Virus record (IMG/VR): IMGVR_UViG_3300030104_007872
Span: 14,085 to 78,084 of that record
Reading direction: 5' to 3' (one strand)
Source of the DNA: a virus
DNA length: 64,000 bases
Under the pieces are notes generated by a model. The model worked only from the letters and a program-made list of their open reading frames with translations, ran no database searches and was not told where the DNA came from. A program made the translations under genes and the position numbers. How positions within the stretch are numbered: position 1 is the stretch's first letter; each line of letters starts with the position of its first letter. Below are positions 1 to 64,000 of the stretch, in pieces.

Positions 1-356
1 AGAAAGACGCAGTTAAGGATGACGAGAGCAAAATCAAGAAGCTAGACAAAGGTGCTCCGTCAGAAAAGAAGAGTGCGGAAAAGAAGGCTTTAAAGAGAGA
101 CATAAAATTTGATAAGGAGTCCAAGAAAAAAATGGAGGCCGAAACCTCCCCCAAGCAAAAGGCGGCGCTTGACAAAAACAAAGATGGCAAAATCACCAAG
201 GAGGACTTTGAAATGCTCCGCAAGGGCAAAAAGAAGGCTGATGGAGGCTATGGCGGTGGCGACATGAAGAAAAAAATGAAGCCTAAAAAAAGCTACGCTC
301 AACTCTTGTTGGATATTGCTGCTGAGAGGTTTGGTAAAAAAAAAGAAGTGAACTAA
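1..356 (+). CDS. 5'-truncated Lys-rich putative internal head protein with an EF-hand-like loop; probably extended by a -1 shift to 553
   Basis: Frame is open from position 3 (KDAVKDDESK...) with no stop before TAA 354-356. DKNKDGKITKED at 171-206 fits an EF-hand loop. Lies immediately upstream of the head genes. Confidence 0.7.
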   Translation, partial: KDAVKDDESKIKKLDKGAPSEKKSAEKKALKRDIKFDKESKKKMEAETSPKQKAALDKNKDGKITKEDFEMLRKGKKKADGGYGGGDMKKKMKPKKSYAQLLLDIAAERFGKKKEVN

Positions 357-553
357 AGGATAGTGATTTCCTTGACCCCAAAAGAAGATCTTTCCCAGTG
401 TTGTCAGCTAGAGATGTAAAAAACGCTGTTAGTAGCTGGGGTCGATATGAGGGGTCAATGACTTTTGAAGAGTTTAAAAGCAAACTTATACGAAGGGCTA
501 AAAAAATAGGAGCAGAAAGTGCTCTACCCAAAAGCTGGATGGACAAAAAATAA
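338..553 (+). CDS. Unannotated -1-frame extension (KKRSELKDSDFLDPKRRSFPVLSARDVKNAVSSWGRY...ALPKSWMDKK), DUF6582-like phage domain
   Basis: Frame opens right after TAA 335-337, inside the A9 run 336-344, and ends at TAA 551-553, which overlaps the ATG of the next gene (TAATG). It has no plausible start codon at its 5' end. Confidence 0.7.
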   Translation, partial: KKRSELKDSDFLDPKRRSFPVLSARDVKNAVSSWGRYEGSMTFEEFKSKLIRRAKKIGAESALPKSWMDKK

Positions 554-2040
554 TGGATTACAAATACACCACTACTTTTGAATCGCCTTTGCTGGCCTGT
601 GAAATTAATGAGTCTTCATTAATATCCAAAGCTTCTTTGCAAAATTTAGCACCGCTTGTTCCCACCGACATTGATTACGATAGCAATATTGATTTGCTCG
701 GCGTGGCCTTTAACGCTGCTGTAGTAAATAAATTTAATCGCAATGGAGACGGGATGGATACAGAAACCGCATTGCGCCATACGAAAAATTTTGTTCATAA
801 GCCCACAAATATTGAACACGATAAACAAAAGGTGGTTGGGCACATAGCTGCCGCTGGATTTAGTGAATTTGGATCTAACGAAATACTATCGGAAGATGCG
901 GTCAAAGACAAAAAGGGTGCATTCAATATCGCTTTGGGAGCGGTTGTTTATAAGTCAGTCAATAAAAATTTTAGCAACCTTATTGAAAAATCTCTTAACC
1001 CTGAGGACCCTTCGTATCAGAAGGTTTCGGCAAGCTGGGAAGTGGGCTTCAGCGACTATGTTCTAGCCTTAGGAAGTGATAGTTTAGAGGAGGCAAGAAT
1101 TGTCTCTGACCCCGATGAAATCCAGCAATTACAAGGGTTTTTGCGGAGTTATGGTGGTTCAGGTAAGACTCAAGATGGCGAGAGTATTTATAGATTAATT
1201 GTGGGTGACATCTACCCACTAGGCATCGCTTACACGCTTAATCCCGCCGCCGATGTGAAGGGTTTATATTCGGATAAAGTTGAGAACTCACATCTTTTTA
1301 TAAATGATAAGCGTGATAAAATTTCACAAAATAATGATTTTAATGTAACTAGAAAAAAGAATACTGCTATGGAAATCGAAAAAATTGTCTCAGAGCTTAA
1401 GGAACTTCTGACGGAAAAGAAATTTTCCAACGAAGCTGTCGCTTCAATGACTGACACTTTCTCTAATGCTATTAGGGAAAGGGACGAGCAATATCGTAAT
1501 GATCTTGCAAGCGCCAAGTCAGAAAAGGAAGCTGTAGAAAAAGAATTTACCGATCTAAAATCTTCGGTAGCCGAACTGGAGGAGAAGCTAGGAACCGCTA
1601 ATGAGCGGATTTCTGGTTTTGAGAACGAAAAGAAGGCTGAAGAAGCTGTTGCTCGATTTAACGAGCGCATGGACGAACTTGATAAAAAGTTCGAACTTGA
1701 TGATCAAGATCGGGAATTTCTTGCCAGAGAACTCAAGGAAGTCGGAGATGAGGAGTCTTACGCCTCTTTTTCTGATAAGTTGACTGTTCTTTGGAAGCAT
1801 AAAGACAAAGAAACTCAGGCGGCTTTCAACGCTGAAATTGAAGCTCGCATTGATGAGGAAGTCGCAAAAAGGCTTAGCAACGCCTCCACTGAACCAGTGG
1901 AAGTTGAGGAAGCTTTGGATGCGGCAGAACAAACTGACGCTGAAATCTCCAACGCTAATGAGGCTGTTTCTTCACAGGAACCATCTCTTAGGGATAAGTT
2001 TAAAGCGGCTTTCAAGCGCGAAAACATTTCAATTTCCTAA
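553..2040 (+). CDS. Prohead protease fused to a C-terminal coiled-coil scaffold
   Basis: N-terminal globular part has NRNGD, P-x-N-I-E-H and VSASWE motifs. The acidic heptad-rich C-terminal ~220 aa begins at an internal Met (1369). Sits upstream of the decoration and capsid genes. Confidence 0.7.
   Translation: MDYKYTTTFESPLLACEINESSLISKASLQNLAPLVPTDIDYDSNIDLLGVAFNAAVVNKFNRNGDGMDTETALRHTKNFVHKPTNIEHDKQKVVGHIAAAGFSEFGSNEILSEDAVKDKKGAFNIALGAVVYKSVNKNFSNLIEKSLNPEDPSYQKVSASWEVGFSDYVLALGSDSLEEARIVSDPDEIQQLQGFLRSYGGSGKTQDGESIYRLIVGDIYPLGIAYTLNPAADVKGLYSDKVENSHLFINDKRDKISQNNDFNVTRKKNTAMEIEKIVSELKELLTEKKFSNEAVASMTDTFSNAIRERDEQYRNDLASAKSEKEAVEKEFTDLKSSVAELEEKLGTANERISGFENEKKAEEAVARFNERMDELDKKFELDDQDREFLARELKEVGDEESYASFSDKLTVLWKHKDKETQAAFNAEIEARIDEEVAKRLSNASTEPVEVEEALDAAEQTDAEISNANEAVSSQEPSLRDKFKAAFKRENISIS
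1320..1348 (+). promoter_or_regulatory. Putative internal late promoter AATTTCA-N17-TGTAA upstream of the nested scaffold start (ATG 1369)
   Basis: Same architecture (AATTTCA-N5-TAAYGATT-N4-TGTAA) as the element upstream of the tail tube gene at 6804-6832 (-). Confidence 0.55.
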
Positions 2041-2073
2041 ACAATCACTTTAATTTAACACAAACATAATATT

Positions 2074-2703
2074 ATGGCTCTTCGAATTTTACCATTCAGA
2101 CAATATGACGACAATGATGTCGTGAACCTCTATGCGATGGAAAACGCTGGGGTGAACGATGCCACTACGGATGCGGGCTCTGGCGATGCTGGAGTTTTCG
2201 TAAACATTCTTGACGGCGACTTCAATAAAGATCCTGTAACATACCAAACGAACTCTTATCTGGGTGACTCCAGCTTTCCGTATCTTGGTTCTACAGAGAT
2301 GTATCCTGAAGTTAACCTCAAAGTTACTCCAGCAGCTTCAGGAACACATCCTCTTGGACTTACCCTGCTTCAGACTGCAAAGAACGACGAAAACGGAGAA
2401 AAACTTCTCTATAACCCAACCAAAGCTACTGAGCTTCAAGCCCTACTTCCAGGGCAAGCAGTTCCAGTTGCCACCAAGGGTATCTTTACTCTTGCAACTG
2501 AGGCTTTTGAAGGCGCAGCTAATCTCTACACCATCGGATCAGGAGTAAGAATTTCTGATCAGGGTGGAGGAAAAATCACTGGCTGTCACCATCACCACCA
2601 CGGACATATTGGCCATGTTCTTGGAACTGGTTCGCGGACCTCTGAGGGGCCAACCACGGATCAATTCGCTGGAGATTATCTAGTTATTGGTTTAAAAATC
2701 TAA
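2074..2703 (+). CDS. Putative capsid decoration/cement protein with a His-rich loop
   Basis: 209 aa, Gly/Thr/Asp-rich beta-type protein between scaffold and capsid genes; contains CHHHHHGHIGH. Confidence 0.55.
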   Translation: MALRILPFRQYDDNDVVNLYAMENAGVNDATTDAGSGDAGVFVNILDGDFNKDPVTYQTNSYLGDSSFPYLGSTEMYPEVNLKVTPAASGTHPLGLTLLQTAKNDENGEKLLYNPTKATELQALLPGQAVPVATKGIFTLATEAFEGAANLYTIGSGVRISDQGGGKITGCHHHHHGHIGHVLGTGSRTSEGPTTDQFAGDYLVIGLKI

Positions 2704-2735
2704 TTCAACTCTTCCTTAAGAAAGGCTCAATCAAA

Positions 2736-3875
2736 ATGAAAATTACTTTAAAAAGAACTCCAGAACAAGTCGAGCTTATCAAAGCTATGGCTTCACGCAA
2801 CCGTAATGTTGCGTATGAGGCGCAGGTTGCACTTGCTGAATTTATCGGACCCGTGTTGGCCGAGGTTCTCAATCAAGCTCCAACAGTGAGCAATCTGTTC
2901 CAGTCTCTTCAATTCAATGCAGACGACAACCCAAGCATTCCGCTGGATCTCTACTACAACATTTCCGATGAGGATTATGTTAACGTATGGAGCCAGAGTC
3001 ACGCTGGCGGTCTTCCTCAGAACCAAGTCCTTCCGACTGCTTCTGAGTTGAAGCTTGCTACTTACAGCCTTGACGCTGCGGTAAGCTTTGATCGTCGCTA
3101 TGCGGCCAAAAGCCGTATGGATGTAGTCAGCAAGACATTCACTCGTGTTGCACAAGAGATTCTCCTCAAGCAGGAGAGGACTTCCGCAACATTGCTGATG
3201 ACTGCTCTCGCTAACGCTTCAACAACAGTTAATTCTATCGCTCACAAGCACGTTCAACTCTCAAATGTTAACGACCGCTTTGTGTTGGCCGACCTGAATG
3301 AATTGCTTACTCTTGCCAAGAGGATTAACACCTCATGGGTTGGCGGAACGCCAACCGAGCGCAGGAAGGGTATTACCGACCTGATCGTTTCTCCTGAAGT
3401 TGTTCAGGAGCTTCGCGCAATGGCCTACAATCCTATCAACACCGCAGCCGCCCCAATGGCATCTGCTCTTAAGGATAGTATTCCAGCTACCGATGAAATC
3501 AGAAATGCCGTTTATAATAACGCAGGTCTTCCTGAGTTTTACGGTGTTTCCATCATGGAAATCAACGAGTTGGGAACTGGTCAAAAGTTCAACACGATCT
3601 TTGATACTGCCGCTGGCAGCACTGAGTATTCGGCTGCTGATGGCGCTCGTAAGTCCCAGTTTACTGGAGCTACGAATCAAATCCTCGTGGGTGTGGATCG
3701 CACACGCGACTCCCTCATCCGTGCAGTAGCAACCGATGCTGAGAATGGCAGTGAGATGAATCTCATCGCTGACGACCAGTATAGTATTCGCCAAAATAAG
3801 ATTGGCTACTTCGGTTCCATGGAAGAAGGCCGTGTGGTTCTTGATAACCGCGCCCTTGTTGGTAAGATCGTATAA
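2736..3875 (+). CDS. Major capsid protein (HK97 fold)
   Basis: 379 aa, follows protease-scaffold and decoration genes, and is followed by a strong terminator. Segments such as DLIVSPE and PEFYGVSIME resemble HK97-fold P/A-domain motifs. Confidence 0.8.
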   Translation: MKITLKRTPEQVELIKAMASRNRNVAYEAQVALAEFIGPVLAEVLNQAPTVSNLFQSLQFNADDNPSIPLDLYYNISDEDYVNVWSQSHAGGLPQNQVLPTASELKLATYSLDAAVSFDRRYAAKSRMDVVSKTFTRVAQEILLKQERTSATLLMTALANASTTVNSIAHKHVQLSNVNDRFVLADLNELLTLAKRINTSWVGGTPTERRKGITDLIVSPEVVQELRAMAYNPINTAAAPMASALKDSIPATDEIRNAVYNNAGLPEFYGVSIMEINELGTGQKFNTIFDTAAGSTEYSAADGARKSQFTGATNQILVGVDRTRDSLIRAVATDAENGSEMNLIADDQYSIRQNKIGYFGSMEEGRVVLDNRALVGKIV

Positions 3876-3897
3876 TCAATCTAACCTACCCCACAAG

Positions 3898-3931
3898 AGG
3901 GTCGCTCCGAAAGGAGCGGCCCTTTTTTTTT
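3898..3931 (+). terminator. Intrinsic terminator after the major capsid gene
   Basis: AGGGTCGCTCC-GAAA-GGAGCGGCCCT stem-loop followed by a T tract. Confidence 0.9.
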
Positions 3932-3963
3932 GTAATTTACTTTTCCTGTGTATATAATAGTAT

Positions 3964-4434
3964 ATGGCAAAGAAAAAGACAGGTAAGAAAAAGACCGCTA
4001 AAAGCAAGGGTGAGCTTCCTTTTGAGGAGGTAACCACGGGCCAAGAACAACCCAAGAAAAAGGGTATCTTGGAAGAAATTGAGGAAATGAAGGCTAGCGG
4101 TAACACAAAGAGCGAGGAATTCAAAAACAAGATAAAGGAGCTAGAGGTTATCTTGGGCGTTGATGAAGTGAATCCGTTTGGCACTAATGAGCTTGACATC
4201 TTCGAAGACAACTTGAGGGAAATGAATGTGACCGACATGATGAGACTTGCTCAAAAAGTTGGCCTCAATCCCCATCAAGAAAGAACTCGACTCAAGAAGA
4301 ATCTCATTAATGAATTTAAGGGTTACAACCGCAATAACCGCAGGAATATCGCGCCAAATATGAGCAAGACTATTGAGCTTGACCCAAACAACCCACAACA
4401 CGCTGAAACTATTAAAATTCTACGAGAATTCTAA
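3964..4434 (+). CDS. Hypothetical phage protein
   Basis: 156-aa ORF with a Lys-rich N-terminus; GTGTAT motif 16 nt upstream. Confidence 0.7.
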   Translation: MAKKKTGKKKTAKSKGELPFEEVTTGQEQPKKKGILEEIEEMKASGNTKSEEFKNKIKELEVILGVDEVNPFGTNELDIFEDNLREMNVTDMMRLAQKVGLNPHQERTRLKKNLINEFKGYNRNNRRNIAPNMSKTIELDPNNPQHAETIKILREF

Positions 4435-4454
4435 TAATTGGTGTAATAGTTGGT

Positions 4455-4940
4455 ATGGCGTTAACTGCATTAGGTGAATTAGCTTCGGGAATTCTAAATA
4501 CTGAATTTGATGATAATACTGGAATCGCTACGACAGGAGCGATTAGTGGATGGCTATTCGAAAACCTTGGGCGATTAAATACTTGGATTTATACTGATTT
4601 CAGCGGACAGGATGCAACTGGCTCTTCAGCAGGAGCATTCAACATTGAGGCGCAGAACATCCATAAAGAATTATATCTTTATCACTACTACAACAAGGAG
4701 GCCAGAAACGCCCTCAGGGGAATCATTCACTCCAATGTGAGTGGAGATAATATTTTATCCTTAAAGGACGGAGAAAGCTCTGTAACGTTCGTTAACAGGA
4801 ATGAGGTGTCCAAAGTCTATAAGGGGCTTGCAAGCGATTCTATGGCGAATGTGGAGCGACTAGCGGCACAATACAACATATATCAGGCTGAGCCTAGACA
4901 ATTAGGTGGCGTTGACGGTGACACGGGCTATCTCTACTGA
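4455..4940 (+). CDS. Putative head-tail adaptor/connector
   Basis: 161-aa helical protein downstream of the capsid gene with a beta-hairpin-like SLKDGESSVTF; GTGTAA at 4441. Confidence 0.5.
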   Translation: MALTALGELASGILNTEFDDNTGIATTGAISGWLFENLGRLNTWIYTDFSGQDATGSSAGAFNIEAQNIHKELYLYHYYNKEARNALRGIIHSNVSGDNILSLKDGESSVTFVNRNEVSKVYKGLASDSMANVERLAAQYNIYQAEPRQLGGVDGDTGYLY

Positions 4941-5260
4941 GAGGTGGACTTATGACCGTTATACAACTTTTCCATGATTTTCTCCACGTCGAGTTCCAGC
5001 ATCGAAATTTTTAAATTTTGTTTTACGTCGTCTGGGAGGCTTCCACTCCCCCATTTGCCCGCAGGCCAATCGCGTACAAAAATTGCGTGTTTCTCGACAT
5101 CCTTTCCAATCATTTGGATTTGGAAATCGTTATGCTGAACTGAGCTTTGCAAGTTCGATGCCCACCAAACAATACCCGCAGCCTGAACGGCTAGACCAAT
5201 TCCAAGAGAGATGAAGAACTTGCTGTCTACGGCGCGTTCTTTCCTTGCGTTATGGCTCAT
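4934..5260 (-). CDS. Small membrane-anchored coiled-coil protein
   Basis: Hydrophobic segment FFISLGIGLAVQAAGIVWWA followed by a heptad region. Confidence 0.6.
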   Translation of the reverse strand: MSHNARKERAVDSKFFISLGIGLAVQAAGIVWWASNLQSSVQHNDFQIQMIGKDVEKHAIFVRDWPAGKWGSGSLPDDVKQNLKISMLELDVEKIMEKLYNGHKSTSQ

Positions 5261-5263
5261 GGC

Positions 5264-5488
5264 TTAGCCCTGTATGCCATCAAATAGTCGGGCAGCTTCA
5301 CTCACAAGTCTCATCTTGCTTTCGTATGGTAAGCCTAGATCGGAGGCATATTTTTTAGCCTCAGCGTCATTCATAGCGAGTATTTTATACTTGAGACTCT
5401 TAGTTCCCTTTATATCGCCCCAATCTATACCTGTATTAACTTTCTTAGGTTTTTCCTTTTGAACGGGTTTCTTATCTTCGTCATTCAT
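5264..5488 (-). CDS. Hypothetical protein (start revised to MNDEDKK at 5488)
   Basis: The longer ORF call runs through a terminator; a GTGTAA motif (5500-5505, minus strand) lies 17 nt upstream of ATG 5488. Confidence 0.6.
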   Translation of the reverse strand: MNDEDKKPVQKEKPKKVNTGIDWGDIKGTKSLKYKILAMNDAEAKKYASDLGLPYESKMRLVSEAARLFDGIQG

Positions 5489-5505
5489 AACATTTACTAT
5501 TACAC

Positions 5506-5535
5506 AAAAAACCCCGCTTGTGCAGCGGGGTTTTT
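5506..5535 (-). terminator. Intrinsic (potentially bidirectional) terminator after the tail tube gene
   Basis: A6-CCCCGCT-TGTGC-AGCGGGG-T5. Confidence 0.85.
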
Positions 5536-5563
5536 CATTTTTTGGTTGATTTAACAAGGACTA

Positions 5564-6781
5564 TTAATCCATTCCGCCAGCATCAGTATCGTAGGTATTG
5601 ACCGCAAGAGGATATATTGGCTGATTGCCTGACAAAACTCCCGTATATACTGTGCAGAAAATACCGTGGTCGGTATCGGCAACACCACCGATTTGAGTTG
5701 TAAATGTCAGATCCACCGACTTGTTAGCTCCTATGCTTGAAGAGGTGTTCTGACTGTCCATTGTGCAGTTCTTAAGAAGAAACTCATATGCGTTCGTGTC
5801 ATCCGCCCTGTTTATTTGCAGCGTTACATCCTTCTCCAAGTTCTTGTCAATGATGTCGGCAAGCACGAAAGCATTTTCGTCGTTTACGAGAGCACTCACG
5901 GAAAGTGATGCCACAATTGGGAAATCCACAGTTCTTGCATATGCGAACCTGCTCCCAAGTCTGTCGAGAGGCGTTCTGGAAAGTGGAACTGACAGAGAGG
6001 CGCTTTGAATGTGCGCTCCAGTCGCGCCTCCAAGTGCAATGTTGGTTGACTCTTGGGCTCCTTGCAACTCAAGAGTAATATCTCCTGGGCGTAGGGCCAG
6101 AGTTTGAGCATCGGTCACTTTCCTATCCGCAGCCGAAGGCGCTCCACTTTGGGCGTAAGGAACTTGACACAGCGCATCATATGATGTCCCCTCCTCTTGG
6201 TTCACACCTGGACTATCTATGCTCATATAACCACCCGTGGCTACTGAGTCTACATTGACATCCGAAATTACGTTAGATCCCTCACAGGTTACAGAAACAG
6301 TTGGAATCGAGCCCACAGAACAATCAAATGTATAGTCGCTGACATACATGTTGCCAAGACCAAGGAATGTTCCAGTTTTCTTATCGGCGGCATCCTGACC
6401 TTCATTAACCGTAAGGATAAAGAAGTTAGAGCCTGAAGTTGCTGTTTGGTGACCAGAAGTGAAACTACCACTCATGTTAGCAGTGGAAGCGGAGCCTGCA
6501 TTATTTTTGCCAGTAATGACATAAAAGTTTAAAGCCTTTTCATTAAAACCATCTGTTGGATAATAAGTGAAATCCAAGCTAACGGTGGGCGCGTCAATAA
6601 CCTCCGTACCGATACGGGCCAGTTCGCCATATTGGTTAACGTCTGTGCGAGAAAGGTTAAAGCCATAGTTGGCGCTTTGAACCCTCTGTAGTTGAACGTG
6701 GTCGCCACTTGTTGTGGACGCTGCATTAAAACTACAGTAGAGGGCTTCGGACTGGTAAATTACTCTGTTTCTTGATGCCAT
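5564..6781 (-). CDS. Major tail (tube) protein with an internally duplicated tube domain
   Basis: 405 aa, Ser/Thr/Gly-rich beta protein. Its two halves share motifs (RVQSANYGFNLSRTDVNQYG / HIQSASLSVPLSRTPLDRLG). It has its own promoter-like element and terminator. Confidence 0.7.
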   Translation of the reverse strand: MASRNRVIYQSEALYCSFNAASTTSGDHVQLQRVQSANYGFNLSRTDVNQYGELARIGTEVIDAPTVSLDFTYYPTDGFNEKALNFYVITGKNNAGSASTANMSGSFTSGHQTATSGSNFFILTVNEGQDAADKKTGTFLGLGNMYVSDYTFDCSVGSIPTVSVTCEGSNVISDVNVDSVATGGYMSIDSPGVNQEEGTSYDALCQVPYAQSGAPSAADRKVTDAQTLALRPGDITLELQGAQESTNIALGGATGAHIQSASLSVPLSRTPLDRLGSRFAYARTVDFPIVASLSVSALVNDENAFVLADIIDKNLEKDVTLQINRADDTNAYEFLLKNCTMDSQNTSSSIGANKSVDLTFTTQIGGVADTDHGIFCTVYTGVLSGNQPIYPLAVNTYDTDAGGMD

Positions 6782-6803
6782 AATAAAAAGATCTTTATTT
6801 TGT

Positions 6804-6832
6804 TTACAGTTTAATCGTTAAAATATGAAATT
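6804..6832 (-). promoter_or_regulatory. Putative late promoter AATTTCA-N17-TGTAA for the tail tube gene
   Basis: Minus strand reads AATTTCA TATTT TAACGATT AAAC TGTAA, matching 1320-1348. Confidence 0.55.
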
Positions 6833-6837
6833 CAGTA

Positions 6838-7692
6838 TTAGTTTTCAAAGCGATATCTGTGTTGTTGTATGTCGAAATCTATGAAGCCAACATAAAGATC
6901 GTTAGCCAAGCTTTTCCGAACTCTATCGCTTAACTTAGAGGTCTTAGCGCTTTCCACATAAAACATTGTGTTGCCCCCTTGAAATTCGTTTTTTAGCCCC
7001 GTATAATTATAGCTGCCATCTTTTAAATCACCTAATTCTGTTATGGGGTATCCAGTAAACGGGATGTTGCCTATAACCTCATCCACAGAATCCGCAAAAA
7101 TAGATAGCACCCCATCTAGTTGGTAGGGGTCTTCAGCAAGAACCACCGCTTTAACCATAACCTCAGTTTGTTGCAGGCCACCAAATGCATAAGGCTTATT
7201 TTGAGTGTCCGCTGCGGCAAGAAAAATAGCGGGAACCACATCATCATAAGGCGCGATGTAATCATAATTTGCTGATGGTAGTCTGGAATTAACCTTATAT
7301 TTATTTTCTACCACCAAATCCTCCTCGGTATCATTGGTGAAATAGATGTTAAAATCCTTAACTGCAAAACTACCAGTTACCGCCGCACCTGTGGGCGCCC
7401 CAGATGCCAACACTCTCCCATTATCAAAATCTAATACAACGCCATCGTTTCTACCCGAAAATCCACCATTAATGAAAACGCCAGTGGGAATGTTTGCCCC
7501 TGTTATTGAAGAGTCTGCAACCCATTGTTTATATGGACTTCCAAAAACCGTGTAGGTTGAATCTATTCGGGGGTCGTCGTAGTAAAAAAAATCTCCCGTT
7601 TTATCTGAATAAGCCTCACCTTTGGTGGTGAGAAAATTATCAAACCACAAAAAGAAAGAGGTTGTTAATCTATGTTGGAACTGTTCAATCAT
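6838..7692 (-). CDS. Putative tail terminator/neck protein
   Basis: Directly upstream of the tube gene in the same operon; VPAIF...PYAFGG motif; assignment mainly positional. Confidence 0.45.
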   Translation of the reverse strand: MIEQFQHRLTTSFFLWFDNFLTTKGEAYSDKTGDFFYYDDPRIDSTYTVFGSPYKQWVADSSITGANIPTGVFINGGFSGRNDGVVLDFDNGRVLASGAPTGAAVTGSFAVKDFNIYFTNDTEEDLVVENKYKVNSRLPSANYDYIAPYDDVVPAIFLAAADTQNKPYAFGGLQQTEVMVKAVVLAEDPYQLDGVLSIFADSVDEVIGNIPFTGYPITELGDLKDGSYNYTGLKNEFQGGNTMFYVESAKTSKLSDRVRKSLANDLYVGFIDFDIQQHRYRFEN

Positions 7693-8270
7693 TTGAGTTC
7701 TTCGAAACGTTGAGTGTATTTCTTAATAAGCGCGGAAATGTAAGGAGTGTTGCTAAATCTTCCACCCCTTACCTTTACACGGCTTTGAATCGCTGCGCCC
7801 GATCTACCTTTATTTTTTCGCAAAAGGTAGCCCAATCCCGAAATCCCGCGCTCTATTCCTTGAGCCCAACTTCTTCCAAATGCCCAAGGCAACGGCGTAA
7901 TGGCAAAGATATCTTCAGCAGTTGGTATACTAACCTGAAAGTTGTTGCCTATTCCTCCTTGTGTAATTGGCGCTATATATCTAATCTCTGTTGCTTCAAG
8001 GAGTGAAAGTATCGGCATTATGGGTTCGTCGCCACTATCAAAACCAATAAAAGCAAATAAGTTGGTTACCCCATTCAGGGTTCCGCTGATATTTGTTCCA
8101 CTAGGGCCGCTTTTGATTTCTTGCGTCACAGGATGACCTAAGAATTCAGCTATCATCTCCTTTTTAATTCTTTTAAATTTTTCAGAGATCTCTTTTTCAA
8201 AGGGTTTTCTTAAAAGCTTGGGTGTTTGCCGCTTTAGAGCCCTTCTAACGTCTTGTGGTAATGTGGCCAT
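7689..8270 (-). CDS. Putative tail completion/neck protein (HK97 gp10-like position)
   Basis: Basic 193-aa protein, translationally coupled within the neck block. Confidence 0.4.
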   Translation of the reverse strand: MATLPQDVRRALKRQTPKLLRKPFEKEISEKFKRIKKEMIAEFLGHPVTQEIKSGPSGTNISGTLNGVTNLFAFIGFDSGDEPIMPILSLLEATEIRYIAPITQGGIGNNFQVSIPTAEDIFAITPLPWAFGRSWAQGIERGISGLGYLLRKNKGRSGAAIQSRVKVRGGRFSNTPYISALIKKYTQRFEELK

Positions 8271-8734
8271 TAATCGTCGATGGGGGTAAGCAGGAACGTA
8301 AAAAATTGATTATCAAACAAACCCGAGGGATTGCCATCGCTTTTTATTGAAAATTTTCGCCCGTCGAATTCGACCCTTCGAGCTTCCCTGATGTAATCAT
8401 AAGCGCTTTCCTGCACTACAATTTTTACAGAACCAGCAGGAAGAATAATCTTGTTTTGTGAACCGCCCTGTTCCCCTGGGTCTGAAATATACTCTTTTTC
8501 TAAATCCTGATAATATATTCTAGCGGTAAAACTGCTAGATACCGTTGAGTATTCCACTGAGGTATTTGATCCTGTATTAGTGCGCTTATACAGGGCGTTC
8601 CATGATGGTGTTGAAGCTATTAAGGTTTTTTTAGCATTTTTATAAACTGTAATACTTTGTGCAAACGTGTCGTGTAAAATTGTAGCCAAATCCTTAATTT
8701 TGGTTACTTGTTCTGGTTTTAAAAATCCCGCCAT
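8270..8734 (-). CDS. Putative head-closure (stopper) protein
   Basis: 154-aa beta-rich protein with C-terminal RVEFDGRKFSI, resembling SPP1 gp16-like stoppers; GTGTAA 14 nt upstream. Confidence 0.5.
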   Translation of the reverse strand: MAGFLKPEQVTKIKDLATILHDTFAQSITVYKNAKKTLIASTPSWNALYKRTNTGSNTSVEYSTVSSSFTARIYYQDLEKEYISDPGEQGGSQNKIILPAGSVKIVVQESAYDYIREARRVEFDGRKFSIKSDGNPSGLFDNQFFTFLLTPIDD

Positions 8735-8779
8735 ATTGATTTTTACACTTTTATTTATATAATAAGATAGGATTAAGGC

Positions 8780-9070
8780 ATGGATGCGAAAAAAAAATTA
8801 ATTAAGGGCTCTGAAAAAGAAGTCTCTGGACTCTTTAAAATGATGTTAATGATGGTCGAAGACATGAAAAAAGACCACGATTTTCATTATGATAAGCTTT
8901 ATGAGAATATCCCTAAGGAACACCACCCAATAATTAATGCGGCTAATCACTTTACCCCCGAAAAGGTAGCTTGGATTCGCAAGAGAATTTTGGATTTTGG
9001 AAACGAATCAATTAGAAATATAGGCTCTGAGTTTGATAATTATAAGGTAAGCTTCATATTTAAAAATTAA
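8780..9070 (+). CDS. Hypothetical protein
   Basis: 96-aa ORF divergent from the neck block. Confidence 0.65.
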   Translation: MDAKKKLIKGSEKEVSGLFKMMLMMVEDMKKDHDFHYDKLYENIPKEHHPIINAANHFTPEKVAWIRKRILDFGNESIRNIGSEFDNYKVSFIFKN

Positions 9071-9082
9071 AGGAATAAGGTT

Positions 9083-9838
9083 ATGGCTTTTAAGGAATTA
9101 TATTCATTTACTATAGATCAGGAAAAAGAGATTGAAAAAACTCACACGCGAACAAATAAAAAAACAGGCGAAGAAACAAAGGTAACCAAAAAGGTTAAGG
9201 AGAAGGTTCCAATCACTGTTAAGCTGAAAAGGCCGTCGCGAAGAGAGTTGGAAGATGCGGAATTAGAATATTCCGTAGAAATGAGCCGCTGTGTTAAAAG
9301 GGGTATTTTAACCAAGGCGATGCTCTATAAGAAATACAGTGATACGGGAGGCGTGTTCAGCGAGGAAGATGCAAAGGATTATGGAAAACTGTATAAGGAT
9401 ATTTTGAATTTGCAGAATGAGTATATCCGCTTGGATTCTGTTGATAAAAAATCTGAAAAACAGAAAAAACGTTTAGAGGAAATAAAGGATGAGCTAGCTG
9501 AAACCAAACGGAAAATGGTTGAAGTTGAATCTAATATGCAGTCCCTCTTCGATCATACGGCAGACAATAAGGCTCAGAATCGACTTTTGCTTTGGTATAC
9601 TTTGATGTTAACTCACATTCAAGGAGAGGAGGACGAAAGTGCAATTCCATACTTTAATGGTGACACTTTTGAGGAAAAGATCGAGGACTATTACCTTAAA
9701 GAGGATGAAAGTTCAGAGTTCTATGGGGAAGTAGTTAAAAAGATAACGACTATTTTAGCTTTTTGGTTCTTTAATCAAGCTTCAAGTCCAGAGGAGTTCA
9801 ATGATCTTATCGAAAAGATGGAAAAGGGTGAACTTTGA
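9083..9838 (+). CDS. Putative tail assembly chaperone
   Basis: Charged coiled-coil protein two genes upstream of the tape measure gene; positional call. Confidence 0.5.
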   Translation: MAFKELYSFTIDQEKEIEKTHTRTNKKTGEETKVTKKVKEKVPITVKLKRPSRRELEDAELEYSVEMSRCVKRGILTKAMLYKKYSDTGGVFSEEDAKDYGKLYKDILNLQNEYIRLDSVDKKSEKQKKRLEEIKDELAETKRKMVEVESNMQSLFDHTADNKAQNRLLLWYTLMLTHIQGEEDESAIPYFNGDTFEEKIEDYYLKEDESSEFYGEVVKKITTILAFWFFNQASSPEEFNDLIEKMEKGEL

Positions 9839-10818
9839 GTGAAGAGTTTTATATTTCTGTTATTGGTGAGGTATTTGACGGGTGCACAGAAATAAGCATC
9901 AGAGGTGTAAGTGCTTATTTAAAGCATGTCAGTATCAGGGATCAAAGATATATACACAAATACTACGAAAAATATAGGCAAAGGGCGATTGATAAAGGTG
10001 TAGAAACCGAAGCTGATCGCTTGACGTATATAGTCGAGGAAGAATTGTGGCTAGCCGAAGACGATACAAAGATAGCATTGCTAGCCGACGAAATTAAAAA
10101 CTTAGAGAAAACAGTTAAGAGTTTAAACCTGCCTTCTCAAAAGGAACAGGTGCAGGTTACGCTGCGAGAGAGGCGCGAGGAATGGCTGGGCTTGCACCAG
10201 CAAAGAAAAGAGGCGGTCGGAAAAACCGCTGAAGATTACGCCACAAATAGGGCGTCTGACGAATTGCTGAGATTTGTTTTGTTTAAAGATGAAGATTTAA
10301 CGGAACATTTTTATACAGAAGAAGAATTTGAAAATTTGGAGAGTTGGGAAATCTTAAAAATTGGTAAAAAGCAGGAAGAGGTAGCAAAACGCTTTGATGA
10401 GCTAACTTTACAAAAGGCAGTTTTGCGTCCGTTTTTTAGTATGTACCTATCTTTGTGTGAAGATGTTGGTATTTTTTATAGAAAACCCGTAACTCATTTA
10501 TCGATTTATCAATTAAAGGTGGCGCTTTTTGGCAGAATGTTTTTTAACGTTTTTCAATACACTGATGATATTCCCGATCATATCAAAGATGATCCCGAAA
10601 AGCTGTTGGCTTATGCGGACGCACAAAAGAAGGGTGATGCCGACTTGGGAATTGATCAAAATGCGGATGCAAGTGCGGTATTCGGAGCGACCAAGCAAGA
10701 CATGAAGAGTCTTGGTTTAGAAAGCCAGTCAAACGTTTCTTTGCGAGATGAAGCTCAAAAACATGGCGGTAGACTAGATATGAAACAAATGATGCGATTA
10801 GCTGGGCATGATGTGTAA
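9835..10818 (+). CDS. Putative second tail assembly chaperone
   Basis: TTG start overlapping the upstream stop; coiled-coil; immediately precedes the tape measure gene. Confidence 0.5.
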   Translation: MSEEFYISVIGEVFDGCTEISIRGVSAYLKHVSIRDQRYIHKYYEKYRQRAIDKGVETEADRLTYIVEEELWLAEDDTKIALLADEIKNLEKTVKSLNLPSQKEQVQVTLRERREEWLGLHQQRKEAVGKTAEDYATNRASDELLRFVLFKDEDLTEHFYTEEEFENLESWEILKIGKKQEEVAKRFDELTLQKAVLRPFFSMYLSLCEDVGIFYRKPVTHLSIYQLKVALFGRMFFNVFQYTDDIPDHIKDDPEKLLAYADAQKKGDADLGIDQNADASAVFGATKQDMKSLGLESQSNVSLRDEAQKHGGRLDMKQMMRLAGHDV

Positions 10819-10851
10819 ATCTTTGTGTAAATAATACAAAGGTTAACGGAA

Positions 10852-13800
10852 ATGCCAGTTAGAATACCAGTAACAGAAACAGGATTAGAGGCCAGTATAT
10901 TAGAGGCTACCCGTAGGGCTGGCGCTAAAGCGGGAAAAAATTTAAAAATAAATCTGGGGACTAACCCCAAAAGTATAGAGGCTCTTTCGCAACCACTAGG
11001 GCGTATTACTGGAAAAGCCGACGAATTTACCAAGTCAATGGAGGCGGCTAACGCTCGTGTGTTGGCATTCGGTGCATCCGTTGGGGTTCTGAGTGCGGTA
11101 ACCAAAGGCTTTAAGGATTTAGTTACGGTTACAATTGAAGTTGAAAAGCAATTAACTTCAATTAACACCATTGTTGGGGGCACTGCTGCTGAATTATCTA
11201 AGTTCAAAAAAGAAATCTTTGATGTTGCTCGGGAGACCGAGCAATCGTTCGATACTGTGGCCGAGGCCGCTCTTGAATTAAGTCGTCAAGGTCTCAGCGC
11301 TGAGGATGTCCTTAAGAGATTGGGTGATTCTATGATCCTAACTCGACTGTCTGGCTTGGGTGCTGGCGAGGCTGTGGCAGGACTAACTGCGGCAATCAAC
11401 TCTTTTACTAAAGCTGGGGTTACAAGCGAAGAGGTGTTGAATAAGCTTTCTGCGGCAGCGGTTTCCGCAGCGGTTTCCGAAAGAGATTTGATTGAAGGTA
11501 TTAAGCGTTCGGGCGCTGTTGCGGTTCAGGCGGGCGTTAGTCTAGATGAGCTTATTGGTGTAATTTCCGCAGTTCAACAAAGAACAGCGCGGGGTGGTTC
11601 AGTTATCGGTAACTCCTTCAAGACTATTTTTACGAGAATCCAGAGTTTGGATAAGCTGGAGACGATGCAGAATCTTGGGGTGCAGGTTACAGATCTTCAA
11701 GGGGATGTTTTACCTGCTATTCAGCTTATTAAAAATTTAGCAGGAGCTTTAAATGCTTTACCTGAAGCCAAGCAACTTCAAATTGCAGAAAAATTAGTTG
11801 GTAAATTTCAAATTGCACCTTTTTTGGCTATTTTAGAAGATTATAATTCTGAAGCTCAGATAGCTATAGAGGTTACTAAAGTTGCACAAAACGCTACTAC
11901 AGAAGCTTATCAACGAAATGTTGCTCTTAACAAAACTTTGTCAGCAGCAATTAATGAGGCGACAATTAATCTAAAGGAGTTAGCCAACACATTGGGTGAA
12001 ATTGGTGTAACCGACAGCCTGAAAAATATTCTTGGCTTTTTTAACACTTTGGTAAGTAAAATCCAAGATGTTATGGAGGGCGAAGGTCTTGGAAGCGATT
12101 TTGCAAGAGCGATAGTCAAGGGCATCAGTAATGTTATTAGCGGACCTGGGTTAGCGATCTTTGGAGCCATCATTGCTAAATTAACAATTGATTTAGCTAA
12201 GTTTGGAACGAAGGCTCTTACTACATTCTTTGGCATGAATAGTGCCGCCAAGCAAATTGCGACTACGCAAGGAGCAATAGCGTCAACTCTTTTAAGTAAT
12301 CAGGAAATTCAAAAACGAATTTTAAGTATAGAAAATTCTACTCTTAGTGTTGAGCAAAAGAGGAAGGCCCAGATGGACTTTTTCACAACGGCCTTAAACG
12401 CTCAATATGCTACCATGCAAAAAATGCAGACTATTGCGGGTCGCATAGCTCCTGGGGTAGTCAAAGGAACATCTGGCGGTGGTCGAGGTGCAGGAGGATT
12501 TGTTCCAAATTTCGATGCCGTGAGGGGTTATGGCCCACAACGAGGCATGATTCCAAATTTCGATGCGGTGAGAGGTTACGCTCAAGAGAATGCTGATATT
12601 AGTCGCGGCGTAGGTGGAGCACCCGCTTCGGCTAGACCCGTAGCTATTCCTAATTTTAATTTTGGTCAAGGACAGAGAGGCACAATGATCGCCAACACCA
12701 GTGAGGTGATGGTTCCAAATTATGCTGGCGGGGGATCTGCCATCTTTAATCGCGACATGATAGGGGCGGCAGGGATGCCGCGTGGCGCTCGCTCAATTAC
12801 AGGTGCTAGCGGATATATACCGAATTTCCAGAGGGGACTTAAAAAAGATCAGGCTGGCTTCGAACATTCTTTTAGAAATGCGAGCATATCCAACTTAGAT
12901 AAGACTATTGCCAACAGTAAGAATGCTGCCGCCGTTGCCGCAGCCAAGGCTGTCAAGGACAAGAGACAGGGTAAGAAGGCTGGGGTCATAAGCTTTAATG
13001 CCAAAGACTATGGGGTCGCTGCGATGTTTGCTGGCAAGGGTTCCGCAGTTAGGTCGGTTAACCAACAACTAGACACGCTCATAAAGTCGGGGGGAGAAGC
13101 GGCGCTCAGGGCGAGTCAGCTAAAAAAGATGGGCGCGACAGCTATTAATTATTCTGGCGTTCAAGTGCAAGACTTGGAGTCCATGAAAAACCGCAAGCGC
13201 GGGAAAATTAATGAACCGAGTAACCGAAGGGCGCTGTCGCGTTTTTTCCTTAAGCCTCTTCAGCGTTATGGTAACTTTATGACCGATACCATATTTGATG
13301 GTAACGAATTAGCTCAAATTCAAAATCAAAACAGAAAATTTGTTAGCGGTCCAGATATTTTTTCGAGTTCAGTAGAGGGTGGTCTTTTCGAGGCTGCAAT
13401 TAGGCTTGTCACTAAAGGCGCGAAAGCCAGTAGGGCTTTTAAATCCCATAGCGATTCCCAAGCTGCATTTGATTTTGAGGAGACATCACCTCCACAACAG
13501 GGCTTTAAAGACGCTTTTGGTTTTGGCAGAAATCTTAGGAGGGCTGACGCAAAGAGAACTGCGGACGCAGACTCAGTAAGAACACTTATAAGCAAGACTT
13601 TAAGAACTGATGACGGGTTTCAAGCTATGAAATCCGCCGCAAGGAGACAGGGCTTCAAGGGTGCTGCTTCTGGTTATATTCCAAATTTCGCTTCACCGCT
13701 TCAAGATGCCATTGCAAGAGAAATGTCTGCTGGCATACCAATTAATCAAGTAAGGATCAATCAAGATGGTGGTCTTCGTAATGCTGGAAACCCAATGGGT

Positions 13801-16800
13801 CTGGCGGTGACTAATATTCGGGATGAGCCTACGGGGGCTATTCCAAGGGGAGCGGGGGGTTTTGTTCCAAATTATAATATTGGTATGGGGCTGCGCCCCC
13901 CAGCGGCTGCTGCTGGTGGTGCTGGCCCTCAGAGTTTGGGGGCAAGAGCCTTAGACAAAAGCCTGAAGGGTTTGTCGGCATCAGTAAGAGCAACAGGTAA
14001 GGGCATTGTCGCCTTGGGTGGCTCGGCGGGACTGGGAATTGAAAAGCTTTTTGCTCTTCAGATTGGCATGACCGCTCTAACAGGCATGACTTCCGAAGCG
14101 GAGAGTGGTATGGGTAAATTTGCTCACGGTTTGAGTAGCGCGTTAAACGCGGTCGTTATGACCAGTTTTGCAATGCAAGGTCTTCAGGGTTTTGCGAAAG
14201 AGGGGAGTGCGGCGGCTGGTGTACTGGGTAAGTTGGGTGTAGCAGCCGTTGGAGCAACTGTAGCGTTTCAGGTTTTTAAGGGCTTAAAGTCTATATTTAA
14301 TGAGGTCACAGGAGTAAATAAGTCTGCTAACGTGCAGATAGCATTATTGGCGGATGCCGCCAAAGATGCAAGCTTAAGTCTTGCAGGCTTAACCGCTGTG
14401 CAACAAAATGAGCTAAAGGAGGAGGCTAAGGAAATTTTTGAGGCGAGGGGCGGCGAAGGTAGATTTAAGTTCAGGGGTTTTCAAGGAGACGACGAAGAGA
14501 TTGAGCAACGATTTGGAGAAGCTATTGCTTTCGCTCGGCAAGGCGGCACGGGTAGGGCAGAGATAAATAGGCTCATAACAGAAATGTTTGAGATCACATC
14601 GGGCACCAGAATAATAGTGGATGAGTTTGAGGGGATCATAGACGCGAGTACAGTTACCAATGAGGTAATTGAAAGAACTTTAGCTAAAATACTAGACTCA
14701 GGAAGGGATACCGCAGAGCGAATTGACAGAATTCTTAGTGGCGTTGGCGAACGGGAGCGTGGAATTTTAGGCAGGCCACGACCAGATCAATCCACGCCAA
14801 CAATCTTTGGTTTACCCGTTCTGTCACCACAACAGATTGGTGGGGAGCTACAAAGAAGGGCTGTACGGGATGAATTGAAAAAGGAGCTAATGCTTAGGGC
14901 CAAGATAGATGACGTAACCGCAGAGCAGAAAGTTAGGGAATTCGAGATGGCTCAGGTTATTGCTGAAAAAAATAACAATCTGGAAAAGGAAGCTAATGTT
15001 AGACGCATGGCCGCGAATGAAGCCAAGCAGATCTTGGACATTGAAATTAAAATGGCTCAAATTCAAGTCGAAAACAAAGCGGCCATTAAGGATGTGCAAG
15101 ACCAAAGAAAAATCATCATGGGTCTTTCAGATGCCGAAATCGCGAATATGCGAGAACAAAAGGGGCTGCGTGATATTGAAGTAGCTGCACATAAAAATAT
15201 TCTCAGCTTAATAAAGGATGAGGTTGGAAACATAGAAGAATTAACACTTGAGCAAAGAGAACAGCAAATAGTAGCACAAGCACTGGCTGGTCTTGATAGG
15301 AAACAGCTTCAAGATAAGGAGGCAATCAAATCCGTCTTGATTAACACTATTGATCTTCAAGGCAAGGAGGGTGATGCTTTAAGAATAGCAGAAGCATTAG
15401 CAAATGGAAAATTAGATGCGGTCTTTAGAGAGATGGAGTTAAGAAAGCGTGGTCTTGTCGATTTGGAAAAAGAACGAAGGGAAAACGAACAAATTACCAG
15501 AAGTATTAAAGAGCGTTTGGAGTTCGCTAAACTTGCGGCGGGGGGCCAGAGATTTGAGACTGAACTGGGCACTCGCCAGAGAAGGACTGAGTTAGGTCTC
15601 CAACGAGAGAGAATTCAGGAAAGCACTATGAGGGACGCCCAAAAGAATCGAGCCCTAGCGGAAATAGCCAATGAACTTGCCGAACTTGATTTGACTGATG
15701 CCAAGGCTCAAGCCATTGAAAAAACCACGACGAGCGTAGAGGAGCTTATTTCAAAAATCCCCAGTCTTGAATCTGCTCTTAGACCCTTGTTGAATATGCT
15801 TGCTGACCCCGTTCAAGGTGGAACTGGAGCGCAGATTTCTGAAGTGGGAGAGGGAGTAAGGAAAGCTGTCGCTGCGAGCGGTGGAGTTGGGGCGCAATTT
15901 ATGAGTCCCATTGTTCAGGAAGTCGTCGGGGTTGGGTTGTCTTCTGAAATGAAACTGGCGGCTGCTGCAACTGCTCAAGAAACAGAGGAAACGGGTAAAT
16001 TGACTCAGGCGAAGGAGGCCGAGACAAAAGCCACAAATGACCAAAGAACTACATTGGCAGGCGTTAATAAAGCTCTTATTAGTTTAAGAAGAAATTTAAT
16101 CGGTGCTACTGACGCTGGCTCCATAGTCTCAGCAATCAGGGACGAACAAAAAGAATTAAGAACTGGCGCAAGAGGAGTAACTGACATTAGCGAATCTGGC
16201 ATAGAGTTTGATTTCGCTAAACAGAAAATACTTGATCAACAATTTTTAGCTCAGACACAAGCCGAATCCAATCAACTCGGTAGGCAGTTGGACTTCTTAG
16301 ATCGAATGAGAGACGTTAAGGCGGCGATGTTGAGGGGTGACATCAATCGTGAGGAAGCTGCTCGGAAAATTTTACAAATTGAAAAGGAAAGGTTGGCTGT
16401 AAACAGCACCCTTGCCAACAGATGGAAGGATACTTTTGACACTAGTGCTGCCGAAAGACAAAGACAAATAACCAACGCTTGGGTTTCAGGTGCAAAACAA
16501 TTTGCAGATGCCATTGGCAACGGTTTGGTGGATGCCATTGCGAAGGGTGAATCGTTAGGCGATTCGCTTCGTAATGCCGCTGCAAGTTTTGCAGATATGA
16601 TGGCGCGAGCCTACATGCAACAGGCGGCAAATCGAATAGTTGGTAATGTTGGTGGCGGCATGATAAGTGGCGGTGGCGGTGGAGGCGGCATTGGCGGCGG
16701 CGGCATTTTGAGGGGCATTGGTAATTTCATTGGCGGGCTTTTCCAAAGCGGTGGAATGGTTAGGGGTGGCTCTGGAACCAAAGATGATGTGCCTGCCGTC

Positions 16801-17874
16801 TTGACGGGTGGCGAATTTGTAATGAGGAGAGGTGCCGTTAGCAAATACGGCGCTCCTTTTATGGAGGCTTTAAACGCAGGAGCGGTTACAGGCTTTCAGT
16901 ATGGCGGAAGAGTTCAGAGGGGTAATAATTTATTTACTCCAAGTAAGAGCCGTGGATCAATAGTTGGGTCTAGTAATTTACTAAGATTTGCAACTCAGGG
17001 CTTCACTAGTGGCGCCTCAGATGTAATTGTTGGAGGCTCTGGTGTGGCGGGTATTGGCTTGGAAGCTGAAAGTGTCCGCTTAACAAATCGTGGCAGAATG
17101 CTTGGTCCTCGTGCTGAGAGATTAAGGGAATCCAAACAAACCGCTTTTGGTTTAGTTGGTGAGCAGGAGGGCATAATGGCCAATTATAGGGAAAAGCTTT
17201 TACAGCAAAAACTTGCCAAAAAAGAAGAAAAGAAAAGGAAGAAGGAGCAGGAAGCTCAAGAAAAATATCAGAGAGAATTAGAAAAATTTCGAAGAGCAGA
17301 ACAAAGAAGACAGGAGAAACGCTCTATGTGGACTAGTCTGGCTATAATTGCGGGCGGCGCTCTTTTAGGTGGAGGATTTGGTGGTTACTCAAGTCAAGTT
17401 GGTGCCGCATATGGAGGAACCGCAAACATGACCGTTGCAGGAAGCATGGCGGATAGAAGCTTCGCTAACACAGGTGGTGGACTTTTTCCCCGTGCCGCAG
17501 GGGGATATGTTCCCCGTGCCGCAGGTGTAGATACGGTTCCATCAATGTTGTCGGGTGGCGAATTTGTGATGAATGCTGGAGCCACACAGCGTTTGGGTTC
17601 AGCTAATCTAAATGCTCTGAATTCAGGCGGGGGCTCTTTAGGAGGCTCTCCAGATATAGTCGCTAAGCTAGATGAACTTATTACCGTAACCAGCGAGGGT
17701 CATGGAGACATAAATATTGTGGTTAACTCAGATGGAGGTGGGCAAGTGCAAGGGGGAGCCGCTCCAGAAGCTGCGGCCTCAGCCCAGCGCCAATTAGCTG
17801 AATCGCTCAAACAAGCGGTGGTGAAAGAGATTGAAAACCAGAAAAGACTTGGGGGCGCCCTTAGAAGAAGATAA
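10852..17874 (+). CDS. Tail tape measure protein, 2340 aa, with embedded repeat-bounded modules
   Basis: N-terminal TP901-type TMP region (ELSRQG, GNSFKTIFTRI), long Ala/Gly-rich and coiled-coil regions, and C-terminal GGxV...D(D/T)VP...GGEFVM repeats. Confidence 0.9.
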   Translation: MPVRIPVTETGLEASILEATRRAGAKAGKNLKINLGTNPKSIEALSQPLGRITGKADEFTKSMEAANARVLAFGASVGVLSAVTKGFKDLVTVTIEVEKQLTSINTIVGGTAAELSKFKKEIFDVARETEQSFDTVAEAALELSRQGLSAEDVLKRLGDSMILTRLSGLGAGEAVAGLTAAINSFTKAGVTSEEVLNKLSAAAVSAAVSERDLIEGIKRSGAVAVQAGVSLDELIGVISAVQQRTARGGSVIGNSFKTIFTRIQSLDKLETMQNLGVQVTDLQGDVLPAIQLIKNLAGALNALPEAKQLQIAEKLVGKFQIAPFLAILEDYNSEAQIAIEVTKVAQNATTEAYQRNVALNKTLSAAINEATINLKELANTLGEIGVTDSLKNILGFFNTLVSKIQDVMEGEGLGSDFARAIVKGISNVISGPGLAIFGAIIAKLTIDLAKFGTKALTTFFGMNSAAKQIATTQGAIASTLLSNQEIQKRILSIENSTLSVEQKRKAQMDFFTTALNAQYATMQKMQTIAGRIAPGVVKGTSGGGRGAGGFVPNFDAVRGYGPQRGMIPNFDAVRGYAQENADISRGVGGAPASARPVAIPNFNFGQGQRGTMIANTSEVMVPNYAGGGSAIFNRDMIGAAGMPRGARSITGASGYIPNFQRGLKKDQAGFEHSFRNASISNLDKTIANSKNAAAVAAAKAVKDKRQGKKAGVISFNAKDYGVAAMFAGKGSAVRSVNQQLDTLIKSGGEAALRASQLKKMGATAINYSGVQVQDLESMKNRKRGKINEPSNRRALSRFFLKPLQRYGNFMTDTIFDGNELAQIQNQNRKFVSGPDIFSSSVEGGLFEAAIRLVTKGAKASRAFKSHSDSQAAFDFEETSPPQQGFKDAFGFGRNLRRADAKRTADADSVRTLISKTLRTDDGFQAMKSAARRQGFKGAASGYIPNFASPLQDAIAREMSAGIPINQVRINQDGGLRNAGNPMGLAVTNIRDEPTGAIPRGAGGFVPNYNIGMGLRPPAAAAGGAGPQSLGARALDKSLKGLSASVRATGKGIVALGGSAGLGIEKLFALQIGMTALTGMTSEAESGMGKFAHGLSSALNAVVMTSFAMQGLQGFAKEGSAAAGVLGKLGVAAVGATVAFQVFKGLKSIFNEVTGVNKSANVQIALLADAAKDASLSLAGLTAVQQNELKEEAKEIFEARGGEGRFKFRGFQGDDEEIEQRFGEAIAFARQGGTGRAEINRLITEMFEITSGTRIIVDEFEGIIDASTVTNEVIERTLAKILDSGRDTAERIDRILSGVGERERGILGRPRPDQSTPTIFGLPVLSPQQIGGELQRRAVRDELKKELMLRAKIDDVTAEQKVREFEMAQVIAEKNNNLEKEANVRRMAANEAKQILDIEIKMAQIQVENKAAIKDVQDQRKIIMGLSDAEIANMREQKGLRDIEVAAHKNILSLIKDEVGNIEELTLEQREQQIVAQALAGLDRKQLQDKEAIKSVLINTIDLQGKEGDALRIAEALANGKLDAVFREMELRKRGLVDLEKERRENEQITRSIKERLEFAKLAAGGQRFETELGTRQRRTELGLQRERIQESTMRDAQKNRALAEIANELAELDLTDAKAQAIEKTTTSVEELISKIPSLESALRPLLNMLADPVQGGTGAQISEVGEGVRKAVAASGGVGAQFMSPIVQEVVGVGLSSEMKLAAAATAQETEETGKLTQAKEAETKATNDQRTTLAGVNKALISLRRNLIGATDAGSIVSAIRDEQKELRTGARGVTDISESGIEFDFAKQKILDQQFLAQTQAESNQLGRQLDFLDRMRDVKAAMLRGDINREEAARKILQIEKERLAVNSTLANRWKDTFDTSAAERQRQITNAWVSGAKQFADAIGNGLVDAIAKGESLGDSLRNAAASFADMMARAYMQQAANRIVGNVGGGMISGGGGGGGIGGGGILRGIGNFIGGLFQSGGMVRGGSGTKDDVPAVLTGGEFVMRRGAVSKYGAPFMEALNAGAVTGFQYGGRVQRGNNLFTPSKSRGSIVGSSNLLRFATQGFTSGASDVIVGGSGVAGIGLEAESVRLTNRGRMLGPRAERLRESKQTAFGLVGEQEGIMANYREKLLQQKLAKKEEKKRKKEQEAQEKYQRELEKFRRAEQRRQEKRSMWTSLAIIAGGALLGGGFGGYSSQVGAAYGGTANMTVAGSMADRSFANTGGGLFPRAAGGYVPRAAGVDTVPSMLSGGEFVMNAGATQRLGSANLNALNSGGGSLGGSPDIVAKLDELITVTSEGHGDINIVVNSDGGGQVQGGAAPEAAASAQRQLAESLKQAVVKEIENQKRLGGALRRR
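12503..12580 (+). repeat. In-frame 48-nt-period tandem duplication (PNFDAVRGY x2)
   Basis: TTCCAAATTTCGATGC-GTGAG-GGTTA at 12503 and 12551. Confidence 0.85.
17486..17525 (+). repeat. In-frame 24-nt-period tandem duplication (PRAAG x2)
   Basis: Exact TTCCCCGTGCCGCAGG at 17486 and 17510. Confidence 0.85.
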
Positions 17875-18668
17875 TGTTTGGAGCGCGTTTAAATTATGAG
17901 TCCAGATTTTTTGTCACTGGGCAGGAATTGTCTGGCATTGACTCTATTGACATAGGATACGCTAACGCCACGAATATTTTGCAGCCACTTGGCTTTCCGA
18001 CGGGCTTAACAGTCGTTGCTGGCCCGACAGAAGAATCTTTGTCGCTCTCTAGGTATCTTGTTTATGACGATCCCATTCTTGCTTTTACGGGTGACTCATG
18101 CATGTCGGGTAGTATTAATTATCAAGGAAAAGCCTATGGTTTTGATAGTGGTTACCTAAATAATTATTCCGTCAATTGCGCCGTGGGCAACATTCCGAGG
18201 GTCAATGCTAGTTTTTTAGTTTATGATGAAATGAGGACTGGGGATGGTGCTGACGCCTCAGGCGCCATAGCCGCGCCAACACTTCACATACCCAATCAAG
18301 GTTCCATCACTGTCACTTGCGATAATTCAACAACCAACAGAGTTGTTGGTTTTGATTATTCAATTACCTGCAATCGCAAGCCTTATTACACAATAGGTTC
18401 TGAAAAGGCGGCTGATGTAAAATTGATACCGCCGCTGATCTATAATGCTACGGTTCAATTGGACGTTGATGACGCCTTCATGGAAAGTGGATTTAGTTTC
18501 TTGGGAACAGGTAAAGAGCAAAGAGGCGTTTCATTTACCATCAATGGTCGCGATGGAACTGCTCTGCAATCTCTTACTGTCCCTCAAGCCTGTTTAACAT
18601 CTGAGCAGTTAAATGCTTCGGCGGATGGCGCATTAAGATTAACTCTAACTTATATGGGACACTCATGA
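17874..18668 (+). CDS. Tail-tube-fold protein (baseplate-proximal tube paralog)
   Basis: NYSVNCAVGNIPRVNASF resembles DYTFDCSVGSIPTVSVTC of the tube protein; directly after the tape measure gene. Confidence 0.55.
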   Translation: MFGARLNYESRFFVTGQELSGIDSIDIGYANATNILQPLGFPTGLTVVAGPTEESLSLSRYLVYDDPILAFTGDSCMSGSINYQGKAYGFDSGYLNNYSVNCAVGNIPRVNASFLVYDEMRTGDGADASGAIAAPTLHIPNQGSITVTCDNSTTNRVVGFDYSITCNRKPYYTIGSEKAADVKLIPPLIYNATVQLDVDDAFMESGFSFLGTGKEQRGVSFTINGRDGTALQSLTVPQACLTSEQLNASADGALRLTLTYMGHS

Positions 18669-19645
18669 GCGAAGATTTATTTTACAACAGAGACAGAAAT
18701 ATATCAGGTGTTTCTACGCCCACTGAATTAACGTCACTAAACCTTACGCCTTCTTATGGCTCACAGGTGCAATTCAGCGCCAATAATGGTGAATACGTTA
18801 CAGATAATTTTTATACCAATAGGATTCCCTTATCTTTAAATAGCTTATCTGCCTCCTTTAGGGTTAGGTATCAAGTTAATGAAGTGAATGGTAGGAGGTT
18901 AGCTAATTTCTTTGAAAGCAAATCTGGAAATCGCAGTTTTGAATTCAACCCCGACAGTTCCAGAATTTATAAAAATGTATCAGGTTTTTGCAATTCATAC
19001 CTGATCAATTTTACAAACAATCAGCATTATGATGTCGCGGCAGAAGTGTCCTGTGATACGGGGCCAACTCTCTTAAAATGGTCGGGTGGGTGTTATGTTA
19101 ATACGGGTGTTCGTAAATGGCATGTAGGAGAACAATATCATAAGTATGATATTATTTATACTGGCATAAACCCACAAAACAAGCTGGATAACTTTTATTA
19201 TGCGACTGCTACCCATACAGCGTCGAGTCCTGAAGCGGATGGCCCTTCAGGAACTAGCCCTCAATGGACACAAGACTTCTTTTTTAACCCAGATATAGGA
19301 TTAAGTACGCAAGTGGACATAAAAGTGGACAAATTAAATTATGAGAATTCAGTCACAGAAAGACTAAAAACAAGTCAGAATGCCGCATCCATGTCGTTTA
19401 GTTATACATTTAAAGATTTACCAGAAAGACAGACCAAGGCAATGTTGCACTTTTTAGAAAACAAAGGTGGCTATAGAAGGTTTAAAGTTGGCATAACGGG
19501 AACAGCGGGTGTTTTGCCTATTTATAATAGATCTAAAGTTTGTCATTCTCCTAGCTGGTCTCATACTTGGAAATATTTTGATTCGAATGACCTTCAGGTG
19601 ACATTAATTGAAGACCCAATGGGTGTAATTCCAACAGGAACATAA
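18665..19645 (+). CDS. Distal tail protein with two lambda gpM-like halves
   Basis: Repeated motif NFFESKSGNRSF / HFLENKGGYRRF. Confidence 0.55.
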   Translation: MSEDLFYNRDRNISGVSTPTELTSLNLTPSYGSQVQFSANNGEYVTDNFYTNRIPLSLNSLSASFRVRYQVNEVNGRRLANFFESKSGNRSFEFNPDSSRIYKNVSGFCNSYLINFTNNQHYDVAAEVSCDTGPTLLKWSGGCYVNTGVRKWHVGEQYHKYDIIYTGINPQNKLDNFYYATATHTASSPEADGPSGTSPQWTQDFFFNPDIGLSTQVDIKVDKLNYENSVTERLKTSQNAASMSFSYTFKDLPERQTKAMLHFLENKGGYRRFKVGITGTAGVLPIYNRSKVCHSPSWSHTWKYFDSNDLQVTLIEDPMGVIPTGT

Positions 19646-19647
19646 CA

Positions 19648-20739
19648 ATGCCTCGTAACAGGAATATAATAAAAAGCAATAATACTGCTGTGGCCGTGCA
19701 AAATGGTGGTGGAAACGCCTTTTCGACAATCGATCTGGATTTAAACTTATTCACCACGGTTCAGGATGGCAACTACAACGTATCATTCGAGCGCTCACCC
19801 TTGAAACAAGTGGGGAGTCAGCTTTACACCACTCAAGATCTTGTTAGGCAACCAGATGTAGAGTTGGCGCTTTCATATTACCCTGAGCCCAGCATGTCAA
19901 ATGAGAACTTTGGTGGCCTATTAAAGACTTATCCAACGGCTGACTCCATACAGGCACTTTCGGGCGTAACGGATTTTTCCACCAATTTTTTTGTTTTAAC
20001 TGCACCCTACCAAGGCGATGATGCTTTAGAAAAGATAGCGTTCGATGAGGCGAGTAATGATCTCAGTGATTGGGATGCAACGGTCTTTGGAAATTGTTAT
20101 TTAACAAGTTATCAATTAACTTATGCTGCGCGACAATTGCCAGTTGCATCGATGGGATTTGTTTGCTCAAATATGCAATTTGAAACCTTAACTGGAACCA
20201 CAATGGAGTCGCCCGCAGTCAATCTGGAAAACGGAAACGCTACTGGCGGTAAGTGTTTGTTTCAATTTGATAACGCCATACGAGATCCCGTGATTGTAAA
20301 CCCTAATTCTACGGGTAGCAGTGTAACTTTACAAAATTTACAGGTTGGTGGTCAGCGGCTTGTTGACAAACACCTTATTCAATCAGTGGATATGTCGATA
20401 ACCATGGATAGAGCATCCATGTATGGCCTTGGTAATAATTTTGCTTATGATAGAAAGCTGGAGCTTCCAGCAAGGGGAAGCTTTAATGTTTCCTCTCTTG
20501 TATCGGGTGTCAGTCAAACTACTGGCTCTGTCACGGGTTTATTAACAGGGGATTCCTCTTATGACTTCGAATTGGTTTTAGAAGGAAGCGGTAAGAGCAT
20601 GAGATATTCCATTGAGGGTGCTAAGCTAAATTCAATTAGTTATGGAATGCCAATCGGCAGCTTCATGACTTATGATGCGAGTTTTAATTTTGAGGTTACC
20701 GAATCTTACGGTTTACGAGTAAGAGGTACAGCTTATTAG
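19648..20739 (+). CDS. Minor tail protein, paralog of the tail tube protein
   Basis: VQDGNYNVSFER...PDVELALSYYP and IQSVDMSITMDR...FAYDRKLELP align with tube segments VQSANYGFNLSR...PTVSLDFTYYP and IQSASLSVPLSR...FAYARTVDFP. Confidence 0.7.
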   Translation: MPRNRNIIKSNNTAVAVQNGGGNAFSTIDLDLNLFTTVQDGNYNVSFERSPLKQVGSQLYTTQDLVRQPDVELALSYYPEPSMSNENFGGLLKTYPTADSIQALSGVTDFSTNFFVLTAPYQGDDALEKIAFDEASNDLSDWDATVFGNCYLTSYQLTYAARQLPVASMGFVCSNMQFETLTGTTMESPAVNLENGNATGGKCLFQFDNAIRDPVIVNPNSTGSSVTLQNLQVGGQRLVDKHLIQSVDMSITMDRASMYGLGNNFAYDRKLELPARGSFNVSSLVSGVSQTTGSVTGLLTGDSSYDFELVLEGSGKSMRYSIEGAKLNSISYGMPIGSFMTYDASFNFEVTESYGLRVRGTAY

Positions 20740-21119
20740 TCATAATCAACCTTTACGTTTTTACTCTCGTAGGTTTTTTTCATCTCAGCCATGTGTTTGG
20801 CGCCATTTCGTTTTTCAGAATAATTTTTGAAGTATTTTTGCTTCACTGGATCTATTCCACCATTGGCAGCAGCCCTCTTTTCGCTGAGTTCACTAGAGTA
20901 ATCCATCATATCTCCATAGGTGCCCTTTTTGTTGTATGTGGAGTCTATAAACTGTTGATTACTAAATGGATCTATATTGGCATCCACTGAGGCATTCGGC
21001 GCCAAGAATACTCTGTCCCACGTTACCCCATCTTTCTCATAAACGTGTTCGTCATTCATACCCTGAAAAACTTCTTCGTATTCTTCTCTCTCTGGGTGCT
21101 TGTAAACGTAAATAGGCAT
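20736..21119 (-). CDS. FmdB-like protein lacking the zinc-ribbon cysteines
   Basis: Starts MPIYVYKHP...EEVFQGMND, like the FmdB MPIYEYxC pattern but without Cys. Confidence 0.5.
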   Translation of the reverse strand: MPIYVYKHPEREEYEEVFQGMNDEHVYEKDGVTWDRVFLAPNASVDANIDPFSNQQFIDSTYNKKGTYGDMMDYSSELSEKRAAANGGIDPVKQKYFKNYSEKRNGAKHMAEMKKTYESKNVKVDYD

Positions 21120-21129
21120 AATGCATTAT

Positions 21130-21163
21130 AAAAAAAAGAGAGGGTATTTCTACCCCCTCTTTC
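21130..21163 (-). terminator. Intrinsic terminator downstream of hsp20
   Basis: Minus strand: AAAGAGGGGGTA-GAAA-TACCCTCTCTTT followed by further Ts. Confidence 0.8.
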
Positions 21164-21237
21164 AGTATGTCGCCGCAGGATCTCACTACAGGATTAATGG
21201 CCGTTATAGAGGATGCCACCAACCCATTCCTTGAGCG

Positions 21238-21558
21238 TCACTTGATCTGTATTTCCCTACCCTCGGAAACGGTCCTCTTGGGCAGTGTTAATTTTAAAAG
21301 CCCGTACTTTAAGTCGGCTGTGATGTGATCTACAGAAACAAGGTTATTTAAATACAGTTTAAATTCCTTTTCTCGGTCCTTGTTTTTTGCTGTCACCGTC
21401 AAAATGTCATCAGTGACATTGATTACCATATCTTTCTTGGAAAACCCTGGAAGCTCAATCTCTGAAGTGTAAACATCTCCCGATTCCTTCACGCAAGACC
21501 TTTTACTTGGGGTGATCCTATGAATGTCGTTAAACAGTGTGTTAATTAGTGTGTTCAT
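21238..21558 (-). CDS. hsp20: Small heat-shock protein (Hsp20/alpha-crystallin)
   Basis: ELPGFSKKDM...ILTVTA...ADLKYGLLKLTLPK signature. Confidence 0.9.
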   Translation of the reverse strand: MNTLINTLFNDIHRITPSKRSCVKESGDVYTSEIELPGFSKKDMVINVTDDILTVTAKNKDREKEFKLYLNNLVSVDHITADLKYGLLKLTLPKRTVSEGREIQIK

Positions 21559-21588
21559 ACTTTATTATATGATGTAACGCGATAAGTT

Positions 21589-22668
21589 TCAAGCGGTATT
21601 TATTTGTGACAAAAGTGTATCGACTGTGTTAGAGTATGTAAACTTGTTTCGAAGTTCCAGTCCTTCCGTATTTATTTGGCCAGCCCTACCAGCCCCTTCT
21701 TCCATCATCCAAATAACTTCTTCTTCCTCCCAAGTGTAAAAAGTGCCCTGATTAAATGGGGTATCCTTATTAAAGAAAACCCCGTCTTCAGCAGGCATTT
21801 GTCCTCGTGCAGGAATTAAAATAGCATTTTTTTCTGTCGCCCAATCTTTATGGGAGGTCTCATTTAAAACCAAGCTCCATTTACCTAAACAGGTCGCGTT
21901 AAAAGCAGGTAAGTTCCATCCCTCGCCACCTGACAGTCCAGTTAGGTCTACATCAATTGCATTTAGGAATTCATTAACCTCCTTGTTGGTCTTTAAATAT
22001 GGTAGAAAATTAATGTTAGTGTAATTTTTACCCTGACAAACCCCACTTAGAATACGATTCATGTCCTCGGGCTTAAAGAACGGGTTATTGATACAACACG
22101 ACAACTGATACTTATTATTGTTCCCGTATTTTTTTAACCAAGCCTTAATAATTCGATCAGTGTGCTTCCTATTTTCGAATTTACCCATCAAACCAAAATG
22201 AACAGTGTCCTTTAGGTAAGTCTTGTTGGTTTGATAAAAATCTTCATCAAAGCCCAGAGGTACAAATTCAGCTTTCGTTGCACCTAGATTTGCGAAATTG
22301 TTTTTTGCGTAAGATGAACTAAAAAAAGTTTTATCTTGAGCTTCACAAATCTTTAATTCGATGTCTGTCGGTTTATTACATTCGTAAAATGTCAGAAGGT
22401 ATTGGTCTTTATTTTTTCTATTTTCACTACCATTTAGGTGCCAAATCTTCAAACAGGGTATTTCGGGCTTTAAGAAATCAAACCTTTTATTGATGCCGTT
22501 TTCAATATATTTACCCAAGTCAGGCGCGACAGAATAAGCGGATAAGTCGGTATTCCCCACGGGAAATATACCTAATTCAACGTCTCTCTTAAAGAGTTCT
22601 CGGACAATGTTATAGGTAACATTGCCGAGACTCAATGAGTTGAATGGGGCGTCAATCAGTAATTTCAT
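21589..22668 (-). CDS. Glycosyltransferase (GT-B, family 4-like)
   Basis: GKFENRK and SGGEGWNLPAFNATCLGK (EGFGLP-type) motifs. Confidence 0.8.
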   Translation of the reverse strand: MKLLIDAPFNSLSLGNVTYNIVRELFKRDVELGIFPVGNTDLSAYSVAPDLGKYIENGINKRFDFLKPEIPCLKIWHLNGSENRKNKDQYLLTFYECNKPTDIELKICEAQDKTFFSSSYAKNNFANLGATKAEFVPLGFDEDFYQTNKTYLKDTVHFGLMGKFENRKHTDRIIKAWLKKYGNNNKYQLSCCINNPFFKPEDMNRILSGVCQGKNYTNINFLPYLKTNKEVNEFLNAIDVDLTGLSGGEGWNLPAFNATCLGKWSLVLNETSHKDWATEKNAILIPARGQMPAEDGVFFNKDTPFNQGTFYTWEEEEVIWMMEEGAGRAGQINTEGLELRNKFTYSNTVDTLLSQINTA

Positions 22669-23030
22669 TAAAATGGGACTTCTTCCGCTACTGGAGTGTT
22701 TGACTCAGAAGAATCGTCGTCGGATTTTTTCCCACTACCTATGAACTGAAGATCCTTACCCCTGATGTAATATTTCGTAAATGTCTTACCTTCTTTTTCC
22801 CACGATGACATGCATAGTTCGCCTTGCACAATAAATTCGCGACCCTTGGTAAGATACTGTTCTGCAATTTCTGCCGTTTTGTCCCAATACTCGCAATCAA
22901 GAAAGCATTTTGTTTTTGCGTTTGCGGAAGAGATTCCAACTCGAAGGTTGGCAACCTTTTTTCCACTCGGTGTTGTCTTTACTTCTGGATCTTTAACCAA
23001 ATAAGCTGCTGCGGTGATTGAGTTATACAT
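22668..23030 (-). CDS. ssb: Single-stranded DNA-binding protein
   Basis: LVKDPE...YLTKGR...VQGEL OB-fold motifs and acidic C-terminal tail EEVPF. Confidence 0.92.
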   Translation of the reverse strand: MYNSITAAAYLVKDPEVKTTPSGKKVANLRVGISSANAKTKCFLDCEYWDKTAEIAEQYLTKGREFIVQGELCMSSWEKEGKTFTKYYIRGKDLQFIGSGKKSDDDSSESNTPVAEEVPF

Positions 23031-23595
23031 ATTTTTCTTGTGTCTTCAGTTTATTAATGAATCTATTGTGAATATTGATACAACCCTGAATGCTCATTTC
23101 TAATTCTTTAGCAATGATTCTCCAAGGAGTGAGCTTATTATCCATGCCATTGTAACGCATGTCAATTATTTTTTTCACTCTTAGGTCTTTTTCTCTTTCG
23201 AGGCTATTCTCAAGCAAGGAAAAAGCCTCATCTTTAGTTATATCACCCAAGAAACTCTCGCACGATGGCTCGATGTAGTTTTTTTCATCATTTATCAAAA
23301 ATTCCTTACTTCTTTTTTTCTTATTCAAAAGGTTTAGGCATTTCCATTTAGTTTGGTTCGCCAAATGAGTGGAAAATTTTGTTTTCTTAGTCGGATCGTA
23401 ACTCATGGCTGAGGAATATATCGTTGATTCCCTCTCTTCCATTAAAAAGTTCTTATCAAGGACATACTGAGGGCTGGACATAAATTGATTTAGCATGGTG
23501 TGGTAAATCCCTGAATGCCTGTCTATAAGCTCCAGAAGACTTTCCTCATCATTGTCCTCCTTGATTTTGTAAATAAGTGTTAGATCACTCTGCAT
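23023..23595 (-). CDS. Phage RNA polymerase sigma factor (regions 2 and 4); start revised to MQSDL at 23595
   Basis: YDPTKKTKFSTH (region 2.3-like) and C-terminal HTH WRIIAKELEMS; TTGAAA-16-TAATAT just upstream of ATG 23595. Confidence 0.75.
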   Translation of the reverse strand: MQSDLTLIYKIKEDNDEESLLELIDRHSGIYHTMLNQFMSSPQYVLDKNFLMEERESTIYSSAMSYDPTKKTKFSTHLANQTKWKCLNLLNKKKRSKEFLINDEKNYIEPSCESFLGDITKDEAFSLLENSLEREKDLRVKKIIDMRYNGMDNKLTPWRIIAKELEMSIQGCINIHNRFINKLKTQEKYV

Positions 23596-23697
23596 CCATA
23601 ATATTAGTTTCGGTTCTAGCTTTTTCAAAAAAATCTCGCTGATTTTTTATTTCCATCTTTTACGCAAAATCGCTTAATTATTATAATATAATTGTAA

Positions 23698-23779
23698 AAC
23701 GTTTACGGTAAAGACGAACGTTTACGGTAAAGTAAAACGTTAACTGTAAAGAAACGTTCTTTAACCGTTTCACGGTTAA
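23698..23779. repeat. 19-bp-period direct repeats plus a palindrome (iteron/operator-like)
   Basis: AACGTTTACGGTAAAG at 23698 and 23717, AACGTTAACTGTAAAG at 23736, AACGTT at 23753, and TTAACCGT-TTC-ACGGTTAA at 23761-23779. Confidence 0.85.
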
Positions 23780-23806
23780 TTATAACGCCGTGATTCCGTT
23801 TGTCAA
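23779..23806 (-). promoter_or_regulatory. Consensus sigma70-type promoter TTGACA-16-TATAAT reading leftward across the repeats
   Basis: TGTCAA at 23801-23806 and ATTATA at 23779-23784 on the plus strand. Confidence 0.7.
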
Positions 23807-23878
23807 ATTAAATTTTTGGGAAATTTTTTCTATTGACGAGAGACGTATTTGAGGGCACAAGTGTAATTTCCTTTAGTC

Positions 23879-24850
23879 ATGATTTTTGAAGAACAACTAG
23901 CGCGAAAGCCCAACCATTATCCATGGGCACAAGATTTTATAGAGGCAATGCACAACGGTTTTTGGACCGACAAAGAATTCAGTTTTAGTAGTGATATTCA
24001 GGATTTTAACGTTAATTTAAACGGAACCGAAAAAGAGATGATTATCCGCACTCTTTCTGCAATTGGCCAGATTGAGGTGGCGGTAAAAAAATTCTGGAGC
24101 AAACTTGGAGACAACCTTCCCCATCCCAGCTTAACGGACTTGGGTTACGTTATGGCCAATACAGAGGTCATTCACAATAATGCGTACGAGCGCTTATTGA
24201 CGGTTCTGGGGCTTGAAGACGTTTTCGAAGAGAACCTTAAGCTAGACTTTATTGAAGGCCGTGTGCGCTATCTGAGGAAGTATAACCATAAATTCTACAA
24301 GGACTCGAAGAAGCAATATGTCTATGCTCTTATTTTGTTTACCCTCTTCGTGGAAAACGTTTCCTTATTTAGCCAGTTTTATGTTATCAATTGGTTTAAT
24401 CGCTTTCGCAACGTTCTTAAAGATACAGGACAACAGGTAAAATATACCCGCAACGAAGAAAATATTCACGCTTTAGCGGGAATCAAAATCATAAACACTA
24501 TACGAAGCGAGCACCCTGAGCTTTTTGACGAGGAATTGCAGGAAAGGGTTGCCTCTGAATCTGAAGCGGCACTGATAGCAGAAAGTAACATTGTCGATTG
24601 GATGGTTAACGGCTTCAATGAAAAAGGTTTAAATGCAGATATTTTGAAGGAATTTATTAAAAATAGAATCAACGATTCTTTGGAGAAAATTGGTTTTGCG
24701 CCAGTATTTAATGTTGACACTTCTTTGCTGGAAGATACAATGTGGTTTGAGGAGGAATTAATGGGCAATAATGCCACTGATTTCTTTCATTCTCGCCCAG
24801 TAGAATATTCAAAAAATTCACAAACATTTGACGCTGACGACCTCTTTTAA
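23879..24850 (+). CDS. nrdB: Ribonucleotide reductase beta subunit, class Id-like
   Basis: QIE66VAVK70, E96xxH99, Y103, VEN and EENIH metal-site motifs. Confidence 0.92.
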   Translation: MIFEEQLARKPNHYPWAQDFIEAMHNGFWTDKEFSFSSDIQDFNVNLNGTEKEMIIRTLSAIGQIEVAVKKFWSKLGDNLPHPSLTDLGYVMANTEVIHNNAYERLLTVLGLEDVFEENLKLDFIEGRVRYLRKYNHKFYKDSKKQYVYALILFTLFVENVSLFSQFYVINWFNRFRNVLKDTGQQVKYTRNEENIHALAGIKIINTIRSEHPELFDEELQERVASESEAALIAESNIVDWMVNGFNEKGLNADILKEFIKNRINDSLEKIGFAPVFNVDTSLLEDTMWFEEELMGNNATDFFHSRPVEYSKNSQTFDADDLF

Positions 24851-26496
24851 TGAAAAAATATAAATGGCTCAACAAAGACTCTAGGGCATTCCTAAAAAGG
24901 GGTTATTTACAAGATGGAGAATCTGCCGAACAGCGTGTGGCTGATATTGCAAAAGCTGCGGAAAAGCACCTTAAGATAAAAGGTTTTGCTGAAAAATTTG
25001 AAGATTACGCTGCGAGGGGCTTTTATTCTTTAGCTAGTCCAGTTTGGGCAAACTTTGGGCGAAAGCGAGGATTACCTGTATCATGCAATGGTGTTTTCAT
25101 TGAAGATCGCATGGATGCCATTTTAGACAAACAGGCTGAGGTCGGAATGCAGACCAAACATGGCGCGGGAACCTCGGCCTATTTTGGTGATTTAAGAGGG
25201 CGCGGCGAACCAATTAATTCTGGCGGCACATCCAGCGGCTCTGTGCATTTCATGGAGCTTTTCGATAAAGTATCTTCTGTTGTTTCTCAAAGTAACGTAA
25301 GGAGAGGTTCCTTTGCCGCATATTTGCCAATTGATCATCCCGACATCAAGGAATTCTTAAGGATAAGGGGTGAAGGAAACCCTATTCAAGAGATGTCTTT
25401 TGGTGTTTGTATTGATGATGAGTGGATGAGATCATTGATGGGCGGTGATCGCCAAAAAAGATCCACATGGGCCGCACTTATACGCAAACGCTTCGAAACA
25501 GGATACCCCTATATTTTCTTTACTGATAGTGCTAATGAAAATGCTCCCAAGGCTTACAAGGATAAAAACCTAAAAATTTCTGCGTCTAATTTGTGTAGCG
25601 AAATATCCCTGCACTCTTCCGAAGAAGAGTCGTTTGTCTGCTGCTTGTCCTCTTTAAATTTGGTTAAATGGGAGGAAATAGTAGAAACAGATGCAGTAGA
25701 AACGCTGGTTTATTTTTTGGATGCAGTAATGGAAGAGTATATCCAGAAGACCGAACACATTCCGTTTATGAAGCCGTCGCATGAGTTTGCAAAACGACAA
25801 CGCGCCTTAGGCGTTGGTGTTCTGGGTTGGCATTCCCTGCTTCAGCAGCAGATGATTCCATTTGAAGGAATGAAGGCTCATGCTCTTAATATCGAAATTC
25901 ATAAAACCATAAGAGATAGAGCGGATAAAGCCACGGAGAATCTAAGCGTGTTACTTGGAGAACCTGAGCACCTCAAGGGTTATGGTAGGCGCAATATGAC
26001 CACAATGGCAATCGCGCCCACCACATCAAGTTCCTTTATATTAGGTCAGGTATCACCGTCTATTGAGCCTCTTAATAGTAATTATTTCACAAAAGACTTG
26101 GCAAAAGGTAAGTTTACTTACAAAAACCCTTACCTAGAGACGCTATTGGAAGAAAAAAATAAAAATACCATTAGCACATGGAAGTCAATTCTGTTAAAGG
26201 GTGGTTCAGTTCAGCATTTAACGTTTTTAACCGATGAAGAGAAGGCTGTATTTAAAACTTTCGGGGAAATCTCACAAAAAGAAATTGTGATTCAGGCATC
26301 GCAACGCCAAAGGTTTATTGATCAAGGGCAAAGTCTCAACCTTATGATTTCGCCAAAATGTCCACCCAAAGAAGTTAGCGAGTTACTTATTTTTGGCTGG
26401 GAACAAGGTATTAAAAGCTTTTATTATCAGCGCAGTGCAAATCCAAGCCAAGAATTAGCTCGATCAATCCTTTCTTGTGCGGCGTGTGAGGGTTGA
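24850..26496 (+). CDS. nrdA: Ribonucleotide reductase alpha subunit, short form without ATP cone
   Basis: PVSC, SNLCSEI, AIAPTTSSS, KSFYY and C-terminal CAACEG. Confidence 0.95.
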   Translation: MKKYKWLNKDSRAFLKRGYLQDGESAEQRVADIAKAAEKHLKIKGFAEKFEDYAARGFYSLASPVWANFGRKRGLPVSCNGVFIEDRMDAILDKQAEVGMQTKHGAGTSAYFGDLRGRGEPINSGGTSSGSVHFMELFDKVSSVVSQSNVRRGSFAAYLPIDHPDIKEFLRIRGEGNPIQEMSFGVCIDDEWMRSLMGGDRQKRSTWAALIRKRFETGYPYIFFTDSANENAPKAYKDKNLKISASNLCSEISLHSSEEESFVCCLSSLNLVKWEEIVETDAVETLVYFLDAVMEEYIQKTEHIPFMKPSHEFAKRQRALGVGVLGWHSLLQQQMIPFEGMKAHALNIEIHKTIRDRADKATENLSVLLGEPEHLKGYGRRNMTTMAIAPTTSSSFILGQVSPSIEPLNSNYFTKDLAKGKFTYKNPYLETLLEEKNKNTISTWKSILLKGGSVQHLTFLTDEEKAVFKTFGEISQKEIVIQASQRQRFIDQGQSLNLMISPKCPPKEVSELLIFGWEQGIKSFYYQRSANPSQELARSILSCAACEG

Positions 26497-26512
26497 AGTG
26501 TAATAAATTTAA

Positions 26513-26926
26513 ATGAAGCCAAGCTTTTCACAGAAAATATTCAAATGCCTCAAAGAGAAGGTAGAGAAGCATAATGAAAAGCATTCTAAACCTGTATCCC
26601 TAGAGCAGGTTATCAGGGTATATAAACGCGGAGAGAGGCTTACTGAGCATTTTTGGCAACCACGGCTTACAACAGCGCAATTGGCCATGGCTAGGGTTAA
26701 TCTTTTTTTAAAATTGGCCGCAGAGCGAATAGTTGATGATTTTTATGCGGCGCAAGATCAGGATATTCTGATAGCCTCACATCGCAGCCATGAACAAGAG
26801 ATGATGGAGCCATTCTGTAATTTTAAAGATTTAGATTATGTTTCTGCGAGGTGTGATTTACTCTTGGCGCACATTTCCGATAAAGATGGCAACCAAATAT
26901 TCAAGGCTCCACCACTTGAAGAATAG
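26513..26926 (+). CDS. Hypothetical protein, paralog of a domain of 60526-61803
   Basis: LKEKVEKHN...VYKRG...AMARVNLFLK...DQDI shared with that protein; GTGTAA upstream. Confidence 0.7.
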   Translation: MKPSFSQKIFKCLKEKVEKHNEKHSKPVSLEQVIRVYKRGERLTEHFWQPRLTTAQLAMARVNLFLKLAAERIVDDFYAAQDQDILIASHRSHEQEMMEPFCNFKDLDYVSARCDLLLAHISDKDGNQIFKAPPLEE

Positions 26927-26960
26927 CCCTGTTTTTATATAATCATGCTAAAAGCATGAA

Positions 26961-27818
26961 ATGAGGTTTTTATTCGTATCAGATTTTACATTAGAGCAAA
27001 GATCGGGTGGCGCTCAGGTTAGTAATGACCTGATCATAAAAAGAGGACGCGAGTTGGGCCATGAAATCATTGAGCATGACTACACTTCTTCTCCTGTGGA
27101 TTTTTTATCTTATTACGACTCAATTATTAGCTCTAATCTTGAGGTTATAAGTAGGTCGGCGCCTATCAAACTAGATTTCATAACAAAACATGGAAACCAT
27201 ATACGGCTGGAGCACGATTCTTGCTCCTATTTAAACGCAGAAGTTAGGCGGTCACTGTTCGAATCATCCAACCTTAACTTTTTTCTTTCGGATTTCCACA
27301 TTGGGTTTTTTCGTGAAAGGTATGGAAATTACTTTGAGAATGTTGAAATCGTTTATGACCCTATTGACACTGGACTCTTTTGCGATGATAGCTCAGAAAA
27401 GATTTATGATGTGGTTTATTGTGGGTATTTGCACGAACTTAAGGGTTTAAAAAACTTACTACATTTCGCCTCCTCAAATCCAAATAGGGAAATATCAGTT
27501 TTTGGCTGGTGTGATTTTAAACCCGAATCAGCTTTTTCTGCTTTGGATAATATCTCCTTCCACGGAGAAAGGACTCACGAAGAAATTGCAAAGATATTTA
27601 AGCAAAGTTTAGCTGTATATCACAGCCCAATAGTTAATGAACCCTTTTGCCGCATGGTTGGTGAGGCTCTTTTGTGCGGCGTTCGCGAGGTTATAGGCTC
27701 AACAGAGAAGATAGGCTCTTATTTAGAGTTTCAAAAACATGGTATCGAAAAGTTTAGCCAAGACTGTTCAAATGCTCCTGATGTATTTTGGCAAAAAGTA
27801 CAGGAATCACTCAAATGA
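26961..27818 (+). CDS. Glycosyltransferase (GT-B, family 4-like)
   Basis: GGAQ N-terminal motif, YCGYLHELKG and EPFCRMVGEALLCG. Confidence 0.8.
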   Translation: MRFLFVSDFTLEQRSGGAQVSNDLIIKRGRELGHEIIEHDYTSSPVDFLSYYDSIISSNLEVISRSAPIKLDFITKHGNHIRLEHDSCSYLNAEVRRSLFESSNLNFFLSDFHIGFFRERYGNYFENVEIVYDPIDTGLFCDDSSEKIYDVVYCGYLHELKGLKNLLHFASSNPNREISVFGWCDFKPESAFSALDNISFHGERTHEEIAKIFKQSLAVYHSPIVNEPFCRMVGEALLCGVREVIGSTEKIGSYLEFQKHGIEKFSQDCSNAPDVFWQKVQESLK

Positions 27819-28723
27819 AAATAATTTTAGCGATTAATAAAACACTCAGCCGCAATCAAACCGAGTGTTTAGATGGCGGTTATTATAATTTCTATATTCC
27901 TCTTTTGGAGTTGGGCCACGAAGTTTTATTATACGATACTGTCAGAGGTGCAGAAAAAAGCTTCAATGAGCTTGTGGAAACCTTTAACCCCGATTTAATT
28001 TTTTGTTGTATTACTGGCAATAAAGAGGTCACCCCGTACGAACCATTTGAAGAAATAAAGCATATAACTAAAAACACAAAAATAAAAACATTCAATTGGT
28101 TTTGCGATGACACTTGGAGATTCGACGATTTTAGCAGTAAAGTTTGCAAACACTTCACTCATTGTTCGACGCCCGAAGAAAAATATTTAGATAGATATAA
28201 GGACATAGGATATGAAAATATTTTATTGGGGAATTGGCACTGCAACGCTGATTTGCGATTTCCTTATAATAAATCCGTCGATGTCGGCTTTTGTGGGGGT
28301 ATCACTCAGGCACGAGCGAGCGTTTTCAATTCTCTTATAAGCGGTGGGGTCAATTTAAAATGTTTTTATGGACTGTCTTATGAGGATATTTTTAAAGCTT
28401 ACGCCTCCTCTAGGATAGGTATTAACCTTACTGTTAATGATAATGACCCCTCGAAAAAGCAGCAGATGAAGCTGCGTATCTTTGAGATTGTCGCATCGGG
28501 AACTTTCCTGCTAACAGAAAATGTGGAAGGTTTGGAAAAGTATTTTGAAATTGGAAAGGAAATAGAAACCTTTACAACACCCCAAGAGGCGCAGGAAAAA
28601 ATAACACACTATCTTCAAAATGAAGAGGCTAGGGAAAAAATAGCTGCCGCTGGCCACAGACGCTTTTTGACAGATCACCGTTCAAGTGTTAGATTAACTG
28701 AGGTTTTGGAACAAATAAAATAA
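27815..28723 (+). CDS. Glycosyltransferase (CgeB/Glyco_trans_1_2-like)
   Basis: NWFCDD, RIGIN, RIFEIVASG and IAAAG...H motifs; ATGA overlap at 27815. Confidence 0.8.
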   Translation: MKIILAINKTLSRNQTECLDGGYYNFYIPLLELGHEVLLYDTVRGAEKSFNELVETFNPDLIFCCITGNKEVTPYEPFEEIKHITKNTKIKTFNWFCDDTWRFDDFSSKVCKHFTHCSTPEEKYLDRYKDIGYENILLGNWHCNADLRFPYNKSVDVGFCGGITQARASVFNSLISGGVNLKCFYGLSYEDIFKAYASSRIGINLTVNDNDPSKKQQMKLRIFEIVASGTFLLTENVEGLEKYFEIGKEIETFTTPQEAQEKITHYLQNEEAREKIAAAGHRRFLTDHRSSVRLTEVLEQIK

Positions 28724-29653
28724 ATGACAATATACATACAGAAACATGGAAGCCACGCTGGCTACTGGATATACAGTGGATATGCACACGCATGGATTTA
28801 TCATGGCTTTCAGGTGAAATTTTTTGAATCCTTTGAGGAGGTTGACACAAAACAGCCCTATGCCCTGATGATAACCGATTCTTGGCTTAATAACGAGTAT
28901 GAGGATTACATTAATGCCTTTGATTATCTTAAAAAGAGCGAATTTTGTATACTTTATGCATCTCCAAAAGGTTTTCCTGACCCCTGGGGCACCCATCCTA
29001 ATTTTGTATGCCCGCTCAACGACGAATTTATCAAAAAACTTGACGATATTGATAACTTAGTTAAGTGGAATTTTTCAGAAACTGACAATGAATATTTTTC
29101 TCATTGGAAAGACATAAAAACCATCCCCCTTGCATTCGATAATATAAATTACGAATGTGCAAAAGATGACGAAAAGGAATATTTATATGATGTCTGTTTC
29201 ATCGGCAGCGTAGCTAACAATGGCTTTAATGAAAAAATAGAAATCATAAAAGCTTGCTTAAATGCATTTGCCCACAGCGATTTAAATTGTGGGTTTTCTA
29301 TCGGCCAAAATATTTCTCACGAAAAAGAAAACGAGGTTTTAATTAGGTCTAAAGTATGTTTAAATATTCACGATAAATATCAAAGGGTCTTAGGGTTGGA
29401 TGCCAACGAAAGAACATTCAAGTCTTTAGGCGCCAATGGGTTATTGGTTAGCGATTCTACAACTCAAGTAAAAAACCTCTTTCCAGATGTATTTTGTTCT
29501 AATGAACCGCAGGAGCTTGTGGATGAGTGCAGCAGGCTCGTTTCTAAGGATGTGAAGGAATTAAATAAAATTAAAAAACAAAACAGGCAAACCATAGAGG
29601 ATCAACATTCCTATATCAGAAGAGTCGAACAATTATTGACCTATGCGAATTAA
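28724..29653 (+). CDS. Glycosyltransferase (CgeB-like)
   Basis: DVCFIG, KVCLNIH, NERTFK and HSYIRR. Confidence 0.75.
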   Translation: MTIYIQKHGSHAGYWIYSGYAHAWIYHGFQVKFFESFEEVDTKQPYALMITDSWLNNEYEDYINAFDYLKKSEFCILYASPKGFPDPWGTHPNFVCPLNDEFIKKLDDIDNLVKWNFSETDNEYFSHWKDIKTIPLAFDNINYECAKDDEKEYLYDVCFIGSVANNGFNEKIEIIKACLNAFAHSDLNCGFSIGQNISHEKENEVLIRSKVCLNIHDKYQRVLGLDANERTFKSLGANGLLVSDSTTQVKNLFPDVFCSNEPQELVDECSRLVSKDVKELNKIKKQNRQTIEDQHSYIRRVEQLLTYAN

Positions 29654-30368
29654 TATAATCATTCCAAATTACAACAAGGAACCTTTTGTCATAAAGTGCC
29701 TTGAGTCTTGCTTAAATCAGACTTATGAAAACTTAGGCGTCATTTTCATCGATAACGATAGTACTGATAATAGCTTGCAACTTGTTAAGGATTTTTCAAA
29801 AACGCACGACAGAGATTTTATCATAGATGTGGCAGAAAATATCTATCCCCGCTGTTGGGAGGAATGTATAGAAAAGGCTGAACAATATTTAGATGGGGAA
29901 TATTACACAATTGTTGGTTCAGATGATTACCTTGATGAGAATTATATCGCTAATTTTTGCGAGTGGATAAAAGAGCAAGAGGAGGAGGTCTTAGCCGTTC
30001 ATTCAGACTTACTTTGGGTTGAGGATGGTAAAGATTTCAATTATACAACCTACAAGTATAGCGACATAGACGATTTAAAATTGAAATTAGTTCAAGGGTG
30101 CGCCATAAACAGCCCAACAGTTTTTTATAGTAGGAAAATCACCGAGGATAAGAGCCTTAAGGCTAAACCAGAGGTATATAGCGGCGCAGCAGATTATGAT
30201 TTTTATTGCCAATTGGTTGATAAGGGTATATTTATTCACAATATAGGCGACTGGATAGGCTATCATTACAACGTCAACAAATCTCAGGCAACGTGGGAGA
30301 TGCATCTTGATCCTATTAATTATACAAATGTAATTATTAAAAAGTATAAGGACAAGTGGAAAATTTGA
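29643..30368 (+). CDS. Glycosyltransferase family 2
   Basis: IIIPNYN, IDNDSTDNS, GSDD and DYDF. Confidence 0.9.
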   Translation: MRINIIIPNYNKEPFVIKCLESCLNQTYENLGVIFIDNDSTDNSLQLVKDFSKTHDRDFIIDVAENIYPRCWEECIEKAEQYLDGEYYTIVGSDDYLDENYIANFCEWIKEQEEEVLAVHSDLLWVEDGKDFNYTTYKYSDIDDLKLKLVQGCAINSPTVFYSRKITEDKSLKAKPEVYSGAADYDFYCQLVDKGIFIHNIGDWIGYHYNVNKSQATWEMHLDPINYTNVIIKKYKDKWKI

Positions 30369-31666
30369 CGCAAACATTAGATAGTGTAAGGGATTTTTTA
30401 CGGAGCAAATCCCCCAAAAAATGGATAGCTGGCGAAGATTATGTACAATATGCGGGGCCAGTTTTTGACGAAGAAGAGATATTATCCGCTGTAGAAACAC
30501 TGTTGGACGGCTGGCTCGTTTTGGGCAAGCGAGGTTTATCTTTCGAGAGGCAGTTTTGCAAGCTGTTGGGTAAGGATTATGGCGTATTGACTAATAGCGG
30601 AAGTAGTTCGAACCTAATAATGATGGAGGCCCTAAAATCCAAAAGATTATACGGACTCCCAAATGACACAAAAGTTATTACTCCTATAGCGGGATTTCCC
30701 ACGACGCTAAATCCAATATTTCAGGTAGGGTTTAAGCCACTGTTTGTAGATATTGACATCGATACTCTTAATTTAAATTTAGAGCAAGTAGAAGAAAAGG
30801 CTAAAAAAGGCGCAAAAGTAATAACATTTGCACATGTTTTGGGCAATCCACCAAATATGGATCAGCTAATGCAGATAGTGAATGAGTATGATTTGATTTT
30901 ACTTGAGGATTGTTGTGATGCGCTAGGTTCCAGCTACAGAGGGAACGATTTGGGTAGTTTTGGAGAATTTTCCACATGTTCTTTTTATCCAGCCCACCAT
31001 ATTACAATGGGAGAGGGTGGATTTGTCGCTTCAAAAACCTACAACCAGCAAATTGTCGCTAGAAGCTTAAGGGAATGGGGGCGCGGATGTTATTGCGTAG
31101 GGGAAAAGGCGGGTTTGTCTAAAACGGGGTGCTGCGGCAAAAGGTTTAGCAATTGGCTTCCAAGTTTACCAGATGAAGTTTTTGATCACAAATATGTCTA
31201 TGACGAGATTGGCTATAATTTAAAACCTATTGAAATTCAAGCGGCTATCGGTTTGCAGCAACTGAAAAAATTACCTTCAATTATCACACGCAGAAAAGAA
31301 AACCATAAAAAACTTTATGATATTTTTGCGAAACATGAAGAGTATTTTATTTTGCCAGAGGCAACCGATGGGAGTGACCCTAGTTGGTTTGCTTTCGCCG
31401 TAACTCTTCGCGATGGCTGTAAATTCAAGAGAAATGAAATAGTGGACTTTTTTGAGTCGCATAAAATACAAACGCGCCCTTATTTTGCTGGAAATATCAT
31501 GTTGCAACCCGCTTATCGCGGGATTGTCAACGCCGAGGATGTTGTTAAAAAGTATCCCAATGCTCGCAAAGTAACCACCGACACCATGTTTCTAGGAACC
31601 AGCCCAGTAATTACTGATGAACAAATTAGATATATTGAAGAAGTTTTATATAATTTCATTGGATGA
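30356..31666 (+). CDS. rfbH: NDP-4-keto-6-deoxyglucose 3-dehydrase (E1/RfbH/DdhC; PMP and [2Fe-2S])
   Basis: EDCCDA, SFYPAHHITMGEGG (His at the PLP-Lys position), WGRGCYC...CCGKRF and DHKYVY. Confidence 0.9.
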   Translation: MENLTQTLDSVRDFLRSKSPKKWIAGEDYVQYAGPVFDEEEILSAVETLLDGWLVLGKRGLSFERQFCKLLGKDYGVLTNSGSSSNLIMMEALKSKRLYGLPNDTKVITPIAGFPTTLNPIFQVGFKPLFVDIDIDTLNLNLEQVEEKAKKGAKVITFAHVLGNPPNMDQLMQIVNEYDLILLEDCCDALGSSYRGNDLGSFGEFSTCSFYPAHHITMGEGGFVASKTYNQQIVARSLREWGRGCYCVGEKAGLSKTGCCGKRFSNWLPSLPDEVFDHKYVYDEIGYNLKPIEIQAAIGLQQLKKLPSIITRRKENHKKLYDIFAKHEEYFILPEATDGSDPSWFAFAVTLRDGCKFKRNEIVDFFESHKIQTRPYFAGNIMLQPAYRGIVNAEDVVKKYPNARKVTTDTMFLGTSPVITDEQIRYIEEVLYNFIG

Positions 31667-32610
31667 AGATAGTTTATGTCACAGGGTGCTTGGGTTTTAT
31701 TGGATCTCACATTACGCGACACTGCCTGAATAAGGGGTGGTATGTTAAGGGTGTTGATAAGCTTACTTATGCTGCCAACAGGGAGTTTCTAAACGAATTT
31801 CAAAAATTCGAAAATTTTTCATTCCTACAAGAGGATATCAATGATCTAAAGTTTTTATATGAATGTGACTATGTTATTAATACCGCAGCGGAAACTCATG
31901 TGGGAAACAGTATCATTAGTAGCGCTGATTTCATAAAATCAAACATTGATGGGGTCCATAATTTGCTAGAATTGATTAAGAATTATAGAATAGAAAACCT
32001 CAAAAAACCAACACTGTTACATCTTAGCACTGACGAAGTTTATGGAGATATTGCCAATGGAGATCACGGAGAGGAAGATCTTTTAAGGCCAAGTAACCCA
32101 TATTCAGCGACTAAAGCTGCTGCCGACATGCTAATTTTAGCTTGGGCTCGCACTCACTCGATACCTTACCTTATTGTTAGACCCACGAACAACTACGGAA
32201 TTGGTCAGTATGTAGAAAAATTAATTCCCAAGGCTTGTAAGTATTTAAAAATCAAGAAAAAAATACCCCTTCATAATGGGGGTGAACCCGTAAGGAATTG
32301 GTTACACGCCGATGATACCGCGAGTGCGATCACCACACTGATAGACAGTGGTTGTAAAAACGAAATATATAATATTTCTGGGCCTTTTGAGCAAAGTAAT
32401 TATGAGACCTGCAAAAAAATCATTAAACTCTTCGACCCAAGTTTGAAAGTGGACGAGTGTTTAGATTTTTCCTATGATAGGGCAGGTCAAGATGTTCGAT
32501 ACGCTCTTAATGATTCCAAGCTACAGGGTATTGGCTGGTCCGCGTCAAAAAACTTTGATGAGGAATTACCAGCAATAGTTGACCACTATAAGCATAAATT
32601 TATCTGGTAA
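31663..32610 (+). CDS. rfbB: dTDP-glucose 4,6-dehydratase
   Basis: GCLGFIG, DKLTYA, AAETHV, STDEVYG and YSATK. Confidence 0.88.
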   Translation: MKIVYVTGCLGFIGSHITRHCLNKGWYVKGVDKLTYAANREFLNEFQKFENFSFLQEDINDLKFLYECDYVINTAAETHVGNSIISSADFIKSNIDGVHNLLELIKNYRIENLKKPTLLHLSTDEVYGDIANGDHGEEDLLRPSNPYSATKAAADMLILAWARTHSIPYLIVRPTNNYGIGQYVEKLIPKACKYLKIKKKIPLHNGGEPVRNWLHADDTASAITTLIDSGCKNEIYNISGPFEQSNYETCKKIIKLFDPSLKVDECLDFSYDRAGQDVRYALNDSKLQGIGWSASKNFDEELPAIVDHYKHKFIW

Positions 32611-33620
32611 TGAGAGCTTGTGATTACATAGCGACAGCATTGAGCAAAAGAGGCGTAAAGTATGTTTACGGCGTAATGGGCGGCGGTGCTGCGGGTTTAA
32701 ATGATGGCTTCATTAAAAACAGCAATATACAATACATCGGCTTTCACCATGAGCAGGGGGCAAGTCATGCAGCTATAGGGGAAAGCAAGGTTACAAAAAA
32801 AATTGCAGTCGTTAATCCGACCACGGGTTGTGGTGGCACTAATTGCGTAACTTCGGTCTTGGATGCGTGGCAAGACAGTATACCAGTGGTATTCATATCG
32901 GGCAATGTGCGCTTAAGTCATACCAGTTCACACATCAATAGAATAAACAATACATCAATTAGAAAATTTGGAATACAGGAACACGATATCGTTTCTACAG
33001 TAAAATCAATTACAAAGTATTCAAAATTTGTAGAGACAGCGGAGGATGTTCCATACGAACTTGAACGTGCTATTCATGAGGCGACAAGCGGAAGAATGGG
33101 GCCAGTGTGGCTAGACATTCCCAGTGATGTTCAGCATGGTGACATACCCGAAACCCACAAAACCTTTACTCCTGGAATTGATAACGTTTTAAATAAAGGT
33201 TTAGACTATGTAGAGCAAAGCATTAACAATTATGACAGGCCGTTAGTCCTTGCGGGGTATGGTGTGGTTTTAAGCGATTCTAAAAACGACTTTAAAAAGT
33301 TTATCGAACAAAACAACGTACCTTTTGTTACTAGTTATTTAGGTATTGATATTCTTGGTTATGAACACCCACTAAACTTGGGAACTATAGGAATCAAGGG
33401 CAGTAGGGCGGGTAATTTTGCGATTCAAAATTGTGATTGCCTAATAGTGATGGGTTGCTCTCTCAACAGTTCGCATTTAGGCTATGATGAAAATTTGTTT
33501 TCTCCGAAGTCCCACAAAATAATCATTGACATAGATTCAGATGAACACGCAAAAAACAAAGTTAAGATAGACAAATTAATAAAAGCAGATTTGCGCGAAT
33601 TTTTTAATCATGAAAGCTGA
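32610..33620 (+). CDS. Thiamine-diphosphate enzyme, N-terminal and central domains (acetolactate synthase/YerE-like)
   Basis: HHEQGA, TTGCGGTN, GRMGPVWLDIPSDVQ and RAGNFAIQNCD. Confidence 0.85.
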   Translation: MRACDYIATALSKRGVKYVYGVMGGGAAGLNDGFIKNSNIQYIGFHHEQGASHAAIGESKVTKKIAVVNPTTGCGGTNCVTSVLDAWQDSIPVVFISGNVRLSHTSSHINRINNTSIRKFGIQEHDIVSTVKSITKYSKFVETAEDVPYELERAIHEATSGRMGPVWLDIPSDVQHGDIPETHKTFTPGIDNVLNKGLDYVEQSINNYDRPLVLAGYGVVLSDSKNDFKKFIEQNNVPFVTSYLGIDILGYEHPLNLGTIGIKGSRAGNFAIQNCDCLIVMGCSLNSSHLGYDENLFSPKSHKIIIDIDSDEHAKNKVKIDKLIKADLREFFNHES

Positions 33621-34359
33621 GTGGATTGATAGATGCAAGAGGTGGAAAAGTAAGTGGCCAATCTTCAAAGATTCGTTTATTGACGATTCGAACGGCGTTA
33701 ATCTTTATAATTTTATTGAGATTTTAAATTCCGTAATAACAAAAAACGAAACAATAGTCAGTGATGCTGGATCGGCCATATATGTGCCCTGCCAGAATTT
33801 AAAATTAAAAGAGGGTCAAGACTTCATCATATCTGGGGCTCAAGCCGATATGGGTTTTGCATTGCCAGCTTCCATTGGTGTATACTTGGCGGATTCTACG
33901 AAAAATGTATTAGTTGTAACGGGCGACGGAAGCTTCAATACCAATATTCAGGAGTTAGCTGTGATTAGAAGCCTAAACGTACCAATAAAAATCTTTGTCT
34001 GGAACAATAATGGTTATTTGAGCATTAGAAATACACAAAGCAAGTTTTATGAGGGTCGCGTCTATGGGACAGACAAGGATACTGGGCTCTGGTTTCCAGA
34101 ATTAGAATCAGTGGCAAAGACTTATGAATTTGACTTCGTAAAATTATCAACGAACGTGGAAGTGAGAGATAACTTACTTAAAATTATTAATAATAAAAAC
34201 CCTATGATATGTGAGGTTATTTGCGACCCCAATCAAGATATTACACCAACCTTAATGCTAAAAGAGGACGAGGCAACGGGTGAAAAAATTCAGTGCGGTT
34301 TGGATGACATGTTTCCATTTTTGTCACAAGCAGAACTAGATAACGAAAAATACAATTAA
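33610..34359 (+). CDS. Thiamine-diphosphate enzyme, C-terminal ThDP-binding domain
   Basis: MGFALPASIG and GDGSF...NNNGY motifs. Confidence 0.85.
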   Translation: MKAEWIDRCKRWKSKWPIFKDSFIDDSNGVNLYNFIEILNSVITKNETIVSDAGSAIYVPCQNLKLKEGQDFIISGAQADMGFALPASIGVYLADSTKNVLVVTGDGSFNTNIQELAVIRSLNVPIKIFVWNNNGYLSIRNTQSKFYEGRVYGTDKDTGLWFPELESVAKTYEFDFVKLSTNVEVRDNLLKIINNKNPMICEVICDPNQDITPTLMLKEDEATGEKIQCGLDDMFPFLSQAELDNEKYN

Positions 34360-34361
34360 TT

Positions 34362-35291
34362 ATGAAAAAAAATATTTTACAATTTAATAAAATGAAAGCC
34401 AAGGGGGAGCCAATAACGTGGGTAACCGCCTACAGTTATCCGTTTGCTGCTGCCGCAGAGAGGGCTGGAATCGAAATGATATTAGTTGGCGATTCAGGAG
34501 GTATGGTCGAGCTTGGCTACGAAACGACAAATCCTGTCACAATGGATGAAATGATTACATTCGCTAAGGCAGCAAGAAAGGGCGCCCCAAATACTTTTGT
34601 CGTTGGCGATATGCCTCAAAGTTCGTATGAAATTTCTGATGAGGAGGCGATCAAAAATGCGATGAGGTTTGTAAAAGAGGCGGGGGTGGACGCCGTTAAG
34701 CTTGAAGGTGGAGATAGAGTGGTTAGCAGAATAAAAGCTATTGTTGATGCGGGCATATTGGTTATAGGCCACCTTGGCTTAACCCCCCAAAGCACTGTTT
34801 CATTTGGCGGCTACAAGGTTCAGGGTAAGTCTGTCGAAAGCTTTGAAGAAATGGTGGATGATTGTCGCAGTATTAGCGATGCAGGGTGCTGCATGATATT
34901 ACTAGAGGCTATTCCAAGTTCTGTCGGCGGTCAAATTTCAAAAGCGTTCGATATCCCAATCATGGGTATTGGAGCGGGAGATCTGGTAGATGGGCAGCTT
35001 TTGATCATGCACGATTTAACAGGGTTCTACACAGATTTTCGACCTTGGTTTGCAAAATGCTACATCCCGCAAGTTATTGAAAAATATGCGAATGAATTAA
35101 GCAATTATAAAGACATTAAAAAACACGGTATTGACACGAGGATGGACGGGCTGAATGTCCTTGTCGAGTATGCGCTCAGCGACTATCACCACGAGGTAAA
35201 GAACAAGGAGTATCCCCCCTCAGAGTATATTTATCCGATTAAAGATGAAGATTTGGAAAAGCTGAAAAATTCCAGATACTGGGTGGACTAG
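34362..35291 (+). CDS. panB: 3-methyl-2-oxobutanoate hydroxymethyltransferase (PanB family)
   Basis: ILVGDS, VVGDMP, VKLEGG, GHLGLTPQ and GIGAG...DGQ. Confidence 0.92.
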   Translation: MKKNILQFNKMKAKGEPITWVTAYSYPFAAAAERAGIEMILVGDSGGMVELGYETTNPVTMDEMITFAKAARKGAPNTFVVGDMPQSSYEISDEEAIKNAMRFVKEAGVDAVKLEGGDRVVSRIKAIVDAGILVIGHLGLTPQSTVSFGGYKVQGKSVESFEEMVDDCRSISDAGCCMILLEAIPSSVGGQISKAFDIPIMGIGAGDLVDGQLLIMHDLTGFYTDFRPWFAKCYIPQVIEKYANELSNYKDIKKHGIDTRMDGLNVLVEYALSDYHHEVKNKEYPPSEYIYPIKDEDLEKLKNSRYWVD

Positions 35292-35296
35292 ATTTA

Positions 35297-36079
35297 ATGA
35301 AGAAGAGTATATTGATCACTGGCGCCAATGGCTATGTTGCGCGAGCGCTACAGAAGGGCCTGAGCGCTTATGACCTAACGACGATTCAGCGCACGGATTT
35401 TGACCTAACCGACCAAAAGGCCACCGAAGATTTCTTTAAAAATAAATTTTTCGATGTTGTCATTCATACGGCGATTAGGGGTGGTAGGAGATTACAGCAA
35501 GACGACAACGAAGTTTTTGATGGTAATGTTCAAATGTTTTTAAATTTATTAAAAAACAAAAATAGTTTTGGAAGATTCATAAATTTAGGTTCGGGCGCTG
35601 AGGTAAAAGAAACTTCCACTCCTTATGGATTTAGCAAGAGCGTTATTAGCAACAGGCTGTTAAGTGAACCTAATTTTCATAACGTGCGAATATACGGCAT
35701 TTTTGACGCTAATGAACTGTCCACTAGGTTTATAAAAGCCAACATTACAAATTACCTCAATAAACAGCCAATGAAGGTCCTTCAAAACAAAAAAATGGAT
35801 TTCTTCTACATGCCCGATTTAATTAAACTTATTGATTTTTTAGTGGCTGGTAAAAAGCCCTTGAAAGTAATTGAGTGCTGTTATGACGAAGCCTTTTCTT
35901 TATCGTGGATTGCAAATTTTATCAATACATTAGGCTCTCACAAGGTAGATATAAAATTAGCTAGCAGTGACACAGACGCCGATTATGTTGGGTCCAATTC
36001 TGCTGAAAATTTACCGATTGAATTTACAGGCTTAATCAAGGGAATTAGAGAAACTTTTAATATACTTAAAAACGAATGA
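35297..36079 (+). CDS. NAD-dependent sugar epimerase/reductase
   Basis: ITGANGYVA, GSGAE and YGFSK. Confidence 0.85.
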   Translation: MKKSILITGANGYVARALQKGLSAYDLTTIQRTDFDLTDQKATEDFFKNKFFDVVIHTAIRGGRRLQQDDNEVFDGNVQMFLNLLKNKNSFGRFINLGSGAEVKETSTPYGFSKSVISNRLLSEPNFHNVRIYGIFDANELSTRFIKANITNYLNKQPMKVLQNKKMDFFYMPDLIKLIDFLVAGKKPLKVIECCYDEAFSLSWIANFINTLGSHKVDIKLASSDTDADYVGSNSAENLPIEFTGLIKGIRETFNILKNE

Positions 36080-37164
36080 AACTTTCTTATTCAGACATAA
36101 TAGATTCGCGTAAGGGTGAGGCGGCAGTGGTTGTTGGTGCGGGGCCATCATTAAATAACAACAAAAAACAAATTATCGATGCTCAAAAAGATGGTTTGAT
36201 AAAAATTTGCGTTAACGAGTGGTTTCGCCTTTTTGAAAACAACTCAAAGCCAGATTATTTAGTTTTGGCTAGTGGGCATCACACAGATTCCATCACCGCT
36301 CACGGACCTATCGCAAATGAGTTAAAGTTTCCTATTTTTTACGCTAATTCCACAGACGCGACCCCTCAGTCATGGGTGGAAGAGAATATGAAGGCGGATT
36401 GGTTCGGCTTTGATCAGCGGCATTGGCAAGGCAAAAATTGCCGTCATCTTATTGGTGAAATTGCCCACTGGATTGCTGAGGAATATCACAGACTAACGGG
36501 CGAATATCCACTACCAAATTCTATTAAGGAGGGCTCCACGGATGGATATCCCCTCTTTCCTATTGACATGCATTCGCTTAATGCGGTCACTGGGGGTTCC
36601 TCCAGCTTCTTCAGAGGTGCTACTTCGCCCAAGGCTGAGGAATTAAAAGAGATGATACAAAGGGCGCCCGAGGGCTTTTCATTACAGAATTTGAAAATGT
36701 ATGGCAATAATGGAATAATGTGGGATGGGCGCTGGCCATATGGCGGATTATGTGAGGCTGTGCGGTGGGAGTTTGACGCTACCGCAGGATGGAGGGCGGT
36801 TCCAAGATTTCCATGCACTAAAGTGGGTGATGCTTCAACGTTAACGGTGCAGGAAACCCTGCAAAATACATCAGGATTTGATTGTCATTATAGCACGGGG
36901 GATACGGTAATAGTTCACGCTCTTGCATTTGCTATTTTGATGGGTTGTAATCCCATCTATGTAACAGGCATGGATTTGGATTATCGTGTGGGCTACGCTA
37001 GTTCTCAAGCAGCCCCACTCAATAACGATTGGCAAAGGTTTGCTAGGAATTTGATTAATGATTTGAAAATCCTTAATGAGAGCGCTATAATGAGGGGTAT
37101 CGAAATCATCAATCTTCAAAAAGATGCTTGGTACGGCCAAATTAAACACGGAGAACTTAAATGA
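36076..37164 (+). CDS. Maf/DUF115 (MptE-like) putative nonulosonic-acid transferase
   Basis: VVGAGPSL...ICVNE and TV...ALAFAILMGCNPIYVTGMDL. Confidence 0.7.
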   Translation: MKLSYSDIIDSRKGEAAVVVGAGPSLNNNKKQIIDAQKDGLIKICVNEWFRLFENNSKPDYLVLASGHHTDSITAHGPIANELKFPIFYANSTDATPQSWVEENMKADWFGFDQRHWQGKNCRHLIGEIAHWIAEEYHRLTGEYPLPNSIKEGSTDGYPLFPIDMHSLNAVTGGSSSFFRGATSPKAEELKEMIQRAPEGFSLQNLKMYGNNGIMWDGRWPYGGLCEAVRWEFDATAGWRAVPRFPCTKVGDASTLTVQETLQNTSGFDCHYSTGDTVIVHALAFAILMGCNPIYVTGMDLDYRVGYASSQAAPLNNDWQRFARNLINDLKILNESAIMRGIEIINLQKDAWYGQIKHGELK

Positions 37165-38009
37165 ATAAAGAATGTCCCACCCATACATATGTAATCGCAG
37201 AAATAGGTATTAACCACAACGGTGATGTAGATATAGCGAAAGAACTTATCGAGCAAGCTTGCTCAGCGGGTTGCGATGCCGTTAAATTTCAAAAAAGAAC
37301 CATTGATCTGGTTTACTCACAAGAAGAGTTAGATTCGCCACGGGAATCTCCATTTGGAACCACGACCAGACAGCAAAAAGAGGGTATAGAGTTGCACATT
37401 TCCGAATTGCAAACATTAGAAGATTACGCCTCAAGCCTTGGTCTTGACTTTATTGTTTCATGTTGGGATGGGAATAGCTTAGATGAGGTAAATAATAATC
37501 TTAATGTTCGTTACCACAAAATTGCGTCAGCAATGTTGACCGATGTCATGTTTTTGGAGAAAGTAAATAATACAGGCAAGCCTGTTATCCTCTCAGTGGG
37601 CATGTCTACTGATGAGGAAATAGACAAGGCTTTAAATTTACTGGATAACGTCGAATATATATTGGCTTGCACCAGCACTTATCCAACAAAAGCCGAAGAA
37701 GTAAACCTTCTTCACGTTTCTACGTTAAAAAATCAATTTGAAGACTTAGGCGTTGCGGTAAAAGTTGGTTTTTCAAATCATTACAACGGTGCAGATGCGT
37801 GTGTGGGCGCTGTCGCCTTAGGCGCCGAGTGTATTGAGTTTCACATAACACGAGACAGGACGATGTATGGTTCGGATCAACCTGCGTCTATTGAGGATGC
37901 CGCGTCTCTTGTTGCGGGTATTCGAAATATGGAGATGATGATTGGAGATGGAATTAAAAAAGTCTATGATTCCGAAAAACCTATAGCCGCTAAATTAAGG
38001 AAAAATTAA
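37161..38009 (+). CDS. neuB: Nonulosonic/sialic acid synthase (NeuB family), lacking the C-terminal AFP-like domain
   Basis: IAEIGINHNGD, DAVKFQKR, KIASA, GFSNH and IEFHIT...GSDQ. Confidence 0.92.
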   Translation: MNKECPTHTYVIAEIGINHNGDVDIAKELIEQACSAGCDAVKFQKRTIDLVYSQEELDSPRESPFGTTTRQQKEGIELHISELQTLEDYASSLGLDFIVSCWDGNSLDEVNNNLNVRYHKIASAMLTDVMFLEKVNNTGKPVILSVGMSTDEEIDKALNLLDNVEYILACTSTYPTKAEEVNLLHVSTLKNQFEDLGVAVKVGFSNHYNGADACVGAVALGAECIEFHITRDRTMYGSDQPASIEDAASLVAGIRNMEMMIGDGIKKVYDSEKPIAAKLRKN

Positions 38010-38013
38010 AACG

Positions 38014-38451
38014 ATGAGAGTAACAAATATCGACACCCTTTCCGCGTATTTTGATAGATTAATAACAGAAAACATAAAGTTATTTTTTTTCAAAAAGGAC
38101 CAAGAACAGGAAAAGGTTGATCATCAAAAAGAAGTAATTTCTGATATTAAAGGTAAAATCTCCACTCTAATTAAAGAGTGCTTAGATACTGGTAAATACG
38201 AATATCTTTCAGAAAAACGAACATTTAACGAAAACTCTATAGTAGAAAATTTAGAGGAATTAGTTTTTAATGATATTAATATAGGCGAATCGGATAGAGA
38301 AAGATTAAAACAAGTACAATCTGAGACTCCAAGCTTAGATAAGTTCATAGTTAATGAAAAGAGACTTCGTAAGGCTAATGAGGGAAGGGCGCGTAATAAA
38401 AATGAAATTGACAACCAATTTCAAAAAATAATCGAAGAGCCTCAGACATGA
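38014..38451 (+). CDS. Helical hypothetical protein (DUF4254-like)
   Basis: DRLITENIK and ANEGRARNKNEID patterns. Confidence 0.45.
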   Translation: MRVTNIDTLSAYFDRLITENIKLFFFKKDQEQEKVDHQKEVISDIKGKISTLIKECLDTGKYEYLSEKRTFNENSIVENLEELVFNDINIGESDRERLKQVQSETPSLDKFIVNEKRLRKANEGRARNKNEIDNQFQKIIEEPQT

Positions 38452-39437
38452 AGGTCTTAATAACAGGGGTGGCAGGGCTACTGGGCTCTAATTTTGCTAA
38501 ATATTTACTATCCAAGGGTTACACCGTTATAGGAATTGACGACCTGTCAGGTGGTTATAGAGAGTCTGTGCATGATGAGGTGGATTTTCACCAAATAAAC
38601 CTAAGTGATCATAAACGTTTGGAAGAATGTTTCCTTAAAACACAACCCGACTATGTTTATCATTTTGCTGCGTATGCAGCAGAGGGTTTAAGCCCATACA
38701 TCAGGAGGCACAACTACACCAACAATCTGGTTTGCTCCGCTAATGTTATTAATGCTTGTGTTAATTTTAACGTAAAAAAACTCATATTCACGTCATCAAT
38801 GGCGGTATACGGCAGAGGCAATCCACCATTTACTGAAGATCAGCGCCCTACACCTGAAGACCCGTATGGTGTTGCTAAATACGCCGTAGAGATGGACTTG
38901 AAGATGGCGCATAAGCAGTTTGGCTTAAATTATTCCATTGTGCGACCCCACAATGTCATAGGTGTGGGTCAAAACATTTGGGATCGCTATCGCAATGTTA
39001 TTGGAATATGGATTCGAAAATGCATGAGTGGAGAACCGATTAGCATTTTTGGCGACGGAACTCAAGTTCGCGCTTTTTCTGATATTAAATTTTACATGAA
39101 ACCCTTTGAAAAATTAATGAAAAATTATGAGGGTGAAATTTTTAATATTGGCGCTGATAAAGATTGGACTATAAATGATGCCGCAAATCTAGTGGCAGAT
39201 GTGGCAAAAGACTGTGGGTATCAACCTTCGATTACACATTTACCGCCTCGAAACGAGGTTCACACCGCTTACTGCGATCACGCAAAAGCTAAGGAGTTTT
39301 TAGGCTTTATTGACGAAACCAATTTACAACAAACCATCAAAGATATGTTTGCTTGGGCGGCTGCACAAAAAGATCATGCCGTAACATACTTTGATTACGA
39401 AATAGAAAAAAATCTTTATACTTTTTGGAAAAAATGA
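38448..39437 (+). CDS. NAD-dependent nucleotide-sugar epimerase/dehydratase
   Basis: ITGVAGLLG, SSMAVYG and YGVAK. Confidence 0.88.
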   Translation: MKVLITGVAGLLGSNFAKYLLSKGYTVIGIDDLSGGYRESVHDEVDFHQINLSDHKRLEECFLKTQPDYVYHFAAYAAEGLSPYIRRHNYTNNLVCSANVINACVNFNVKKLIFTSSMAVYGRGNPPFTEDQRPTPEDPYGVAKYAVEMDLKMAHKQFGLNYSIVRPHNVIGVGQNIWDRYRNVIGIWIRKCMSGEPISIFGDGTQVRAFSDIKFYMKPFEKLMKNYEGEIFNIGADKDWTINDAANLVADVAKDCGYQPSITHLPPRNEVHTAYCDHAKAKEFLGFIDETNLQQTIKDMFAWAAAQKDHAVTYFDYEIEKNLYTFWKK

Positions 39438-40474
39438 TGAAATTCGGTATTTGGCGACATGAAAATTCCATAGGAAATTCGGTGGAACACACGATGGGTC
39501 TAGCGGTTTATTTAACAGTCAATAAGATTGATCCCGCCAATGTGGAAGTTTATGTCGAGAACGATTGGCAGAAAGATTTCGTTCTGTGCATACAGGGTAT
39601 TCAGGAAAAAAATGTAAAGTTTTTTGAGCGCCCCGTTGAAATGGACACTAAAGATCCGTATTTTGATGACATTCACATGCCAAACGTTTACGGACCAACC
39701 GCTTTCCCGCTTAGTTACGAGTGCGATTGGAATTATCTAGATAAACATAAAGAGCTTAACGTTTCACTTAAGTTTGACGATAGCGATTACGAAAATAAAT
39801 TTAATTTACCTAAAGATGCAGTTGTTCTCTTTTGTAGGGAACACGGAACGTGGTGGAAACGTGAGGATGGTAGTGAATTTGAGCCCGAGAGATTTGTGGA
39901 CCCCGAAACCTTCCATGATTTAGCTCACTATTACGCTAATAAAGGCTATAAAGTGATTAAGATTGGTGACGCCAAACAAAAAAGGTTGCGGGGAAATTAT
40001 ACACCTTTTGAATTCGGAGAGAGATACGAACACGAGAACCTGATCGATTTTACCAAATATCTTGACGAAGACGGCAACCCTAGATGGACTCTGAAAGATT
40101 ATCTGTTTATTCTACAAAATTGTAAGGTTTTTATCTCCTGTGATGCTGGAATTTGGCCAATGGCCGCAGCAATGAATAAAAATCTTGTTTTTTGCAATGT
40201 GATGTGCATACTTTACCCTATAACCCTCAAGCCACTTTCGGATGGAGCAAAGCTTTCGGATGATGGTCTGACCATAGAGTTTACGAAGCCCAATATGGTG
40301 ACGTGGATGCCACGGAAAACTACTAGGGTCTTACTGAAACATGCAACCATAGACACGGATAAGCTTAAAAGAGTTGAAGAGGATAGCGGAACGTATAAGA
40401 TTTTCTCCACTGATGTGATTTTTAGCGATAACACCTTCACGGAAATACTCACAGCAACAGAAACGTTAATTTAG
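39434..40474 (+). CDS. Putative glycosyltransferase (GT9/TIGR04372-like)
   Basis: SIGN N-terminus, GYKVIKIG and FISCDAGIWPMAAAM. Confidence 0.6.
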   Translation: MMKFGIWRHENSIGNSVEHTMGLAVYLTVNKIDPANVEVYVENDWQKDFVLCIQGIQEKNVKFFERPVEMDTKDPYFDDIHMPNVYGPTAFPLSYECDWNYLDKHKELNVSLKFDDSDYENKFNLPKDAVVLFCREHGTWWKREDGSEFEPERFVDPETFHDLAHYYANKGYKVIKIGDAKQKRLRGNYTPFEFGERYEHENLIDFTKYLDEDGNPRWTLKDYLFILQNCKVFISCDAGIWPMAAAMNKNLVFCNVMCILYPITLKPLSDGAKLSDDGLTIEFTKPNMVTWMPRKTTRVLLKHATIDTDKLKRVEEDSGTYKIFSTDVIFSDNTFTEILTATETLI

Positions 40475-40475
40475 C

Positions 40476-41153
40476 ATGAATATCGCTGCCTTTATACCTG
40501 CGCGAGGTGGTAGCAAAGCAATTCCGCGCAAAAATATTATAGAATTTGCAGGGCAACCACTATTAAGTTGGTCAATCGAACAGGCTCAAGCTTCCGAATA
40601 CATAAATAACGTTTACGTTTCTTCTGATGATGATGAAATTTTGCGGATTTCTGAAAATTATGGTGCAAAGTCAGTTAAGCGTCCCGATGATATTTCTGGC
40701 GACTTAGCTTCAAGTGAATCCGCTTTACTGCACTTTACAAGTCACCTTAAAAATGTTGATCTCGTAGTCTTCCTTCAGGCCACGTCGCCGCTACGCGAAC
40801 CCTGTGATCTGGACGGGGCAATAGAGCACTTTTTAATGCATAATTACGATTCCCTGTTTTCAGCAAATGAATTGGGAGACATGTGCATCTGGAGAAAAAA
40901 AAACAATAAGCTTAAAAGCTATAATTATAATTATAAAAATCGCCAGCGTCGGCAAGATCTTAATCAGGAACAACTGGTGGAAAATGGTTCGTTTTATTTA
41001 TTTACGCCAAAATGCTTGCGAAAATATAAAAATCGTTTAGGCGGAAAAATAGGATATTTTTTAATGGAAAATTGGAAAATTCACGAGGTTGACACGCCAG
41101 AGGATCTAGTGTTATGTGAGTTTATGTTTAAGCAGAAGGGATTGAATAAGTGA
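40476..41153 (+). CDS. neuA: CMP-nonulosonic acid synthetase
   Basis: IPARGGSKAIPRKN, LQATSPLR, ENGSFY and EVDTPED. Confidence 0.92.
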   Translation: MNIAAFIPARGGSKAIPRKNIIEFAGQPLLSWSIEQAQASEYINNVYVSSDDDEILRISENYGAKSVKRPDDISGDLASSESALLHFTSHLKNVDLVVFLQATSPLREPCDLDGAIEHFLMHNYDSLFSANELGDMCIWRKKNNKLKSYNYNYKNRQRRQDLNQEQLVENGSFYLFTPKCLRKYKNRLGGKIGYFLMENWKIHEVDTPEDLVLCEFMFKQKGLNK

Positions 41154-42124
41154 ATGAGTCAGTAGAGAGAGTGGTTTATATGAATGGGGAGTTTATTCCC
41201 GAGTCGCAGGCTAAGGTATCTATATATGATTCTGCCCTCATGTTTGGCGATATGGTTTTTGAAATGACCCGCTCGTTTAATAAGAAGCAATTCAAATTAC
41301 GGGAACATTTGGAAAGGTTATACGCATCGATGAAATATATTCACCTCGATTACCCAATGAGTATTGAGGAGATGGAAGATGCAGTTTACAAAACTATCGA
41401 AGTTAATGAGCCCGCTTTCGGAAAGGACGATGAGCACCGTATTATGATTGATGTCACACGGGGACTACTGGGAATATACGAGGGGGTTAACGGATTACGG
41501 TCTGGGCCAAATGTAATTATAGCGGATTTTCCGCTAAAGTGGACGGTGAGTTCTATGGGCCATTTATTTGATACGGGTATCAATGCGGTAATAACCTCAC
41601 AAAGAGCTATTCCTGCTTCTCTTTTAGAGCCCAAAATAAAAAATAGAAGTAGGATACATTACCTTATGGCTAACATAGAGGCGTCAAAGATGAAGGGTCA
41701 AGATAACTGGGCTCTTTTGCTTGATCCCGATGGATTCGTGGCCGAGGGCACGGGGGATAATTTCTTCATAGTTAAAAACGGACAGATAGTTACTCCTGAA
41801 CCCCGTAATATTTTGCGCGGCATAAGCAGAGATTATATATTTGAATTGTCGCAGCAGCTTAATATTAAGTGTATTGAAAAAAACATTGAGCCATATGATG
41901 TAATGATGGCTGACGAAGCTTTTATGACGGGCACACCATTTTGCCTCCTTCCTGTGACAAGCTTAAATTCTGTTAAAATTGGTGACGGAGCCATGGGATC
42001 ACTTACGCGCTTGCTATTGGATCGCTGGAGCGCCAATGTAGGCTTAGACATAGAAAGGCAGATTAAAGATTATTCTTGTCCATCCAATTCATCATCTCCG
42101 TCTCCATACATTTTTAAAAAATGA
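41150..42124 (+). CDS. Class IV PLP aminotransferase (IlvE/D-amino-acid aminotransferase-like)
   Basis: FGDMVFE, HLERL, KIKNRS, AEGTGDNFF, ILRGISR and ADEAFMTGT. Confidence 0.9.
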   Translation: MNESVERVVYMNGEFIPESQAKVSIYDSALMFGDMVFEMTRSFNKKQFKLREHLERLYASMKYIHLDYPMSIEEMEDAVYKTIEVNEPAFGKDDEHRIMIDVTRGLLGIYEGVNGLRSGPNVIIADFPLKWTVSSMGHLFDTGINAVITSQRAIPASLLEPKIKNRSRIHYLMANIEASKMKGQDNWALLLDPDGFVAEGTGDNFFIVKNGQIVTPEPRNILRGISRDYIFELSQQLNIKCIEKNIEPYDVMMADEAFMTGTPFCLLPVTSLNSVKIGDGAMGSLTRLLLDRWSANVGLDIERQIKDYSCPSNSSSPSPYIFKK

Positions 42125-42894
42125 AGTTGGGAATAATTCAAGGTAGATTGTCTGAACCAATCGAGGGCTTCCAAGAGTGTCCAGAAAATTGGGCTAGAGA
42201 GTTCGAGTTATTGGTAGGTTTTAAATTGAATCATATAGAATGGATTGTTACAGCGGAGAAATTTAATACCAACCCCCTTTTCGCTGAAAATTTACGGAAT
42301 TATCCAATTTCTTCTGTTTGCGCTGATTTTATGGTTAGCGAAAAGTTTTCGGATGGCGATTATTTAAAGCGTTTTTTGCGGCCCACTTGCGAAGCAGTTT
42401 TGCGTCATGGGATCAAACATTTGACCATCCCCCTCCTAGAGGAAAGTGATGTGAGCAACTCAAAAGCAAGAGAGATATTTGCGAGTAATTTTGCACCTTA
42501 TGTAGAAGAGTTTAGCGATATTACTTTTTTAATAGAAGCGGAACTTCATCAAGATAAACTAAAGGATCTTCTTGAGATCAGCCCAACCTTAGGTGTGACT
42601 TATGATACGGGCAATATTACTTCTTGTGGTTTCAGTCACGAAAACTATATTAAGGAACTTAAAGACAGAATCAAACAAGTTCACATAAAGGATAGGACTA
42701 TAAATCCAGTGGAAACCGTTCCACCCACACGGGGACGCACTGATTTTAATTTAATTTTTAAAAAGCTTAAAGAGATAAATTTTGACGGTCCATATACACT
42801 TCAAACGGCCCGCGAAAAAACGGGAAATGAACTTGAAACAATTCAAAAACACGCAACAATAATACGAAATTTATATTATGAAGAATTTTTTTAA
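42121..42894 (+). CDS. Sugar-phosphate isomerase/epimerase (xylose-isomerase-like TIM barrel)
   Basis: GIIQGRLS, YDTGN and VHIKDR. Confidence 0.8.
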   Translation: MKLGIIQGRLSEPIEGFQECPENWAREFELLVGFKLNHIEWIVTAEKFNTNPLFAENLRNYPISSVCADFMVSEKFSDGDYLKRFLRPTCEAVLRHGIKHLTIPLLEESDVSNSKAREIFASNFAPYVEEFSDITFLIEAELHQDKLKDLLEISPTLGVTYDTGNITSCGFSHENYIKELKDRIKQVHIKDRTINPVETVPPTRGRTDFNLIFKKLKEINFDGPYTLQTAREKTGNELETIQKHATIIRNLYYEEFF

Positions 42895-43693
42895 CCTAAA
42901 GGGCAAAACCGCCTTAATCACAGGCGGGGGTGGGCTTTTAGGGCCAAAACATGCTGAAGCGATTATTGAGCAGGGTGGCCGTGTTATTTTAGCTGATTGG
43001 CACCAAGATCGAGCCGCAAAAAAAGCCGAGCAACTCAACAGAGAACATGGAGAATCCGTTGCTGATTGGCATCACATGGACGTTACCGATAAATTGTCCA
43101 TCGAAAGGGTTGTCGATAAATATAATAAAATAGATATCCTAATAAATAATGCAGCTAAAGATCCAAAAGTTAAAAAAGATGCGGGGCTTACGGTTGAATC
43201 GAGGTTTGAAACCATGACTGAGAAATATTGGCAAGAGGGGGTAGATGCAGCCTTAAATGGAACGTTTTTGTGCTCACAGGTTGTTGCAAACTTAATGTTG
43301 AAGTGTGGCGGTGGAGTGATTCTTAATATTGCTTCTGATTTAGGTGTTATAGCTCCCGATCAGCGCATTTACGAAAAAGAAGGGTTAGATGAGGATCAAC
43401 AAAATGTTAAACCAATTACTTATTCTGCGGCAAAATGGGCCATTATAGGTATGACTAAATATTTGGCGGTTTATTTCGCTAAGAAAAATATACGAGTCAA
43501 TTCACTTAGCCCCACAGCAGTCTACAATAATCATCCAGAAGATTTTGTGGAAAAGTTGACGAATTTAATTCCAATGGGTAGGATGTCAGATATCAATGAA
43601 TACAAAGGGGCAATTGCTTTTTTGTGCTCTGACGCAAGCTCTTATATGACAGGAGAAAATTTGGTAATCGATGGTGGTAAGAGCGTATGGTAA
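42878..43693 (+). CDS. Short-chain dehydrogenase (PtmA-like SDR)
   Basis: ITGGGGLLG, INNAA, YSAAK and TGENLVIDGG. Confidence 0.88.
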   Translation: MKNFFNLKGKTALITGGGGLLGPKHAEAIIEQGGRVILADWHQDRAAKKAEQLNREHGESVADWHHMDVTDKLSIERVVDKYNKIDILINNAAKDPKVKKDAGLTVESRFETMTEKYWQEGVDAALNGTFLCSQVVANLMLKCGGGVILNIASDLGVIAPDQRIYEKEGLDEDQQNVKPITYSAAKWAIIGMTKYLAVYFAKKNIRVNSLSPTAVYNNHPEDFVEKLTNLIPMGRMSDINEYKGAIAFLCSDASSYMTGENLVIDGGKSVW

Positions 43694-43983
43694 TATATGT
43701 AGATATCGACGGGACGATTTGTGAGTCAGCGCCAACAGGTGATTATTCAGATGCGCTACCAGTCCAAAGCTCTATAAATAAAATAAACAAATTATATCAC
43801 GAAGGTAACACCATTATCTATTGGACTGCTCGTGGCACTGTAACATATATAGATTGGCTAGAGATGACCAAAGATCAGTTAAATCAGTGGGGCTGTTTAT
43901 TTCACGATGTTAGAGCAGGAAAGCCTCAGTATGATTTATGGATTGATGATAAATCTATAAAAATAGAAGAACTTGATGAGTAA
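43687..43983 (+). CDS. Minimal HAD-family phosphatase
   Basis: DIDGT, WTARG and GKP...IDDK. Confidence 0.85.
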   Translation: MVIYVDIDGTICESAPTGDYSDALPVQSSINKINKLYHEGNTIIYWTARGTVTYIDWLEMTKDQLNQWGCLFHDVRAGKPQYDLWIDDKSIKIEELDE

Positions 43984-44902
43984 AATATTAGTAACAGGTG
44001 GCTCGGGAATGGTGGGCAAACATTTGCAAAAAATCTTACCGAATGCGGAATATTTTTCAAGTCGTTCTTGTAATCTTAAAAGGGAATCGTTGACTTCTGC
44101 GGTCTTTTACAAAATGCGGCCCGACGTGGTGATTCATCTTGCTGCGAAGGTGGGCGGGATTTTAGACAACATAAGACATCCCGTAGAATTCTTTGAAGAT
44201 AACATAGCAATAAACAATAATGTTATAAAGTCCGCTTATGAAAGTGGCTGTAAAAAAATAATTTCAGTTTTAAGTACCTGCATTTATCCAGATGAGGTTC
44301 CAGAGTCAGATTATCCGATGGTCGAGGCATCTCTGCATTCTGGGCCTCCTACACCAACCAATTTTGCATATGGTTATGCAAAAAGATGTCTGGCGGTTCA
44401 GTTAGCAGCCTATAATCAACAGCACAATACTCAATACAGCACTTTAATTCCCTGCAATTTATATTCAGAATACGATCACTTTGAGGGTGAAAGGGCTCAT
44501 TTTTTATCTAGCCTAATAAATAAAATTGATACAGCTAAACGCCAAAACGCTAAAAAGATTAACCTCTTGGGCACTGGAGCGCCACTGCGGCAGTTTATGT
44601 ATGCGGGGGATTTAGCTGAGGCAATTGTATTAACCTTAGATAAAGATGATGTCTTCAATTATAACATTTGCACACCTGAAAACAAGAGCATTAAAGAGAT
44701 CTGTGATATTGCGCTAGAGGCATGTGATGCTACCCATCTAAGTGTCGAGTGGGACGAAACAAAACCCGACGGCCAATATAGGAAGGACGCCTCGTCAAAG
44801 AGATTCTTAAAAGATTTTCCAGATTTCAAATTTACCAAACTTGTAGAAGGAATTAAAAAAACTTATAATATAATCAGTAATGAAAGAGTGGAGACTAAAT
44901 GA
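43976..44902 (+). CDS. fcl: GDP-fucose/GDP-colitose synthase (Fcl/ColC)
   Basis: GGSGMVG, LAAKVGGI, STCIYP, YGYAKR and KPDGQ. Confidence 0.9.
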   Translation: MSKILVTGGSGMVGKHLQKILPNAEYFSSRSCNLKRESLTSAVFYKMRPDVVIHLAAKVGGILDNIRHPVEFFEDNIAINNNVIKSAYESGCKKIISVLSTCIYPDEVPESDYPMVEASLHSGPPTPTNFAYGYAKRCLAVQLAAYNQQHNTQYSTLIPCNLYSEYDHFEGERAHFLSSLINKIDTAKRQNAKKINLLGTGAPLRQFMYAGDLAEAIVLTLDKDDVFNYNICTPENKSIKEICDIALEACDATHLSVEWDETKPDGQYRKDASSKRFLKDFPDFKFTKLVEGIKKTYNIISNERVETK

Positions 44903-46049
44903 ACCAAACGTTACCTTTTGGGATAGGTTAAAGATTTGCTCATTTTTTCTGAATCCTAAAAATTTCTGGACGATGAACGGTAAAGTCTCTCTCTTTGAGG
45001 AGTCTATGGCCGATTATGTAGGCTGCAAATACGCGGTTTATGTTTCCAGCGGCTCGACCGCTAATACCTTATTGGCTATGCATCTTCGTGATAATATTGC
45101 GAAGAATAATATCGAGAAAGATACCATAGTTTTTCCATCTACCACTTGGACCACTTCGATTTCTCCTTTTTTAAGGGAGGGGTTCAAGCCGAAATTTATA
45201 GACGTAAACCTCAAAGACTTCTCTATTGATTTAGATTCTCTTGAGAATTACCTAAAAGACAATCATGAGCAAGTTTGCTGCGTTTTTCTGACTTCTTTGA
45301 TTGGATTTGTGCCTGACATGAAAAGGCTTGAGGCTATCTCTAAACGCTTCAACGTTAAGGTAATGTTGGATAATTGTGAAAATACTTTTGGCACCTACGG
45401 CGGTAAAAATGTTTCGTCTTTTTTCACCTCTACCACCAGCACATATTTTGGACACCAGATTCAGAGTGTCGAGGGCGGCTTTGTATTCACTAATTGTCAA
45501 GATGAATACGAATATTTTTTAATGGCTCGCAATCACGGCTTAACTCGCAGCCTTAAAAATTCTTCACACGTTCGCAATAAAAATGTTGACCCGCAGTTTG
45601 ATTTTTTTCTACTGGGTAATAATTTTCGCAATACAGACATCAATGCCTTCATAGGTCTTTTGGACTTTAAAAGGATAGATAAAATAAAGAATAAGAGGGA
45701 AAAACTGTATGAGGTTTTTTTAAATGAATTAAAATGCAACATGGGCCTTTCCTTGCCGAGTGAGTTGCGCGGTCATTCCCCGTTTTGCTTGCCAGTTTTG
45801 TGCGATACTGTAAAACAGAAATCCCTTTTGTTGAAATATTGTAAAGAAAACAATATTGAGACTAGGCCAATTATCTCAGGAAATTTATTAAAACAAAGCT
45901 GTTATTCCGCTTTTGCTGATCCGCTTTCGTTTCCCAATAGCGAGCGCTTGCACACGCATGGGTTTTATGTCGGGCTACACGCGCACGTTAAAAAGTCTCA
46001 GGTTGAAAAATTAACCTCACACATTAATATCACTTTAAATGAAAAATAA
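44880..46049 (+). CDS. colD: GDP-4-keto-6-deoxymannose 3-dehydratase (ColD-like)
   Basis: DegT fold with SSGSTAN; YFGHQIQSVEGG places His at the PLP-Lys position; flanked by gmd and fcl. Confidence 0.75.
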   Translation: MKEWRLNEPNVTFWDRLKICSFFLNPKNFWTMNGKVSLFEESMADYVGCKYAVYVSSGSTANTLLAMHLRDNIAKNNIEKDTIVFPSTTWTTSISPFLREGFKPKFIDVNLKDFSIDLDSLENYLKDNHEQVCCVFLTSLIGFVPDMKRLEAISKRFNVKVMLDNCENTFGTYGGKNVSSFFTSTTSTYFGHQIQSVEGGFVFTNCQDEYEYFLMARNHGLTRSLKNSSHVRNKNVDPQFDFFLLGNNFRNTDINAFIGLLDFKRIDKIKNKREKLYEVFLNELKCNMGLSLPSELRGHSPFCLPVLCDTVKQKSLLLKYCKENNIETRPIISGNLLKQSCYSAFADPLSFPNSERLHTHGFYVGLHAHVKKSQVEKLTSHINITLNEK

Positions 46050-47082
46050 AAAAATTATAATTACAGGAGTTACTGGACAGGATGGAAGCCTTATGGCCGA
46101 TTATCTGTTGAAAAACACGGAGCATACCGTGGTTGGTGGCGTTCGTAGACTGAGCGTCAAAAATCATCAAAACATCCAGCATTTGCTAAAAAATCCTCGG
46201 TTTTATCTGATTGATCTAGACGTAACAGACAGCCAGAATATCGCTAGGGTTATTGAATCCGAAAAGCCTGATTATTTTATTAATTTTGCTGCAAATTCCT
46301 TCGTTGGTGTGAGTTGGGAAATGCCCTTGAACAATATGGAAACCAATTGCATGGCTGTCCTGCATCAGTTGGAGGCAATTCGTTCACATGCGCCAAAATG
46401 CCGTTATTACAACGCAGGAAGCTCAGAGGAGTTTGGCGATGTTGTGGAGACACCGCAGACCGAAGACCACCCCTTGCGCCCCAGAAGCCCATATGGAGCG
46501 TCAAAATGCGCCGCTAGGCATTTAGTTAAGGTCTATAGAGATTCTTACGATATTTATGCTGTTCAGGGTTGGCTCTTTAACCACGAGGGTGTGCGCCGTG
46601 GTGAAGAATTCGTAACGCGAAAAATAACCAAGAATGTCGCAAGAATAGAGGGTGAGTTTCGCAAGGGCGACGGAATTACACCGCTGCAATTAGGAAATGT
46701 GGACGCTAAACGAGATTGGAGTGACGCGGAAGATTTTGTAGACGGTGTTTGGAAAATGTTAAATCAAGATAAGCCAAAAGATTACATCTTATCATCCAAT
46801 GAAACCCACACAATCAGAGAGTTTGTTGAAGAGGCTTTTAATTACGCAGGCTTTCATCGCAGCATGTGCTCTTGGCGCGGCGAGCATGAGGATGAAAAAT
46901 ATTTTCATGGAGATGATTGTTTGGTAGAAATTAATCCTATTTTTTATCGCCCAGCGGAAGTAGATATCTTGTTGGGTGATTCAACCAGAGCACGTCAAGA
47001 GCTAGGTTGGTCACCAAAAACAGATTTCCTAAATCTTGTCAAGAAGATGGTTGACACGGATATCAAGGAGCGCAATACTTAG
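46039..47082 (+). CDS. gmd: GDP-mannose 4,6-dehydratase
   Basis: ITGVTGQDGS, PRSPYGASK, LFNHEG, FVTRKI and RPAEVD. Confidence 0.95.
   Translation: MKNKKIIITGVTGQDGSLMADYLLKNTEHTVVGGVRRLSVKNHQNIQHLLKNPRFYLIDLDVTDSQNIARVIESEKPDYFINFAANSFVGVSWEMPLNNMETNCMAVLHQLEAIRSHAPKCRYYNAGSSEEFGDVVETPQTEDHPLRPRSPYGASKCAARHLVKVYRDSYDIYAVQGWLFNHEGVRRGEEFVTRKITKNVARIEGEFRKGDGITPLQLGNVDAKRDWSDAEDFVDGVWKMLNQDKPKDYILSSNETHTIREFVEEAFNYAGFHRSMCSWRGEHEDEKYFHGDDCLVEINPIFYRPAEVDILLGDSTRARQELGWSPKTDFLNLVKKMVDTDIKERNT
47051..47079 (+). promoter_or_regulatory. Putative sigma70-type promoter TTGACA-17-AATACT; leaderless start at GTG 47085
   Basis: Sequence match and position at the start of the replication module. Confidence 0.5.
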
Positions 47083-47084
47083 GG

Positions 47085-47432
47085 GTGCCAAAAACAAAAG
47101 GTCCAAATAAGAGAGATATACTTTTTCGTTTATTAGATGTCCCCGCGAAGGGGCGCCGTCCCTTTTTTGCAAGGGAGATGAAGATGTTAAATGACCTGTG
47201 TGAAAGGTATTCTCAGGACTTCATGTCTATTGTAGATTTCGGCAGGAAATTTGATTCTCTAGCTTATTTGGTTAGCGATAAACTAAAACAACGCTTGGAC
47301 GAAAAGTTCCGAGCTTTTAATTTTAGAGTTGATTTATCGAAGTATGAAGTCTATGATATTGGAGAAAAGGTGGGGGATGATAGATTCGTTCGCCCTAAAG
47401 CAAAAACAGTAAAAGATTTTTTAGATGAGTGA
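47085..47432 (+). CDS. Hypothetical protein
   Basis: 115-aa ORF overlapping the recA-like gene. Confidence 0.65.
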   Translation: MPKTKGPNKRDILFRLLDVPAKGRRPFFAREMKMLNDLCERYSQDFMSIVDFGRKFDSLAYLVSDKLKQRLDEKFRAFNFRVDLSKYEVYDIGEKVGDDRFVRPKAKTVKDFLDE

Positions 47433-48537
47433 CAATATAGGCCCTGCAAACATTCTTGATAACTACTTGAAGGCGAATAAGGATGATCATTACAATTTTG
47501 AGGAAACGATTGAGTATAAGGTCTCAAGCGGCTCATTACAGTTAGATCTGTATTTGGCGGGCGGGTTTGGTCCTGGGTTACATCGTTTTACAGGTGTTAA
47601 CGAAGGCGGTAAAACTTCAGAGTCATTACAGGTAATGAAAAATTTTCTTGGCACCATTGACAAGTCTCGGGGCCTTTATATTAAAGCGGAAGGAAGACTC
47701 GGGCCAGAAGTTCAAGAAAGGTCGGGTGTGAAGTTTGTATTCACCCCAGAGGAGTGGGTGGACGGCACATGCTTTGTTTTTGAAAGCAATATATATGAAA
47801 CCGCAATGGGGCTGATTCGGCAGCTTATTACAAATAACGATGATAAGATTAAATATTGTTTTATATTAGATTCGGTGGACGGTTTAATTCGAAAAGATGA
47901 TCTTGGAAAGAATTTTGACGAAAGTAGTAAGGTTGCGGGTGGAGCGGTGATCGCCTCTGATTTCTGCAAAAAAACCAGCACCGCCTTAGGCAAACGTGGA
48001 CATATGGCAATATTTATTAGTCAGGTTCGCGCTGATATTAAACTTGACCCGTATGCTAAATCTCCTGTGCGACAAACTACCGCTACAGGAGGCAATGCGC
48101 TTTTGCATTTCGCAAACAATATCATGGAATTTGAGCCACGTTTCAAGGGTGATTTAATTTTACAAAATCCTTCCGTAAAAATGGTGGATGCTAAAAAGAA
48201 CCCAATCATCGGCCATCATGCCAAAGTAACAATTAAGAAATCAGCACATGAAAACACCAACACTACAATCTCCTATCCTATTAGATATGGACGCACTGCT
48301 GGGACATCTATCTGGGTTGAAAAAGAAGTTATAGACTTGCTGTATGCTTGGGAATTTGTCGAAAAGAAAGGCGCTTGGATTAAACCTAGCGACGACTTTA
48401 AGGAGTTGCTAAATTCTGAAAATTTACAATTTCCCGATAAAATTCAAGGGGATAATAAACTCTTTAAAACTGTCGAGGAAAACAAGGAGTTGTGCGAGTT
48501 CTTAATAAAGTATTTCAAGGAGCAGATAGCTGTATGA
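47425..48537 (+). CDS. recA: RecA/UvsX-like recombinase
   Basis: SSGSLQLD, Walker A GVNEGGKT, ILDSV, ISQVR, TGGNALLH and KKGAW. Confidence 0.88.
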   Translation: MSDNIGPANILDNYLKANKDDHYNFEETIEYKVSSGSLQLDLYLAGGFGPGLHRFTGVNEGGKTSESLQVMKNFLGTIDKSRGLYIKAEGRLGPEVQERSGVKFVFTPEEWVDGTCFVFESNIYETAMGLIRQLITNNDDKIKYCFILDSVDGLIRKDDLGKNFDESSKVAGGAVIASDFCKKTSTALGKRGHMAIFISQVRADIKLDPYAKSPVRQTTATGGNALLHFANNIMEFEPRFKGDLILQNPSVKMVDAKKNPIIGHHAKVTIKKSAHENTNTTISYPIRYGRTAGTSIWVEKEVIDLLYAWEFVEKKGAWIKPSDDFKELLNSENLQFPDKIQGDNKLFKTVEENKELCEFLIKYFKEQIAV

Positions 48538-48941
48538 AGTTTGTTGACGGGCACGGAAAAACGCGAAATCTCAAAAACGCAAAAAAATATCTCATAGATT
48601 GGTGTAAGCCCAGTAGAAGTAAGTTTCAAACGGCGGTTAAAGAGTTTTTATTTCCATACTGGAAAAACGATATTGTCTTCGAAGAATTCAGGGTTGTTGG
48701 CAGCAGGCTGACTTTAGATTTTTATAATGCTAATAAAAAAATCGCTGTTGAGGTACAGGGGGCACAGCATACAAAATACGTTAAATTTTTCCACAAGAAT
48801 CGTTTTAGATATTCCGATCAATTAAAGAGGGATCAGAAAAAACTTGACTTTTGTAAAGCAAACGATATACAGTTAGCAGAGGTTTATCCGCAGGATGTGG
48901 TTACCGCTTCCCTCTTTGAAGACCAAGAAATTTATTTATGA
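48534..48941 (+). CDS. PD-(D/E)xK endonuclease (DUF559/Vsr-like)
   Basis: LDFY...AVEVQGAQH...RDQKK. Confidence 0.75.
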   Translation: MKFVDGHGKTRNLKNAKKYLIDWCKPSRSKFQTAVKEFLFPYWKNDIVFEEFRVVGSRLTLDFYNANKKIAVEVQGAQHTKYVKFFHKNRFRYSDQLKRDQKKLDFCKANDIQLAEVYPQDVVTASLFEDQEIYL

Positions 48942-49186
48942 ACTTAGATGATGAATCCGAATCCACAGATTTTCGCGTTCCAACTGAATGGGTAGAAAAG
49001 CTTTATGAATTATCTGGTGGCGCAGATAAATATAAAGGAGTGTTATTGGCACTCTCTTCTGAACAGGGAGATCCACTTATATATTTTAAATACGATTCAG
49101 GAATGACCGAAACAGCGCTAAGAAAGTCAATGTTCGATTACCTTAAAAATTTGGATAACTACACTTCTACCGAAGAACAGACATGA
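48938..49186 (+). CDS. Hypothetical protein
   Basis: 82-aa ORF with ATGA overlaps at both ends. Confidence 0.65.
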   Translation: MNLDDESESTDFRVPTEWVEKLYELSGGADKYKGVLLALSSEQGDPLIYFKYDSGMTETALRKSMFDYLKNLDNYTSTEEQT

Positions 49187-50700
49187 TTTACAATTTTGAA
49201 CTTGAGAAACAATTGCTTGCGGGTCTAATTAAAGAGCCTGACGCATTGGCTGAGATATCCAATTTCATTGGAACTGGTGATTTTTATTCTGATAATAGTT
49301 CCCTTCATTCAACAATTTTCCGAATTATACAGCAGGCTATTCAATCGGGTGATGAAGTTGATGAGGTTATAATTGCTCAGCGCGTTAACGATGTCGGCAT
49401 TTCATTTCAAGATAATTTAAATCCCGCTGACTACATTAAGTCCTTGGCTTTACGCAAAGTTCCCAAAGGCAACACAATTAAAACCGCGAAGGAATTAAAA
49501 AAATACTCCATTCGTCGTGAAATTTTAGATTCTTCCGCTGACATTGGGAAGAAGATGAAGAGTATGCCGCCTGAGGCGTGTTATCGAACTATAATTGAAG
49601 CTGCTGACACCATATACAATTCCAGAATAAACCTTTACGAATTAGGCAACGATATTCCCGAAAACATTTATGAGGAAATGGAAGACCTCATAGAGGATAG
49701 GGGAAATAATCCCGTTACTGAATTTGGTATGATGGGGCCTCATACAAAGGTAAATGAAATTTACGGTTCGCTATTACGCCCAGGAAATATAACGGTCATA
49801 GTGGCAAGATCAGGAGTTGGAAAGACAAACTTTTGCATGGACTATACAACAAAGGTGAGCCTCCAGTATGATGTTCCCGTCTTACATTTCGATAACGGTG
49901 AAATGAGCAAGGAGGAGCTTATAATGCGACAGTGTGCAGCGCTTTCGGGTGTGCCAATGCATTTATTAGAGAGTGGGAAATGGAGACAGGCTGGTAAGGA
50001 AGTTGTCAACAAGGTTCGCGCTGTCTGGCCAAAGATTAAAAGCTTAAAATTTTACTACTATAACGTTGGGGGTATGGATGTTGACTCAATGGTAAATACC
50101 CTAAAGAGGTTTTATTATTCCAAAGTTGGGAGAGGCAATCAAATGGTCTTTTCTTTTGATTACATAAAAACCACCTCCGAAAATATAGCTAACAAATCTG
50201 AGTGGCAGGTCGTAGGTGAAATGGTTGATAAATTTAAGAAGTGTGTCCAGAAGGAGATATTGCATGACGGCAATCCAGTGATTCCGATGATCACTTCTGT
50301 TCAATCAAATAGGTATGGAATTACCAATAACAGGAATTCTCAAAATATTGTAGATGATGAGTCGATTGTTTCACTTTCAGATCGAATTACGCAGTTCTGT
50401 TCGCACATGTTTATTTTGCGTAACAAAACGGCGGATGAAATGGAAACTGAGGGCAACAGATTTGGAACGCATAAACTTATTAATGTTAAAGCTCGTCATT
50501 TAGGCAGCGATATAGCTGGCGCAATTGAGCCCGTTCGCGTCGGAGACGCTCTCCGCAAAAATGCTATAAATTTAAATTTTATGAATTTTAATATCACAGA
50601 GAGGGGTGATTTGAGAGATATTGCGCGAATGCTAGACGGGGAAGAAGATTTAGATACCAATGGACTCCAAGAAACAATCCCAGATTTCGATCAGTTCTGA
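49183..50700 (+). CDS. dnaB: DnaB-like replicative helicase
   Basis: ARSGVGKT, EMSKEE, FDYIK and VQSNR, plus an N-terminal DnaB domain. Confidence 0.92.
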   Translation: MIYNFELEKQLLAGLIKEPDALAEISNFIGTGDFYSDNSSLHSTIFRIIQQAIQSGDEVDEVIIAQRVNDVGISFQDNLNPADYIKSLALRKVPKGNTIKTAKELKKYSIRREILDSSADIGKKMKSMPPEACYRTIIEAADTIYNSRINLYELGNDIPENIYEEMEDLIEDRGNNPVTEFGMMGPHTKVNEIYGSLLRPGNITVIVARSGVGKTNFCMDYTTKVSLQYDVPVLHFDNGEMSKEELIMRQCAALSGVPMHLLESGKWRQAGKEVVNKVRAVWPKIKSLKFYYYNVGGMDVDSMVNTLKRFYYSKVGRGNQMVFSFDYIKTTSENIANKSEWQVVGEMVDKFKKCVQKEILHDGNPVIPMITSVQSNRYGITNNRNSQNIVDDESIVSLSDRITQFCSHMFILRNKTADEMETEGNRFGTHKLINVKARHLGSDIAGAIEPVRVGDALRKNAINLNFMNFNITERGDLRDIARMLDGEEDLDTNGLQETIPDFDQF

Positions 50701-51730
50701 TAATTTCGAGGGCATATTGGAATCAATAGGTTATAAGCTTATTGATTGCGGGGACCACTGGAGGACTCGCGCTGTGTATCGGGATGGAGATAACGACACT
50801 GCCCTTAAAATTTACAAGAATACTGGTGTATGGATGGACTTTGTGCAAAACAAAGGCTCCAAGCCATTTGAGGCTTTAATTAAAGAGACACTTAGGGACA
50901 ATCCAAAGGAACTAGCAAAGATTTTAGGTGGAGCAAAAAGAGAAATTAGCACAATTTACCAACAAAAGGAGACTATACAGATGGAAAAAATTTACCCCGA
51001 GTCATCTCTTGATAAGCTTTTTCCAAATTACAATTTTTACCGCAAAAAGCATATTTCGGAAGCGACTCAAAAAGCATTTAAAGTTGGATTGGCGGGTGTT
51101 GGAAAAATGTATAGAAGAATGGTTTTTCCAGTTTATAATGAACATCAGCAAATCATAGGTTTTTCGGGTCGAAAGGTAGACGATGACAATAATTACCCTA
51201 AATGGAAACATATTGGCCGTCGCAACAATTGGGTTTATCCCGCCTTCAATGTTGATGTGGGTGTAAATGATGAAATAGAATTCAAAAAAGAAGTAATTTT
51301 AGTTGAAAGCATCGGTGATGCAATGGCGCTTTATGAACAAGGTCTCAAGAATGTTTTGGTTATGTTTGGCTTATCCGTTAATAGCCATATCATTAATTAT
51401 GTTAATAGTAAGTCTATTCGTCGTATTTTTATCTCTACTAATAATGATTTCAATAGCGGGGAAAATAGAGGGTTGGTAGCAGCAATTAAAACATTTATTA
51501 AACTGTCGTCTTATTTTGATTTGGATAGATTAATTGTAAAATTCCCCCCAAAGCCTTATAATGATTTTGGTGACGCTCATTTAGATGGGTATGACTTTAA
51601 TAAAAACTGGGCCGATAACAAATACGATCAAGCCAGACAGCTAGAATATATCTGCGATTTTATTAAGAATAATACTTCCTGCTTCACTAAAAAAGAAATT
51701 AAAACTTCGGCAATGTTTAGTGATGAGTGA
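50660..51730 (+). CDS. dnaG: DNA primase (TOPRIM), degenerate zinc-binding domain
   Basis: RMVFPV...IIGFSGR, LVESIGDAM, NND and NDFGD. Confidence 0.88.
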   Translation: MDSKKQSQISISSDNFEGILESIGYKLIDCGDHWRTRAVYRDGDNDTALKIYKNTGVWMDFVQNKGSKPFEALIKETLRDNPKELAKILGGAKREISTIYQQKETIQMEKIYPESSLDKLFPNYNFYRKKHISEATQKAFKVGLAGVGKMYRRMVFPVYNEHQQIIGFSGRKVDDDNNYPKWKHIGRRNNWVYPAFNVDVGVNDEIEFKKEVILVESIGDAMALYEQGLKNVLVMFGLSVNSHIINYVNSKSIRRIFISTNNDFNSGENRGLVAAIKTFIKLSSYFDLDRLIVKFPPKPYNDFGDAHLDGYDFNKNWADNKYDQARQLEYICDFIKNNTSCFTKKEIKTSAMFSDE

Positions 51731-52748
51731 ACCAGTAACCCCACTTTCAGCCAGCAGAATTAAGACTGCACAATCATGTTCTTGGCTTTACTGGTGCAAA
51801 TATAAGCTTAAATTGCCAGAAAAGAGCAATGACGGCGCACGAAGAGGTTCTATTTGCCACTTAGTTTTTGAGGTTCTTGGCGTAAAGCGTAGGAAGAAAT
51901 ATTATAGTAAAATTATAAAAAGCAAAGATGTTTTTTCTGTCCCTTCGATTAAAAGATTAATTTTTAAACATGCAATTAAAGAAGGCGTAGATGATTGTGA
52001 TAACATTTCTTTAATGAAGGAGATGATTTTCAATGGTTTAACGTATGATTTTTTCGGGCACGATACAGGTAAGCCAACGAAGGAATATTCCGAGAAAGAT
52101 TTTGATATCATTAAGGAGGATGGTAAAACACAATATAAAATCAGAGGCTTTATCGATAAGCTTTTTTTATATAAAAAACAAAAGCTAGCTATTATTCGAG
52201 ACTTTAAAACCAGCAAGGACGTTTTTAAGGGTAAGGATCAAACAGATAACCTACAAGACCTAATGTATAGTTTGGCGGTTAAGAATTTATTTCCCGAATA
52301 CTCCAAAAGGGTCAGTGAGTTTCTTTTTTTAAAATTTGATCTTGATCCCAAAGCTAAAAAATCTGGCGTGGTTCGAATGAAGACTTTGGACGAGGACGAA
52401 TTAAAGGGGTTCGAGATGCAGCTTTCTGAAATTCAAAAATACTTGGATGGTTTCTCTGAAAGCGATGGTAGAAAAAATTATGCTGCTCATCAAGGTTTTC
52501 CAACAGATAACTCTTTTAGTGGAAAATTGTTATGCGGCTTTGCCACACAAAAGGGAGAGCTTAAAAAAGATGGTTCACCCAAATGGCATTGTCCCATGAA
52601 GTTTGATTTTTTCTTTTATGAGGTTTGGACGGCTGATGGTGAAAGAATCGGTTCATACCTCGAAGACGACTTCAGTGAGAGCTTGGTGCCTGAAGGCGGC
52701 GGCTATGAAATGAAATATTATCAAGGTTGCCCCGCACATTCTTCTTGA
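51723..52748 (+). CDS. PD-(D/E)xK exonuclease (AddB/RecB/Cas4-like, probable Fe-S staple)
   Basis: LSASR...C, GSICH, RGFID, RDFKT and QDLMY, with three C-terminal Cys. Confidence 0.82.
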   Translation: MSEPVTPLSASRIKTAQSCSWLYWCKYKLKLPEKSNDGARRGSICHLVFEVLGVKRRKKYYSKIIKSKDVFSVPSIKRLIFKHAIKEGVDDCDNISLMKEMIFNGLTYDFFGHDTGKPTKEYSEKDFDIIKEDGKTQYKIRGFIDKLFLYKKQKLAIIRDFKTSKDVFKGKDQTDNLQDLMYSLAVKNLFPEYSKRVSEFLFLKFDLDPKAKKSGVVRMKTLDEDELKGFEMQLSEIQKYLDGFSESDGRKNYAAHQGFPTDNSFSGKLLCGFATQKGELKKDGSPKWHCPMKFDFFFYEVWTADGERIGSYLEDDFSESLVPEGGGYEMKYYQGCPAHSS

Positions 52749-52772
52749 CGCATCGCTTGATCGCGTTATGTT
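52745..52772 (+). promoter_or_regulatory. Putative sigma70-type promoter TTGACG-16-TATGTT; leaderless ATG 52779
   Basis: Sequence match; start codon 6 nt downstream of the -10 box. Confidence 0.45.
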
Positions 52773-52778
52773 AAAGAA

Positions 52779-53516
52779 ATGACGCCAGTATTTAAGTCTA
52801 CTTTTTCCATAGGCAAAAGCATTCTCACTTTAGATCCCGTTAGCTCAGAAGGTGGTCCAGATAGTATTATTGAAATCTGCAAGGAGCATCATATCGATCC
52901 ATTAGTTTTGGTAGAGGACACCATGACGGGATTTGTCAAGGCTCATAATATCTGCAAGGAGGAAAATATTCGCCTTCTGTTTGGCTTGCGCGTAAGCTGT
53001 TGCAATGATATCGCTGATGACGACGATTCAGAGCACAAGGTGATTATTTTTGCCAAAAACGATAACGGCTGTAGATTGTTGAATAAAATTTATTCTTATG
53101 CGAATACCGTCGGGGAAGGTAAAGTTGATTTCAAATATTTAAATTCCATTTGGACGGAAGACATTAATCTGGTTATTCCCTTTTACGACTCCTTCATCTT
53201 TAATAACCAAATGCACCTTAAGAAATGCATTCCTGACTTTAGAGCTATTGTTCCGACATTTTGGCTGGAAGTCAACGGGTTGCCATTTGATGGTTTAGTG
53301 GCCGAAAAAGTTATGAAGTTTGCTGAGGGAATGAGTAGGCCAGTAAAGCGGGTAAAAACCATTTTATATAAAAATAGGAGCGATGTTGAGGCTCTTCAAA
53401 CCTACAAGGTTATTTGTAATAGAAATTTTGGCAGAGCAGCCTCATTAAGTAGCCCAAACCTCAATCACTTTGGCAGTAACGAATTCTGTCTTGAGTCTTA
53501 TTTACAATATGCATGA
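52779..53516 (+). CDS. Stand-alone PHP domain of DNA polymerase III alpha (metal ligands degenerate)
   Basis: STFSIGKSIL, VEDTMTGF and IIFAKNDNG...LNKI match the DnaE PHP layout without HxH. Confidence 0.8.
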   Translation: MTPVFKSTFSIGKSILTLDPVSSEGGPDSIIEICKEHHIDPLVLVEDTMTGFVKAHNICKEENIRLLFGLRVSCCNDIADDDDSEHKVIIFAKNDNGCRLLNKIYSYANTVGEGKVDFKYLNSIWTEDINLVIPFYDSFIFNNQMHLKKCIPDFRAIVPTFWLEVNGLPFDGLVAEKVMKFAEGMSRPVKRVKTILYKNRSDVEALQTYKVICNRNFGRAASLSSPNLNHFGSNEFCLESYLQYA

Positions 53517-54141
53517 GCCATTACTTAGATTCGATAAAAAGCAACGATATGTTGTTTTTGATACAGAAACCGAAGGTTTAAATTTAGTCACTTCGCGACC
53601 TTGGCAGGTTGCTTGGCTATTGGTTCAGGGTGATAAGATAATAGATAAAAGAGATTTTTTTATTCATTGGCCAAATTTAAATGTGTCGGAAGGCGCAGCG
53701 AGAGTCACTGGTTTCTCTTATAATGATTATGCCAAGAAATCAATGCCTCCAAATGTTGTTTGGGAAAAGTTTGCTCATGATTTGTATAACGAAGACAACT
53801 TGATTGTGGGGCAGAACCTGCTAGGCTTTGATGTTTATATGGTTAACGTGTGGCGCAGGTTGATGGGTATGGATGCTGACCACTCTTACGTTAATAGGAT
53901 TATAGATACGAAATCTTTAGCTACAGCTATTGCCAAGGATATTCCTGTCGAGAAAGAAAATTTTATTAATTGGCAATATAGACTGCTTAATCACAAAGAA
54001 AGAGGCTTAAAAACCTCACAAGCGACATTATTGAAAAAATATAATATTGACCATGACCCAAAGAGGCTGCATGATGCTCTTTACGACATTGAGATGAATT
54101 TCAAGATTTTCAAGAAACAGCTTTTTGATTTAGAGATATGA
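53509..54141 (+). CDS. dnaQ: DnaQ-like DEDDh 3'-5' exonuclease
   Basis: FDTETEG, GQNLLGFD and HDALYD. Confidence 0.88.
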   Translation: MHEPLLRFDKKQRYVVFDTETEGLNLVTSRPWQVAWLLVQGDKIIDKRDFFIHWPNLNVSEGAARVTGFSYNDYAKKSMPPNVVWEKFAHDLYNEDNLIVGQNLLGFDVYMVNVWRRLMGMDADHSYVNRIIDTKSLATAIAKDIPVEKENFINWQYRLLNHKERGLKTSQATLLKKYNIDHDPKRLHDALYDIEMNFKIFKKQLFDLEI

Positions 54142-56693
54142 GTTTTTCAAACTACGCAGGCTACGACACGCCATTTCCCGTGGGAGTAAAGCTTCCAGAG
54201 ATTAAAATAGAAAAAAAATATTACGAGGAAGTTTCTTGCAGTGACCTGGAAGATAACTTTCAGTTCCTTAGGAAACTATGCTTCAAAAGGTTAACGGAAA
54301 AAGGTATAGATCAGCTAGAAAATTGTCAGGTATACTATGATCGACTAAGGGAAGAGCTTAGTATTTTCCAAGAATTAGGATTTGTTGACTATATCCTTCT
54401 TAACTGGGACATTATGAATTTCTGTAAAGAAAACGACATCCCTACGGGAGCGGGTCGTGGCAGTGCCGCAGGCTCTTTGGTTCTTTATGTGATTGGTGTG
54501 ACAAATATTGACCCAATTGAATATGACCTGTTCTTTGAGAGGTTTGTTTCAAAAAGTCGCGCCAGAAAGATTGAGCATAAAGGGGAGATTTATTTGGATG
54601 GAAGCTTATTAGCTGACGTTGATAACGATATTTCTTATGATCGTCGCGTAGAAGTTATTGAATATATTGAGAAAAAATATAAAGGTAAAACTTCAAAAAT
54701 TTTAACGCTTAATACGCTTAGCGGTAAACTCTGCATGAAAGAGTGTGGTAAAATTGTGGAAGAGCTTTCGGAGGCAGACGTTAATCAAATTAGTGATACT
54801 ATCCCAAAGCATTTCGGTAAAGTTGCTAAGCTGGATGTTGCTTATGAAGAAAGCGAGAGTTTCAAATCTTACGCGGACAAATACTCCAAGGTATTTCGTA
54901 TTGCTAAAAAATTGGAAGGCTTAAACAAGAACACTGGCGTTCACCCTTCAGGCATTTCTATTTCATATTACCCACTTGATGAAATTATGCCATTGCAAAC
55001 AACTAACGACGGCTCACTAATTTCAGGCTACGACATGAATGACGTAGCTAGCCTAAGTGTAAAGTTTGATATATTAGGTTTAAGGACACTATCGGTTGTT
55101 TATGATGTGTGTAAGCAGATAGGTATAGATTCGACAGAGATTGATCCTCACGATCCGTCCATATATGCAGCCTTAGCCTCTCTACGTTCGCCGCAGGGAC
55201 TCTTTCAAATCGAGGCGGAGACGAACTTCAAGGTTTGCCAGTTGATTGCTCCACAAAATCTTGAGCAGCTTTCCGCCGTGGTCGCAATAGCAAGACCTGG
55301 GGCACTAGAGTTTAAGGATAACTATCGCGATTATGTGAGAAGCGGCGAATTTCAATCTGTGCATGAGTTCTTTGATGATATTCTAAGTTACACAGGTGGA
55401 ATCCCCCTTTATCAAGAGCAGTTAATGAAAATGGCTGTTAAGGTTGGATTTAGTCTTGATGAGTCGGAGCAGTTGCGCCGCATAGTTGGAAAGAAGAAGG
55501 TTGATCAAATGCCTGCTTGGAAAATAAAAATCCAAGATAAAGTTAAAGAAAATAATCTTGACCCTGCTGTTGGCGAAGTATTGTGGAAAGTGGCGGAAGA
55601 TTCAGCGAATTATTCCTTTAATAAGTCCCATTCGATTAGTTACGCTTATTTAGCTGCGATTACGGTATATCTGAAATTTAATTACCCCAAGGAGTTCTTT
55701 TTAAGTCTTTTAAAATATACAAAGTTTGAGCCAAATTCTCATGAGGAGATTGCCAAAATTTCACAGGAATTAAGCCATTTTGACATTAAATTATTGCCGC
55801 CCGATCTAAATAAGTCTGATATTGACTTTAAAATCGAAGGAAAAGATATCCGTTATGGATTAAATTCGATCAAGGGTGTTTCCGACAAGGTTCTGCAAGC
55901 ATTACTGGACTTCAGGGAGGATTCTTTTGATAATAAATATGAGGTTTTCTTGTCGGCAAAGCAAGCTGGACTTAACATAGGCACACTTTCAGCGCTGATA
56001 CAGGCGGGTTTACTAGACTCCTTTGTTTCAAGCAATAGATGTAGATTAGTTTTAGAGGCTCAAACCTTTAATATCTTAACAGATCGAGAAAAGCGTAATT
56101 TTGTCGAATTGGGAAAAAAGTATAATTATGACATACTTGCCGCTGTCCACGATTGCTTTAAAACGGAGGCGGTCGGTGATGATAATAGAAAATTATTTAC
56201 CGAGAAAAGATTTGCAACCTTCAAAAAGAAATATGACCCTTATAAAAATATTTATGAGATGAATAAGACCCATATTAAATATGCAAATTGGTTTTTTGAG
56301 GAAAAATTGTTGGGTTATAGCTACTCTTATAATGTAAGACAGGTTTTTAATCATGAAGACGATTTTCAGTCATCTGAAGTCATTAAAGATGCCGAAAACA
56401 GGGCTAATGTTAAATTTGTTGGCTCGTTAATTGATATCATGCGAAGAACAAGCCGCAACAATAACAAATACGCAAGAATGCAAATCCAAGATGAGTGTGG
56501 CGTGATAAATGGCTTATTCCTTGATGGAGATAGGGAGGCTCGGTTGACAAATTATCTGGATTCTGGTAAAAAATTGCCCAAAAAAGGAGAGGTTGTAATA
56601 ATTTATGGGTCCAAAGGCGATGATGTTATTTTTATTGATAAAATCTTCCCACTTAAAGATAAAATCTACATGAAACTTTCCGAGCTTAAATAG
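54138..56693 (+). CDS. dnaE: DNA polymerase III alpha catalytic subunit lacking the PHP domain
   Basis: GRGSAAGS, LFFERF, ADVDND, KFDILGL, YQEQLM and YSFNKSH, with a C-terminal OB fold. Confidence 0.95.
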   Translation: MSFSNYAGYDTPFPVGVKLPEIKIEKKYYEEVSCSDLEDNFQFLRKLCFKRLTEKGIDQLENCQVYYDRLREELSIFQELGFVDYILLNWDIMNFCKENDIPTGAGRGSAAGSLVLYVIGVTNIDPIEYDLFFERFVSKSRARKIEHKGEIYLDGSLLADVDNDISYDRRVEVIEYIEKKYKGKTSKILTLNTLSGKLCMKECGKIVEELSEADVNQISDTIPKHFGKVAKLDVAYEESESFKSYADKYSKVFRIAKKLEGLNKNTGVHPSGISISYYPLDEIMPLQTTNDGSLISGYDMNDVASLSVKFDILGLRTLSVVYDVCKQIGIDSTEIDPHDPSIYAALASLRSPQGLFQIEAETNFKVCQLIAPQNLEQLSAVVAIARPGALEFKDNYRDYVRSGEFQSVHEFFDDILSYTGGIPLYQEQLMKMAVKVGFSLDESEQLRRIVGKKKVDQMPAWKIKIQDKVKENNLDPAVGEVLWKVAEDSANYSFNKSHSISYAYLAAITVYLKFNYPKEFFLSLLKYTKFEPNSHEEIAKISQELSHFDIKLLPPDLNKSDIDFKIEGKDIRYGLNSIKGVSDKVLQALLDFREDSFDNKYEVFLSAKQAGLNIGTLSALIQAGLLDSFVSSNRCRLVLEAQTFNILTDREKRNFVELGKKYNYDILAAVHDCFKTEAVGDDNRKLFTEKRFATFKKKYDPYKNIYEMNKTHIKYANWFFEEKLLGYSYSYNVRQVFNHEDDFQSSEVIKDAENRANVKFVGSLIDIMRRTSRNNNKYARMQIQDECGVINGLFLDGDREARLTNYLDSGKKLPKKGEVVIIYGSKGDDVIFIDKIFPLKDKIYMKLSELK

Positions 56694-56704
56694 TGTAATC
56701 AATT

Positions 56705-59131
56705 ATGATGGGTTTAACCGATTTCAATCTTACACCTAAGGCTAAAAAGGGTTTAAAGGATGCTCAAAAATTTGCGGAGGCCAATGGGCACTCCCTTATA
56801 ACAAATGGGCACTTAATTTACGGGTGCTTGGCTAATCTTTCAGATAGTTGTGCGCTAAAACTTAAGACTTACGGTGTAGCGCTAGAGCTTAAAGATTATA
56901 TTTCTTCCTTTAAAAAATATTGTGCCGAAAATAAAAAGTCCTTCGAAAAATCCAAGGGTTCGGGCGCTTGGCATGACGAGGTAAATCAGGCAATTTATTT
57001 TGCTAAGGAGTTTTCTGATAATTTTGATAGTTATTTTATTGGCGTCGAGCATATCCTGTATGTGATTTTAGACATGGGCGGCTCTTTGGTGGAGCATTTA
57101 TTAGAAAAGGGCGCTGACGTTCATCACGCCAAAGATATTATCGAGGCGCACATTTTAGAGACGAGTATCCCTCCCGCCGATACAGTAAGGAATATCTTAT
57201 ATATAGAGGGCAAAAAACAGCCTAAACCAGAACGCGCCGTTTCTACCAGTGAAACACTTGGTAAATACTGCATAAATATGAATCATGAATTCATGCAAAA
57301 TAAATCCTCTAAAATTTCTGGTAGGGAAGAGGAAACTAATGGGTTGATAGAAATTTTATCAAAGAAAAATAAAAGTAATGCGATTTTAGTTGGCGAGGCT
57401 GGCGTGGGTAAGACAGCCATAGTGGAGGGTCTAGCTCAAAAAATAGTTGAACAGCAGGTGCCAGCGCACATGTCGTTGATGCAGATTTTGTGCGTAGATA
57501 TTAGCGCCATGATCGCGGGCACGAAATATAGAGGCGAGTTCGAGGAAAGGTTTAAAATGCTTATTTCCGAAGCAGAAAAAGAACCAAACATTATCTTGTT
57601 TTTTGATGAAGTTCATACAATTATTGGCGCAGGAAACTCTGAGGGCTCAATAGATGCGTCAAATATGCTGAAGCCAGCTTTAGCTAGAGGTGCAATAAAA
57701 TGCATTGGCGCTACAACTCTTCAAGAATATAAAAAATTCTTCGAGAAGGATTCCGCCATGAAACGCCGCTTCGATAAAATTGACGTAGAAGAGCCCTCAA
57801 AGCAGGAAACTAAGGATATCATTGCAAAAACCATAGGCTTTTACGAAAATTTTCATTCGGTCAAATATTCTGAAACTGACATAGATAACATTATTGAGCT
57901 ATGCGATAAGTTTTTACCGCACAAAAGATTTCCAGATAAAGCTTTTGATGTTGTAGATCAGGTTGGCGCAAAAACAAAAATAAAATATAGGGCAGTGCCA
58001 GTTCGCGTTAGCGAGGCTAGAGATAGTTTTTGCAAGTTGCTGCAACAAACTGAGGGGGGTGGGGAGTTAAATGAGGAGAAATTTACCGACGCTCTAAAAA
58101 ATTACATAGAAGTCATGGCAAAATTTGACAGCAAGGCGGGTAGAAAATACAAGGTGCGATATAAAGATATAGTCAGTGTTCTCATGGATAAAACGGGCCT
58201 GTCGGACAAAACCATTTCAAAGAATACATCTTCATTTGCAAATTTTGCAAGAGATGTGTCAAAAGAGGTTTTTGGGCAGGGTGAAAATTTGGAAAAAATT
58301 CACAATACACTTTCCTGCGTTAAGGCTGGATTAAATGATGATCGCAAACCGCTTTCTAATTTTTTATTTATAGGTGGAACCAGCGTCGGAAAAACTCTCA
58401 CAGCCAAGAAGATCGCTAAGTATTTTTATGGTAATGAATCCTCCTTCATTCAACTTAATATGAGCGAATATCAAGATAAAACTGGTATTTCCAAGTTAAT
58501 AGGTGCAAATGCGGGTTACGTTGGTTACGAGGAGGGCGGACTCCTTACCGAATTCGTGCGTAATAACCCTAATTGTGTTGTTTTATTCGATGAGGTAGAG
58601 AAGTGTGATCCAAAAATTTTAGATTTGCTTCTGCATATTTTAGATGAAGGTTACGCGACAGACAATCTAAATAGACGAGTAGATTTTACAAAAACAATCA
58701 TTGTAATGACGACGAACATTGGACATGCAGAAAAATCCAAGAGAAGCATGGGGTTCTTGCCAGATTCAGAGGAGGACTCTGAGATTTACAGAAAGTCGCT
58801 AAAAAAATATTTGCGTCCAGAATTACTTTCTCGCATTGATGAAATTCTATTCTTTGAGAATTTGGCCGATGCAGACCTATCAAAAATAATACAAATTGAG
58901 TTGGAAAATATCCGTGATAGACTTACATGTAAAAAAATAAAATTGTTAATTCACGCTTCTGTGAAAAAATATATTTTTAATAAAATTAAAAGCCAAGATA
59001 AGAATGCCAGAAACATTAAAAATTCAGTGAAAACACTTGTGCAAATACCCCTATCGCACTTCATTATTAAAAATAAAAATATAGAGAAAATTTCTGCAAA
59101 AATAGTTGACAAGAACCTCACTTTGAGTTAA
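56705..59131 (+). CDS. ClpA/ClpC-family AAA+ chaperone
   Basis: Clp-N repeats, [27 protein letters not shown], second [11 protein letters not shown] and GYVGYEEGG, and an SMGF loop. Confidence 0.92.
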
Positions 59132-59134
59132 TAT
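59106..59134 (+). promoter_or_regulatory. Putative sigma70-type promoter TTGACA-17-TAATAT; leaderless ATG 59141
   Basis: Sequence match; start codon 6 nt after the -10 box. Confidence 0.55.
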
Positions 59135-59140
59135 CATCAT

Positions 59141-59365
59141 ATGACACGAGTAAATACTAGAGTGATGAAAGCGCTTCGTAACACGAAGGGTAGGTTTTTT
59201 GGATTGTATACCACACAGGGCGAAGCCCTGAACGCACAGTTAAGGCGCGAGACCGACAACTATGTTCACATTTATGATCGCAATAATGGGGTGGATCGTA
59301 AGCTTGCTAAAACGAGCATTTGCGGCGTTCGTCTGGCCCAACAAAAATTTGGCAAGGTTTTCTAA
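59141..59365 (+). CDS. Small basic hypothetical protein
   Basis: 74-aa ORF with its own promoter-like element and terminator. Confidence 0.7.
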   Translation: MTRVNTRVMKALRNTKGRFFGLYTTQGEALNAQLRRETDNYVHIYDRNNGVDRKLAKTSICGVRLAQQKFGKVF

Positions 59366-59418
59366 GGTCTGGTTAGAATCCTTGTTAATATAGAAGCCTC
59401 GGGCTTTGGTGAAACATG

Positions 59419-59453
59419 AAACTAACCTCCTTGAAAAAGGGGGTTAGTTTTTT
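59419..59453 (+). terminator. Intrinsic terminator
   Basis: AAACTAACCTCCT...AGGGGGTTAGTTT stem followed by Ts. Confidence 0.75.
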
Positions 59454-59463
59454 ATTATATACT

Positions 59464-60522
59464 GTGAGTAAAATAGACTCTTTATTTAAAGGCCGCGTTT
59501 ATCTATTTAACAATGACGCTACGGCAGATGACCTTGCTTTCGCAGAACAGCTTTTAAGGCAAGTTCGACCATCCCTCTGCGTTAGGCAGATACACCTTAT
59601 AAAAGTGGAGGAGGATTACGACGTATTTGAAATTGAAGACGAACAGGGTTATTTTTTTAGATTAAAAATATCTTTGGAGGCGCCATGTCCAGTTCTAAAA
59701 AGAGAGGCCATAGGGACAAAAAAAACCTTATGCCCATCTTCGCCCGTTTATGTGAAACATGGGGTCCTTGAGATAGGGGAAAAAATTAGCTATTTGTTAG
59801 TTGCTCTTCCATTTTGTCGTCCTCTTAGAGAGGTGGGCCGCTCTCTGTTACTAGAATCTTTCCCTAGTTTTTTAGATTGTTATAAAGAATTTCAAGAGAC
59901 AGAAGAGGTCAAAACTTCTTATAAGACAGTTCTAAAACAAATATTTGATGGGCTGAACTTAAGTAAAGTTTTACCTGAGGATGTGGTAGCGGAGGTACGA
60001 GAGGACACTAATTACGACTTGTGCATTAACTTCAGTAAAGAGTTAGAGAGGCGCACTTTCGAGTTCCTTTCAAGAGTCGAGTATGAAAATTCCTTCAAAT
60101 GTCATGGAAATTTTTCGCTGGACTCTGTTCTGTGCGACGGGCAGTATTTTTATTTTGATTCTTCCCCATTCCTCTGCATGGCGCACCCATTTATAGATCT
60201 AGCGGATTTAATTCTGGATTGGGGTTGCGATAAAGATACAGAGAAGACCCTAGTAGACAAGATGGCCGAGACTTTACAAATTTCTTCAGATGCTTATGAC
60301 GAAATATATCAAATGTGCCTTGGAAAGAAAATAGCGCAACTTTTAAGTGCTTATATAAAAGAAGTTTACCTGTATAACTGTTATAGGCAGGAGAAGCTAA
60401 TTGCCATTGCAGACAGCTTTTCTCAATGTTATGAAAGATTCTGTTCTATAGATATTTTCAATGAAAATAGACATTTTATCCTGAAAACAATCACTGAGCC
60501 AATTATAGGTGTAAACTCTTAA
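59464..60522 (+). CDS. APH/choline-kinase-fold protein with a degenerate active site; start revised to GTG 59464
   Basis: LKIS...LKRE, CHGNF (HGD position), YFDSS (DFE position) and HPFIDLA. The longer ORF call overlaps the terminator. Confidence 0.55.
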   Translation: MSKIDSLFKGRVYLFNNDATADDLAFAEQLLRQVRPSLCVRQIHLIKVEEDYDVFEIEDEQGYFFRLKISLEAPCPVLKREAIGTKKTLCPSSPVYVKHGVLEIGEKISYLLVALPFCRPLREVGRSLLLESFPSFLDCYKEFQETEEVKTSYKTVLKQIFDGLNLSKVLPEDVVAEVREDTNYDLCINFSKELERRTFEFLSRVEYENSFKCHGNFSLDSVLCDGQYFYFDSSPFLCMAHPFIDLADLILDWGCDKDTEKTLVDKMAETLQISSDAYDEIYQMCLGKKIAQLLSAYIKEVYLYNCYRQEKLIAIADSFSQCYERFCSIDIFNENRHFILKTITEPIIGVNS

Positions 60523-60525
60523 GTA

Positions 60526-61803
60526 ATGCCATTACCAATACCAAATAACGGAGAAAAGCGCTCAAGCTTTATGGAGCGTTGTATGATAGACCTTTCAAAA
60601 AAGGGAGAATTCAAAGATAATAAGCAAAGGGCTGCGGTTTGCTCCTCTCAATTCTCGAAAGCGGAGAGTAAAGCCTCCATTGTAACGGGGGAAGAGGAAG
60701 AGGCTCGGTGTTATTTTTCGCTTGCTGAAGATAAGAAAAACAAGCCGCTAAACAAGCCCTTTCGCACTCCAAAGGGTCCAAAAAAATTCTCCGTTTATGT
60801 TAAAAATGAGAAGGGTAATGTAGTAAAAGTTAATTTTGGAGATCCCAACATGGAAATCAAGAGGGATGATCCCGCTCGCCGCAAAAGCTTTAGAGCTAGG
60901 CACAATTGTGATAACCCAGGTCCAAAATGGAAGGCTCGTTATTGGTCTTGCAAACAATGGAGGGCTGGTAAAAAAGTAGAAGGCTCTGTGGAGGACGAGT
61001 ACGAATGGGATGGTGAAACCTTATTTGATCACAATGAGTTATTGGCTATGAATCCTGACTTAGCTAACGTGCCAGAGGCAGAGATCTCTGAGGCTGCTAA
61101 ACGCAGCGGTAGAAAAAGTGGGGCTCAAACACCCGCTGAACCAAGCGAAAGAAAAAGGGGTTCAAAGAAAAACCCCAAGGGCAGTGCAGGAGAAAAGGGC
61201 GGCAAAATTACATTCAGCGAAAAAACAACTAATGCGCTAAAAGAAAAAGTTAAAGAGCATAATTCCAAACACTCAAAGAAGGTAACACTTTCTCAGTTAA
61301 AGAAGGTATATCGTCGCGGTTCGGGCGCCTTTAGCACTTCACATAGACCTAATATGTCCAGACATGGCTGGGCGATGGCTCGCGTAAATATGTTCTTGAA
61401 AATGAGAAGAGGCGGTAAAGTTAAGGATTCTTACAGGAAGGCTGATCAAGATATTGCTTCAGCATCCAATACAAACTGGGCGGCAGAAGCCATGTCCTCT
61501 CTTTGGGAAAACATAAGAAAGAAAAAGGAGCGGATGGGTAAGAATTATAAGCCAGCTAAACCTGGGGATAAGGATAGGCCAAGCCAAGAGGCCCTGAAAA
61601 GGGCGCAGGGCGCTCCCGATGTAATGCAACATTACTTCAAGACAAAAGAAGAAGCTCTAAAAGACGCTGAAAAACTCGGATTGAAAGGTTTTCATTCACA
61701 TAAAACCGAAGACGGGAAAACCCTATATATGGCTGGACCCTCTCATGAAGCTTTTATCAAGCGTCATGATCAGGTAATGAAAGAAAAACAAAAGAAAAAG
61801 TAA
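60526..61803 (+). CDS. Modular Lys/Arg-rich phage protein (several small domains, DUF6321-like and DUF5824-like); candidate internal head protein
   Basis: MPLP...FMERCM; KKFSVYVK...VNFGD...RRKSFRARHNC...YWSC; VYRRG...WAMARVN; LWENIRKK; FKTKEEA...GFHSH...YM. GTGTAA upstream. Confidence 0.65.
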   Translation: MPLPIPNNGEKRSSFMERCMIDLSKKGEFKDNKQRAAVCSSQFSKAESKASIVTGEEEEARCYFSLAEDKKNKPLNKPFRTPKGPKKFSVYVKNEKGNVVKVNFGDPNMEIKRDDPARRKSFRARHNCDNPGPKWKARYWSCKQWRAGKKVEGSVEDEYEWDGETLFDHNELLAMNPDLANVPEAEISEAAKRSGRKSGAQTPAEPSERKRGSKKNPKGSAGEKGGKITFSEKTTNALKEKVKEHNSKHSKKVTLSQLKKVYRRGSGAFSTSHRPNMSRHGWAMARVNMFLKMRRGGKVKDSYRKADQDIASASNTNWAAEAMSSLWENIRKKKERMGKNYKPAKPGDKDRPSQEALKRAQGAPDVMQHYFKTKEEALKDAEKLGLKGFHSHKTEDGKTLYMAGPSHEAFIKRHDQVMKEKQKKK

Positions 61804-61806
61804 GAC

Positions 61807-63540
61807 ATGAAAAAGCTCTTTACGGGTATAGTCTTGTTTTTTATTACAGCTTTTGGCGCCTTAGGCTCTGAAAATTACAGTAATAAAATTGACGTAATAA
61901 TCGCCAATCAACTAAAGAGGCAGCGTCAAGAAATGCCAAAGCCCATTTCGGATGAAAAGTTCATTCGGCGGGCATACATAGATATTGTTGGGCGCATTCC
62001 AACGTATGATGAGGGTCAGTCTCTTACCTCACGCAAAGAGTTAATTGATAATCTCTTAGATAGTAAGGGTTATACCGAAAATATGTTTAACTTTTGGGCA
62101 GATTTGCTCAGGATAAAAAAAAGACTTAGCAATAATGTAAATGGCGTTAATTACATTTTTTGGATAAAGGATCAGATTAGCGATAACGTCAGCTATGATG
62201 TAATGGTAAAGAGGCTGCTTACGGCAAAGGGTCGTATTTGGGAAAATCCCGAGGTTGGATATTTTTTACGCGACGAGGGAATGTTGTTAGACAATGTTAG
62301 TAATACATTTCAGGCATTTGCTGGCATGGATATAAGTTGCGCTCAATGCCATGACCACCCTTTCGATGACTGGAGTCAGTTTGATTACTATAATCTAACC
62401 GCATTTTTTGGGCCGCTTGATACCCGTAATCGTAAAGGTGATAATGGACACTTAAAAAGAATAAGGGAGGAGGCAACTGCAATGGATGAGGGGGACAGCA
62501 GGGGAACTATAAATAAGGTCAACCAATTTATTAGGTATGGATATCAGTATGGGGTCAACGATAACCAAAAAAAGACATTAAAATTACCACACGATTATCA
62601 GTATAGGGATGGAGAGCCAAATGAAACAGTCAAGGCGAGAACCGTATTCGGTAAGCATATTAGAGAGCATAGGGATAGAACAAAACTACGAGAAGATTTT
62701 GCTAATTGGCTGACGGCTGATGAGCATCCGTTTTTTGCAGCAAATATCGTTAACAGATTATGGAATAGGGCTTTTGGTTTCCCTTTGATTGATGGCCTAA
62801 ATACGATTACGCAGGGTGAGAAACTGGTTAAGAGTAAAAACGATGAATTACTCAGGTATTTAATCACAGTAATTAAAAAAGTTAACTATGACACAAAGAA
62901 CTTTAATAGAATCTTACTGAACACAAGATTTTATCAGAGCGAGGCTGATGCCGAGGGTAAATTTAGAGGTCCAGCGCTGAGAAGAATGACGGCACCCCAG
63001 TTCTGGGATTCCCTTGTAACTCTTCATGTGGGTGATCCTGATGGCTGGCAACCAAAGCGCTACGATGAGCAATATTTAAATGTTTTCTCAGATCTTGCGG
63101 AAATGGACGCTGCAACCGTTGTCAAAAAACATAATGAATATAACTCCCTGAACAGGAAATATTATGATGGCGCCCCGAAGCTTGGCTCTTTGTTGGCGAT
63201 ACGCTCATCACATGTGTTTGAAAATTCTAAAAATGCCAACTTTCTAATTGAGTTTGGGCGCTCAGATAGAGAATTAATTCAGAACGGTGATACAGATGGC
63301 AATATTACCCAAATTCTAGTTTTGATGAACAGCCCACTAGCAAGCACGTTGGGTTCTAAAATTAGTTTTGCAATGAAAAAAGCCCAGAGCGCACCAAAAG
63401 AAAAATCCTTGGAGATACTGTTTTATTCTTTTTTGGGAAGAATGCCAACGGCAGCAGAAAAGAAAGCGCTCGCTGGCGCATTGCTTTATGACATTGTGTG
63501 GGTTTTATTGAACTCTCACGAAATGAAATTAATAACATGA
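61807..63540 (+). CDS. Secreted DUF1549/DUF1553 (PSCyt2/PSD1) protein
   Basis: Signal peptide, DEKFIRRAYIDIVGRIPT, CAQCHDHPFD, FAANIVNRLW, RRMTA, FGRSDRE and WVLLNSHE. Confidence 0.9.
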   Translation: MKKLFTGIVLFFITAFGALGSENYSNKIDVIIANQLKRQRQEMPKPISDEKFIRRAYIDIVGRIPTYDEGQSLTSRKELIDNLLDSKGYTENMFNFWADLLRIKKRLSNNVNGVNYIFWIKDQISDNVSYDVMVKRLLTAKGRIWENPEVGYFLRDEGMLLDNVSNTFQAFAGMDISCAQCHDHPFDDWSQFDYYNLTAFFGPLDTRNRKGDNGHLKRIREEATAMDEGDSRGTINKVNQFIRYGYQYGVNDNQKKTLKLPHDYQYRDGEPNETVKARTVFGKHIREHRDRTKLREDFANWLTADEHPFFAANIVNRLWNRAFGFPLIDGLNTITQGEKLVKSKNDELLRYLITVIKKVNYDTKNFNRILLNTRFYQSEADAEGKFRGPALRRMTAPQFWDSLVTLHVGDPDGWQPKRYDEQYLNVFSDLAEMDAATVVKKHNEYNSLNRKYYDGAPKLGSLLAIRSSHVFENSKNANFLIEFGRSDRELIQNGDTDGNITQILVLMNSPLASTLGSKISFAMKKAQSAPKEKSLEILFYSFLGRMPTAAEKKALAGALLYDIVWVLLNSHEMKLIT

Positions 63541-64000
63541 ACCGTAGACTTTTTATAAATAGCTTAGCCACTTCAGCCTTTGGGCTTACCGCCCTCAAGG
63601 GCGCAGCAAAGCAGCCAAACCCTAAGGTAAAAAATGTAATTTACATTTATCTTGATGGAGGTATGAGCCACATAGATTCATTTGATCCAAAAGATGATGA
63701 TGAGGTGAAGGGTCAAACTAGCAAGATTGCAACAAATGTAGATGGAATCCAAATCGGCCATCGCTTGCCCAAGCTTGCTAAAACAATGGATAAAATTTGC
63801 GTAATCAGAGGCATGAGTTCGAAAACAGGCGCTCATGGTCCAGCACAATACCTAAATCGAACTTCTTATCGGCAGATAGGCACAATAGTGCATCCAAGTT
63901 TAGGCTCATGGGCGGCACACTTAAAGGACAGGGAGAGGGAAATGCCCGATTATGTATTGATTTCTGGCTCTTCTGCTCATCCGAAATCTGGATTTCTGCC
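63537..64000 (+). CDS. DUF1501 protein with twin-arginine signal (3'-truncated; absent from the ORF track)
   Basis: ATGA overlap with the upstream stop; translates MNRRLFINSLA...VIYIYLDGGMSHIDSFDPK...HPSLGSW. Confidence 0.9.
   Translation, partial: MNRRLFINSLATSAFGLTALKGAAKQPNPKVKNVIYIYLDGGMSHIDSFDPKDDDEVKGQTSKIATNVDGIQIGHRLPKLAKTMDKICVIRGMSSKTGAHGPAQYLNRTSYRQIGTIVHPSLGSWAAHLKDREREMPDYVLISGSSAHPKSGFL

Follow-up and report, generated by a model that had tools for sequence, protein, structure and literature searches.

The window analyzed here, a 64,000-nucleotide stretch of DNA from an uncultured marine phage, encodes a tail tape measure protein (TMP) in which residues 546–1008 form a chain of modules connected through a short, conserved linker peptide. 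Related phages exchange whole alleles of the variable module in this chain, or blocks of several modules, through crossovers that lie on the codons of the flanking linkers; reading frame and domain borders are therefore preserved. The TMP family comprises more than 800 members from marine metagenomes, and these ocean proteins share a grammar of linker peptide, constant modules, one obligatory hypervariable domain of catalytic appearance, and optional extras. Near-identical phages provide direct sequence evidence for the exchange of entire domains at the linkers, which makes this a concrete, testable case of domain-level modular evolution in a virion protein. The modules are uncharacterized, probably enter the host together with the DNA, and are candidates for host-takeover or anti-defense functions.

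A chain of modules inside the tape measure protein

TMPs are commonly regarded as rulers that sometimes carry a cell-wall hydrolase. The gene studied here (10,852–17,874; + strand, as for every feature below) is a single open reading frame (ORF) of ~7 kb encoding 2,340 amino acids (aa), the longest gene of the tail module. Its initial annotation as a TMP was borne out: residues 124–317 (11,221–11,802) match the Pfam domain PF10145 (PhageMin_Tail; E 2e-28; score 100 bits, cut-off 33), and the protein matches six PHROG families that carry the annotation tail length tape measure protein (E 3e-40 to 2e-20). Downstream lie minor tail protein ORFs matching phrog_290 and phrog_14, together with a match to PF05939 that falls below its cut-off. 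By both its N-terminal domain and its gene position, the protein is a TMP of the TP901/PF10145 type. PF10145 was the only Pfam match in the whole TMP at E values up to 1, leaving the slot occupied by the variable module empty. DNA and protein searches of 50,697 cultured phage records found nothing matching the TMP gene or the slot; the N-terminal TMP domain alone had matches, remote ones (~26% identity) from phages of Bacillus and Lactococcus. One relative (P0109) carries an SLT domain (PF01464) elsewhere in its TMP. As to the host, PSCyt/DUF1501 genes give a hint of Planctomycetota or Verrucomicrobiota.

Residues 546–1008 contain seven copies of the motif [VILM]PN[FY], which occurs nowhere else in the 2,340 aa; 5,000 shuffles yielded a mean of 0.024 copies and a maximum of 2. 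The linker consensus is G(F/Y)(I/V)PN(F/Y)(A). Motif 1 (GAGGFVPNF, aa 546–554; 12,487–12,513) is followed by its tandem duplicate, motif 2 (RGMIPNF, aa 564–570; 12,541–12,561), and then by motif 3 ((VA)IPNF, aa 599–602; 12,646–12,657) and motif 4 ((VM)VPNY, aa 621–624; 12,712–12,723), both invariant in alignment A4. Motif 5 (GASGYIPNF, aa 651–659; 12,802–12,828) and motif 6 (AASGYIPNF, aa 938–946; 13,663–13,689) form the left and right borders of the variable module and are the left and right recombination junctions in relatives. Motif 7 (GAGGFVPNY, aa 1000–1008; 13,849–13,875), like motif 1, keeps its position in homologues. The initial annotation had placed five of these motifs correctly and missed motifs 3 and 4. 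It had also described a tandem duplication, which is real: a repeat search and the sequence itself reveal two tandem 48-nt units (12,494–12,530 and 12,542–12,578, spanning 12,494–12,578) that are 84% identical, lie 48 nt apart, and both encode xxPNFDAVRGY, and the first motif is present in one to three tandem copies across relatives.

Motif positions are conserved across more than 100 full-length homologues and are kept in 121 database proteins and 75 IMG/VR loci. Because the third positions of the motif codons vary like background, the motif is conserved as protein and not as DNA; a role as a DNA-level recombination site was rejected on the same grounds.

Homologue alignments and swap junctions agree with the earlier suggestion that the motifs divide the region into modules. 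Four short modules within residues 546–1008 are constant. One of these (SPLQDAIARE..NPMGLAVTNIRDEPTGAIP, aa 948–998; 13,693–13,845) has many invariant columns in A4 and ranks among the best-conserved parts of the family, with 62–85% identity to nearly all close homologues and 43–57% in a few distant ones.

Exchange of modules at the linkers

Pairs of close relatives locate the crossovers. Two TMPs (P0028 and P0079) that are identical over their first 520 aa differ in module type, with identity dropping from 100% to less than 30% at GGFIPNFA and recovering at the next GG(F/Y)IPNFA, and five further protein pairs have the same breakpoints on motifs. At the DNA level, loci L036 and L038 are 99.7% identical over the 1,500 nt up to a motif, and L053 and L055 are 98.7% identical over the 6,890 nt up to a motif, with identity regained ~9 nt before the next one. 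The flanks of L055 and L079 are 68% identical, yet their motif-bounded P-loop module is 95% identical. Junctions fell on motifs in each of the independent pairs examined, which number at least eight, and TMPs whose flanks are identical or 99% identical carry modules that appear unrelated. Mapped onto the N-terminal tree, module type requires 16 changes and disagrees with the phylogeny of the flanks.

These protein and DNA breakpoints support the earlier view of the motifs as recombination junctions, and we are highly confident that the region is a modular cassette whose junctions lie at the linkers. The companion idea of an exchangeable slot holds in part. Swaps do occur at motifs 5 and 6, but when related TMPs are aligned the main slot always contains divergent alleles of one TMP-restricted domain family, not different enzymes; other kinds of module are found only in extra slots, in a minority of relatives.

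The pattern might also be explained by ordinary TMP mosaicism and fast drift. The PNF motifs would then be nothing more than the conserved termini of a structural unit, what look like junctions would reflect a contrast between constrained flanks and an unconstrained middle, and the E-D-DxK order of the variable module (described below) would be coincidence. Residues 1011–1950 of these TMPs are likewise mosaic and poorly conserved, and the background-like third positions of the motifs, which leave no DNA-level site, also fit this explanation. However, DNA flanks that are 98.7–99.7% identical over 1.5–6.9 kb adjoin unalignable inserts differing in length and module number, which excludes drift as the origin of the swaps, and the junctions coincide with motifs in every independent pair. 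Moreover, the residue order is matched by a regular expression in 163 of 169 sequences compared with 2 of 169 shuffled ones, and the segment is predicted to adopt a confident alpha/beta fold, not a coiled coil. We consider this explanation very improbable, and its recombination part already looks refuted.

The arrangement resembles that of the T-even gp38 adhesins, in which hypervariable segments lie between conserved glycine-rich motifs and recombination occurs within or near the motifs (Trojet et al. 2011, PMC3157838; also Tetart 1998, as cited there). In both systems, variable segments are bounded by short motifs that are conserved as protein sequence, and phages shuffle these segments among themselves by crossing over at the motifs; the TMP has both the flanking motifs and, in protein and DNA pairs, the crossovers in or next to them that characterize this class. 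The gp38 segments, however, are receptor-binding loops of 10–30 residues at the tail-fiber tip, whereas those described here are domains of 90–330 residues within a tape measure. For engineering, PNF linkers may offer natural sites at which to insert TMP cargo in laboratory phages.

The variable module and its conserved residues

The variable module (aa 660–937; 12,829–13,662) comprises the 278 aa between motifs 5 and 6 and belongs to sequence type 0 of at least seven. As described initially, it is basic and non-repetitive (pI 10.4; 49 K+R, 26 D+E). One possibility raised at that stage was that the segment is plain helical TMP. Two AlphaFold models (pLDDT 78.7 and 85.9, the latter with pTM 0.77) instead contain six strands plus helices, and we consider the module a predicted folded alpha/beta domain as opposed to TMP helix or coiled coil. 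An exhaustive HMMER search returned 86 representatives, nearly all at residues ~620–950 of long TMPs, and the domain is found only inside TMPs. We rejected the idea that short database matches are stand-alone versions, since these terminate in PNF motifs or lie inside giant TMP ORFs; one (P0189) falls within a TMP of at least 2,930 aa. No TMP examined is without the domain, which is thus both obligatory and hypervariable.

Its conserved core (13,378–13,557) contains GGLFE (13,378–13,392), FDFEE (13,468–13,482), and ADAKR (13,543–13,557), as the initial annotation described. Across alignments A1, A2, and A3, the columns G, F, E, D, F, E, E, D, A, and K are invariant or at least 90% conserved, including E847 (13,390–13,392), D874 (13,471–13,473), D899 (13,546–13,548), and K901 (13,552–13,554). 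The order E..D..(D/E)xK occurs in all seven types, by the count given above, with the last element appearing as DAK, DFK, DYK, DMK, EVK, or EAK. Apart from this quartet, the types are very divergent (<20% identity). In hhalign comparisons, A against merged B reached 91.7% (E 8e-7) with the motifs in register, and 6 of the 15 pairs among types 1–6 reached 85.8–98.4%, which suffices to connect all six; type 0 scored only 4–54% probability against single other types. From these alignments, we think it probable that the seven types represent one diverged domain family. The alternative of unrelated enzymes in the main slot was rejected, because the motif order is common to every type and hhalign connects them.

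Candidate functions of the modules

The account that we narrowly favor combines linker-joined, swappable modules with an injected, metal-dependent enzyme. The variable module would ride in the tail tube, exit as part of the TMP shortly before the DNA leaves the virion, and refold in the host envelope or cytoplasm. There it may act on nucleic acid as a metal-dependent enzyme, most likely phosphodiesterase or nuclease-like, and allele swapping may reflect an arms race against host factors able to inhibit or recognize it. In keeping with this account, TMPs extend as far as the inner membrane and host defenses make contact with them (PMC13190303). The chance that the module has a catalytic site at all is about even.

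Whether it would specifically be a nuclease is more doubtful; we regard this as a tentative possibility. The initial annotation proposed a nuclease from the E..D..(D/E)xK order, and this order is indeed conserved in all types, but the profile and structure searches gave no match to PD-(D/E)xK enzymes. Searches of Pfam, PHROG, and NCBIfam matched it to no nuclease or other family, and PDB sequences, queried both with a profile and with individual modules, yielded nothing relevant. Pfam, PHROG, and NCBIfam likewise gave no significant family for the slot, for nine short homologous fragments, or for the other slot types. Structure prediction followed by Foldseek, suggested earlier as a check, gave confident alpha/beta models and no known fold: comparison of the two models with PDB and BFVD in Foldseek, along with VIA-align wide and second-look searches, returned helical-hairpin noise and no PD-(D/E)xK, lysozyme-like, or other known fold, in searches that barely tested the alpha/beta core. 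The motif is thus the sole basis of the nuclease reading, because no sequence or structure search links the module to a nuclease or known fold.

Several features do recall the PD-(D/E)xK superfamily, which is described as diverse and difficult to detect (PMC1913061). The module is basic, AlphaFold places its E on a helix and its DxK on a strand followed by a helix, and its third position is occupied by D in some subfamilies and by E in others. Unlike in that superfamily, the Asp of FDFEE is not modeled at the start of a strand and in both models lies in a loop with pLDDT below 50, a short helix is inserted between it and the DxK strand, and the minimal core has nothing equivalent to the module's N-terminal subdomain of five strands. 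The spacing from D to (D/E)xK, mostly 18–41 residues by regular expression and 25 in the window, is long for the superfamily. A further point against a nuclease is that, if it preceded the phage DNA into the cell, some mechanism would be required to protect that DNA from it.

Alternatively, the module may not be an enzyme. It could be where the TMP contacts a factor in the host envelope or inner membrane while the DNA enters, or it could be the part recognized by host defenses. Its acidic and Lys residues would then hold a structural metal or salt-bridge network, and swaps would alter host compatibility or evade recognition. Extreme divergence and swapping among near-identical phages are typical of interaction surfaces, and the failure to detect an enzyme family or fold is also in keeping with this. 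Internal TMP segments of lambda and Bas14 decide ManYZ dependence and SNIPE susceptibility (PMC13190303). Nevertheless, an E, D, (D/E), K quartet that persists through seven otherwise divergent types, with D/E alternation, looks more catalytic, and other PNF-bracketed modules bear the enzyme motifs Walker A and HExxH. We rate this alternative as rather unlikely.

We give lower probability still to an envelope-acting enzyme, muralytic or similar, in which the helix-borne Glu and downstream Asp would work as in lysozyme-like hydrolases. An (I/L)FE helix followed by an acidic motif loosely resembles lysozyme-type active sites, a basic pI fits anionic envelopes, and the SLT domain in the TMP of P0109 points the same way. 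Phage T5 pb2 and the TMP of mycobacteriophage TM4 are similar cases of TMPs with such activities. The TM4 protein has an embedded peptidoglycan-hydrolase (Rpf-like) motif (Piuri and Hatfull 2006, PMC1796659), and the TMP-embedded enzymes described so far are cell-wall hydrolases. TM4 is comparable in having a functional non-ruler domain inside a long siphovirus TMP, delivered at infection, as we infer for the present module. In contrast to TM4, the domain described here has no muralytic signature, belongs to no described family, and is obligatory; it is bracketed by a repeated linker and swapped as a cassette, and relatives carry multi-module arrays. The recognizable peptidoglycan hydrolase that marks muralytic TMPs was not found in the slot by Pfam (E up to 1) or NCBIfam. 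The module matches no glycoside hydrolase or peptidase family or fold, and an invariant Lys two residues past the second acid is not a lysozyme feature. An envelope-acting enzyme therefore seems improbable.

A minority of relatives contain extra PNF-bracketed modules, among them a Walker-A P-loop, an HExxH type, a second E-D-ExK type with a canonical-looking E..D..EVK, and unknowns. Pfam, PHROG, and NCBIfam scans assigned these to no significant family, and the P-loop module gave only sub-threshold Walker-A matches. More speculatively, and with less confidence than the enzyme account, we propose that the TMP of this widespread marine siphovirus lineage may be a polyvalent effector-delivery scaffold. 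Its linkers would serve as recombination borders and as processing or hinge sites of a plug-in array, in which phages would insert, exchange, and accumulate injected enzymes, whether nuclease-like, of the P-loop NTPase type, HExxH peptidase-like, or of unknown kind. Such a scaffold, if real, would parallel polymorphic toxin systems but be carried in the virion, and it would serve host takeover or counter-defense in the first seconds of infection. In polymorphic toxins such as CdiA (VENN) and Rhs (PxxxxDPxGL), a conserved peptide separates a constant delivery scaffold from a swappable payload that is highly diverse and often of the nuclease type. The systems share a border peptide at which the payload is replaced by recombination; release by cleavage at the border is a further feature of the toxins, and the phage linkers are putative sites of such processing. 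Toxin payloads, however, sit at the C terminus, kill competitors, and come with immunity genes, whereas the phage modules are internal and flanked by linkers on both sides.

Repeated linker peptides in a tape measure protein

The open reading frame at window positions 10852-17874 (7,023 nt, 2340 aa) matches PF10145 (aa 124-317, E 2e-28) and six PHROG tape measure families (E 3e-40 to 2e-20), and on this sequence evidence its product is a tail tape measure protein (TMP); minor tail genes follow. Upstream (553-10818), nearly all head, neck, and tail genes lacked matches in Pfam and PHROG (E ≤ 0.001), as did the pair of ORFs expected to encode the tail assembly chaperones (9083-9838 and 9835-10818).

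The five G(F/Y)(I/V)PN(F/Y) linker peptides (PNF motifs) described in the initial annotation all lie where it had placed them, and we found two more, AIPNF at 12646 and VMVPNY at 12712. The pattern [VILM]PN[FY] occurs seven times in the TMP, always within aa 546-1008 (shuffled mean, 0.024), and G[FYHM][VILM]PN[FY] is absent from the remaining ORFs of the 78-kb record. The reported 48-nt tandem duplication was likewise borne out (12494-12530 versus 12542-12578, 84% identity); among close relatives (database proteins P0003, P0004, P0005, and P0063 and IMG/VR locus L001) the first motif is present in one to three tandem copies, a variation that fits recent duplication.

The C-terminal region of the TMP contains two copies of a second motif, D(D/T)VP(A/S)xL(T/S)GGEFVM (16783-16824 and 17530-17571; repeat family D5, 75% identical as DNA), both of which match phrog_35029 and phrog_13338. 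The sequence VPNYAGGGSAIFNRDM, after PNF motif 4, resembles a degenerate copy of this common TMP motif, from which the PNF linker may therefore have originated. A glycine run, GGGGGGGIGGGG (aa 1940-1951; 16669-16704), lies just upstream of the first C-terminal copy.

A word-indexed search with aa 530-1020, in which 8000 candidates were scored, returned a family of at least 827 proteins (E up to 0.001), almost all of them 2000-2700-aa PF10145 proteins from ENA, JGI, and Tara marine metagenomes and none bearing an informative name. Similarity to cultured phages is limited to the N-terminal TMP domain, at ~26% identity. Motif positions are kept across the family: motifs near residues 549, 581, 603, and 638 are followed by a 205-328-aa gap and then by a pair of motifs separated by 55-62 aa. 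Locus L082 (3727-12516) encodes a more remote TMP, at least 2930 aa long, which carries nine PNF motifs and, between the first two, the same E-D-DxK domain as the close family (described below), indicating that the architecture reaches beyond the close family.

Exchange of modules at the PNF motifs

Slot sequences (the segment bounded by motifs 5 and 6, aa 660-937 in the window's TMP) from 121 database TMPs formed seven BLAST clusters, with the window's sequence belonging to type 0 (A). In the N-terminus (69%-79%) and the PNF flanks (59%-85%), TMPs with other slot types match the window's TMP as closely as the nearest type 0 proteins do, yet their slots gave no BLAST match to the window's slot; many type 0 proteins are far more distant in the N-terminus (42%-66%). 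A tree built from the N-terminal 520 aa requires 16 changes of slot type, against a minimum of 6.

The initial annotation had envisaged an exchangeable slot between the motifs, and alignments of related TMPs revealed swaps of whole slots, with junctions on the PNF motifs. Two proteins with identical N-termini and different slot types, P0028 and P0079, are 100% identical through ...GAAGGFIPNFA, less than 30% identical over the slot, and near 100% identical again from AGG(F/Y)IPNFA; five more protein pairs repeat this drop at one motif and return at the next. The same junctions are evident in DNA. Loci L036 and L038 share 99.7% identity in the 1500 nt preceding the slot, and similarity stops inside the GYIPNF codons, while between L053 and L055 an identity of 98.7% holds for 6,890 nt until a motif; the two then contain differing modules of 2,068 and 1,267 nt, respectively, and resume at 95.6% identity from ~9 nt before the next motif. 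L055 and L079 have flanks that are only 68% identical and a common module that is 95% identical and ends at the motifs.

Third codon positions within the motifs are as variable as in the remainder of the gene, and hence the motif is conserved as a peptide. Crossovers probably either use its ~14 fixed bases as microhomology or survive through selection for frame and domain borders. In an AlphaFold model that included both flanking motifs, these were coil (pLDDT ~50); possible roles for the linker are those of a hinge, a strand clasp, or a cleavage site, or of a docking site, either on the chaperone or within the tube.

A divergent slot domain confined to tape measure proteins

When 1.84 billion representatives were searched exhaustively by HMMER with aa 647-947, the matching proteins numbered only 86, and in nearly all of them the match lay at aa ~620-950 of a long protein. 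Short hits were considered as stand-alone domains and rejected: they end in PNF motifs or, in the case of P0189, fall within an ORF of 2930 aa or more. The domain was thus found only in the TMP context, and no TMP was without it.

All seven slot types retain, in this order, a G-x-(I/L/A)-F-(E/D) helix, h-D-h, and (D/E)-x-K, as in FDF...DAK, FDY...DAK or EAK, FDV...DFK, IDL...EVK, LDV...DYK or DFK, FDY...DMK, and WDL...DFK. This pattern was matched by 163 of 169 sequences and by 2 of 169 shuffled ones. Profile comparison by hhalign linked type 0 to the merged other types (91.7%, E 8e-7) and aligned the three motifs in register; against individual types it reached only 4%-54%. Among types 1-6, six of 15 pairs scored 85.8%-98.4%, sufficient to connect all six. 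Judged by shared motif order and these profile links, the main slot holds very divergent alleles of a single domain family, not unrelated enzymes.

In alignments, the invariant or ≥90% conserved columns are G-x-x-F-E (E847), F-D-F-E-E (D874), A-D-A-K (D899 and K901), and K915; the segment has a pI of 10.4. AlphaFold models (pLDDT 78.7, rising to 85.9 with pTM 0.77 in a second model built with 60 sequences) depict a confident alpha/beta domain and not the plain helical coiled coil of a TMP. The second model begins with five strands and a long helical hairpin; these are followed by the E847 helix, a loop of low confidence that contains D874, a short helix, the D899-x-K901 strand, and two helices.

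The initial annotation had likened this segment to restriction-like nucleases. The E, D, (D/E)xK order is indeed kept, and agreement with PD-(D/E)xK enzymes extends to the secondary structure around E and DxK and no further: the D motif is modeled without a strand, and a helix intervenes before the DxK strand. The slot matched nothing in Pfam, PHROG, or NCBIfam, and its profile found nothing among PDB sequences; Foldseek against PDB and BFVD gave best E values of 0.15-0.84, in searches that barely tested the alpha/beta core. We regard a true nuclease or phosphodiesterase as a tentative identification, rather doubtful on balance, and consider the case for a catalytic or metal site of some kind evenly poised.

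Additional modules, proposed delivery, and genomic setting

About a tenth of the TMPs contain further PNF-bracketed segments. A 153-175-aa Walker A module (GPAGSGKST or APAGAGKT loop) has database matches confined to the P-loop; 153-157-aa examples occur at L055 7698-8156, L079 7752-8210, and L074 6918-7388, the copies in L055 and L079 being the 95% identical pair described above. A second E-D-ExK module of 174-246 aa (L053 and L056, both 7908-8645; L078 3398-3919; P0118 aa 974-1214) reads G-x-x-(F/Y)-E-K, (V/I)-D-G, L-(L/V)-E-V-K. This pattern looks more canonically PD-(D/E)xK and is reminiscent of small Hjc-type nucleases of that class; no match was found in Pfam, NCBIfam, PHROG, or PDB. P0118 also carries a 196-aa module (aa 1601-1796) with HELGH, an HExxH zinc-peptidase-like motif, whose sole database hint is Peptidase_M78 (E 0.2). 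Other modules, of unassigned kind, span 86-104 and 161-274 aa. These modules support the cargo picture suggested initially, but for the additional slots in relatives and not for the window's own slot.

Siphoviruses are known to eject the TMP from the tail tube when they infect. Modules carried in this way would precede the DNA into the host, in a few copies per virion, and might refold and function there. The E-D-(D/E)xK quartet and a basic surface would suit metal-dependent activity on nucleic acid, and allele diversity and swapping could reflect conflict with host inhibitors or sensors. Lambda gpH has been labeled at the inner membrane, and the SNIPE defense contacts TMPs (PMC13190303).

Polymorphic toxins characteristically exchange their payloads at a border motif, and this family resembles them in that respect. 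Like TM4, in which the embedded element is a cell-wall hydrolase motif (PMC1796659), the window's TMP has a domain embedded in it, and as in T-even gp38 (PMC3157838), conserved motifs flank variable segments and recombination occurs at them. None of the families, structures, or papers that we searched showed the combination seen here, in which a dedicated repeated linker within a tape measure occurs together with an obligatory, TMP-restricted, hypervariable, catalytic-looking domain and optional stacked modules.

The IMG/VR record of which the window is part measures 78,084 bp, and because CheckV estimates its completeness at only 29%, the whole genome could be very large. Among the genes of the window are those for ribonucleotide reductase, a DnaE-type polymerase, DnaB helicase, a ClpB-like AAA+ protein, and the tail module; no tRNA genes were found in the window, and no DNA match was found among 50,697 cultured-phage records. 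The ClpB-like double AAA+ protein (56705-59131; AAA_2, E 2e-53) adjoins the DnaE-type Pol III alpha polymerase (54138-56693), and the two are unusual cargo for a siphovirus-like genome. At 61807-63998, a PSCyt2 (DUF1549) and PSD1 (DUF1553) protein precedes one with DUF1501 (E 8e-38, 7e-25, and 4e-28, respectively); this pair is characteristic of Planctomycetota and Verrucomicrobiota and may hint at the host.

Follow-up and report, generated by a model that had tools for sequence, protein, structure and literature searches.

A hypervariable sugar-biosynthesis and glycosyltransferase island in an uncultured marine phage lineage, with a putative cytoplasmic protein acceptor

In the window, the 64,000-nt stretch analysed here from a 78,084-bp viral contig, 23 tightly packed plus-strand ORFs (26961-47082, about 20 kb) form an island of glycosyltransferase and rare-sugar genes. 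We propose that this island is the strain's version of a glycan cassette whose most likely acceptor is a protein, most probably one of the virion, a reading to which we assign a probability of roughly 45%. The predicted run of 23 contiguous, same-strand, mostly overlapping genes between nrdA and the replisome was reproduced exactly in the ORF list of the window, in which 17 of the 22 gene junctions overlap by coordinates and the remaining gaps are at most 5 nt. Upstream lie nrdB and nrdA (23879-26496), and downstream a RecA-like gene, DnaB, primase and a DnaE-type polymerase. The island is thus placed among nucleotide and replication genes of early/middle type, away from the late structural genes. 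Family matches identified six glycosyltransferases and three rare-sugar routes, as had been anticipated. However, the original prediction of a self-contained system was overstated: family searches found neither hexose-1-phosphate nucleotidyltransferases nor an E1 partner reductase in the island, one gene is split between two frames, and the contig is a fragment without terminal repeat, about a quarter of the phage genome lying outside it.

The slot between the conserved nrdA/137-aa genes and the gene for GDP-mannose 4,6-dehydratase (Gmd) is hypervariable across an abundant uncultured marine phage lineage. Its left edge is the 137-aa protein (26513-26926, +), which had no family match in profile searches and recurs directly after nrdA in relatives with 34-51% identity. 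Its right anchor is Gmd: in 71 of 80 related loci, a protein 64-84% identical to it is encoded immediately before the 115-aa and RecA-like genes. The slot measures about 4 to 19 kb in relatives and holds 223 protein clusters, dominated by NDP-sugar epimerases/dehydratases, methyltransferases, DegT, GT2, radical SAM, NeuB, carbamoyltransferase and GT11. The comparison of related contigs proposed earlier showed that the same slot carries different sugar genes from strain to strain, and near-identical phages (RecA-like proteins 91% identical) have unrelated islands. The lineage consists of marine tailed phages that encode a 2340-aa tape measure and a DnaE-type polymerase and whose genomes measure about 105 kb; a contig of 105,324 bp carries the same Maf protein, and a relative with collinear gene order has 104,265 bp. 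These phages probably infect a member of the Verrucomicrobiota or Planctomycetota.

LPS-like clusters of marine phages have been in print since 2005. The 24-gene cluster of P-SSM2 (PMC1079782) and the hypervariable regions of pelagimyophages (PMC7029224) likewise group many genes for sugar epimerases, synthases and transferases in lytic marine phages, also vary between relatives and have a putative function. Different from these T4-like phages, the lineage described here has the 2340-aa tape measure and no Gp23-type capsid protein, and the sheath family was not found; its slot lies between nrdA and Gmd with conserved Gmd and GT-B anchors, whereas theirs lie in the tail-fibre region. A homologous cassette (TPP-PanB-SDR-RfbH-dehydratase-Maf-NeuB-cytidylyltransferase) was nevertheless found in contigs of T4-like (Gp23) phages from which the capsid protein of this phage is absent, indicating that the function travels between phages. 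The new finding is a hypervariable slot, occupied here by the island, within a very large marine lineage, along with the conservation of Gmd and of a second transferase beside the tail genes.

The first four island genes encode transferases: a GT4-like enzyme (26961-27818), borderline in PF00534 (26.5 bits against a cut-off of 26.4) and with a 58% homologue in the island of a related locus; two CgeB-like (Glyco_trans_1_2) enzymes (27788-28723 and 28724-29653; PF13524, 98.0 and 51.8 bits); and a GT2 enzyme (29643-30368; PF00535, 67.2 bits), 30-39% homologues of which adjoin Maf cassettes of other phages. The fifth is a Maf-like (MptE/DUF115) transferase of sialyltransferase fold (36076-37164; PF01973, 56.4 bits), represented by the catalytic domain only. 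In a VIA comparison, its AF2 model (pLDDT 79) best matched residues 260-510 of the Magnetospirillum Maf 5MU5 (Z 15.8), followed by Cst-I (Z 11.6) and GT29 (Z 8-9). The phage protein and 5MU5 share the MptE/DUF115 domain, the sialyltransferase-like fold and adjoining genes for NeuB and a CMP-sugar synthetase, but the domains that flank the catalytic one at both ends of real Mafs are missing from the phage protein (362 versus 632 aa), and flagellin is absent from the phage. The phage protein has 85 homologues, most of them near 290 aa in length, which originate from viral contigs or marine metagenomes. The sixth, a GT9-like GT-B enzyme (39425-40474), scored under the TIGR04372 cut-off (36 versus 45 bits) and was assigned by structure, with TM 0.58-0.65 to GT9 clusters of a structure atlas, many of them viral. 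Outside the island, the further transferase predicted at 21589-22668 (−) is real: it has no Pfam match, but matches phrog_2170 (E 1.6e-13) and gives a confident GT-B model (AF2 pLDDT 91.6). It adjoins Hsp20 and SSB just past the tail genes, and has 2051 homologues, the best 120 of which are all at least 60% identical, and a counterpart with 65% identity in a 94%-complete relative. Its best PDB match is 3OY2, a chlorovirus NY2A glycosyltransferase (E 2.4e-16, TMq 0.71).

We observed the genes themselves, the solubility of their products, the variability and anchors of the slot and the contiguity of the island, and we infer which sugars are made, in which sequence the enzymes act and, most of all, what the acceptor is. 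Soluble enzymes made during infection would draw on host GDP-mannose, an NDP-glucose and central metabolites to form three rare activated sugars. In a first route, Gmd (46039-47082; PF16363, 354.9 bits; TIGR01472, 337 bits, under the cut-off of 415), a 389-aa ColD-like PMP-dependent 3-dehydratase (44880-46049) and an Fcl/ColC-like reductase-epimerase (43973-44902; GDPFucSynFcl, 193 bits, under the cut-off) may successively yield a GDP-3,6-dideoxyhexose of the colitose type. As in the GDP-L-colitose pathway (Gmd, ColD, ColC), Gmd is accompanied in the island by an Fcl-family reductase and, next to it, by a ColD-like PMP enzyme in which His replaces Lys. However, the similarity to ColD is only moderate (best PDB matches 2GMS/3GR9, 148 bits), the Gmd and Fcl-like proteins score under NCBIfam equivalog cut-offs, and product stereochemistry is not legible from sequence.

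The second route may lead to a yersiniose- or erwiniose-like 3,6-dideoxyhexose with an acyl branch. A 4,6-dehydratase of the RmlB-like type (31663-32610; PF01370/PF16363; TIGR01181, 291 bits, under the cut-off of 365) and an E1/RfbH-type PMP- and Fe-S-dependent NDP-4-keto-6-deoxyhexose 3-dehydrase (30356-31666; NF011936 RfbH, 456.3 bits, over the cut-off of 423) would produce a 4-keto-3,6-dideoxy sugar. The latter aligns with E1 3BCX (340 bits) in the AHHITMGEGG motif, in which His replaces Lys, and in a Cys-rich stretch. A class IV, IlvE-like aminotransferase (41150-42124; PF01063, 170.4 bits; branched-chain aminotransferase models 196-223 bits, under their cut-offs) and the 3-methyl-2-oxobutanoate hydroxymethyltransferase PanB (34362-35291; NF001452, 301.3 bits, cut-off 272; TIGR00222, 263.7 bits, cut-off 207.55) would supply ketopantoate, a gamma-hydroxy alpha-keto acid. 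A thiamine-diphosphate (ThDP) enzyme of the acetolactate-synthase/YerE type (32610-34359; PF02776, PF00205, PF02775) would couple it to C-4, and a short SDR/epimerase-family reductase in the position of YerF/ErwF (35297-36079; PF01370, 61.5 bits; 30-45% homologues within matching cassettes elsewhere) would then reduce the branch. The ThDP gene occupies two frames, 32610-33620 encoding the N and M domains and 33610-34359 the C domain. A T6 run in the linker between the domains marks the break, where the two frames overlap by ATG..TGA, and no indel is reported there in two contigs that span the island; the homologue in a T4-like phage locus is a single 637-aa ORF. PanB and the ThDP enzyme are syntenic in four other loci. 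This route agrees with the published scheme of keto-acid supply by an aldolase-type enzyme or by transamination, ThDP carboligation on 4-keto-3,6-dideoxyglucose and reduction, and shares with YerE/YerF and ErwI/ErwE/ErwF the 4,6-dehydratase, E1 3-dehydrase, ThDP carboligase, reductase and a dedicated keto-acid donor enzyme (PMC9306805). The donor here would come from PanB hydroxymethyl transfer to 3-methyl-2-oxobutanoate, whereas a pyruvate aldolase is used there; moreover, the dehydratase is RmlB-like instead of CDP-type, and the E3 reductase is missing.

The third route, a non-canonical one, may give a CMP-activated sialic-like acid. It would involve a short NeuB-family nonulosonate synthase (37161-38009; PF03102, 203.8 bits; TIGR03569, 227.7 bits, under the cut-off of 399.65), which covers model positions 1-277 of 329 and lacks the C-terminal part; a 98-aa HAD phosphatase (43687-43983), weakly matched by the capsule phosphatase model TIGR01689 (29.9 bits); a xylose-isomerase-like TIM barrel (42121-42894; PF01261, 49.2 bits); an SDR (42878-43693; PF13561, 149.7 bits); a GalE-like NDP-sugar epimerase (38448-39437; PF01370, 176.9 bits; TIGR01179, 140 bits, under the cut-off); and a nonulosonate/Kdo-type CMP-sugar cytidylyltransferase (40476-41153; PF02348, 84.6 bits; PseF TIGR03584, 129.9 bits, under the cut-off of 205.7). 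The TIM barrel and SDR adjoin NeuB in two other loci. A 145-aa orphan (38014-38451) without Pfam or NCBIfam match belongs to a virus-only family, its nearest atlas clusters being 91-100% viral and without family.

The six island transferases and the conserved GT-B enzyme would build an oligosaccharide, varying by strain, directly on a cytoplasmic acceptor, without lipid carrier or export. The predicted lack of Wzx, Wzy, initiating transferase and membrane protein was upheld. When the 88 ORFs of the whole contig were scanned by the Kyte-Doolittle method, none but the tape measure, with two weak ones, had two or more hydrophobic segments. The 94%-complete collinear relative and the 357 island ORFs taken from 52 related contigs likewise contained no multi-pass membrane protein, and six-frame searches of the contig and three relatives for Wzx (PF01943), Wzy (PF04932) and Bac_transf (PF02397) were negative, control genomes being positive. 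Transferases on undecaprenyl-linked acceptors are also soluble or peripheral, and therefore the lack of transmembrane helices in the glycosyltransferases is not decisive; the host might supply initiating transferase and flippase.

Characterized members of the Maf-like and CgeB-like families act on proteins. Because of these families, the chlorovirus best match of the conserved GT-B enzyme and the absence of membrane proteins, a cytoplasmic, probably protein, acceptor is the most economical reading. In Bacillus subtilis, CgeB glycosylates the crust protein CgeA (PMC13577073), part of a protein shell built inside the cell without export machinery, though that system is bacterial and developmental and the likeness is confined to the PF13524 domain. 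Phage virions can be glycosylated: in mycobacteriophages, phage-encoded soluble transferases are reported to glycosylate capsid and tail-tube proteins in the cytoplasm (Freeman et al. 2023, Cell Host Microbe, as cited in PMC12619734). A few transferases act on host sugars in that system, compared with 23 genes, three dedicated rare-sugar routes and a putative acceptor here. In chloroviruses and giant viruses, virus-encoded soluble sugar pathways and transferases decorate the capsid or fibrils, but these viruses infect eukaryotes, 3OY2 itself carries a putative functional label, and the likeness to the conserved GT-B enzyme is at fold level (15% identity). Of the original prediction of a cytoplasmic target, most plausibly the virion, the first part fits the soluble enzymes and protein-type families, while the virion is not singled out: no protein of this contig or of the 94%-complete relative has a Ser/Thr-rich tract, and the island lies away from the late structural genes. 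The missing Maf flanking domains, the split ThDP gene, the missing E1 reductase and nucleotidyltransferases and the share of the genome outside the contig also weigh against the proposed reading as a whole.

Remodelling of the host envelope is a somewhat less probable reading. Here, phage sugars and peripheral transferases would alter a lipid-linked O-antigen, capsule or S-layer glycan exported by host initiating transferase, flippase and ligase, and the altered surface would block superinfection or prevent loss of progeny on infected cells or debris. Host O-chain change or remodelling is the published interpretation of the P-SSM2 and pelagimyophage clusters (PMC1079782, PMC7029224); sugars of the colitose, yersiniose and nonulosonic types are typical constituents of O-antigens and capsules (PMC9306805); GT2, GT4 and GT9 enzymes often act on lipid-linked acceptors; and the island is grouped with early/middle-type genes. 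Against this stand the missing export functions in the contig and its relatives, the protein acceptors suggested by the Maf-like and CgeB-like families, and the presence of the same cassette in unrelated phage lineages. In addition, near-identical phages with unrelated islands would require a single host export system to take many glycans.

Cytoplasmic glycosylation of a host protein, for instance flagellin, pilin or some other protein that is secreted or surface-exposed, changing motility or receptor availability, is unlikely. Characterized Mafs put CMP-nonulosonates on flagellin, and Maf is the best fold match, with NeuB and cytidylyltransferase genes nearby. However, only the central catalytic domain is present, and seven transferases and three rare sugars seem too much for the sabotage of one protein. 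Moreover, SDR and HAD genes also flank NeuB in the Kyanoviridae record MH319754, which bears on the sialic-like route and not on the Maf-like transferase, no Maf homologue being found in the 40-kb stretch examined. The cyanobacterial hosts of Kyanoviridae are not known to have flagella.

We know of no CMP-nonulosonate or Maf-like chemistry on DNA. Hypermodification of phage DNA with glycans, an alternative raised at the outset, is very improbable: phage transferases can put diverse glycans on DNA (Pyle et al. 2024, as cited in PMC12619734) and the conserved GT-B gene adjoins SSB, but thymidylate-synthase/hydroxymethylase (ThyA) families are absent from the contig and three relatives, all 10 control genomes being positive, and T4-type DNA glucosyltransferases are not among the structural matches listed for the GT-B enzyme, a point of little weight.

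Finally, that the island is an assembly chimera or a host-derived insert foreign to the phage is scarcely credible, even though the contig is metagenomic and many related contigs end at this locus, because independent assemblies span it. A 25,557-nt Logan contig covers 26450-46449 with 4 differences, and two Logan contigs from a run of another study cover the same interval with 6 and 0 differences, although these samples may themselves be the source of the window. The G+C content of the island (0.37-0.42) equals that of the flanking DNA, and sugar genes occupy the same slot in every relative examined. Two more studies yielded partial contigs that likewise show few differences.

The island at 26961-47082 contains exactly 23 ORFs, all on the + strand, and 17 of its 22 gene junctions overlap, with the remaining gaps, calculated from coordinates, being no longer than 5 nt, indicating that the island is one tightly packed block, as the original prediction had described it. 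Its predicted location between nrdA and the replisome also held: nrdB, nrdA and a conserved 137-aa gene lie upstream, and a 115-aa gene, a RecA-like recombinase, DnaB, a primase, a PD-(D/E)XK nuclease, a PHP-domain protein, an exonuclease, a DnaE-type polymerase and a ClpB-like ATPase lie downstream. The last of these, a double-AAA+ protein of 808 aa (56705-59131), shares 42-74% identity with its counterparts in 27 related loci and is, to our knowledge, an unusual phage cargo. The G+C content of the island (0.37-0.42) equals that of its flanks, and a promoter and terminator scan of the island gave nothing above shuffled expectation.

The main new result is the lineage context of this island. 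At least 150 relatives of the RecA-like protein and at least 595 of the capsid protein (2736-3875, with a putative tube protein at 5564-6781) were found in IMG/VR, and Gmd (64-84% identical) immediately precedes the 115-aa and RecA genes in 71 of 80 RecA loci. Where both borders are visible, Gmd lies 4.0, 4.3, 5.5, 6.5, 7.3 or 7.9 kb from nrdA or the 137-aa gene; three large contigs have approximately 11, 11.5 and 16 kb between these borders, and the contig studied here (G000) has 19 kb. Comparison of this variable slot across related contigs, a check proposed with the original prediction, yielded 357 ORFs from 52 loci, which fall into 223 clusters at 50% identity, including 143 singletons. 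When 150 cluster representatives were counted by Pfam family, the dominant groups were NDP-sugar epimerases/dehydratases, methyltransferases (C-methyltransferases among them), DegT aminotransferases, GT2, radical SAM/SPASM proteins, NeuB, carbamoyltransferase, RmlC, GT11 and HAD. For only 5 of the 22 variable island genes does the slot of any relative hold a homologue at 50% identity or more, and the island of G002, a collinear 104,265-bp relative, has only NeuB and cytidylyltransferase genes, both distant, in common with that of G000. The slot is thus fixed in position while its content varies among close relatives, the pattern of hypervariable glycan islands in marine phages. Furthermore, 11 loci (L021, L022, L025, L036, L052, L055, L056, L063, L073, L078 and L093) end within Gmd, at the slot border, as would be expected if population microdiversity broke the assemblies; assemblers break at the edges of hypervariable regions. 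The island is therefore a single allele of an O-antigen-like variable glycan locus that the whole lineage shares, with Gmd and a GT-B transferase at 21589-22668(-) as its two conserved anchors.

Sugar-gene clusters have been described in the marine phages P-SSM2 (PMC1079782) and pelagimyophages (PMC7029224). Different from these clusters, the locus reported here belongs to another phage lineage, has a clear two-anchor architecture and its own slot size range, and combines in one island two independent 3-deoxygenation systems with a predicted PanB-fed acyl-branched sugar. As its anchors are conserved, its contigs number in the hundreds and its islands range from 4 to 19 kb, the lineage offers a clean comparative system. 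The sequences also place the Maf cassette of the island in T4-like phages, and a Kyanoviridae record carries an SDR-NeuB-HAD module, suggesting that modules move between phage lineages; Gp23 was found in two of the further phage records (G005 and G007), and neither record contains a match to the G000 capsid protein. In the head region, locus L017 contains a gene for a 251-aa protein (13685-14440 in G000 coordinates, extending into window 1-356) with weak matches to EF-hand and dockerin-type calcium-binding models (E 3e-5 to 2e-4, below Pfam cut-offs).

Three nucleotide-sugar pathways had been predicted, and three were found, one of them non-canonical. The first is encoded by three adjacent genes, for Gmd (355 bits to PF16363), for an Fcl-family, ColC-like reductase and for a DegT-family protein of 389 aa. 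Among solved structures, the DegT-family protein is closest to the ColD 3-dehydratases 2GMS and 3GR9, and it has a His at the PLP-lysine position. By homology, the three enzymes match those required for a GDP-colitose-type 3,6-dideoxyhexose, with Gmd and the Fcl-like protein scoring below equivalog cut-offs, so that family scores do not fix the exact product.

The second pathway comprises an E1/RfbH 3-dehydrase, an RmlB-like 4,6-dehydratase, an acetolactate-synthase-like thiamine-diphosphate (ThDP) enzyme, PanB (above both equivalog cut-offs) and a short SDR, encoded in this order. RfbH scored 456.3 bits against NF011936, above the equivalog cut-off of 423, and 340 bits against 3BCX, to which both its AHHITMGEGG motif, where the catalytic His takes the place of the PLP lysine, and a Cys-rich stretch align, placing it among the E1 enzymes. 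No Fer2 or FNR match to an E3 (DdhD) ferredoxin-NAD(P) reductase was detected among the island proteins, and PF00175 was absent from five phage records (G000-G003 and G007) while 11 controls were positive; a host reductase would be needed. The published scheme for acyl-branched sugars needs a 4-keto-3,6-dideoxy sugar, a supplier of a gamma-hydroxylated alpha-keto acid (an aldolase or amino-acid transamination), a ThDP carboligase (YerE, ErwE or MyGE) and an NAD(P)H reductase (PMC9306805). Judged by homology, the cassette has all four functions, with PanB as the putative keto-acid supplier. Ketopantoate, the product of PanB, is a gamma-hydroxy alpha-keto acid, and an IlvE-like enzyme of the island could supply the PanB substrate from valine. 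On these grounds, we tentatively predict a sugar of the yersiniose/erwiniose type that carries a branch derived from ketopantoate. The cassette would thereby represent a new acyl-branched deoxysugar route, in which PanB of primary metabolism supplies the donor to a thiamine-dependent carboligase. The TPP-PanB-SDR-RfbH-dehydratase order, followed by Maf, NeuB and cytidylyltransferase, was also found in four IMG/VR loci (L009-L012). PanB as a CoA-related auxiliary gene is less likely, since it lies between the ThDP and reductase genes in an unrelated phage lineage as well. Literature searches for PanB in O-antigen clusters returned nothing relevant, and megablast of the cassette of the T4-like phage locus L011 against 50,697 GenBank phage records gave no match.

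In the window, the ThDP gene consists of two ORFs of 336 and 249 aa with a junction at 33600-33620 (region 33541-33720), while its homologue in L011 is a single ORF of 637 aa. The break is a T6 run in the interdomain linker, where the ATG of the second ORF overlaps the stop of the first (ATG..TGA); both halves are complete and start/stop coupled. With five T's, the frame would continue into the second ORF, and 1 of the 2 residues after the shared Phe would match L011. For the assembled contigs (Logan) of two sequencing runs that span the junction, no indel is reported there. The split may be a functional one or a recent frameshift.

The third pathway is sialic-like and includes a short NeuB and a PseF-like cytidylyltransferase (both below equivalog cut-offs), a GalE-like epimerase, a class IV (IlvE-like) aminotransferase, a xylose-isomerase-like TIM barrel, an SDR, a 98-aa HAD phosphatase and a 145-aa orphan protein whose family occurs only in viruses. 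The best NCBIfam model of the SDR is NF006619/PRK09186, which we take to be the PtmA flagellin-modification dehydrogenase. No N-acetyltransferase, NeuC or PseG family was found in the 23 island proteins, and by gene content the pathway is non-canonical relative to the Pse, Leg and Neu pathways. By analogy with the Kdn and Neu5Ac-9-P routes, the HAD gene adjoining NeuB in several phages suggests a phosphorylated intermediate. We rejected on chemical grounds a scheme in which RfbH and the dehydratase feed NeuB, because a 3-deoxyhexose would give a nonulosonate without the ring-forming C-6 hydroxyl. Only 3 of 50,697 GenBank phage records matched in a NeuB search, and a literature search for phage nonulosonate synthesis found nothing relevant.

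As had been estimated, the island encodes six transferases, all on the + strand: a borderline GT4, two CgeB-like proteins (Glyco_trans_1_2), a GT2, a Maf-like protein with an MptE domain, and a 349-aa GT9-like protein, whose Atlas model matches GT9 clusters (TM 0.58-0.65). The seventh, the anchor transferase at 21589-22668(-), has 2051 homologues, the best 120 of which are all at least 60% identical. Its AF2 model (pLDDT 91.6) identifies it as a GT-B enzyme. A sequence search of the PDB gave no match to it, and its best solved structural match is 3OY2, a putative glycosyltransferase of chlorovirus NY2A (E 2.4e-16, TMq 0.71); the best viral models are from uncultured Caudovirales, lipothrixviruses and giant viruses. 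These model-based matches are compatible with a role at the virus particle. A phage-encoded Hsp20/alpha-crystallin small heat-shock protein (21238-21558(-)) adjoins this transferase and SSB.

The Maf-like protein contains an MptE-like/DUF115 catalytic domain (PF01973, 56.4 bits, cut-off 34.6). Foldseek alone gave only weak Maf/Cst-II matches, which were resolved by VIA-align: the model matched Magnetospirillum Maf 5MU5 (Z 15.8, rmsd 3.7, 201 residues aligned), archaeal MptE (Z 14.4), Campylobacter Cst-I (Z 11.6) and mammalian sialyltransferases (Z 8-9). Maf has approximately 600 aa, and the 362-aa phage protein aligns only to residues 260-510 of 5MU5, lacking the N- and C-terminal domains. The AF2 model, built from the family alignment, has a pLDDT of 79, with a ~70-aa insertion as its low-confidence part, and the only hydrophobic stretch (278-296) is a buried core element. 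The family has 85 homologues from marine metagenomes, mostly ~290 aa long (280-320 aa); searches of the PDB by sequence and of the 50,697 GenBank phage records by tblastn gave no match. The stop of the gene is overlapped by NeuB, the cytidylyltransferase lies four genes downstream, and linkage to CMP-nonulosonate genes was also found in 13 of 16 viral loci. The modelled fold indicates a minimal enzyme of Maf/sialyltransferase type and not a full Maf.

The island had been noted to contain no evident membrane protein, and this was borne out by Kyte-Doolittle analysis: none of the 88 ORFs of G000 encodes a multi-pass membrane protein, no G002 protein has more than ~3 hydrophobic segments, and none of the 357 slot ORFs from 52 loci has two. 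The absence of Wzx, Wzy and an initiating transferase likewise extended beyond the island, since six-frame profile searches for PF01943, PF04932 and PF02397 found none in G000-G003 while 9-13 control genomes were positive. Thus, the initiating transferase, flippase/transporter and polymerase of a Wzx/Wzy- or ABC-dependent O-antigen or capsule locus were not found. G000 is incomplete; G002 runs ~40 kb past the equivalent of the window end, and an identical Maf-like protein lies on a 105,324-bp contig. The CheckV completeness estimates for G000 (78 kb, 29%) and the collinear 104-kb G002 (94%) are mutually inconsistent.

The absence of membrane functions across G000-G003 and the slot ORFs favours an acceptor that is a protein in the cytoplasm, and in all likelihood part of the virion, to which we assign a probability of roughly 45%. 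The Maf-like and CgeB-like families, by analogy, would also point to a protein, CgeB acting on crust protein (PMC13577073), and the cassettes can pass between unrelated phages. The virion is favoured by the modelled match of the anchor transferase to a chlorovirus enzyme and, by analogy, by mycobacteriophage virion glycosylation (as cited in PMC12619734). The interpretation given in the original prediction is thus supported in part: a cytoplasmic target fits the missing export machinery and the protein-acting families, the virion is a candidate for it, and the location of the island among early-type genes and the lack of striking Ser/Thr-rich tracts in any G000 or G002 protein count against it. 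Transferases that act on lipid-linked acceptors are themselves soluble, which also counts against the virion. This would suit an acceptor in the host envelope, and remodelling of host O-chains is the standard reading in the literature (PMC1079782, PMC7029224); we regard it as rather unlikely. Were it correct, phages would be a vast store of O-antigen-type sugar pathways. Protein-acting families could fit a host protein too, a possibility that we consider improbable, as we do any explanation of another kind. Glycosylation of phage DNA, previously offered as an alternative, is highly improbable, because no ThyA/hydroxymethylase family was found in G000-G003.

That the island is an artefact, such as a chimeric host insert, is barely credible, since one 25,557-nt Logan contig of run X1 spans all of 26450-46449 with 4 differences. 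Two contigs of run X2, from another study, span the same interval with 6 and 0 differences, and partial contigs with few differences occur in two further studies; as runs X1-X5, in which the phage assembles at a contig depth of about 11-14x, may include the source sample, these contigs show contiguity and not full independence. In runs X7 and X8, joints with sides shorter than 30 letters were disregarded. G000 itself is a single linear contig of 78,084 bp without terminal repeats, of which the window is bases 14085-78084, and megablast of the island against the 50,697 GenBank phage records gave no match.

At the contig end (61807-64000), a DUF1549/DUF1553 (PSCyt2/PSD1) protein and a DUF1501 protein are encoded, a pair typical of Planctomycetota and Verrucomicrobiota. 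Its best cellular match (55% identity, truncated at a contig end) is in a Roseibacillus MAG, whose locus has no further gene in common with the phage; all other cellular matches are at 30-40%, mainly in PVC genomes. The pair is absent at the corresponding position of G002, and a literature search for DUF1501/DUF1549 in phages found nothing relevant. The host is uncultured, and we treat its assignment to Planctomycetota/Verrucomicrobiota as a lead only.

Returning to the virion as acceptor, we propose a mechanism that, with every part included, is unlikely. A globally distributed marine lineage, probably infecting Verrucomicrobiota/Planctomycetota, would carry on its virions a strain-specific 'viral O-antigen', assembled in the cytoplasm from a swappable cassette. 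This glycan would contain a pair of distinct 3,6-dideoxyhexoses, including an acyl-branched sugar not described before, whose side chain would derive from ketopantoate through PanB and a YerE-type enzyme, and a sialic-like acid cap added by the minimal Maf-type enzyme. The hosts would be glycan-foraging, and diversifying selection on the coat, exerted by host lectins or receptors, by grazers or through adsorption to debris, would account for the hypervariability. If the virion is the acceptor, coats of complex glycans that differ between strains would be widespread among abundant marine phages and no longer a peculiarity of mycobacteriophages and giant viruses; this would bear on how particles adsorb, which hosts they infect, how stable they are and how they are grazed. 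G002 has, in a region that G000 lacks, two adjacent giant genes (70661-80379(-)), whose products of 1637 and 1601 aa may be fibres and hence candidate glycan carriers.

Follow-up and report, generated by a model that had tools for sequence, protein, structure and literature searches.

Acyl-branched sugars of the erwiniose, caryophyllose and gastriose clusters have been brought under a 'unifying scheme' (ErwI/ErwJ-ErwE-ErwF, MMAR_2331/2332 and MygI/MyGE/MygF; Steitz et al. 2022, PMC9306805). The ErwI aldolase makes a 4-hydroxy-2-oxo acid, which is attached by ErwE and then reduced by ErwF; ErwE takes 4-hydroxy-2-oxobutanoate and rejects pyruvate (PMC9306805). Yersiniose A is made in Yersinia pseudotuberculosis by DdhA-D, YerE and YerF. 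The carboligases JanthE (PDB 8rph) and PpYerE (PDB 5ahk) both accept ketones, and JanthE accepts donors longer than pyruvate (PMC12188165).

A related cassette has been identified in a large uncultured phage. The window, a stretch of 64,000 nt, belongs to a 78-kb contig, and this contig represents only about 29% of the phage genome. Six translationally coupled genes, the neighbouring ends of which overlap or are at most 5 nt apart, span positions 30356-36079, inside a 20-kb glycan island that includes many further tailoring genes. All five gene types named in the initial annotation were found where it had located them. Four glycosyltransferase genes are found immediately 5' of the cassette, in the same operon:

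26961..30368, + strand, four glycosyltransferase genes (Pfam: GT1-like, two Glyco_trans_1_2, one GT2)
30356..31666, + strand, E1/RfbH-type PMP-/[2Fe-2S]-dependent NDP-4-keto-6-deoxyhexose 3-dehydrase (NF011936, PDB 3bcx, motifs)
31663..32610, + strand, RmlB-like NDP-hexose 4,6-dehydratase (best model TIGR01181)
32610..33620, + strand, YerE/JanthE-like ThDP carboligase, N-terminal (Pyr) and middle domains (PF02776, PF00205)
33610..34359, + strand, C-terminal (PP) domain of the same carboligase as a separate ORF (PF02775)
34362..35291, + strand, PanB-like 2-oxo-acid hydroxymethyltransferase paralogue, 309 aa (PF02548, NF001452)
35297..36079, + strand, short extended-SDR reductase, 260 aa (PF01370)

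As in the clusters of the unifying scheme, genes for a 4-keto-3,6-dideoxyhexose, a YerE-like ThDP carboligase, a predicted side-chain reductase and a putative donor-forming enzyme occur together. The phage differs from these clusters because its donor enzyme would be a methylene-THF-dependent PanB paralogue, adding a C1 unit, and not an aldehyde-adding pyruvate aldolase of the HpcH/BphI type. The carrier and the organization of the carboligase, encoded in two pieces, differ too. The yersiniose A pathway similarly features an E1-type 3-dehydrase with His and [2Fe-2S] motif, a ThDP enzyme branching C4 and a reductase. In contrast with that pathway, the phage contig lacks an E3 reductase and a nucleotidyltransferase (no NTP_transferase domain was found in the 78-kb contig), its 4,6-dehydratase is RmlB-like rather than CDP-type, and the additional PanB-like gene implies that the donor is not pyruvate. 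No match to the cassette was found by blastn in the phage collection.

Genes for a predicted deoxysugar core

The 3-dehydrase passes the RfbH equivalog model NF011936 (456.3 bits, cut-off 423), and its best solved relative, aligned at full length (residues 17-435; 340 bits), is the Yersinia E1 enzyme (PDB 3bcx). The Schiff-base (PLP-binding) lysine is replaced by His214, which is kept in all 18 close homologues; the cysteines of the motif C187-X57-C245-X1-C247-X12-C260 are kept in 16-18 of the 18. The four-Cys [2Fe-2S] motif of E1 has the same X57 and X1 spacers, and differs in the last one, 7 residues long versus 12 in the phage protein. An E3 reductase is expected to carry a Fer2 domain, and E1 homologues such as SpnQ use general cellular reductases. 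No Fer2 domain denoting a dedicated E3 (RfbI/DdhD) partner was found in the 78-kb contig, and neither Fer2 nor NTP_transferase domains were found in a CheckV-complete 194-kb phage carrying the cassette, which supports the earlier suggestion that electrons are donated by the host. His-type DegT 3-dehydratases are encoded in 28 of 42 ThDP-linked loci, and are E1-type with four cysteines in 17 and ColD-type in 11.

The 4,6-dehydratase had been labelled RfbB. TIGR01181 (dTDP-glucose 4,6-dehydratase) is by far its best model, although the score, 291 bits, is below the family cut-off of 365. The CDP-glucose dehydratase model (CDP_4_6_dhtase) scores only 57 bits. Identity to the counterparts in related phage cassettes is 59-69%. 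The short SDR is a candidate side-chain ketoreductase of the YerF/ErwF type. Its homologues follow the ThDP or the PanB-like gene in most phage cassettes, and are present in 17 of 30 YerE-like loci lacking PanB. Homologues of three of the upstream glycosyltransferases (GT1b, GT1c and GT2) are also located 5' of the cassette in another locus (L079); the upstream enzymes are candidate transferases for the cassette products.

The split carboligase and the PanB paralogue

The two ThDP ORFs overlap by 11 nt. The former includes the catalytic glutamate in the context HHEQG, the latter the GDG...NN motif, which is canonical where JanthE has CDG. Alignment to fused homologues places the break in the linker between the middle and C-terminal domains, and the split is common to several loci (L067/68/77, L070, L084 and L087). 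JanthE and PpYerE are the nearest solved relatives: the N-terminal ORF scores 182 bits against the former, 168 against the latter and 132 against the best acetohydroxyacid synthase in the PDB. The fused homologue of locus L002 similarly matches JanthE best (386 bits), and PpYerE (214) slightly less than a plant acetohydroxyacid synthase (224). Acetolactate synthase models are matched far below their cut-offs (202 vs 538 bits). Judged by these scores, the phage protein is closer to YerE-like, ketone-accepting carboligases than to acetohydroxyacid synthases.

The PanB-like protein matches PF02548 (310 bits), NF001452 (301, cut-off 272) and TIGR00222 (264, cut-off 208). It belongs to the same fold family as the housekeeping enzymes (PDB 1M3U and 1OY0), and alignment to these shows that the residues of the GDS, DxP, KLEGG, GHLGLTPQ and LE motifs are kept. 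It differs from them by an insertion of about 28 aa, a C-terminal extension and the group-specific changes L46G, F86Q, V57N and M20W. The changed residues may line the substrate pocket, and G46, Q86 and N57, at three positions that are hydrophobic in canonical PanB, might accommodate a substrate that is larger or polar, for instance an acetyl group attached to a sugar. In the phylogeny called for by the initial annotation, the phage protein falls in a clade of PanB-like proteins distinct from housekeeping PanB, the branch to the latter having 99% SH-aLRT support (starred). Of ten carrier genomes checked, eight additionally encode canonical PanB, hence the PanB-like gene is not a vitamin gene, and it appears not to be orthologous to the PanB of pantothenate synthesis. 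Its neighbours in the phage are glycan genes; no pan genes were found nearby, and panC/panE and ilvC/ilvD are absent.

Association of PanB-like and ThDP genes

The gene-neighbourhood comparison that had been proposed revealed a conserved linkage in viral, bacterial and metagenome loci. PanB-like genes adjoin a YerE-like ThDP gene in all 22 other IMG/VR loci, 14 of which host the full five-function cassette. They are found beside a ThDP gene in 19 of 41 informative bacterial genome loci, in more than 10 phyla and in either gene order, and in 51 of 68 informative metagenome loci. The adjacency is far above chance, given that dozens of unrelated contigs host the same cassette. The two functions are fused in one bacterium (locus L042), where a single protein of 924 aa combines the domains TPP_N, TPP_M, TPP_C and Pantoate_transf and is encoded beside a flippase gene. 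ThDP enzymes neighbouring PanB cluster in the phylogeny, apart from YerE-like enzymes lacking this neighbour, with 5 label changes versus 22 in shuffles, in trees that are unevenly sampled, as the linked rows come from many phyla and the unlinked ones mostly from one class. Linked enzymes from CPR genomes and locus L121 group with those of other phyla that are likewise linked. The functional tie between PanB and the ThDP enzyme that had been suggested is thus sustained by adjacency in either order, by the fusion and by a ThDP phylogeny following the linkage. We found no paper on the PanB-YerE pairing. The class IV aminotransferase at 41150, previously seen as a possible supplier of the 2-oxo acid, falls outside the conserved module, since none of 166 related loci, searched with the proteins of the window, has a homologue of it within or close by.

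In one small-genome class, pairs of YerE-like enzyme and reductase do without PanB in most loci (2 of 30 have it), so pyruvate could still be the donor for the ThDP enzyme. PanB-like genes in turn lack a ThDP neighbour in about one quarter to one half of the informative loci, and therefore do not encode dedicated sugar enzymes. Orthologues 58-60% identical to the phage copy are found in genomes devoid of YerE-like enzymes, and PanB-like genes are found also in homoserine/methionine operons; both observations point to a small-metabolite substrate. Two Ignavibacteria with a metY-metX-PanB-like arrangement and a few other genomes lack PF00742, all being MAGs for which completeness is not given. 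PanB-like proteins as general replacements of homoserine dehydrogenase were considered and discarded, because PF00742 is present in 34 of 50 carrier genomes.

A second recurrent partner, c7, has 420 aa. Searches of c7 against Pfam, NCBIfam and PDB sequences gave no match, and Atlas scores were at chance level. Its AF2 model (pLDDT 79.7) features a helical N-terminal part and a TIM-like barrel. Foldseek returned nothing below 1e-3 for the model, and the VIA list is flat, with glutamate mutase E first and Z falling from 12.5 to 10.5; c7 was given no assignment.

Proposed pathway and alternatives

The product of the cassette is most likely a rare deoxy sugar that carries an extra carbon side chain, and the diverged PanB probably makes the building block of this chain, not vitamin B5. 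The earlier view of a yersiniose-type module branching C4, distinct from vitamin or amino-acid synthesis, is supported. We infer, as the more probable reading, that the phage uses the six genes to make a C4-acyl-branched 3,6-dideoxyhexose, the PanB-like enzyme acting ahead of the ThDP enzyme. The RmlB-like 4,6-dehydratase would dehydrate host NDP-glucose, and the E1/RfbH-type dehydrase would then remove the oxygen at C3, drawing electrons from a ferredoxin or flavodoxin system of the host. In parallel, the PanB-like enzyme would transfer a hydroxymethyl group from 5,10-methylene-tetrahydrofolate onto a small 2-oxo acid at C3, yielding a 4-hydroxy-2-oxo acid. The product tentatively favoured, and the likeliest one, is 4-hydroxy-2-oxobutanoate from pyruvate; the product from 2-oxobutanoate and ketopantoate are alternatives. 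The two-piece ThDP enzyme would decarboxylate this acid and join the activated acyl unit to the sugar at its C4 ketone, the short SDR would reduce the side-chain ketone, and the neighbouring glycosyltransferases would transfer the finished sugar onto its target. None of the described natural sugars known to us carries the branch predicted here. The initial annotation had PanB supplying a hydroxymethylated donor to the ThDP enzyme. This order fits the ErwI-ErwE-ErwF precedent (PMC9306805) and the occurrence of orthologues in genomes lacking YerE-like enzymes; the ketopantoate then put forward is only one option, given the change of L, F and V to G, Q and N.

The two enzymes might work in the reverse order. 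Like YerE, the ThDP enzyme would add a pyruvate-derived acetyl group, and the PanB-like enzyme would then hydroxymethylate the methyl of the 4-C-acetyl branch, an alpha-hydroxy ketone that can chelate Mg in the manner of a 2-oxo acid; the outcome would be the same 3-hydroxypropanoyl branch given by pyruvate-derived chemistry in the preferred order. The roomier and more polar active site suggested by the L46G, F86Q and V57N changes is in line with this scheme, as is the fact that the window and most phage cassettes have the PanB-like gene 3' of the ThDP gene. The gene order is however opposite in many loci, and highly similar orthologues reside in genomes without any YerE-like enzyme, in metX-metY and in other non-glycan contexts. 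Moreover, the sole precedent to have been tested has the aldolase working ahead of ErwE, which does not accept pyruvate (PMC9306805). The reverse order is therefore considered unlikely. It seems also improbable that the ThDP enzyme uses pyruvate to make a plain acetyl-branched sugar of the yersiniose type while the PanB-like enzyme provides another glycan substituent (a hydroxy-acid or hydroxy-aldehyde), or that the two make a free small molecule, as PEP mutase and phosphonopyruvate decarboxylase do. PanB is in the same superfamily as PEP mutase (the phage protein weakly matches PF13714), 14 of the 42 ThDP-linked loci have no His-type dehydratase within the fetched flanks, and the wealth of tailoring genes in the island would suit such roles. 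Yet the best solved ThDP relatives are ketone-accepting carboligases and not decarboxylases, and the cassette has no conserved acyl ligase or acyltransferase. A direct link, in which the product of one enzyme is the substrate of the other, is moreover favoured by the fusion, by the strictness of the adjacency and by the separation of the ThDP clades.

Names alone would make the genes auxiliary metabolic genes raising pantothenate/CoA or branched-chain amino-acid synthesis in the host (PanB, acetolactate synthase, IlvE), as the NCBIfam name of the PanB-like protein is 3-methyl-2-oxobutanoate hydroxymethyltransferase and the ThDP ORFs match acetolactate synthase models. This reading is highly improbable and has been rejected, given the low acetolactate synthase scores and a PanB-like paralogue coexisting with canonical PanB in a clade of its own. 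The missing panC/panE and ilvC/ilvD, and the position of the genes between 3-dehydrase and sugar reductase in one coupled operon, also stand against it.

The PanB-first pathway admits a bolder extension, possible but doubtful. The PanB-like enzyme would be a natural methylene-THF-dependent pyruvate hydroxymethyltransferase making 4-hydroxy-2-oxobutanoate, and would feed YerE-like carboligases in a range of carriers that includes phages, giant viruses and CPR bacteria. The resulting C3-branched 4-C-(1,3-dihydroxypropyl)-3,6-dideoxyhexose would be the 'missing' member of the series yersiniose (C2), erwiniose (C4) and caryophyllose (C6). In some bacteria, such as the Ignavibacteria with metY-metX-PanB-like genes, in which homoserine dehydrogenase was not detected, the same enzyme and a transaminase would constitute an aspartate-independent homoserine route. 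The metX-metY linkage, if it holds, would denote a new entry into homoserine metabolism.

If the proposed pathway is true, the aldolase-based unifying scheme would extend to a folate-dependent C1 donor enzyme, and JanthE/YerE-like carboligases, under development as biocatalysts for chiral tertiary alcohols, would gain a candidate type of physiological donor. Genes annotated as panB and acetolactate synthase in viral and environmental genomes would often be glycan genes, and scoring them as auxiliary metabolic genes for vitamins or amino acids would be wrong. The pathway would predict an undescribed class of C-branched deoxy sugars on phage or host surfaces, across many phyla.

The cassette and its phage setting

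The elements named in the initial annotation are all present at 30356-36079, where gene ends overlap or lie no more than 5 nt apart. The cassette is part of a glycan island of 23 glycan-synthesis genes, all on the same strand, which comprises four glycosyltransferases, the six cassette genes, a nonulosonic-acid module and a colitose-type trio.

Main features of the island (window positions)
26961-47082, glycan island
30356-36079, cassette
32610-33620, ThDP enzyme, N and M domains
33610-34359, ThDP enzyme, C domain
34362-35291, PanB-like protein
36076-43983, nonulosonic-acid-type module (Maf/MptE-like protein, NeuB, CMP-transferase and further genes)
43973-47082, Gmd / His-type DegT / Fcl-like trio, another 3-deoxygenation route besides that of the cassette

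The 3-dehydrase is a 436-aa DegT-family protein scoring 456 bits with the RfbH equivalog model (threshold 423), and its nearest solved structure is Yersinia E1 (3bcx, 340 bits). His214 occupies the position of the aminotransferase lysine, and cysteines 187, 245, 247 and 260 are kept in 16-18 of 18 close homologues. The best model for the 4,6-dehydratase, a 315-aa SDR, is dTDP-glucose 4,6-dehydratase (291 bits, below the cut-off of 365); the CDP-glucose dehydratase model gives only 57 bits. The PanB gene is above both NCBIfam PanB thresholds, and is followed directly 3' by a 260-aa extended SDR.

The ThDP enzyme is encoded by two ORFs overlapping by 11 nt, one for the N and M domains (336 aa), the other for the C domain (249 aa). 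Alignment to fused homologues places the break in the M-C linker, with neither the catalytic Glu nor the GDG...NN motif disrupted. Because the same split is found in six related phage contigs (L067, L068, L077, L070, L084, L087), it is no sequencing error. Fused enzymes of 590-600 aa are found in more distant phages and in all the bacteria examined, the split being confined to one phage clade. The nearest solved structures, JanthE (8rph) and PpYerE (5ahk), are both ketone-accepting carboligases; the physiological substrates of JanthE are stated as unknown (PMC12188165).

The 78-kb IMG/VR contig, of which the window spans positions 14085-78084, is about 29% complete according to CheckV. It encodes a 2340-aa tape-measure-like ORF and matches to tail tube and minor tail proteins, as well as DnaB, primase and a ClpB-like ATPase. 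Pfam scans detected subunits of ribonucleotide reductase and a homologue of DNA polymerase III alpha, whose PHP domain is on a separate ORF, at 23879-26496 and 52779-56693. The contig indeed lacks the E3 reductase, as reported in the initial annotation, and so does a 194-kb phage that encodes the cassette and is rated complete by CheckV; neither has a nucleotidyltransferase. The two absences imply the use of host NDP-glucose and host electron carriers. Some relatives encode, upstream of the dehydrase, a protein of 635 aa that weakly matches NTP_transferase.

In the nonulosonic-acid-type module, NeuB has 282 aa and lacks a SAF domain, the CMP-transferase is PseF-like and the class IV aminotransferase (at 41150) is IlvE-like. 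The module also encodes a TIM barrel resembling xylose isomerase, an SDR, a HAD-like phosphatase of 98 aa and a TIGR04372-like glycosyltransferase; neither an acetyltransferase nor an aminotransferase of the PseC/LegC type was recognised in it. The class IV aminotransferase had been proposed as the source of the 2-oxo acid. As no related cassette has a counterpart of this gene in or near it, membership of the nonulosonic-acid module is more likely. In the trio, the 389-aa DegT protein carries the His ('FGHQIQSVEGG') and no Fe-S cysteines, and is of the ColD type; Gmd scores 337 bits and the reductase is Fcl/ColC-like. From these matches, the trio looks like a GDP-colitose-type set.

PanB-like proteins and their partners

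The PanB-like protein is not the vitamin enzyme. In a maximum-likelihood tree PanB-like proteins form one tight clade, divided from the canonical PanBs of the same genomes by a branch with 99% SH-aLRT (starred), so that the phylogeny suggested at the outset sets them apart from housekeeping PanB. A canonical PanB is encoded elsewhere in 8 of the 10 carrier genomes searched, and PanC in 3 of 5. At the positions matching the metal-binding and catalytic residues of 1M3U and 1OY0, the motifs are kept. Compared with canonical PanBs, PanB-like proteins carry G46, Q86, N57 and W20 in place of L, F, V and M, respectively; they also have an extended C terminus and one insertion of about 28 aa. The form of about 308 aa is abundant, with at least 8000 matches in a protein search, the best 120 of which are 64-75% identical.

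The association with a YerE-like ThDP enzyme recurs in viral, bacterial and metagenome loci; the cassette is real, as first observed, and conserved. In IMG/VR the ThDP gene is adjacent to, or within two genes of, the PanB-like gene in all 22 other loci, and the full set (E1-type dehydrase, RmlB-like dehydratase, ThDP enzyme, PanB-like protein, short SDR) is found in 14. Species-representative genomes yielded 64 PanB-like loci, spanning Bacteroidota, Acidobacteriota, Spirochaetota, Elusimicrobiota, Cloacimonadota, CPR phyla, Myxococcota, Verrucomicrobiota and others; the ThDP gene is adjacent, in either order, in 19 of the 41 having enough flank. Linkage was similarly found in 51 of 68 informative loci on metagenome contigs. 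An uncultured bacterium has a natural 924-aa fusion of the two proteins (L042:2884-5658; TPP_N, TPP_M, TPP_C, Pantoate_transf), the gene of which adjoins a Wzx-type flippase gene. His-type DegT 3-dehydratases are encoded in the fetched flanks of 28 of 42 linked loci, 17 being E1-type with the four cysteines and 11 ColD-type without them. With both types present, the PanB-like/ThDP pair is tied to more than one nucleotide series of 3,6-dideoxy-4-keto sugars.

In a related phage cassette, the 4,6-dehydratase gene and an Fcl-like gene flank one for a B12-binding radical SAM protein (L079:12547-14211), which may carry out an additional C-methylation of the sugar or rearrange it. A second recurrent partner of PanB-like genes is a highly conserved 420-aa protein encoded directly adjacent (L062:10918-12210), with homologues in loci L005, L007, L011, L015, L017, L023, L031, L045, L155, L156, L162, L168, L173, L198, L199 and L203. 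It matches no sequence in Pfam, NCBIfam or PDB. In its AF2 model a TIM-like barrel follows an N-terminal helical part, and the list of similar folds is flat, headed by the E chain of glutamate mutase (Z 12.5).

Order of steps and candidate donor

The 4-hydroxy-2-oxopentanoate made by the P. atrosepticum aldolase ErwI is attached by ErwE to a 4-keto-3,6-dideoxy sugar before reduction by ErwF; ErwE accepts 4-hydroxy-2-oxobutanoate and rejects pyruvate (PMC9306805). The PanB-like protein fits the slot of ErwI, because PanB chemistry also gives 4-hydroxy-2-oxo acids. Proteins with and without ThDP linkage interleave on short branches of the PanB-like clade, and Terriglobia with 58-60% identical PanB-like proteins have no YerE-like enzyme, only matches of acetohydroxyacid-synthase level. 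The substrate is therefore probably a common small metabolite rather than a sugar-bound acetyl group.

Some PanB-like genes are found among genes of amino acid metabolism.

PanB-like genes in homoserine/methionine contexts
L054:7438-10900, and L050: metY-metX-PanB-like, homoserine/methionine operons
L033 and L036, around 6100-14100: aminotransferase-HSDH-x-PanB-like-Cys/Met PLP enzyme-amino-acid kinase

In two Ignavibacteria the gene lies 3' of metY and metX (TIGR01326 632 bits, TIGR01392 333 bits), and in L033 and L036 between genes for homoserine dehydrogenase and a Cys/Met PLP enzyme. A domain search found no homoserine dehydrogenase domain in the two Ignavibacteria genomes, MAGs that may be incomplete; a semialdehyde dehydrogenase domain was found in them. 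Homoserine dehydrogenase is encoded in 34 of 50 PanB-like carrier genomes. These gene contexts raise the possibility that the keto acid of homoserine is made by a folate-dependent route. This keto acid, 4-hydroxy-2-oxobutanoate, would form from pyruvate and a C1 unit, and for these reasons, together with the homoserine/methionine contexts, it is tentatively favoured as donor, though the odds are still against it. It would give a 3-hydroxypropanoyl branch, to be reduced to 1,3-dihydroxypropyl. 2-Oxobutanoate or ketoisovalerate are possible substrates of the PanB-like protein as well.

A proposed branched-sugar pathway with an exchangeable donor

PanB-linked ThDP enzymes cluster in their tree, with 5 label changes against 22.3 in shuffles (none of 500 as low). 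Those of CPR genomes and of L121 are placed with linked enzymes from other phyla, apart from the unlinked YerE-like enzymes sampled in the small-genome class of L060 (loci L094-L123, genomes of 0.7-1.8 Mb). In this class a YerE-like enzyme is found in 35 of 401 genomes; a short SDR is beside it in 17 of 30 loci, a PanB-like gene in only 2 of 30. The data fit a core made of ThDP enzyme and reductase, to which the PanB-like protein is a donor-changing add-on; sampling being uneven, the tree is supporting evidence, not proof.

No publication connecting PanB with branched sugars came up in literature searches, and the words PanB, KPHMT and hydroxymethyltransferase are absent from PMC12247030. The known acyl-branched-sugar scheme uses an aldolase; the phage cassette has a PanB paralogue instead. 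On balance, the cassette is probably a variant of that scheme in which a folate-dependent PanB paralogue would replace the aldolase. As YerE-like enzymes with a short SDR are common in the class of L060, yersiniose-type branched sugars may be widespread in these small-genome bacteria.
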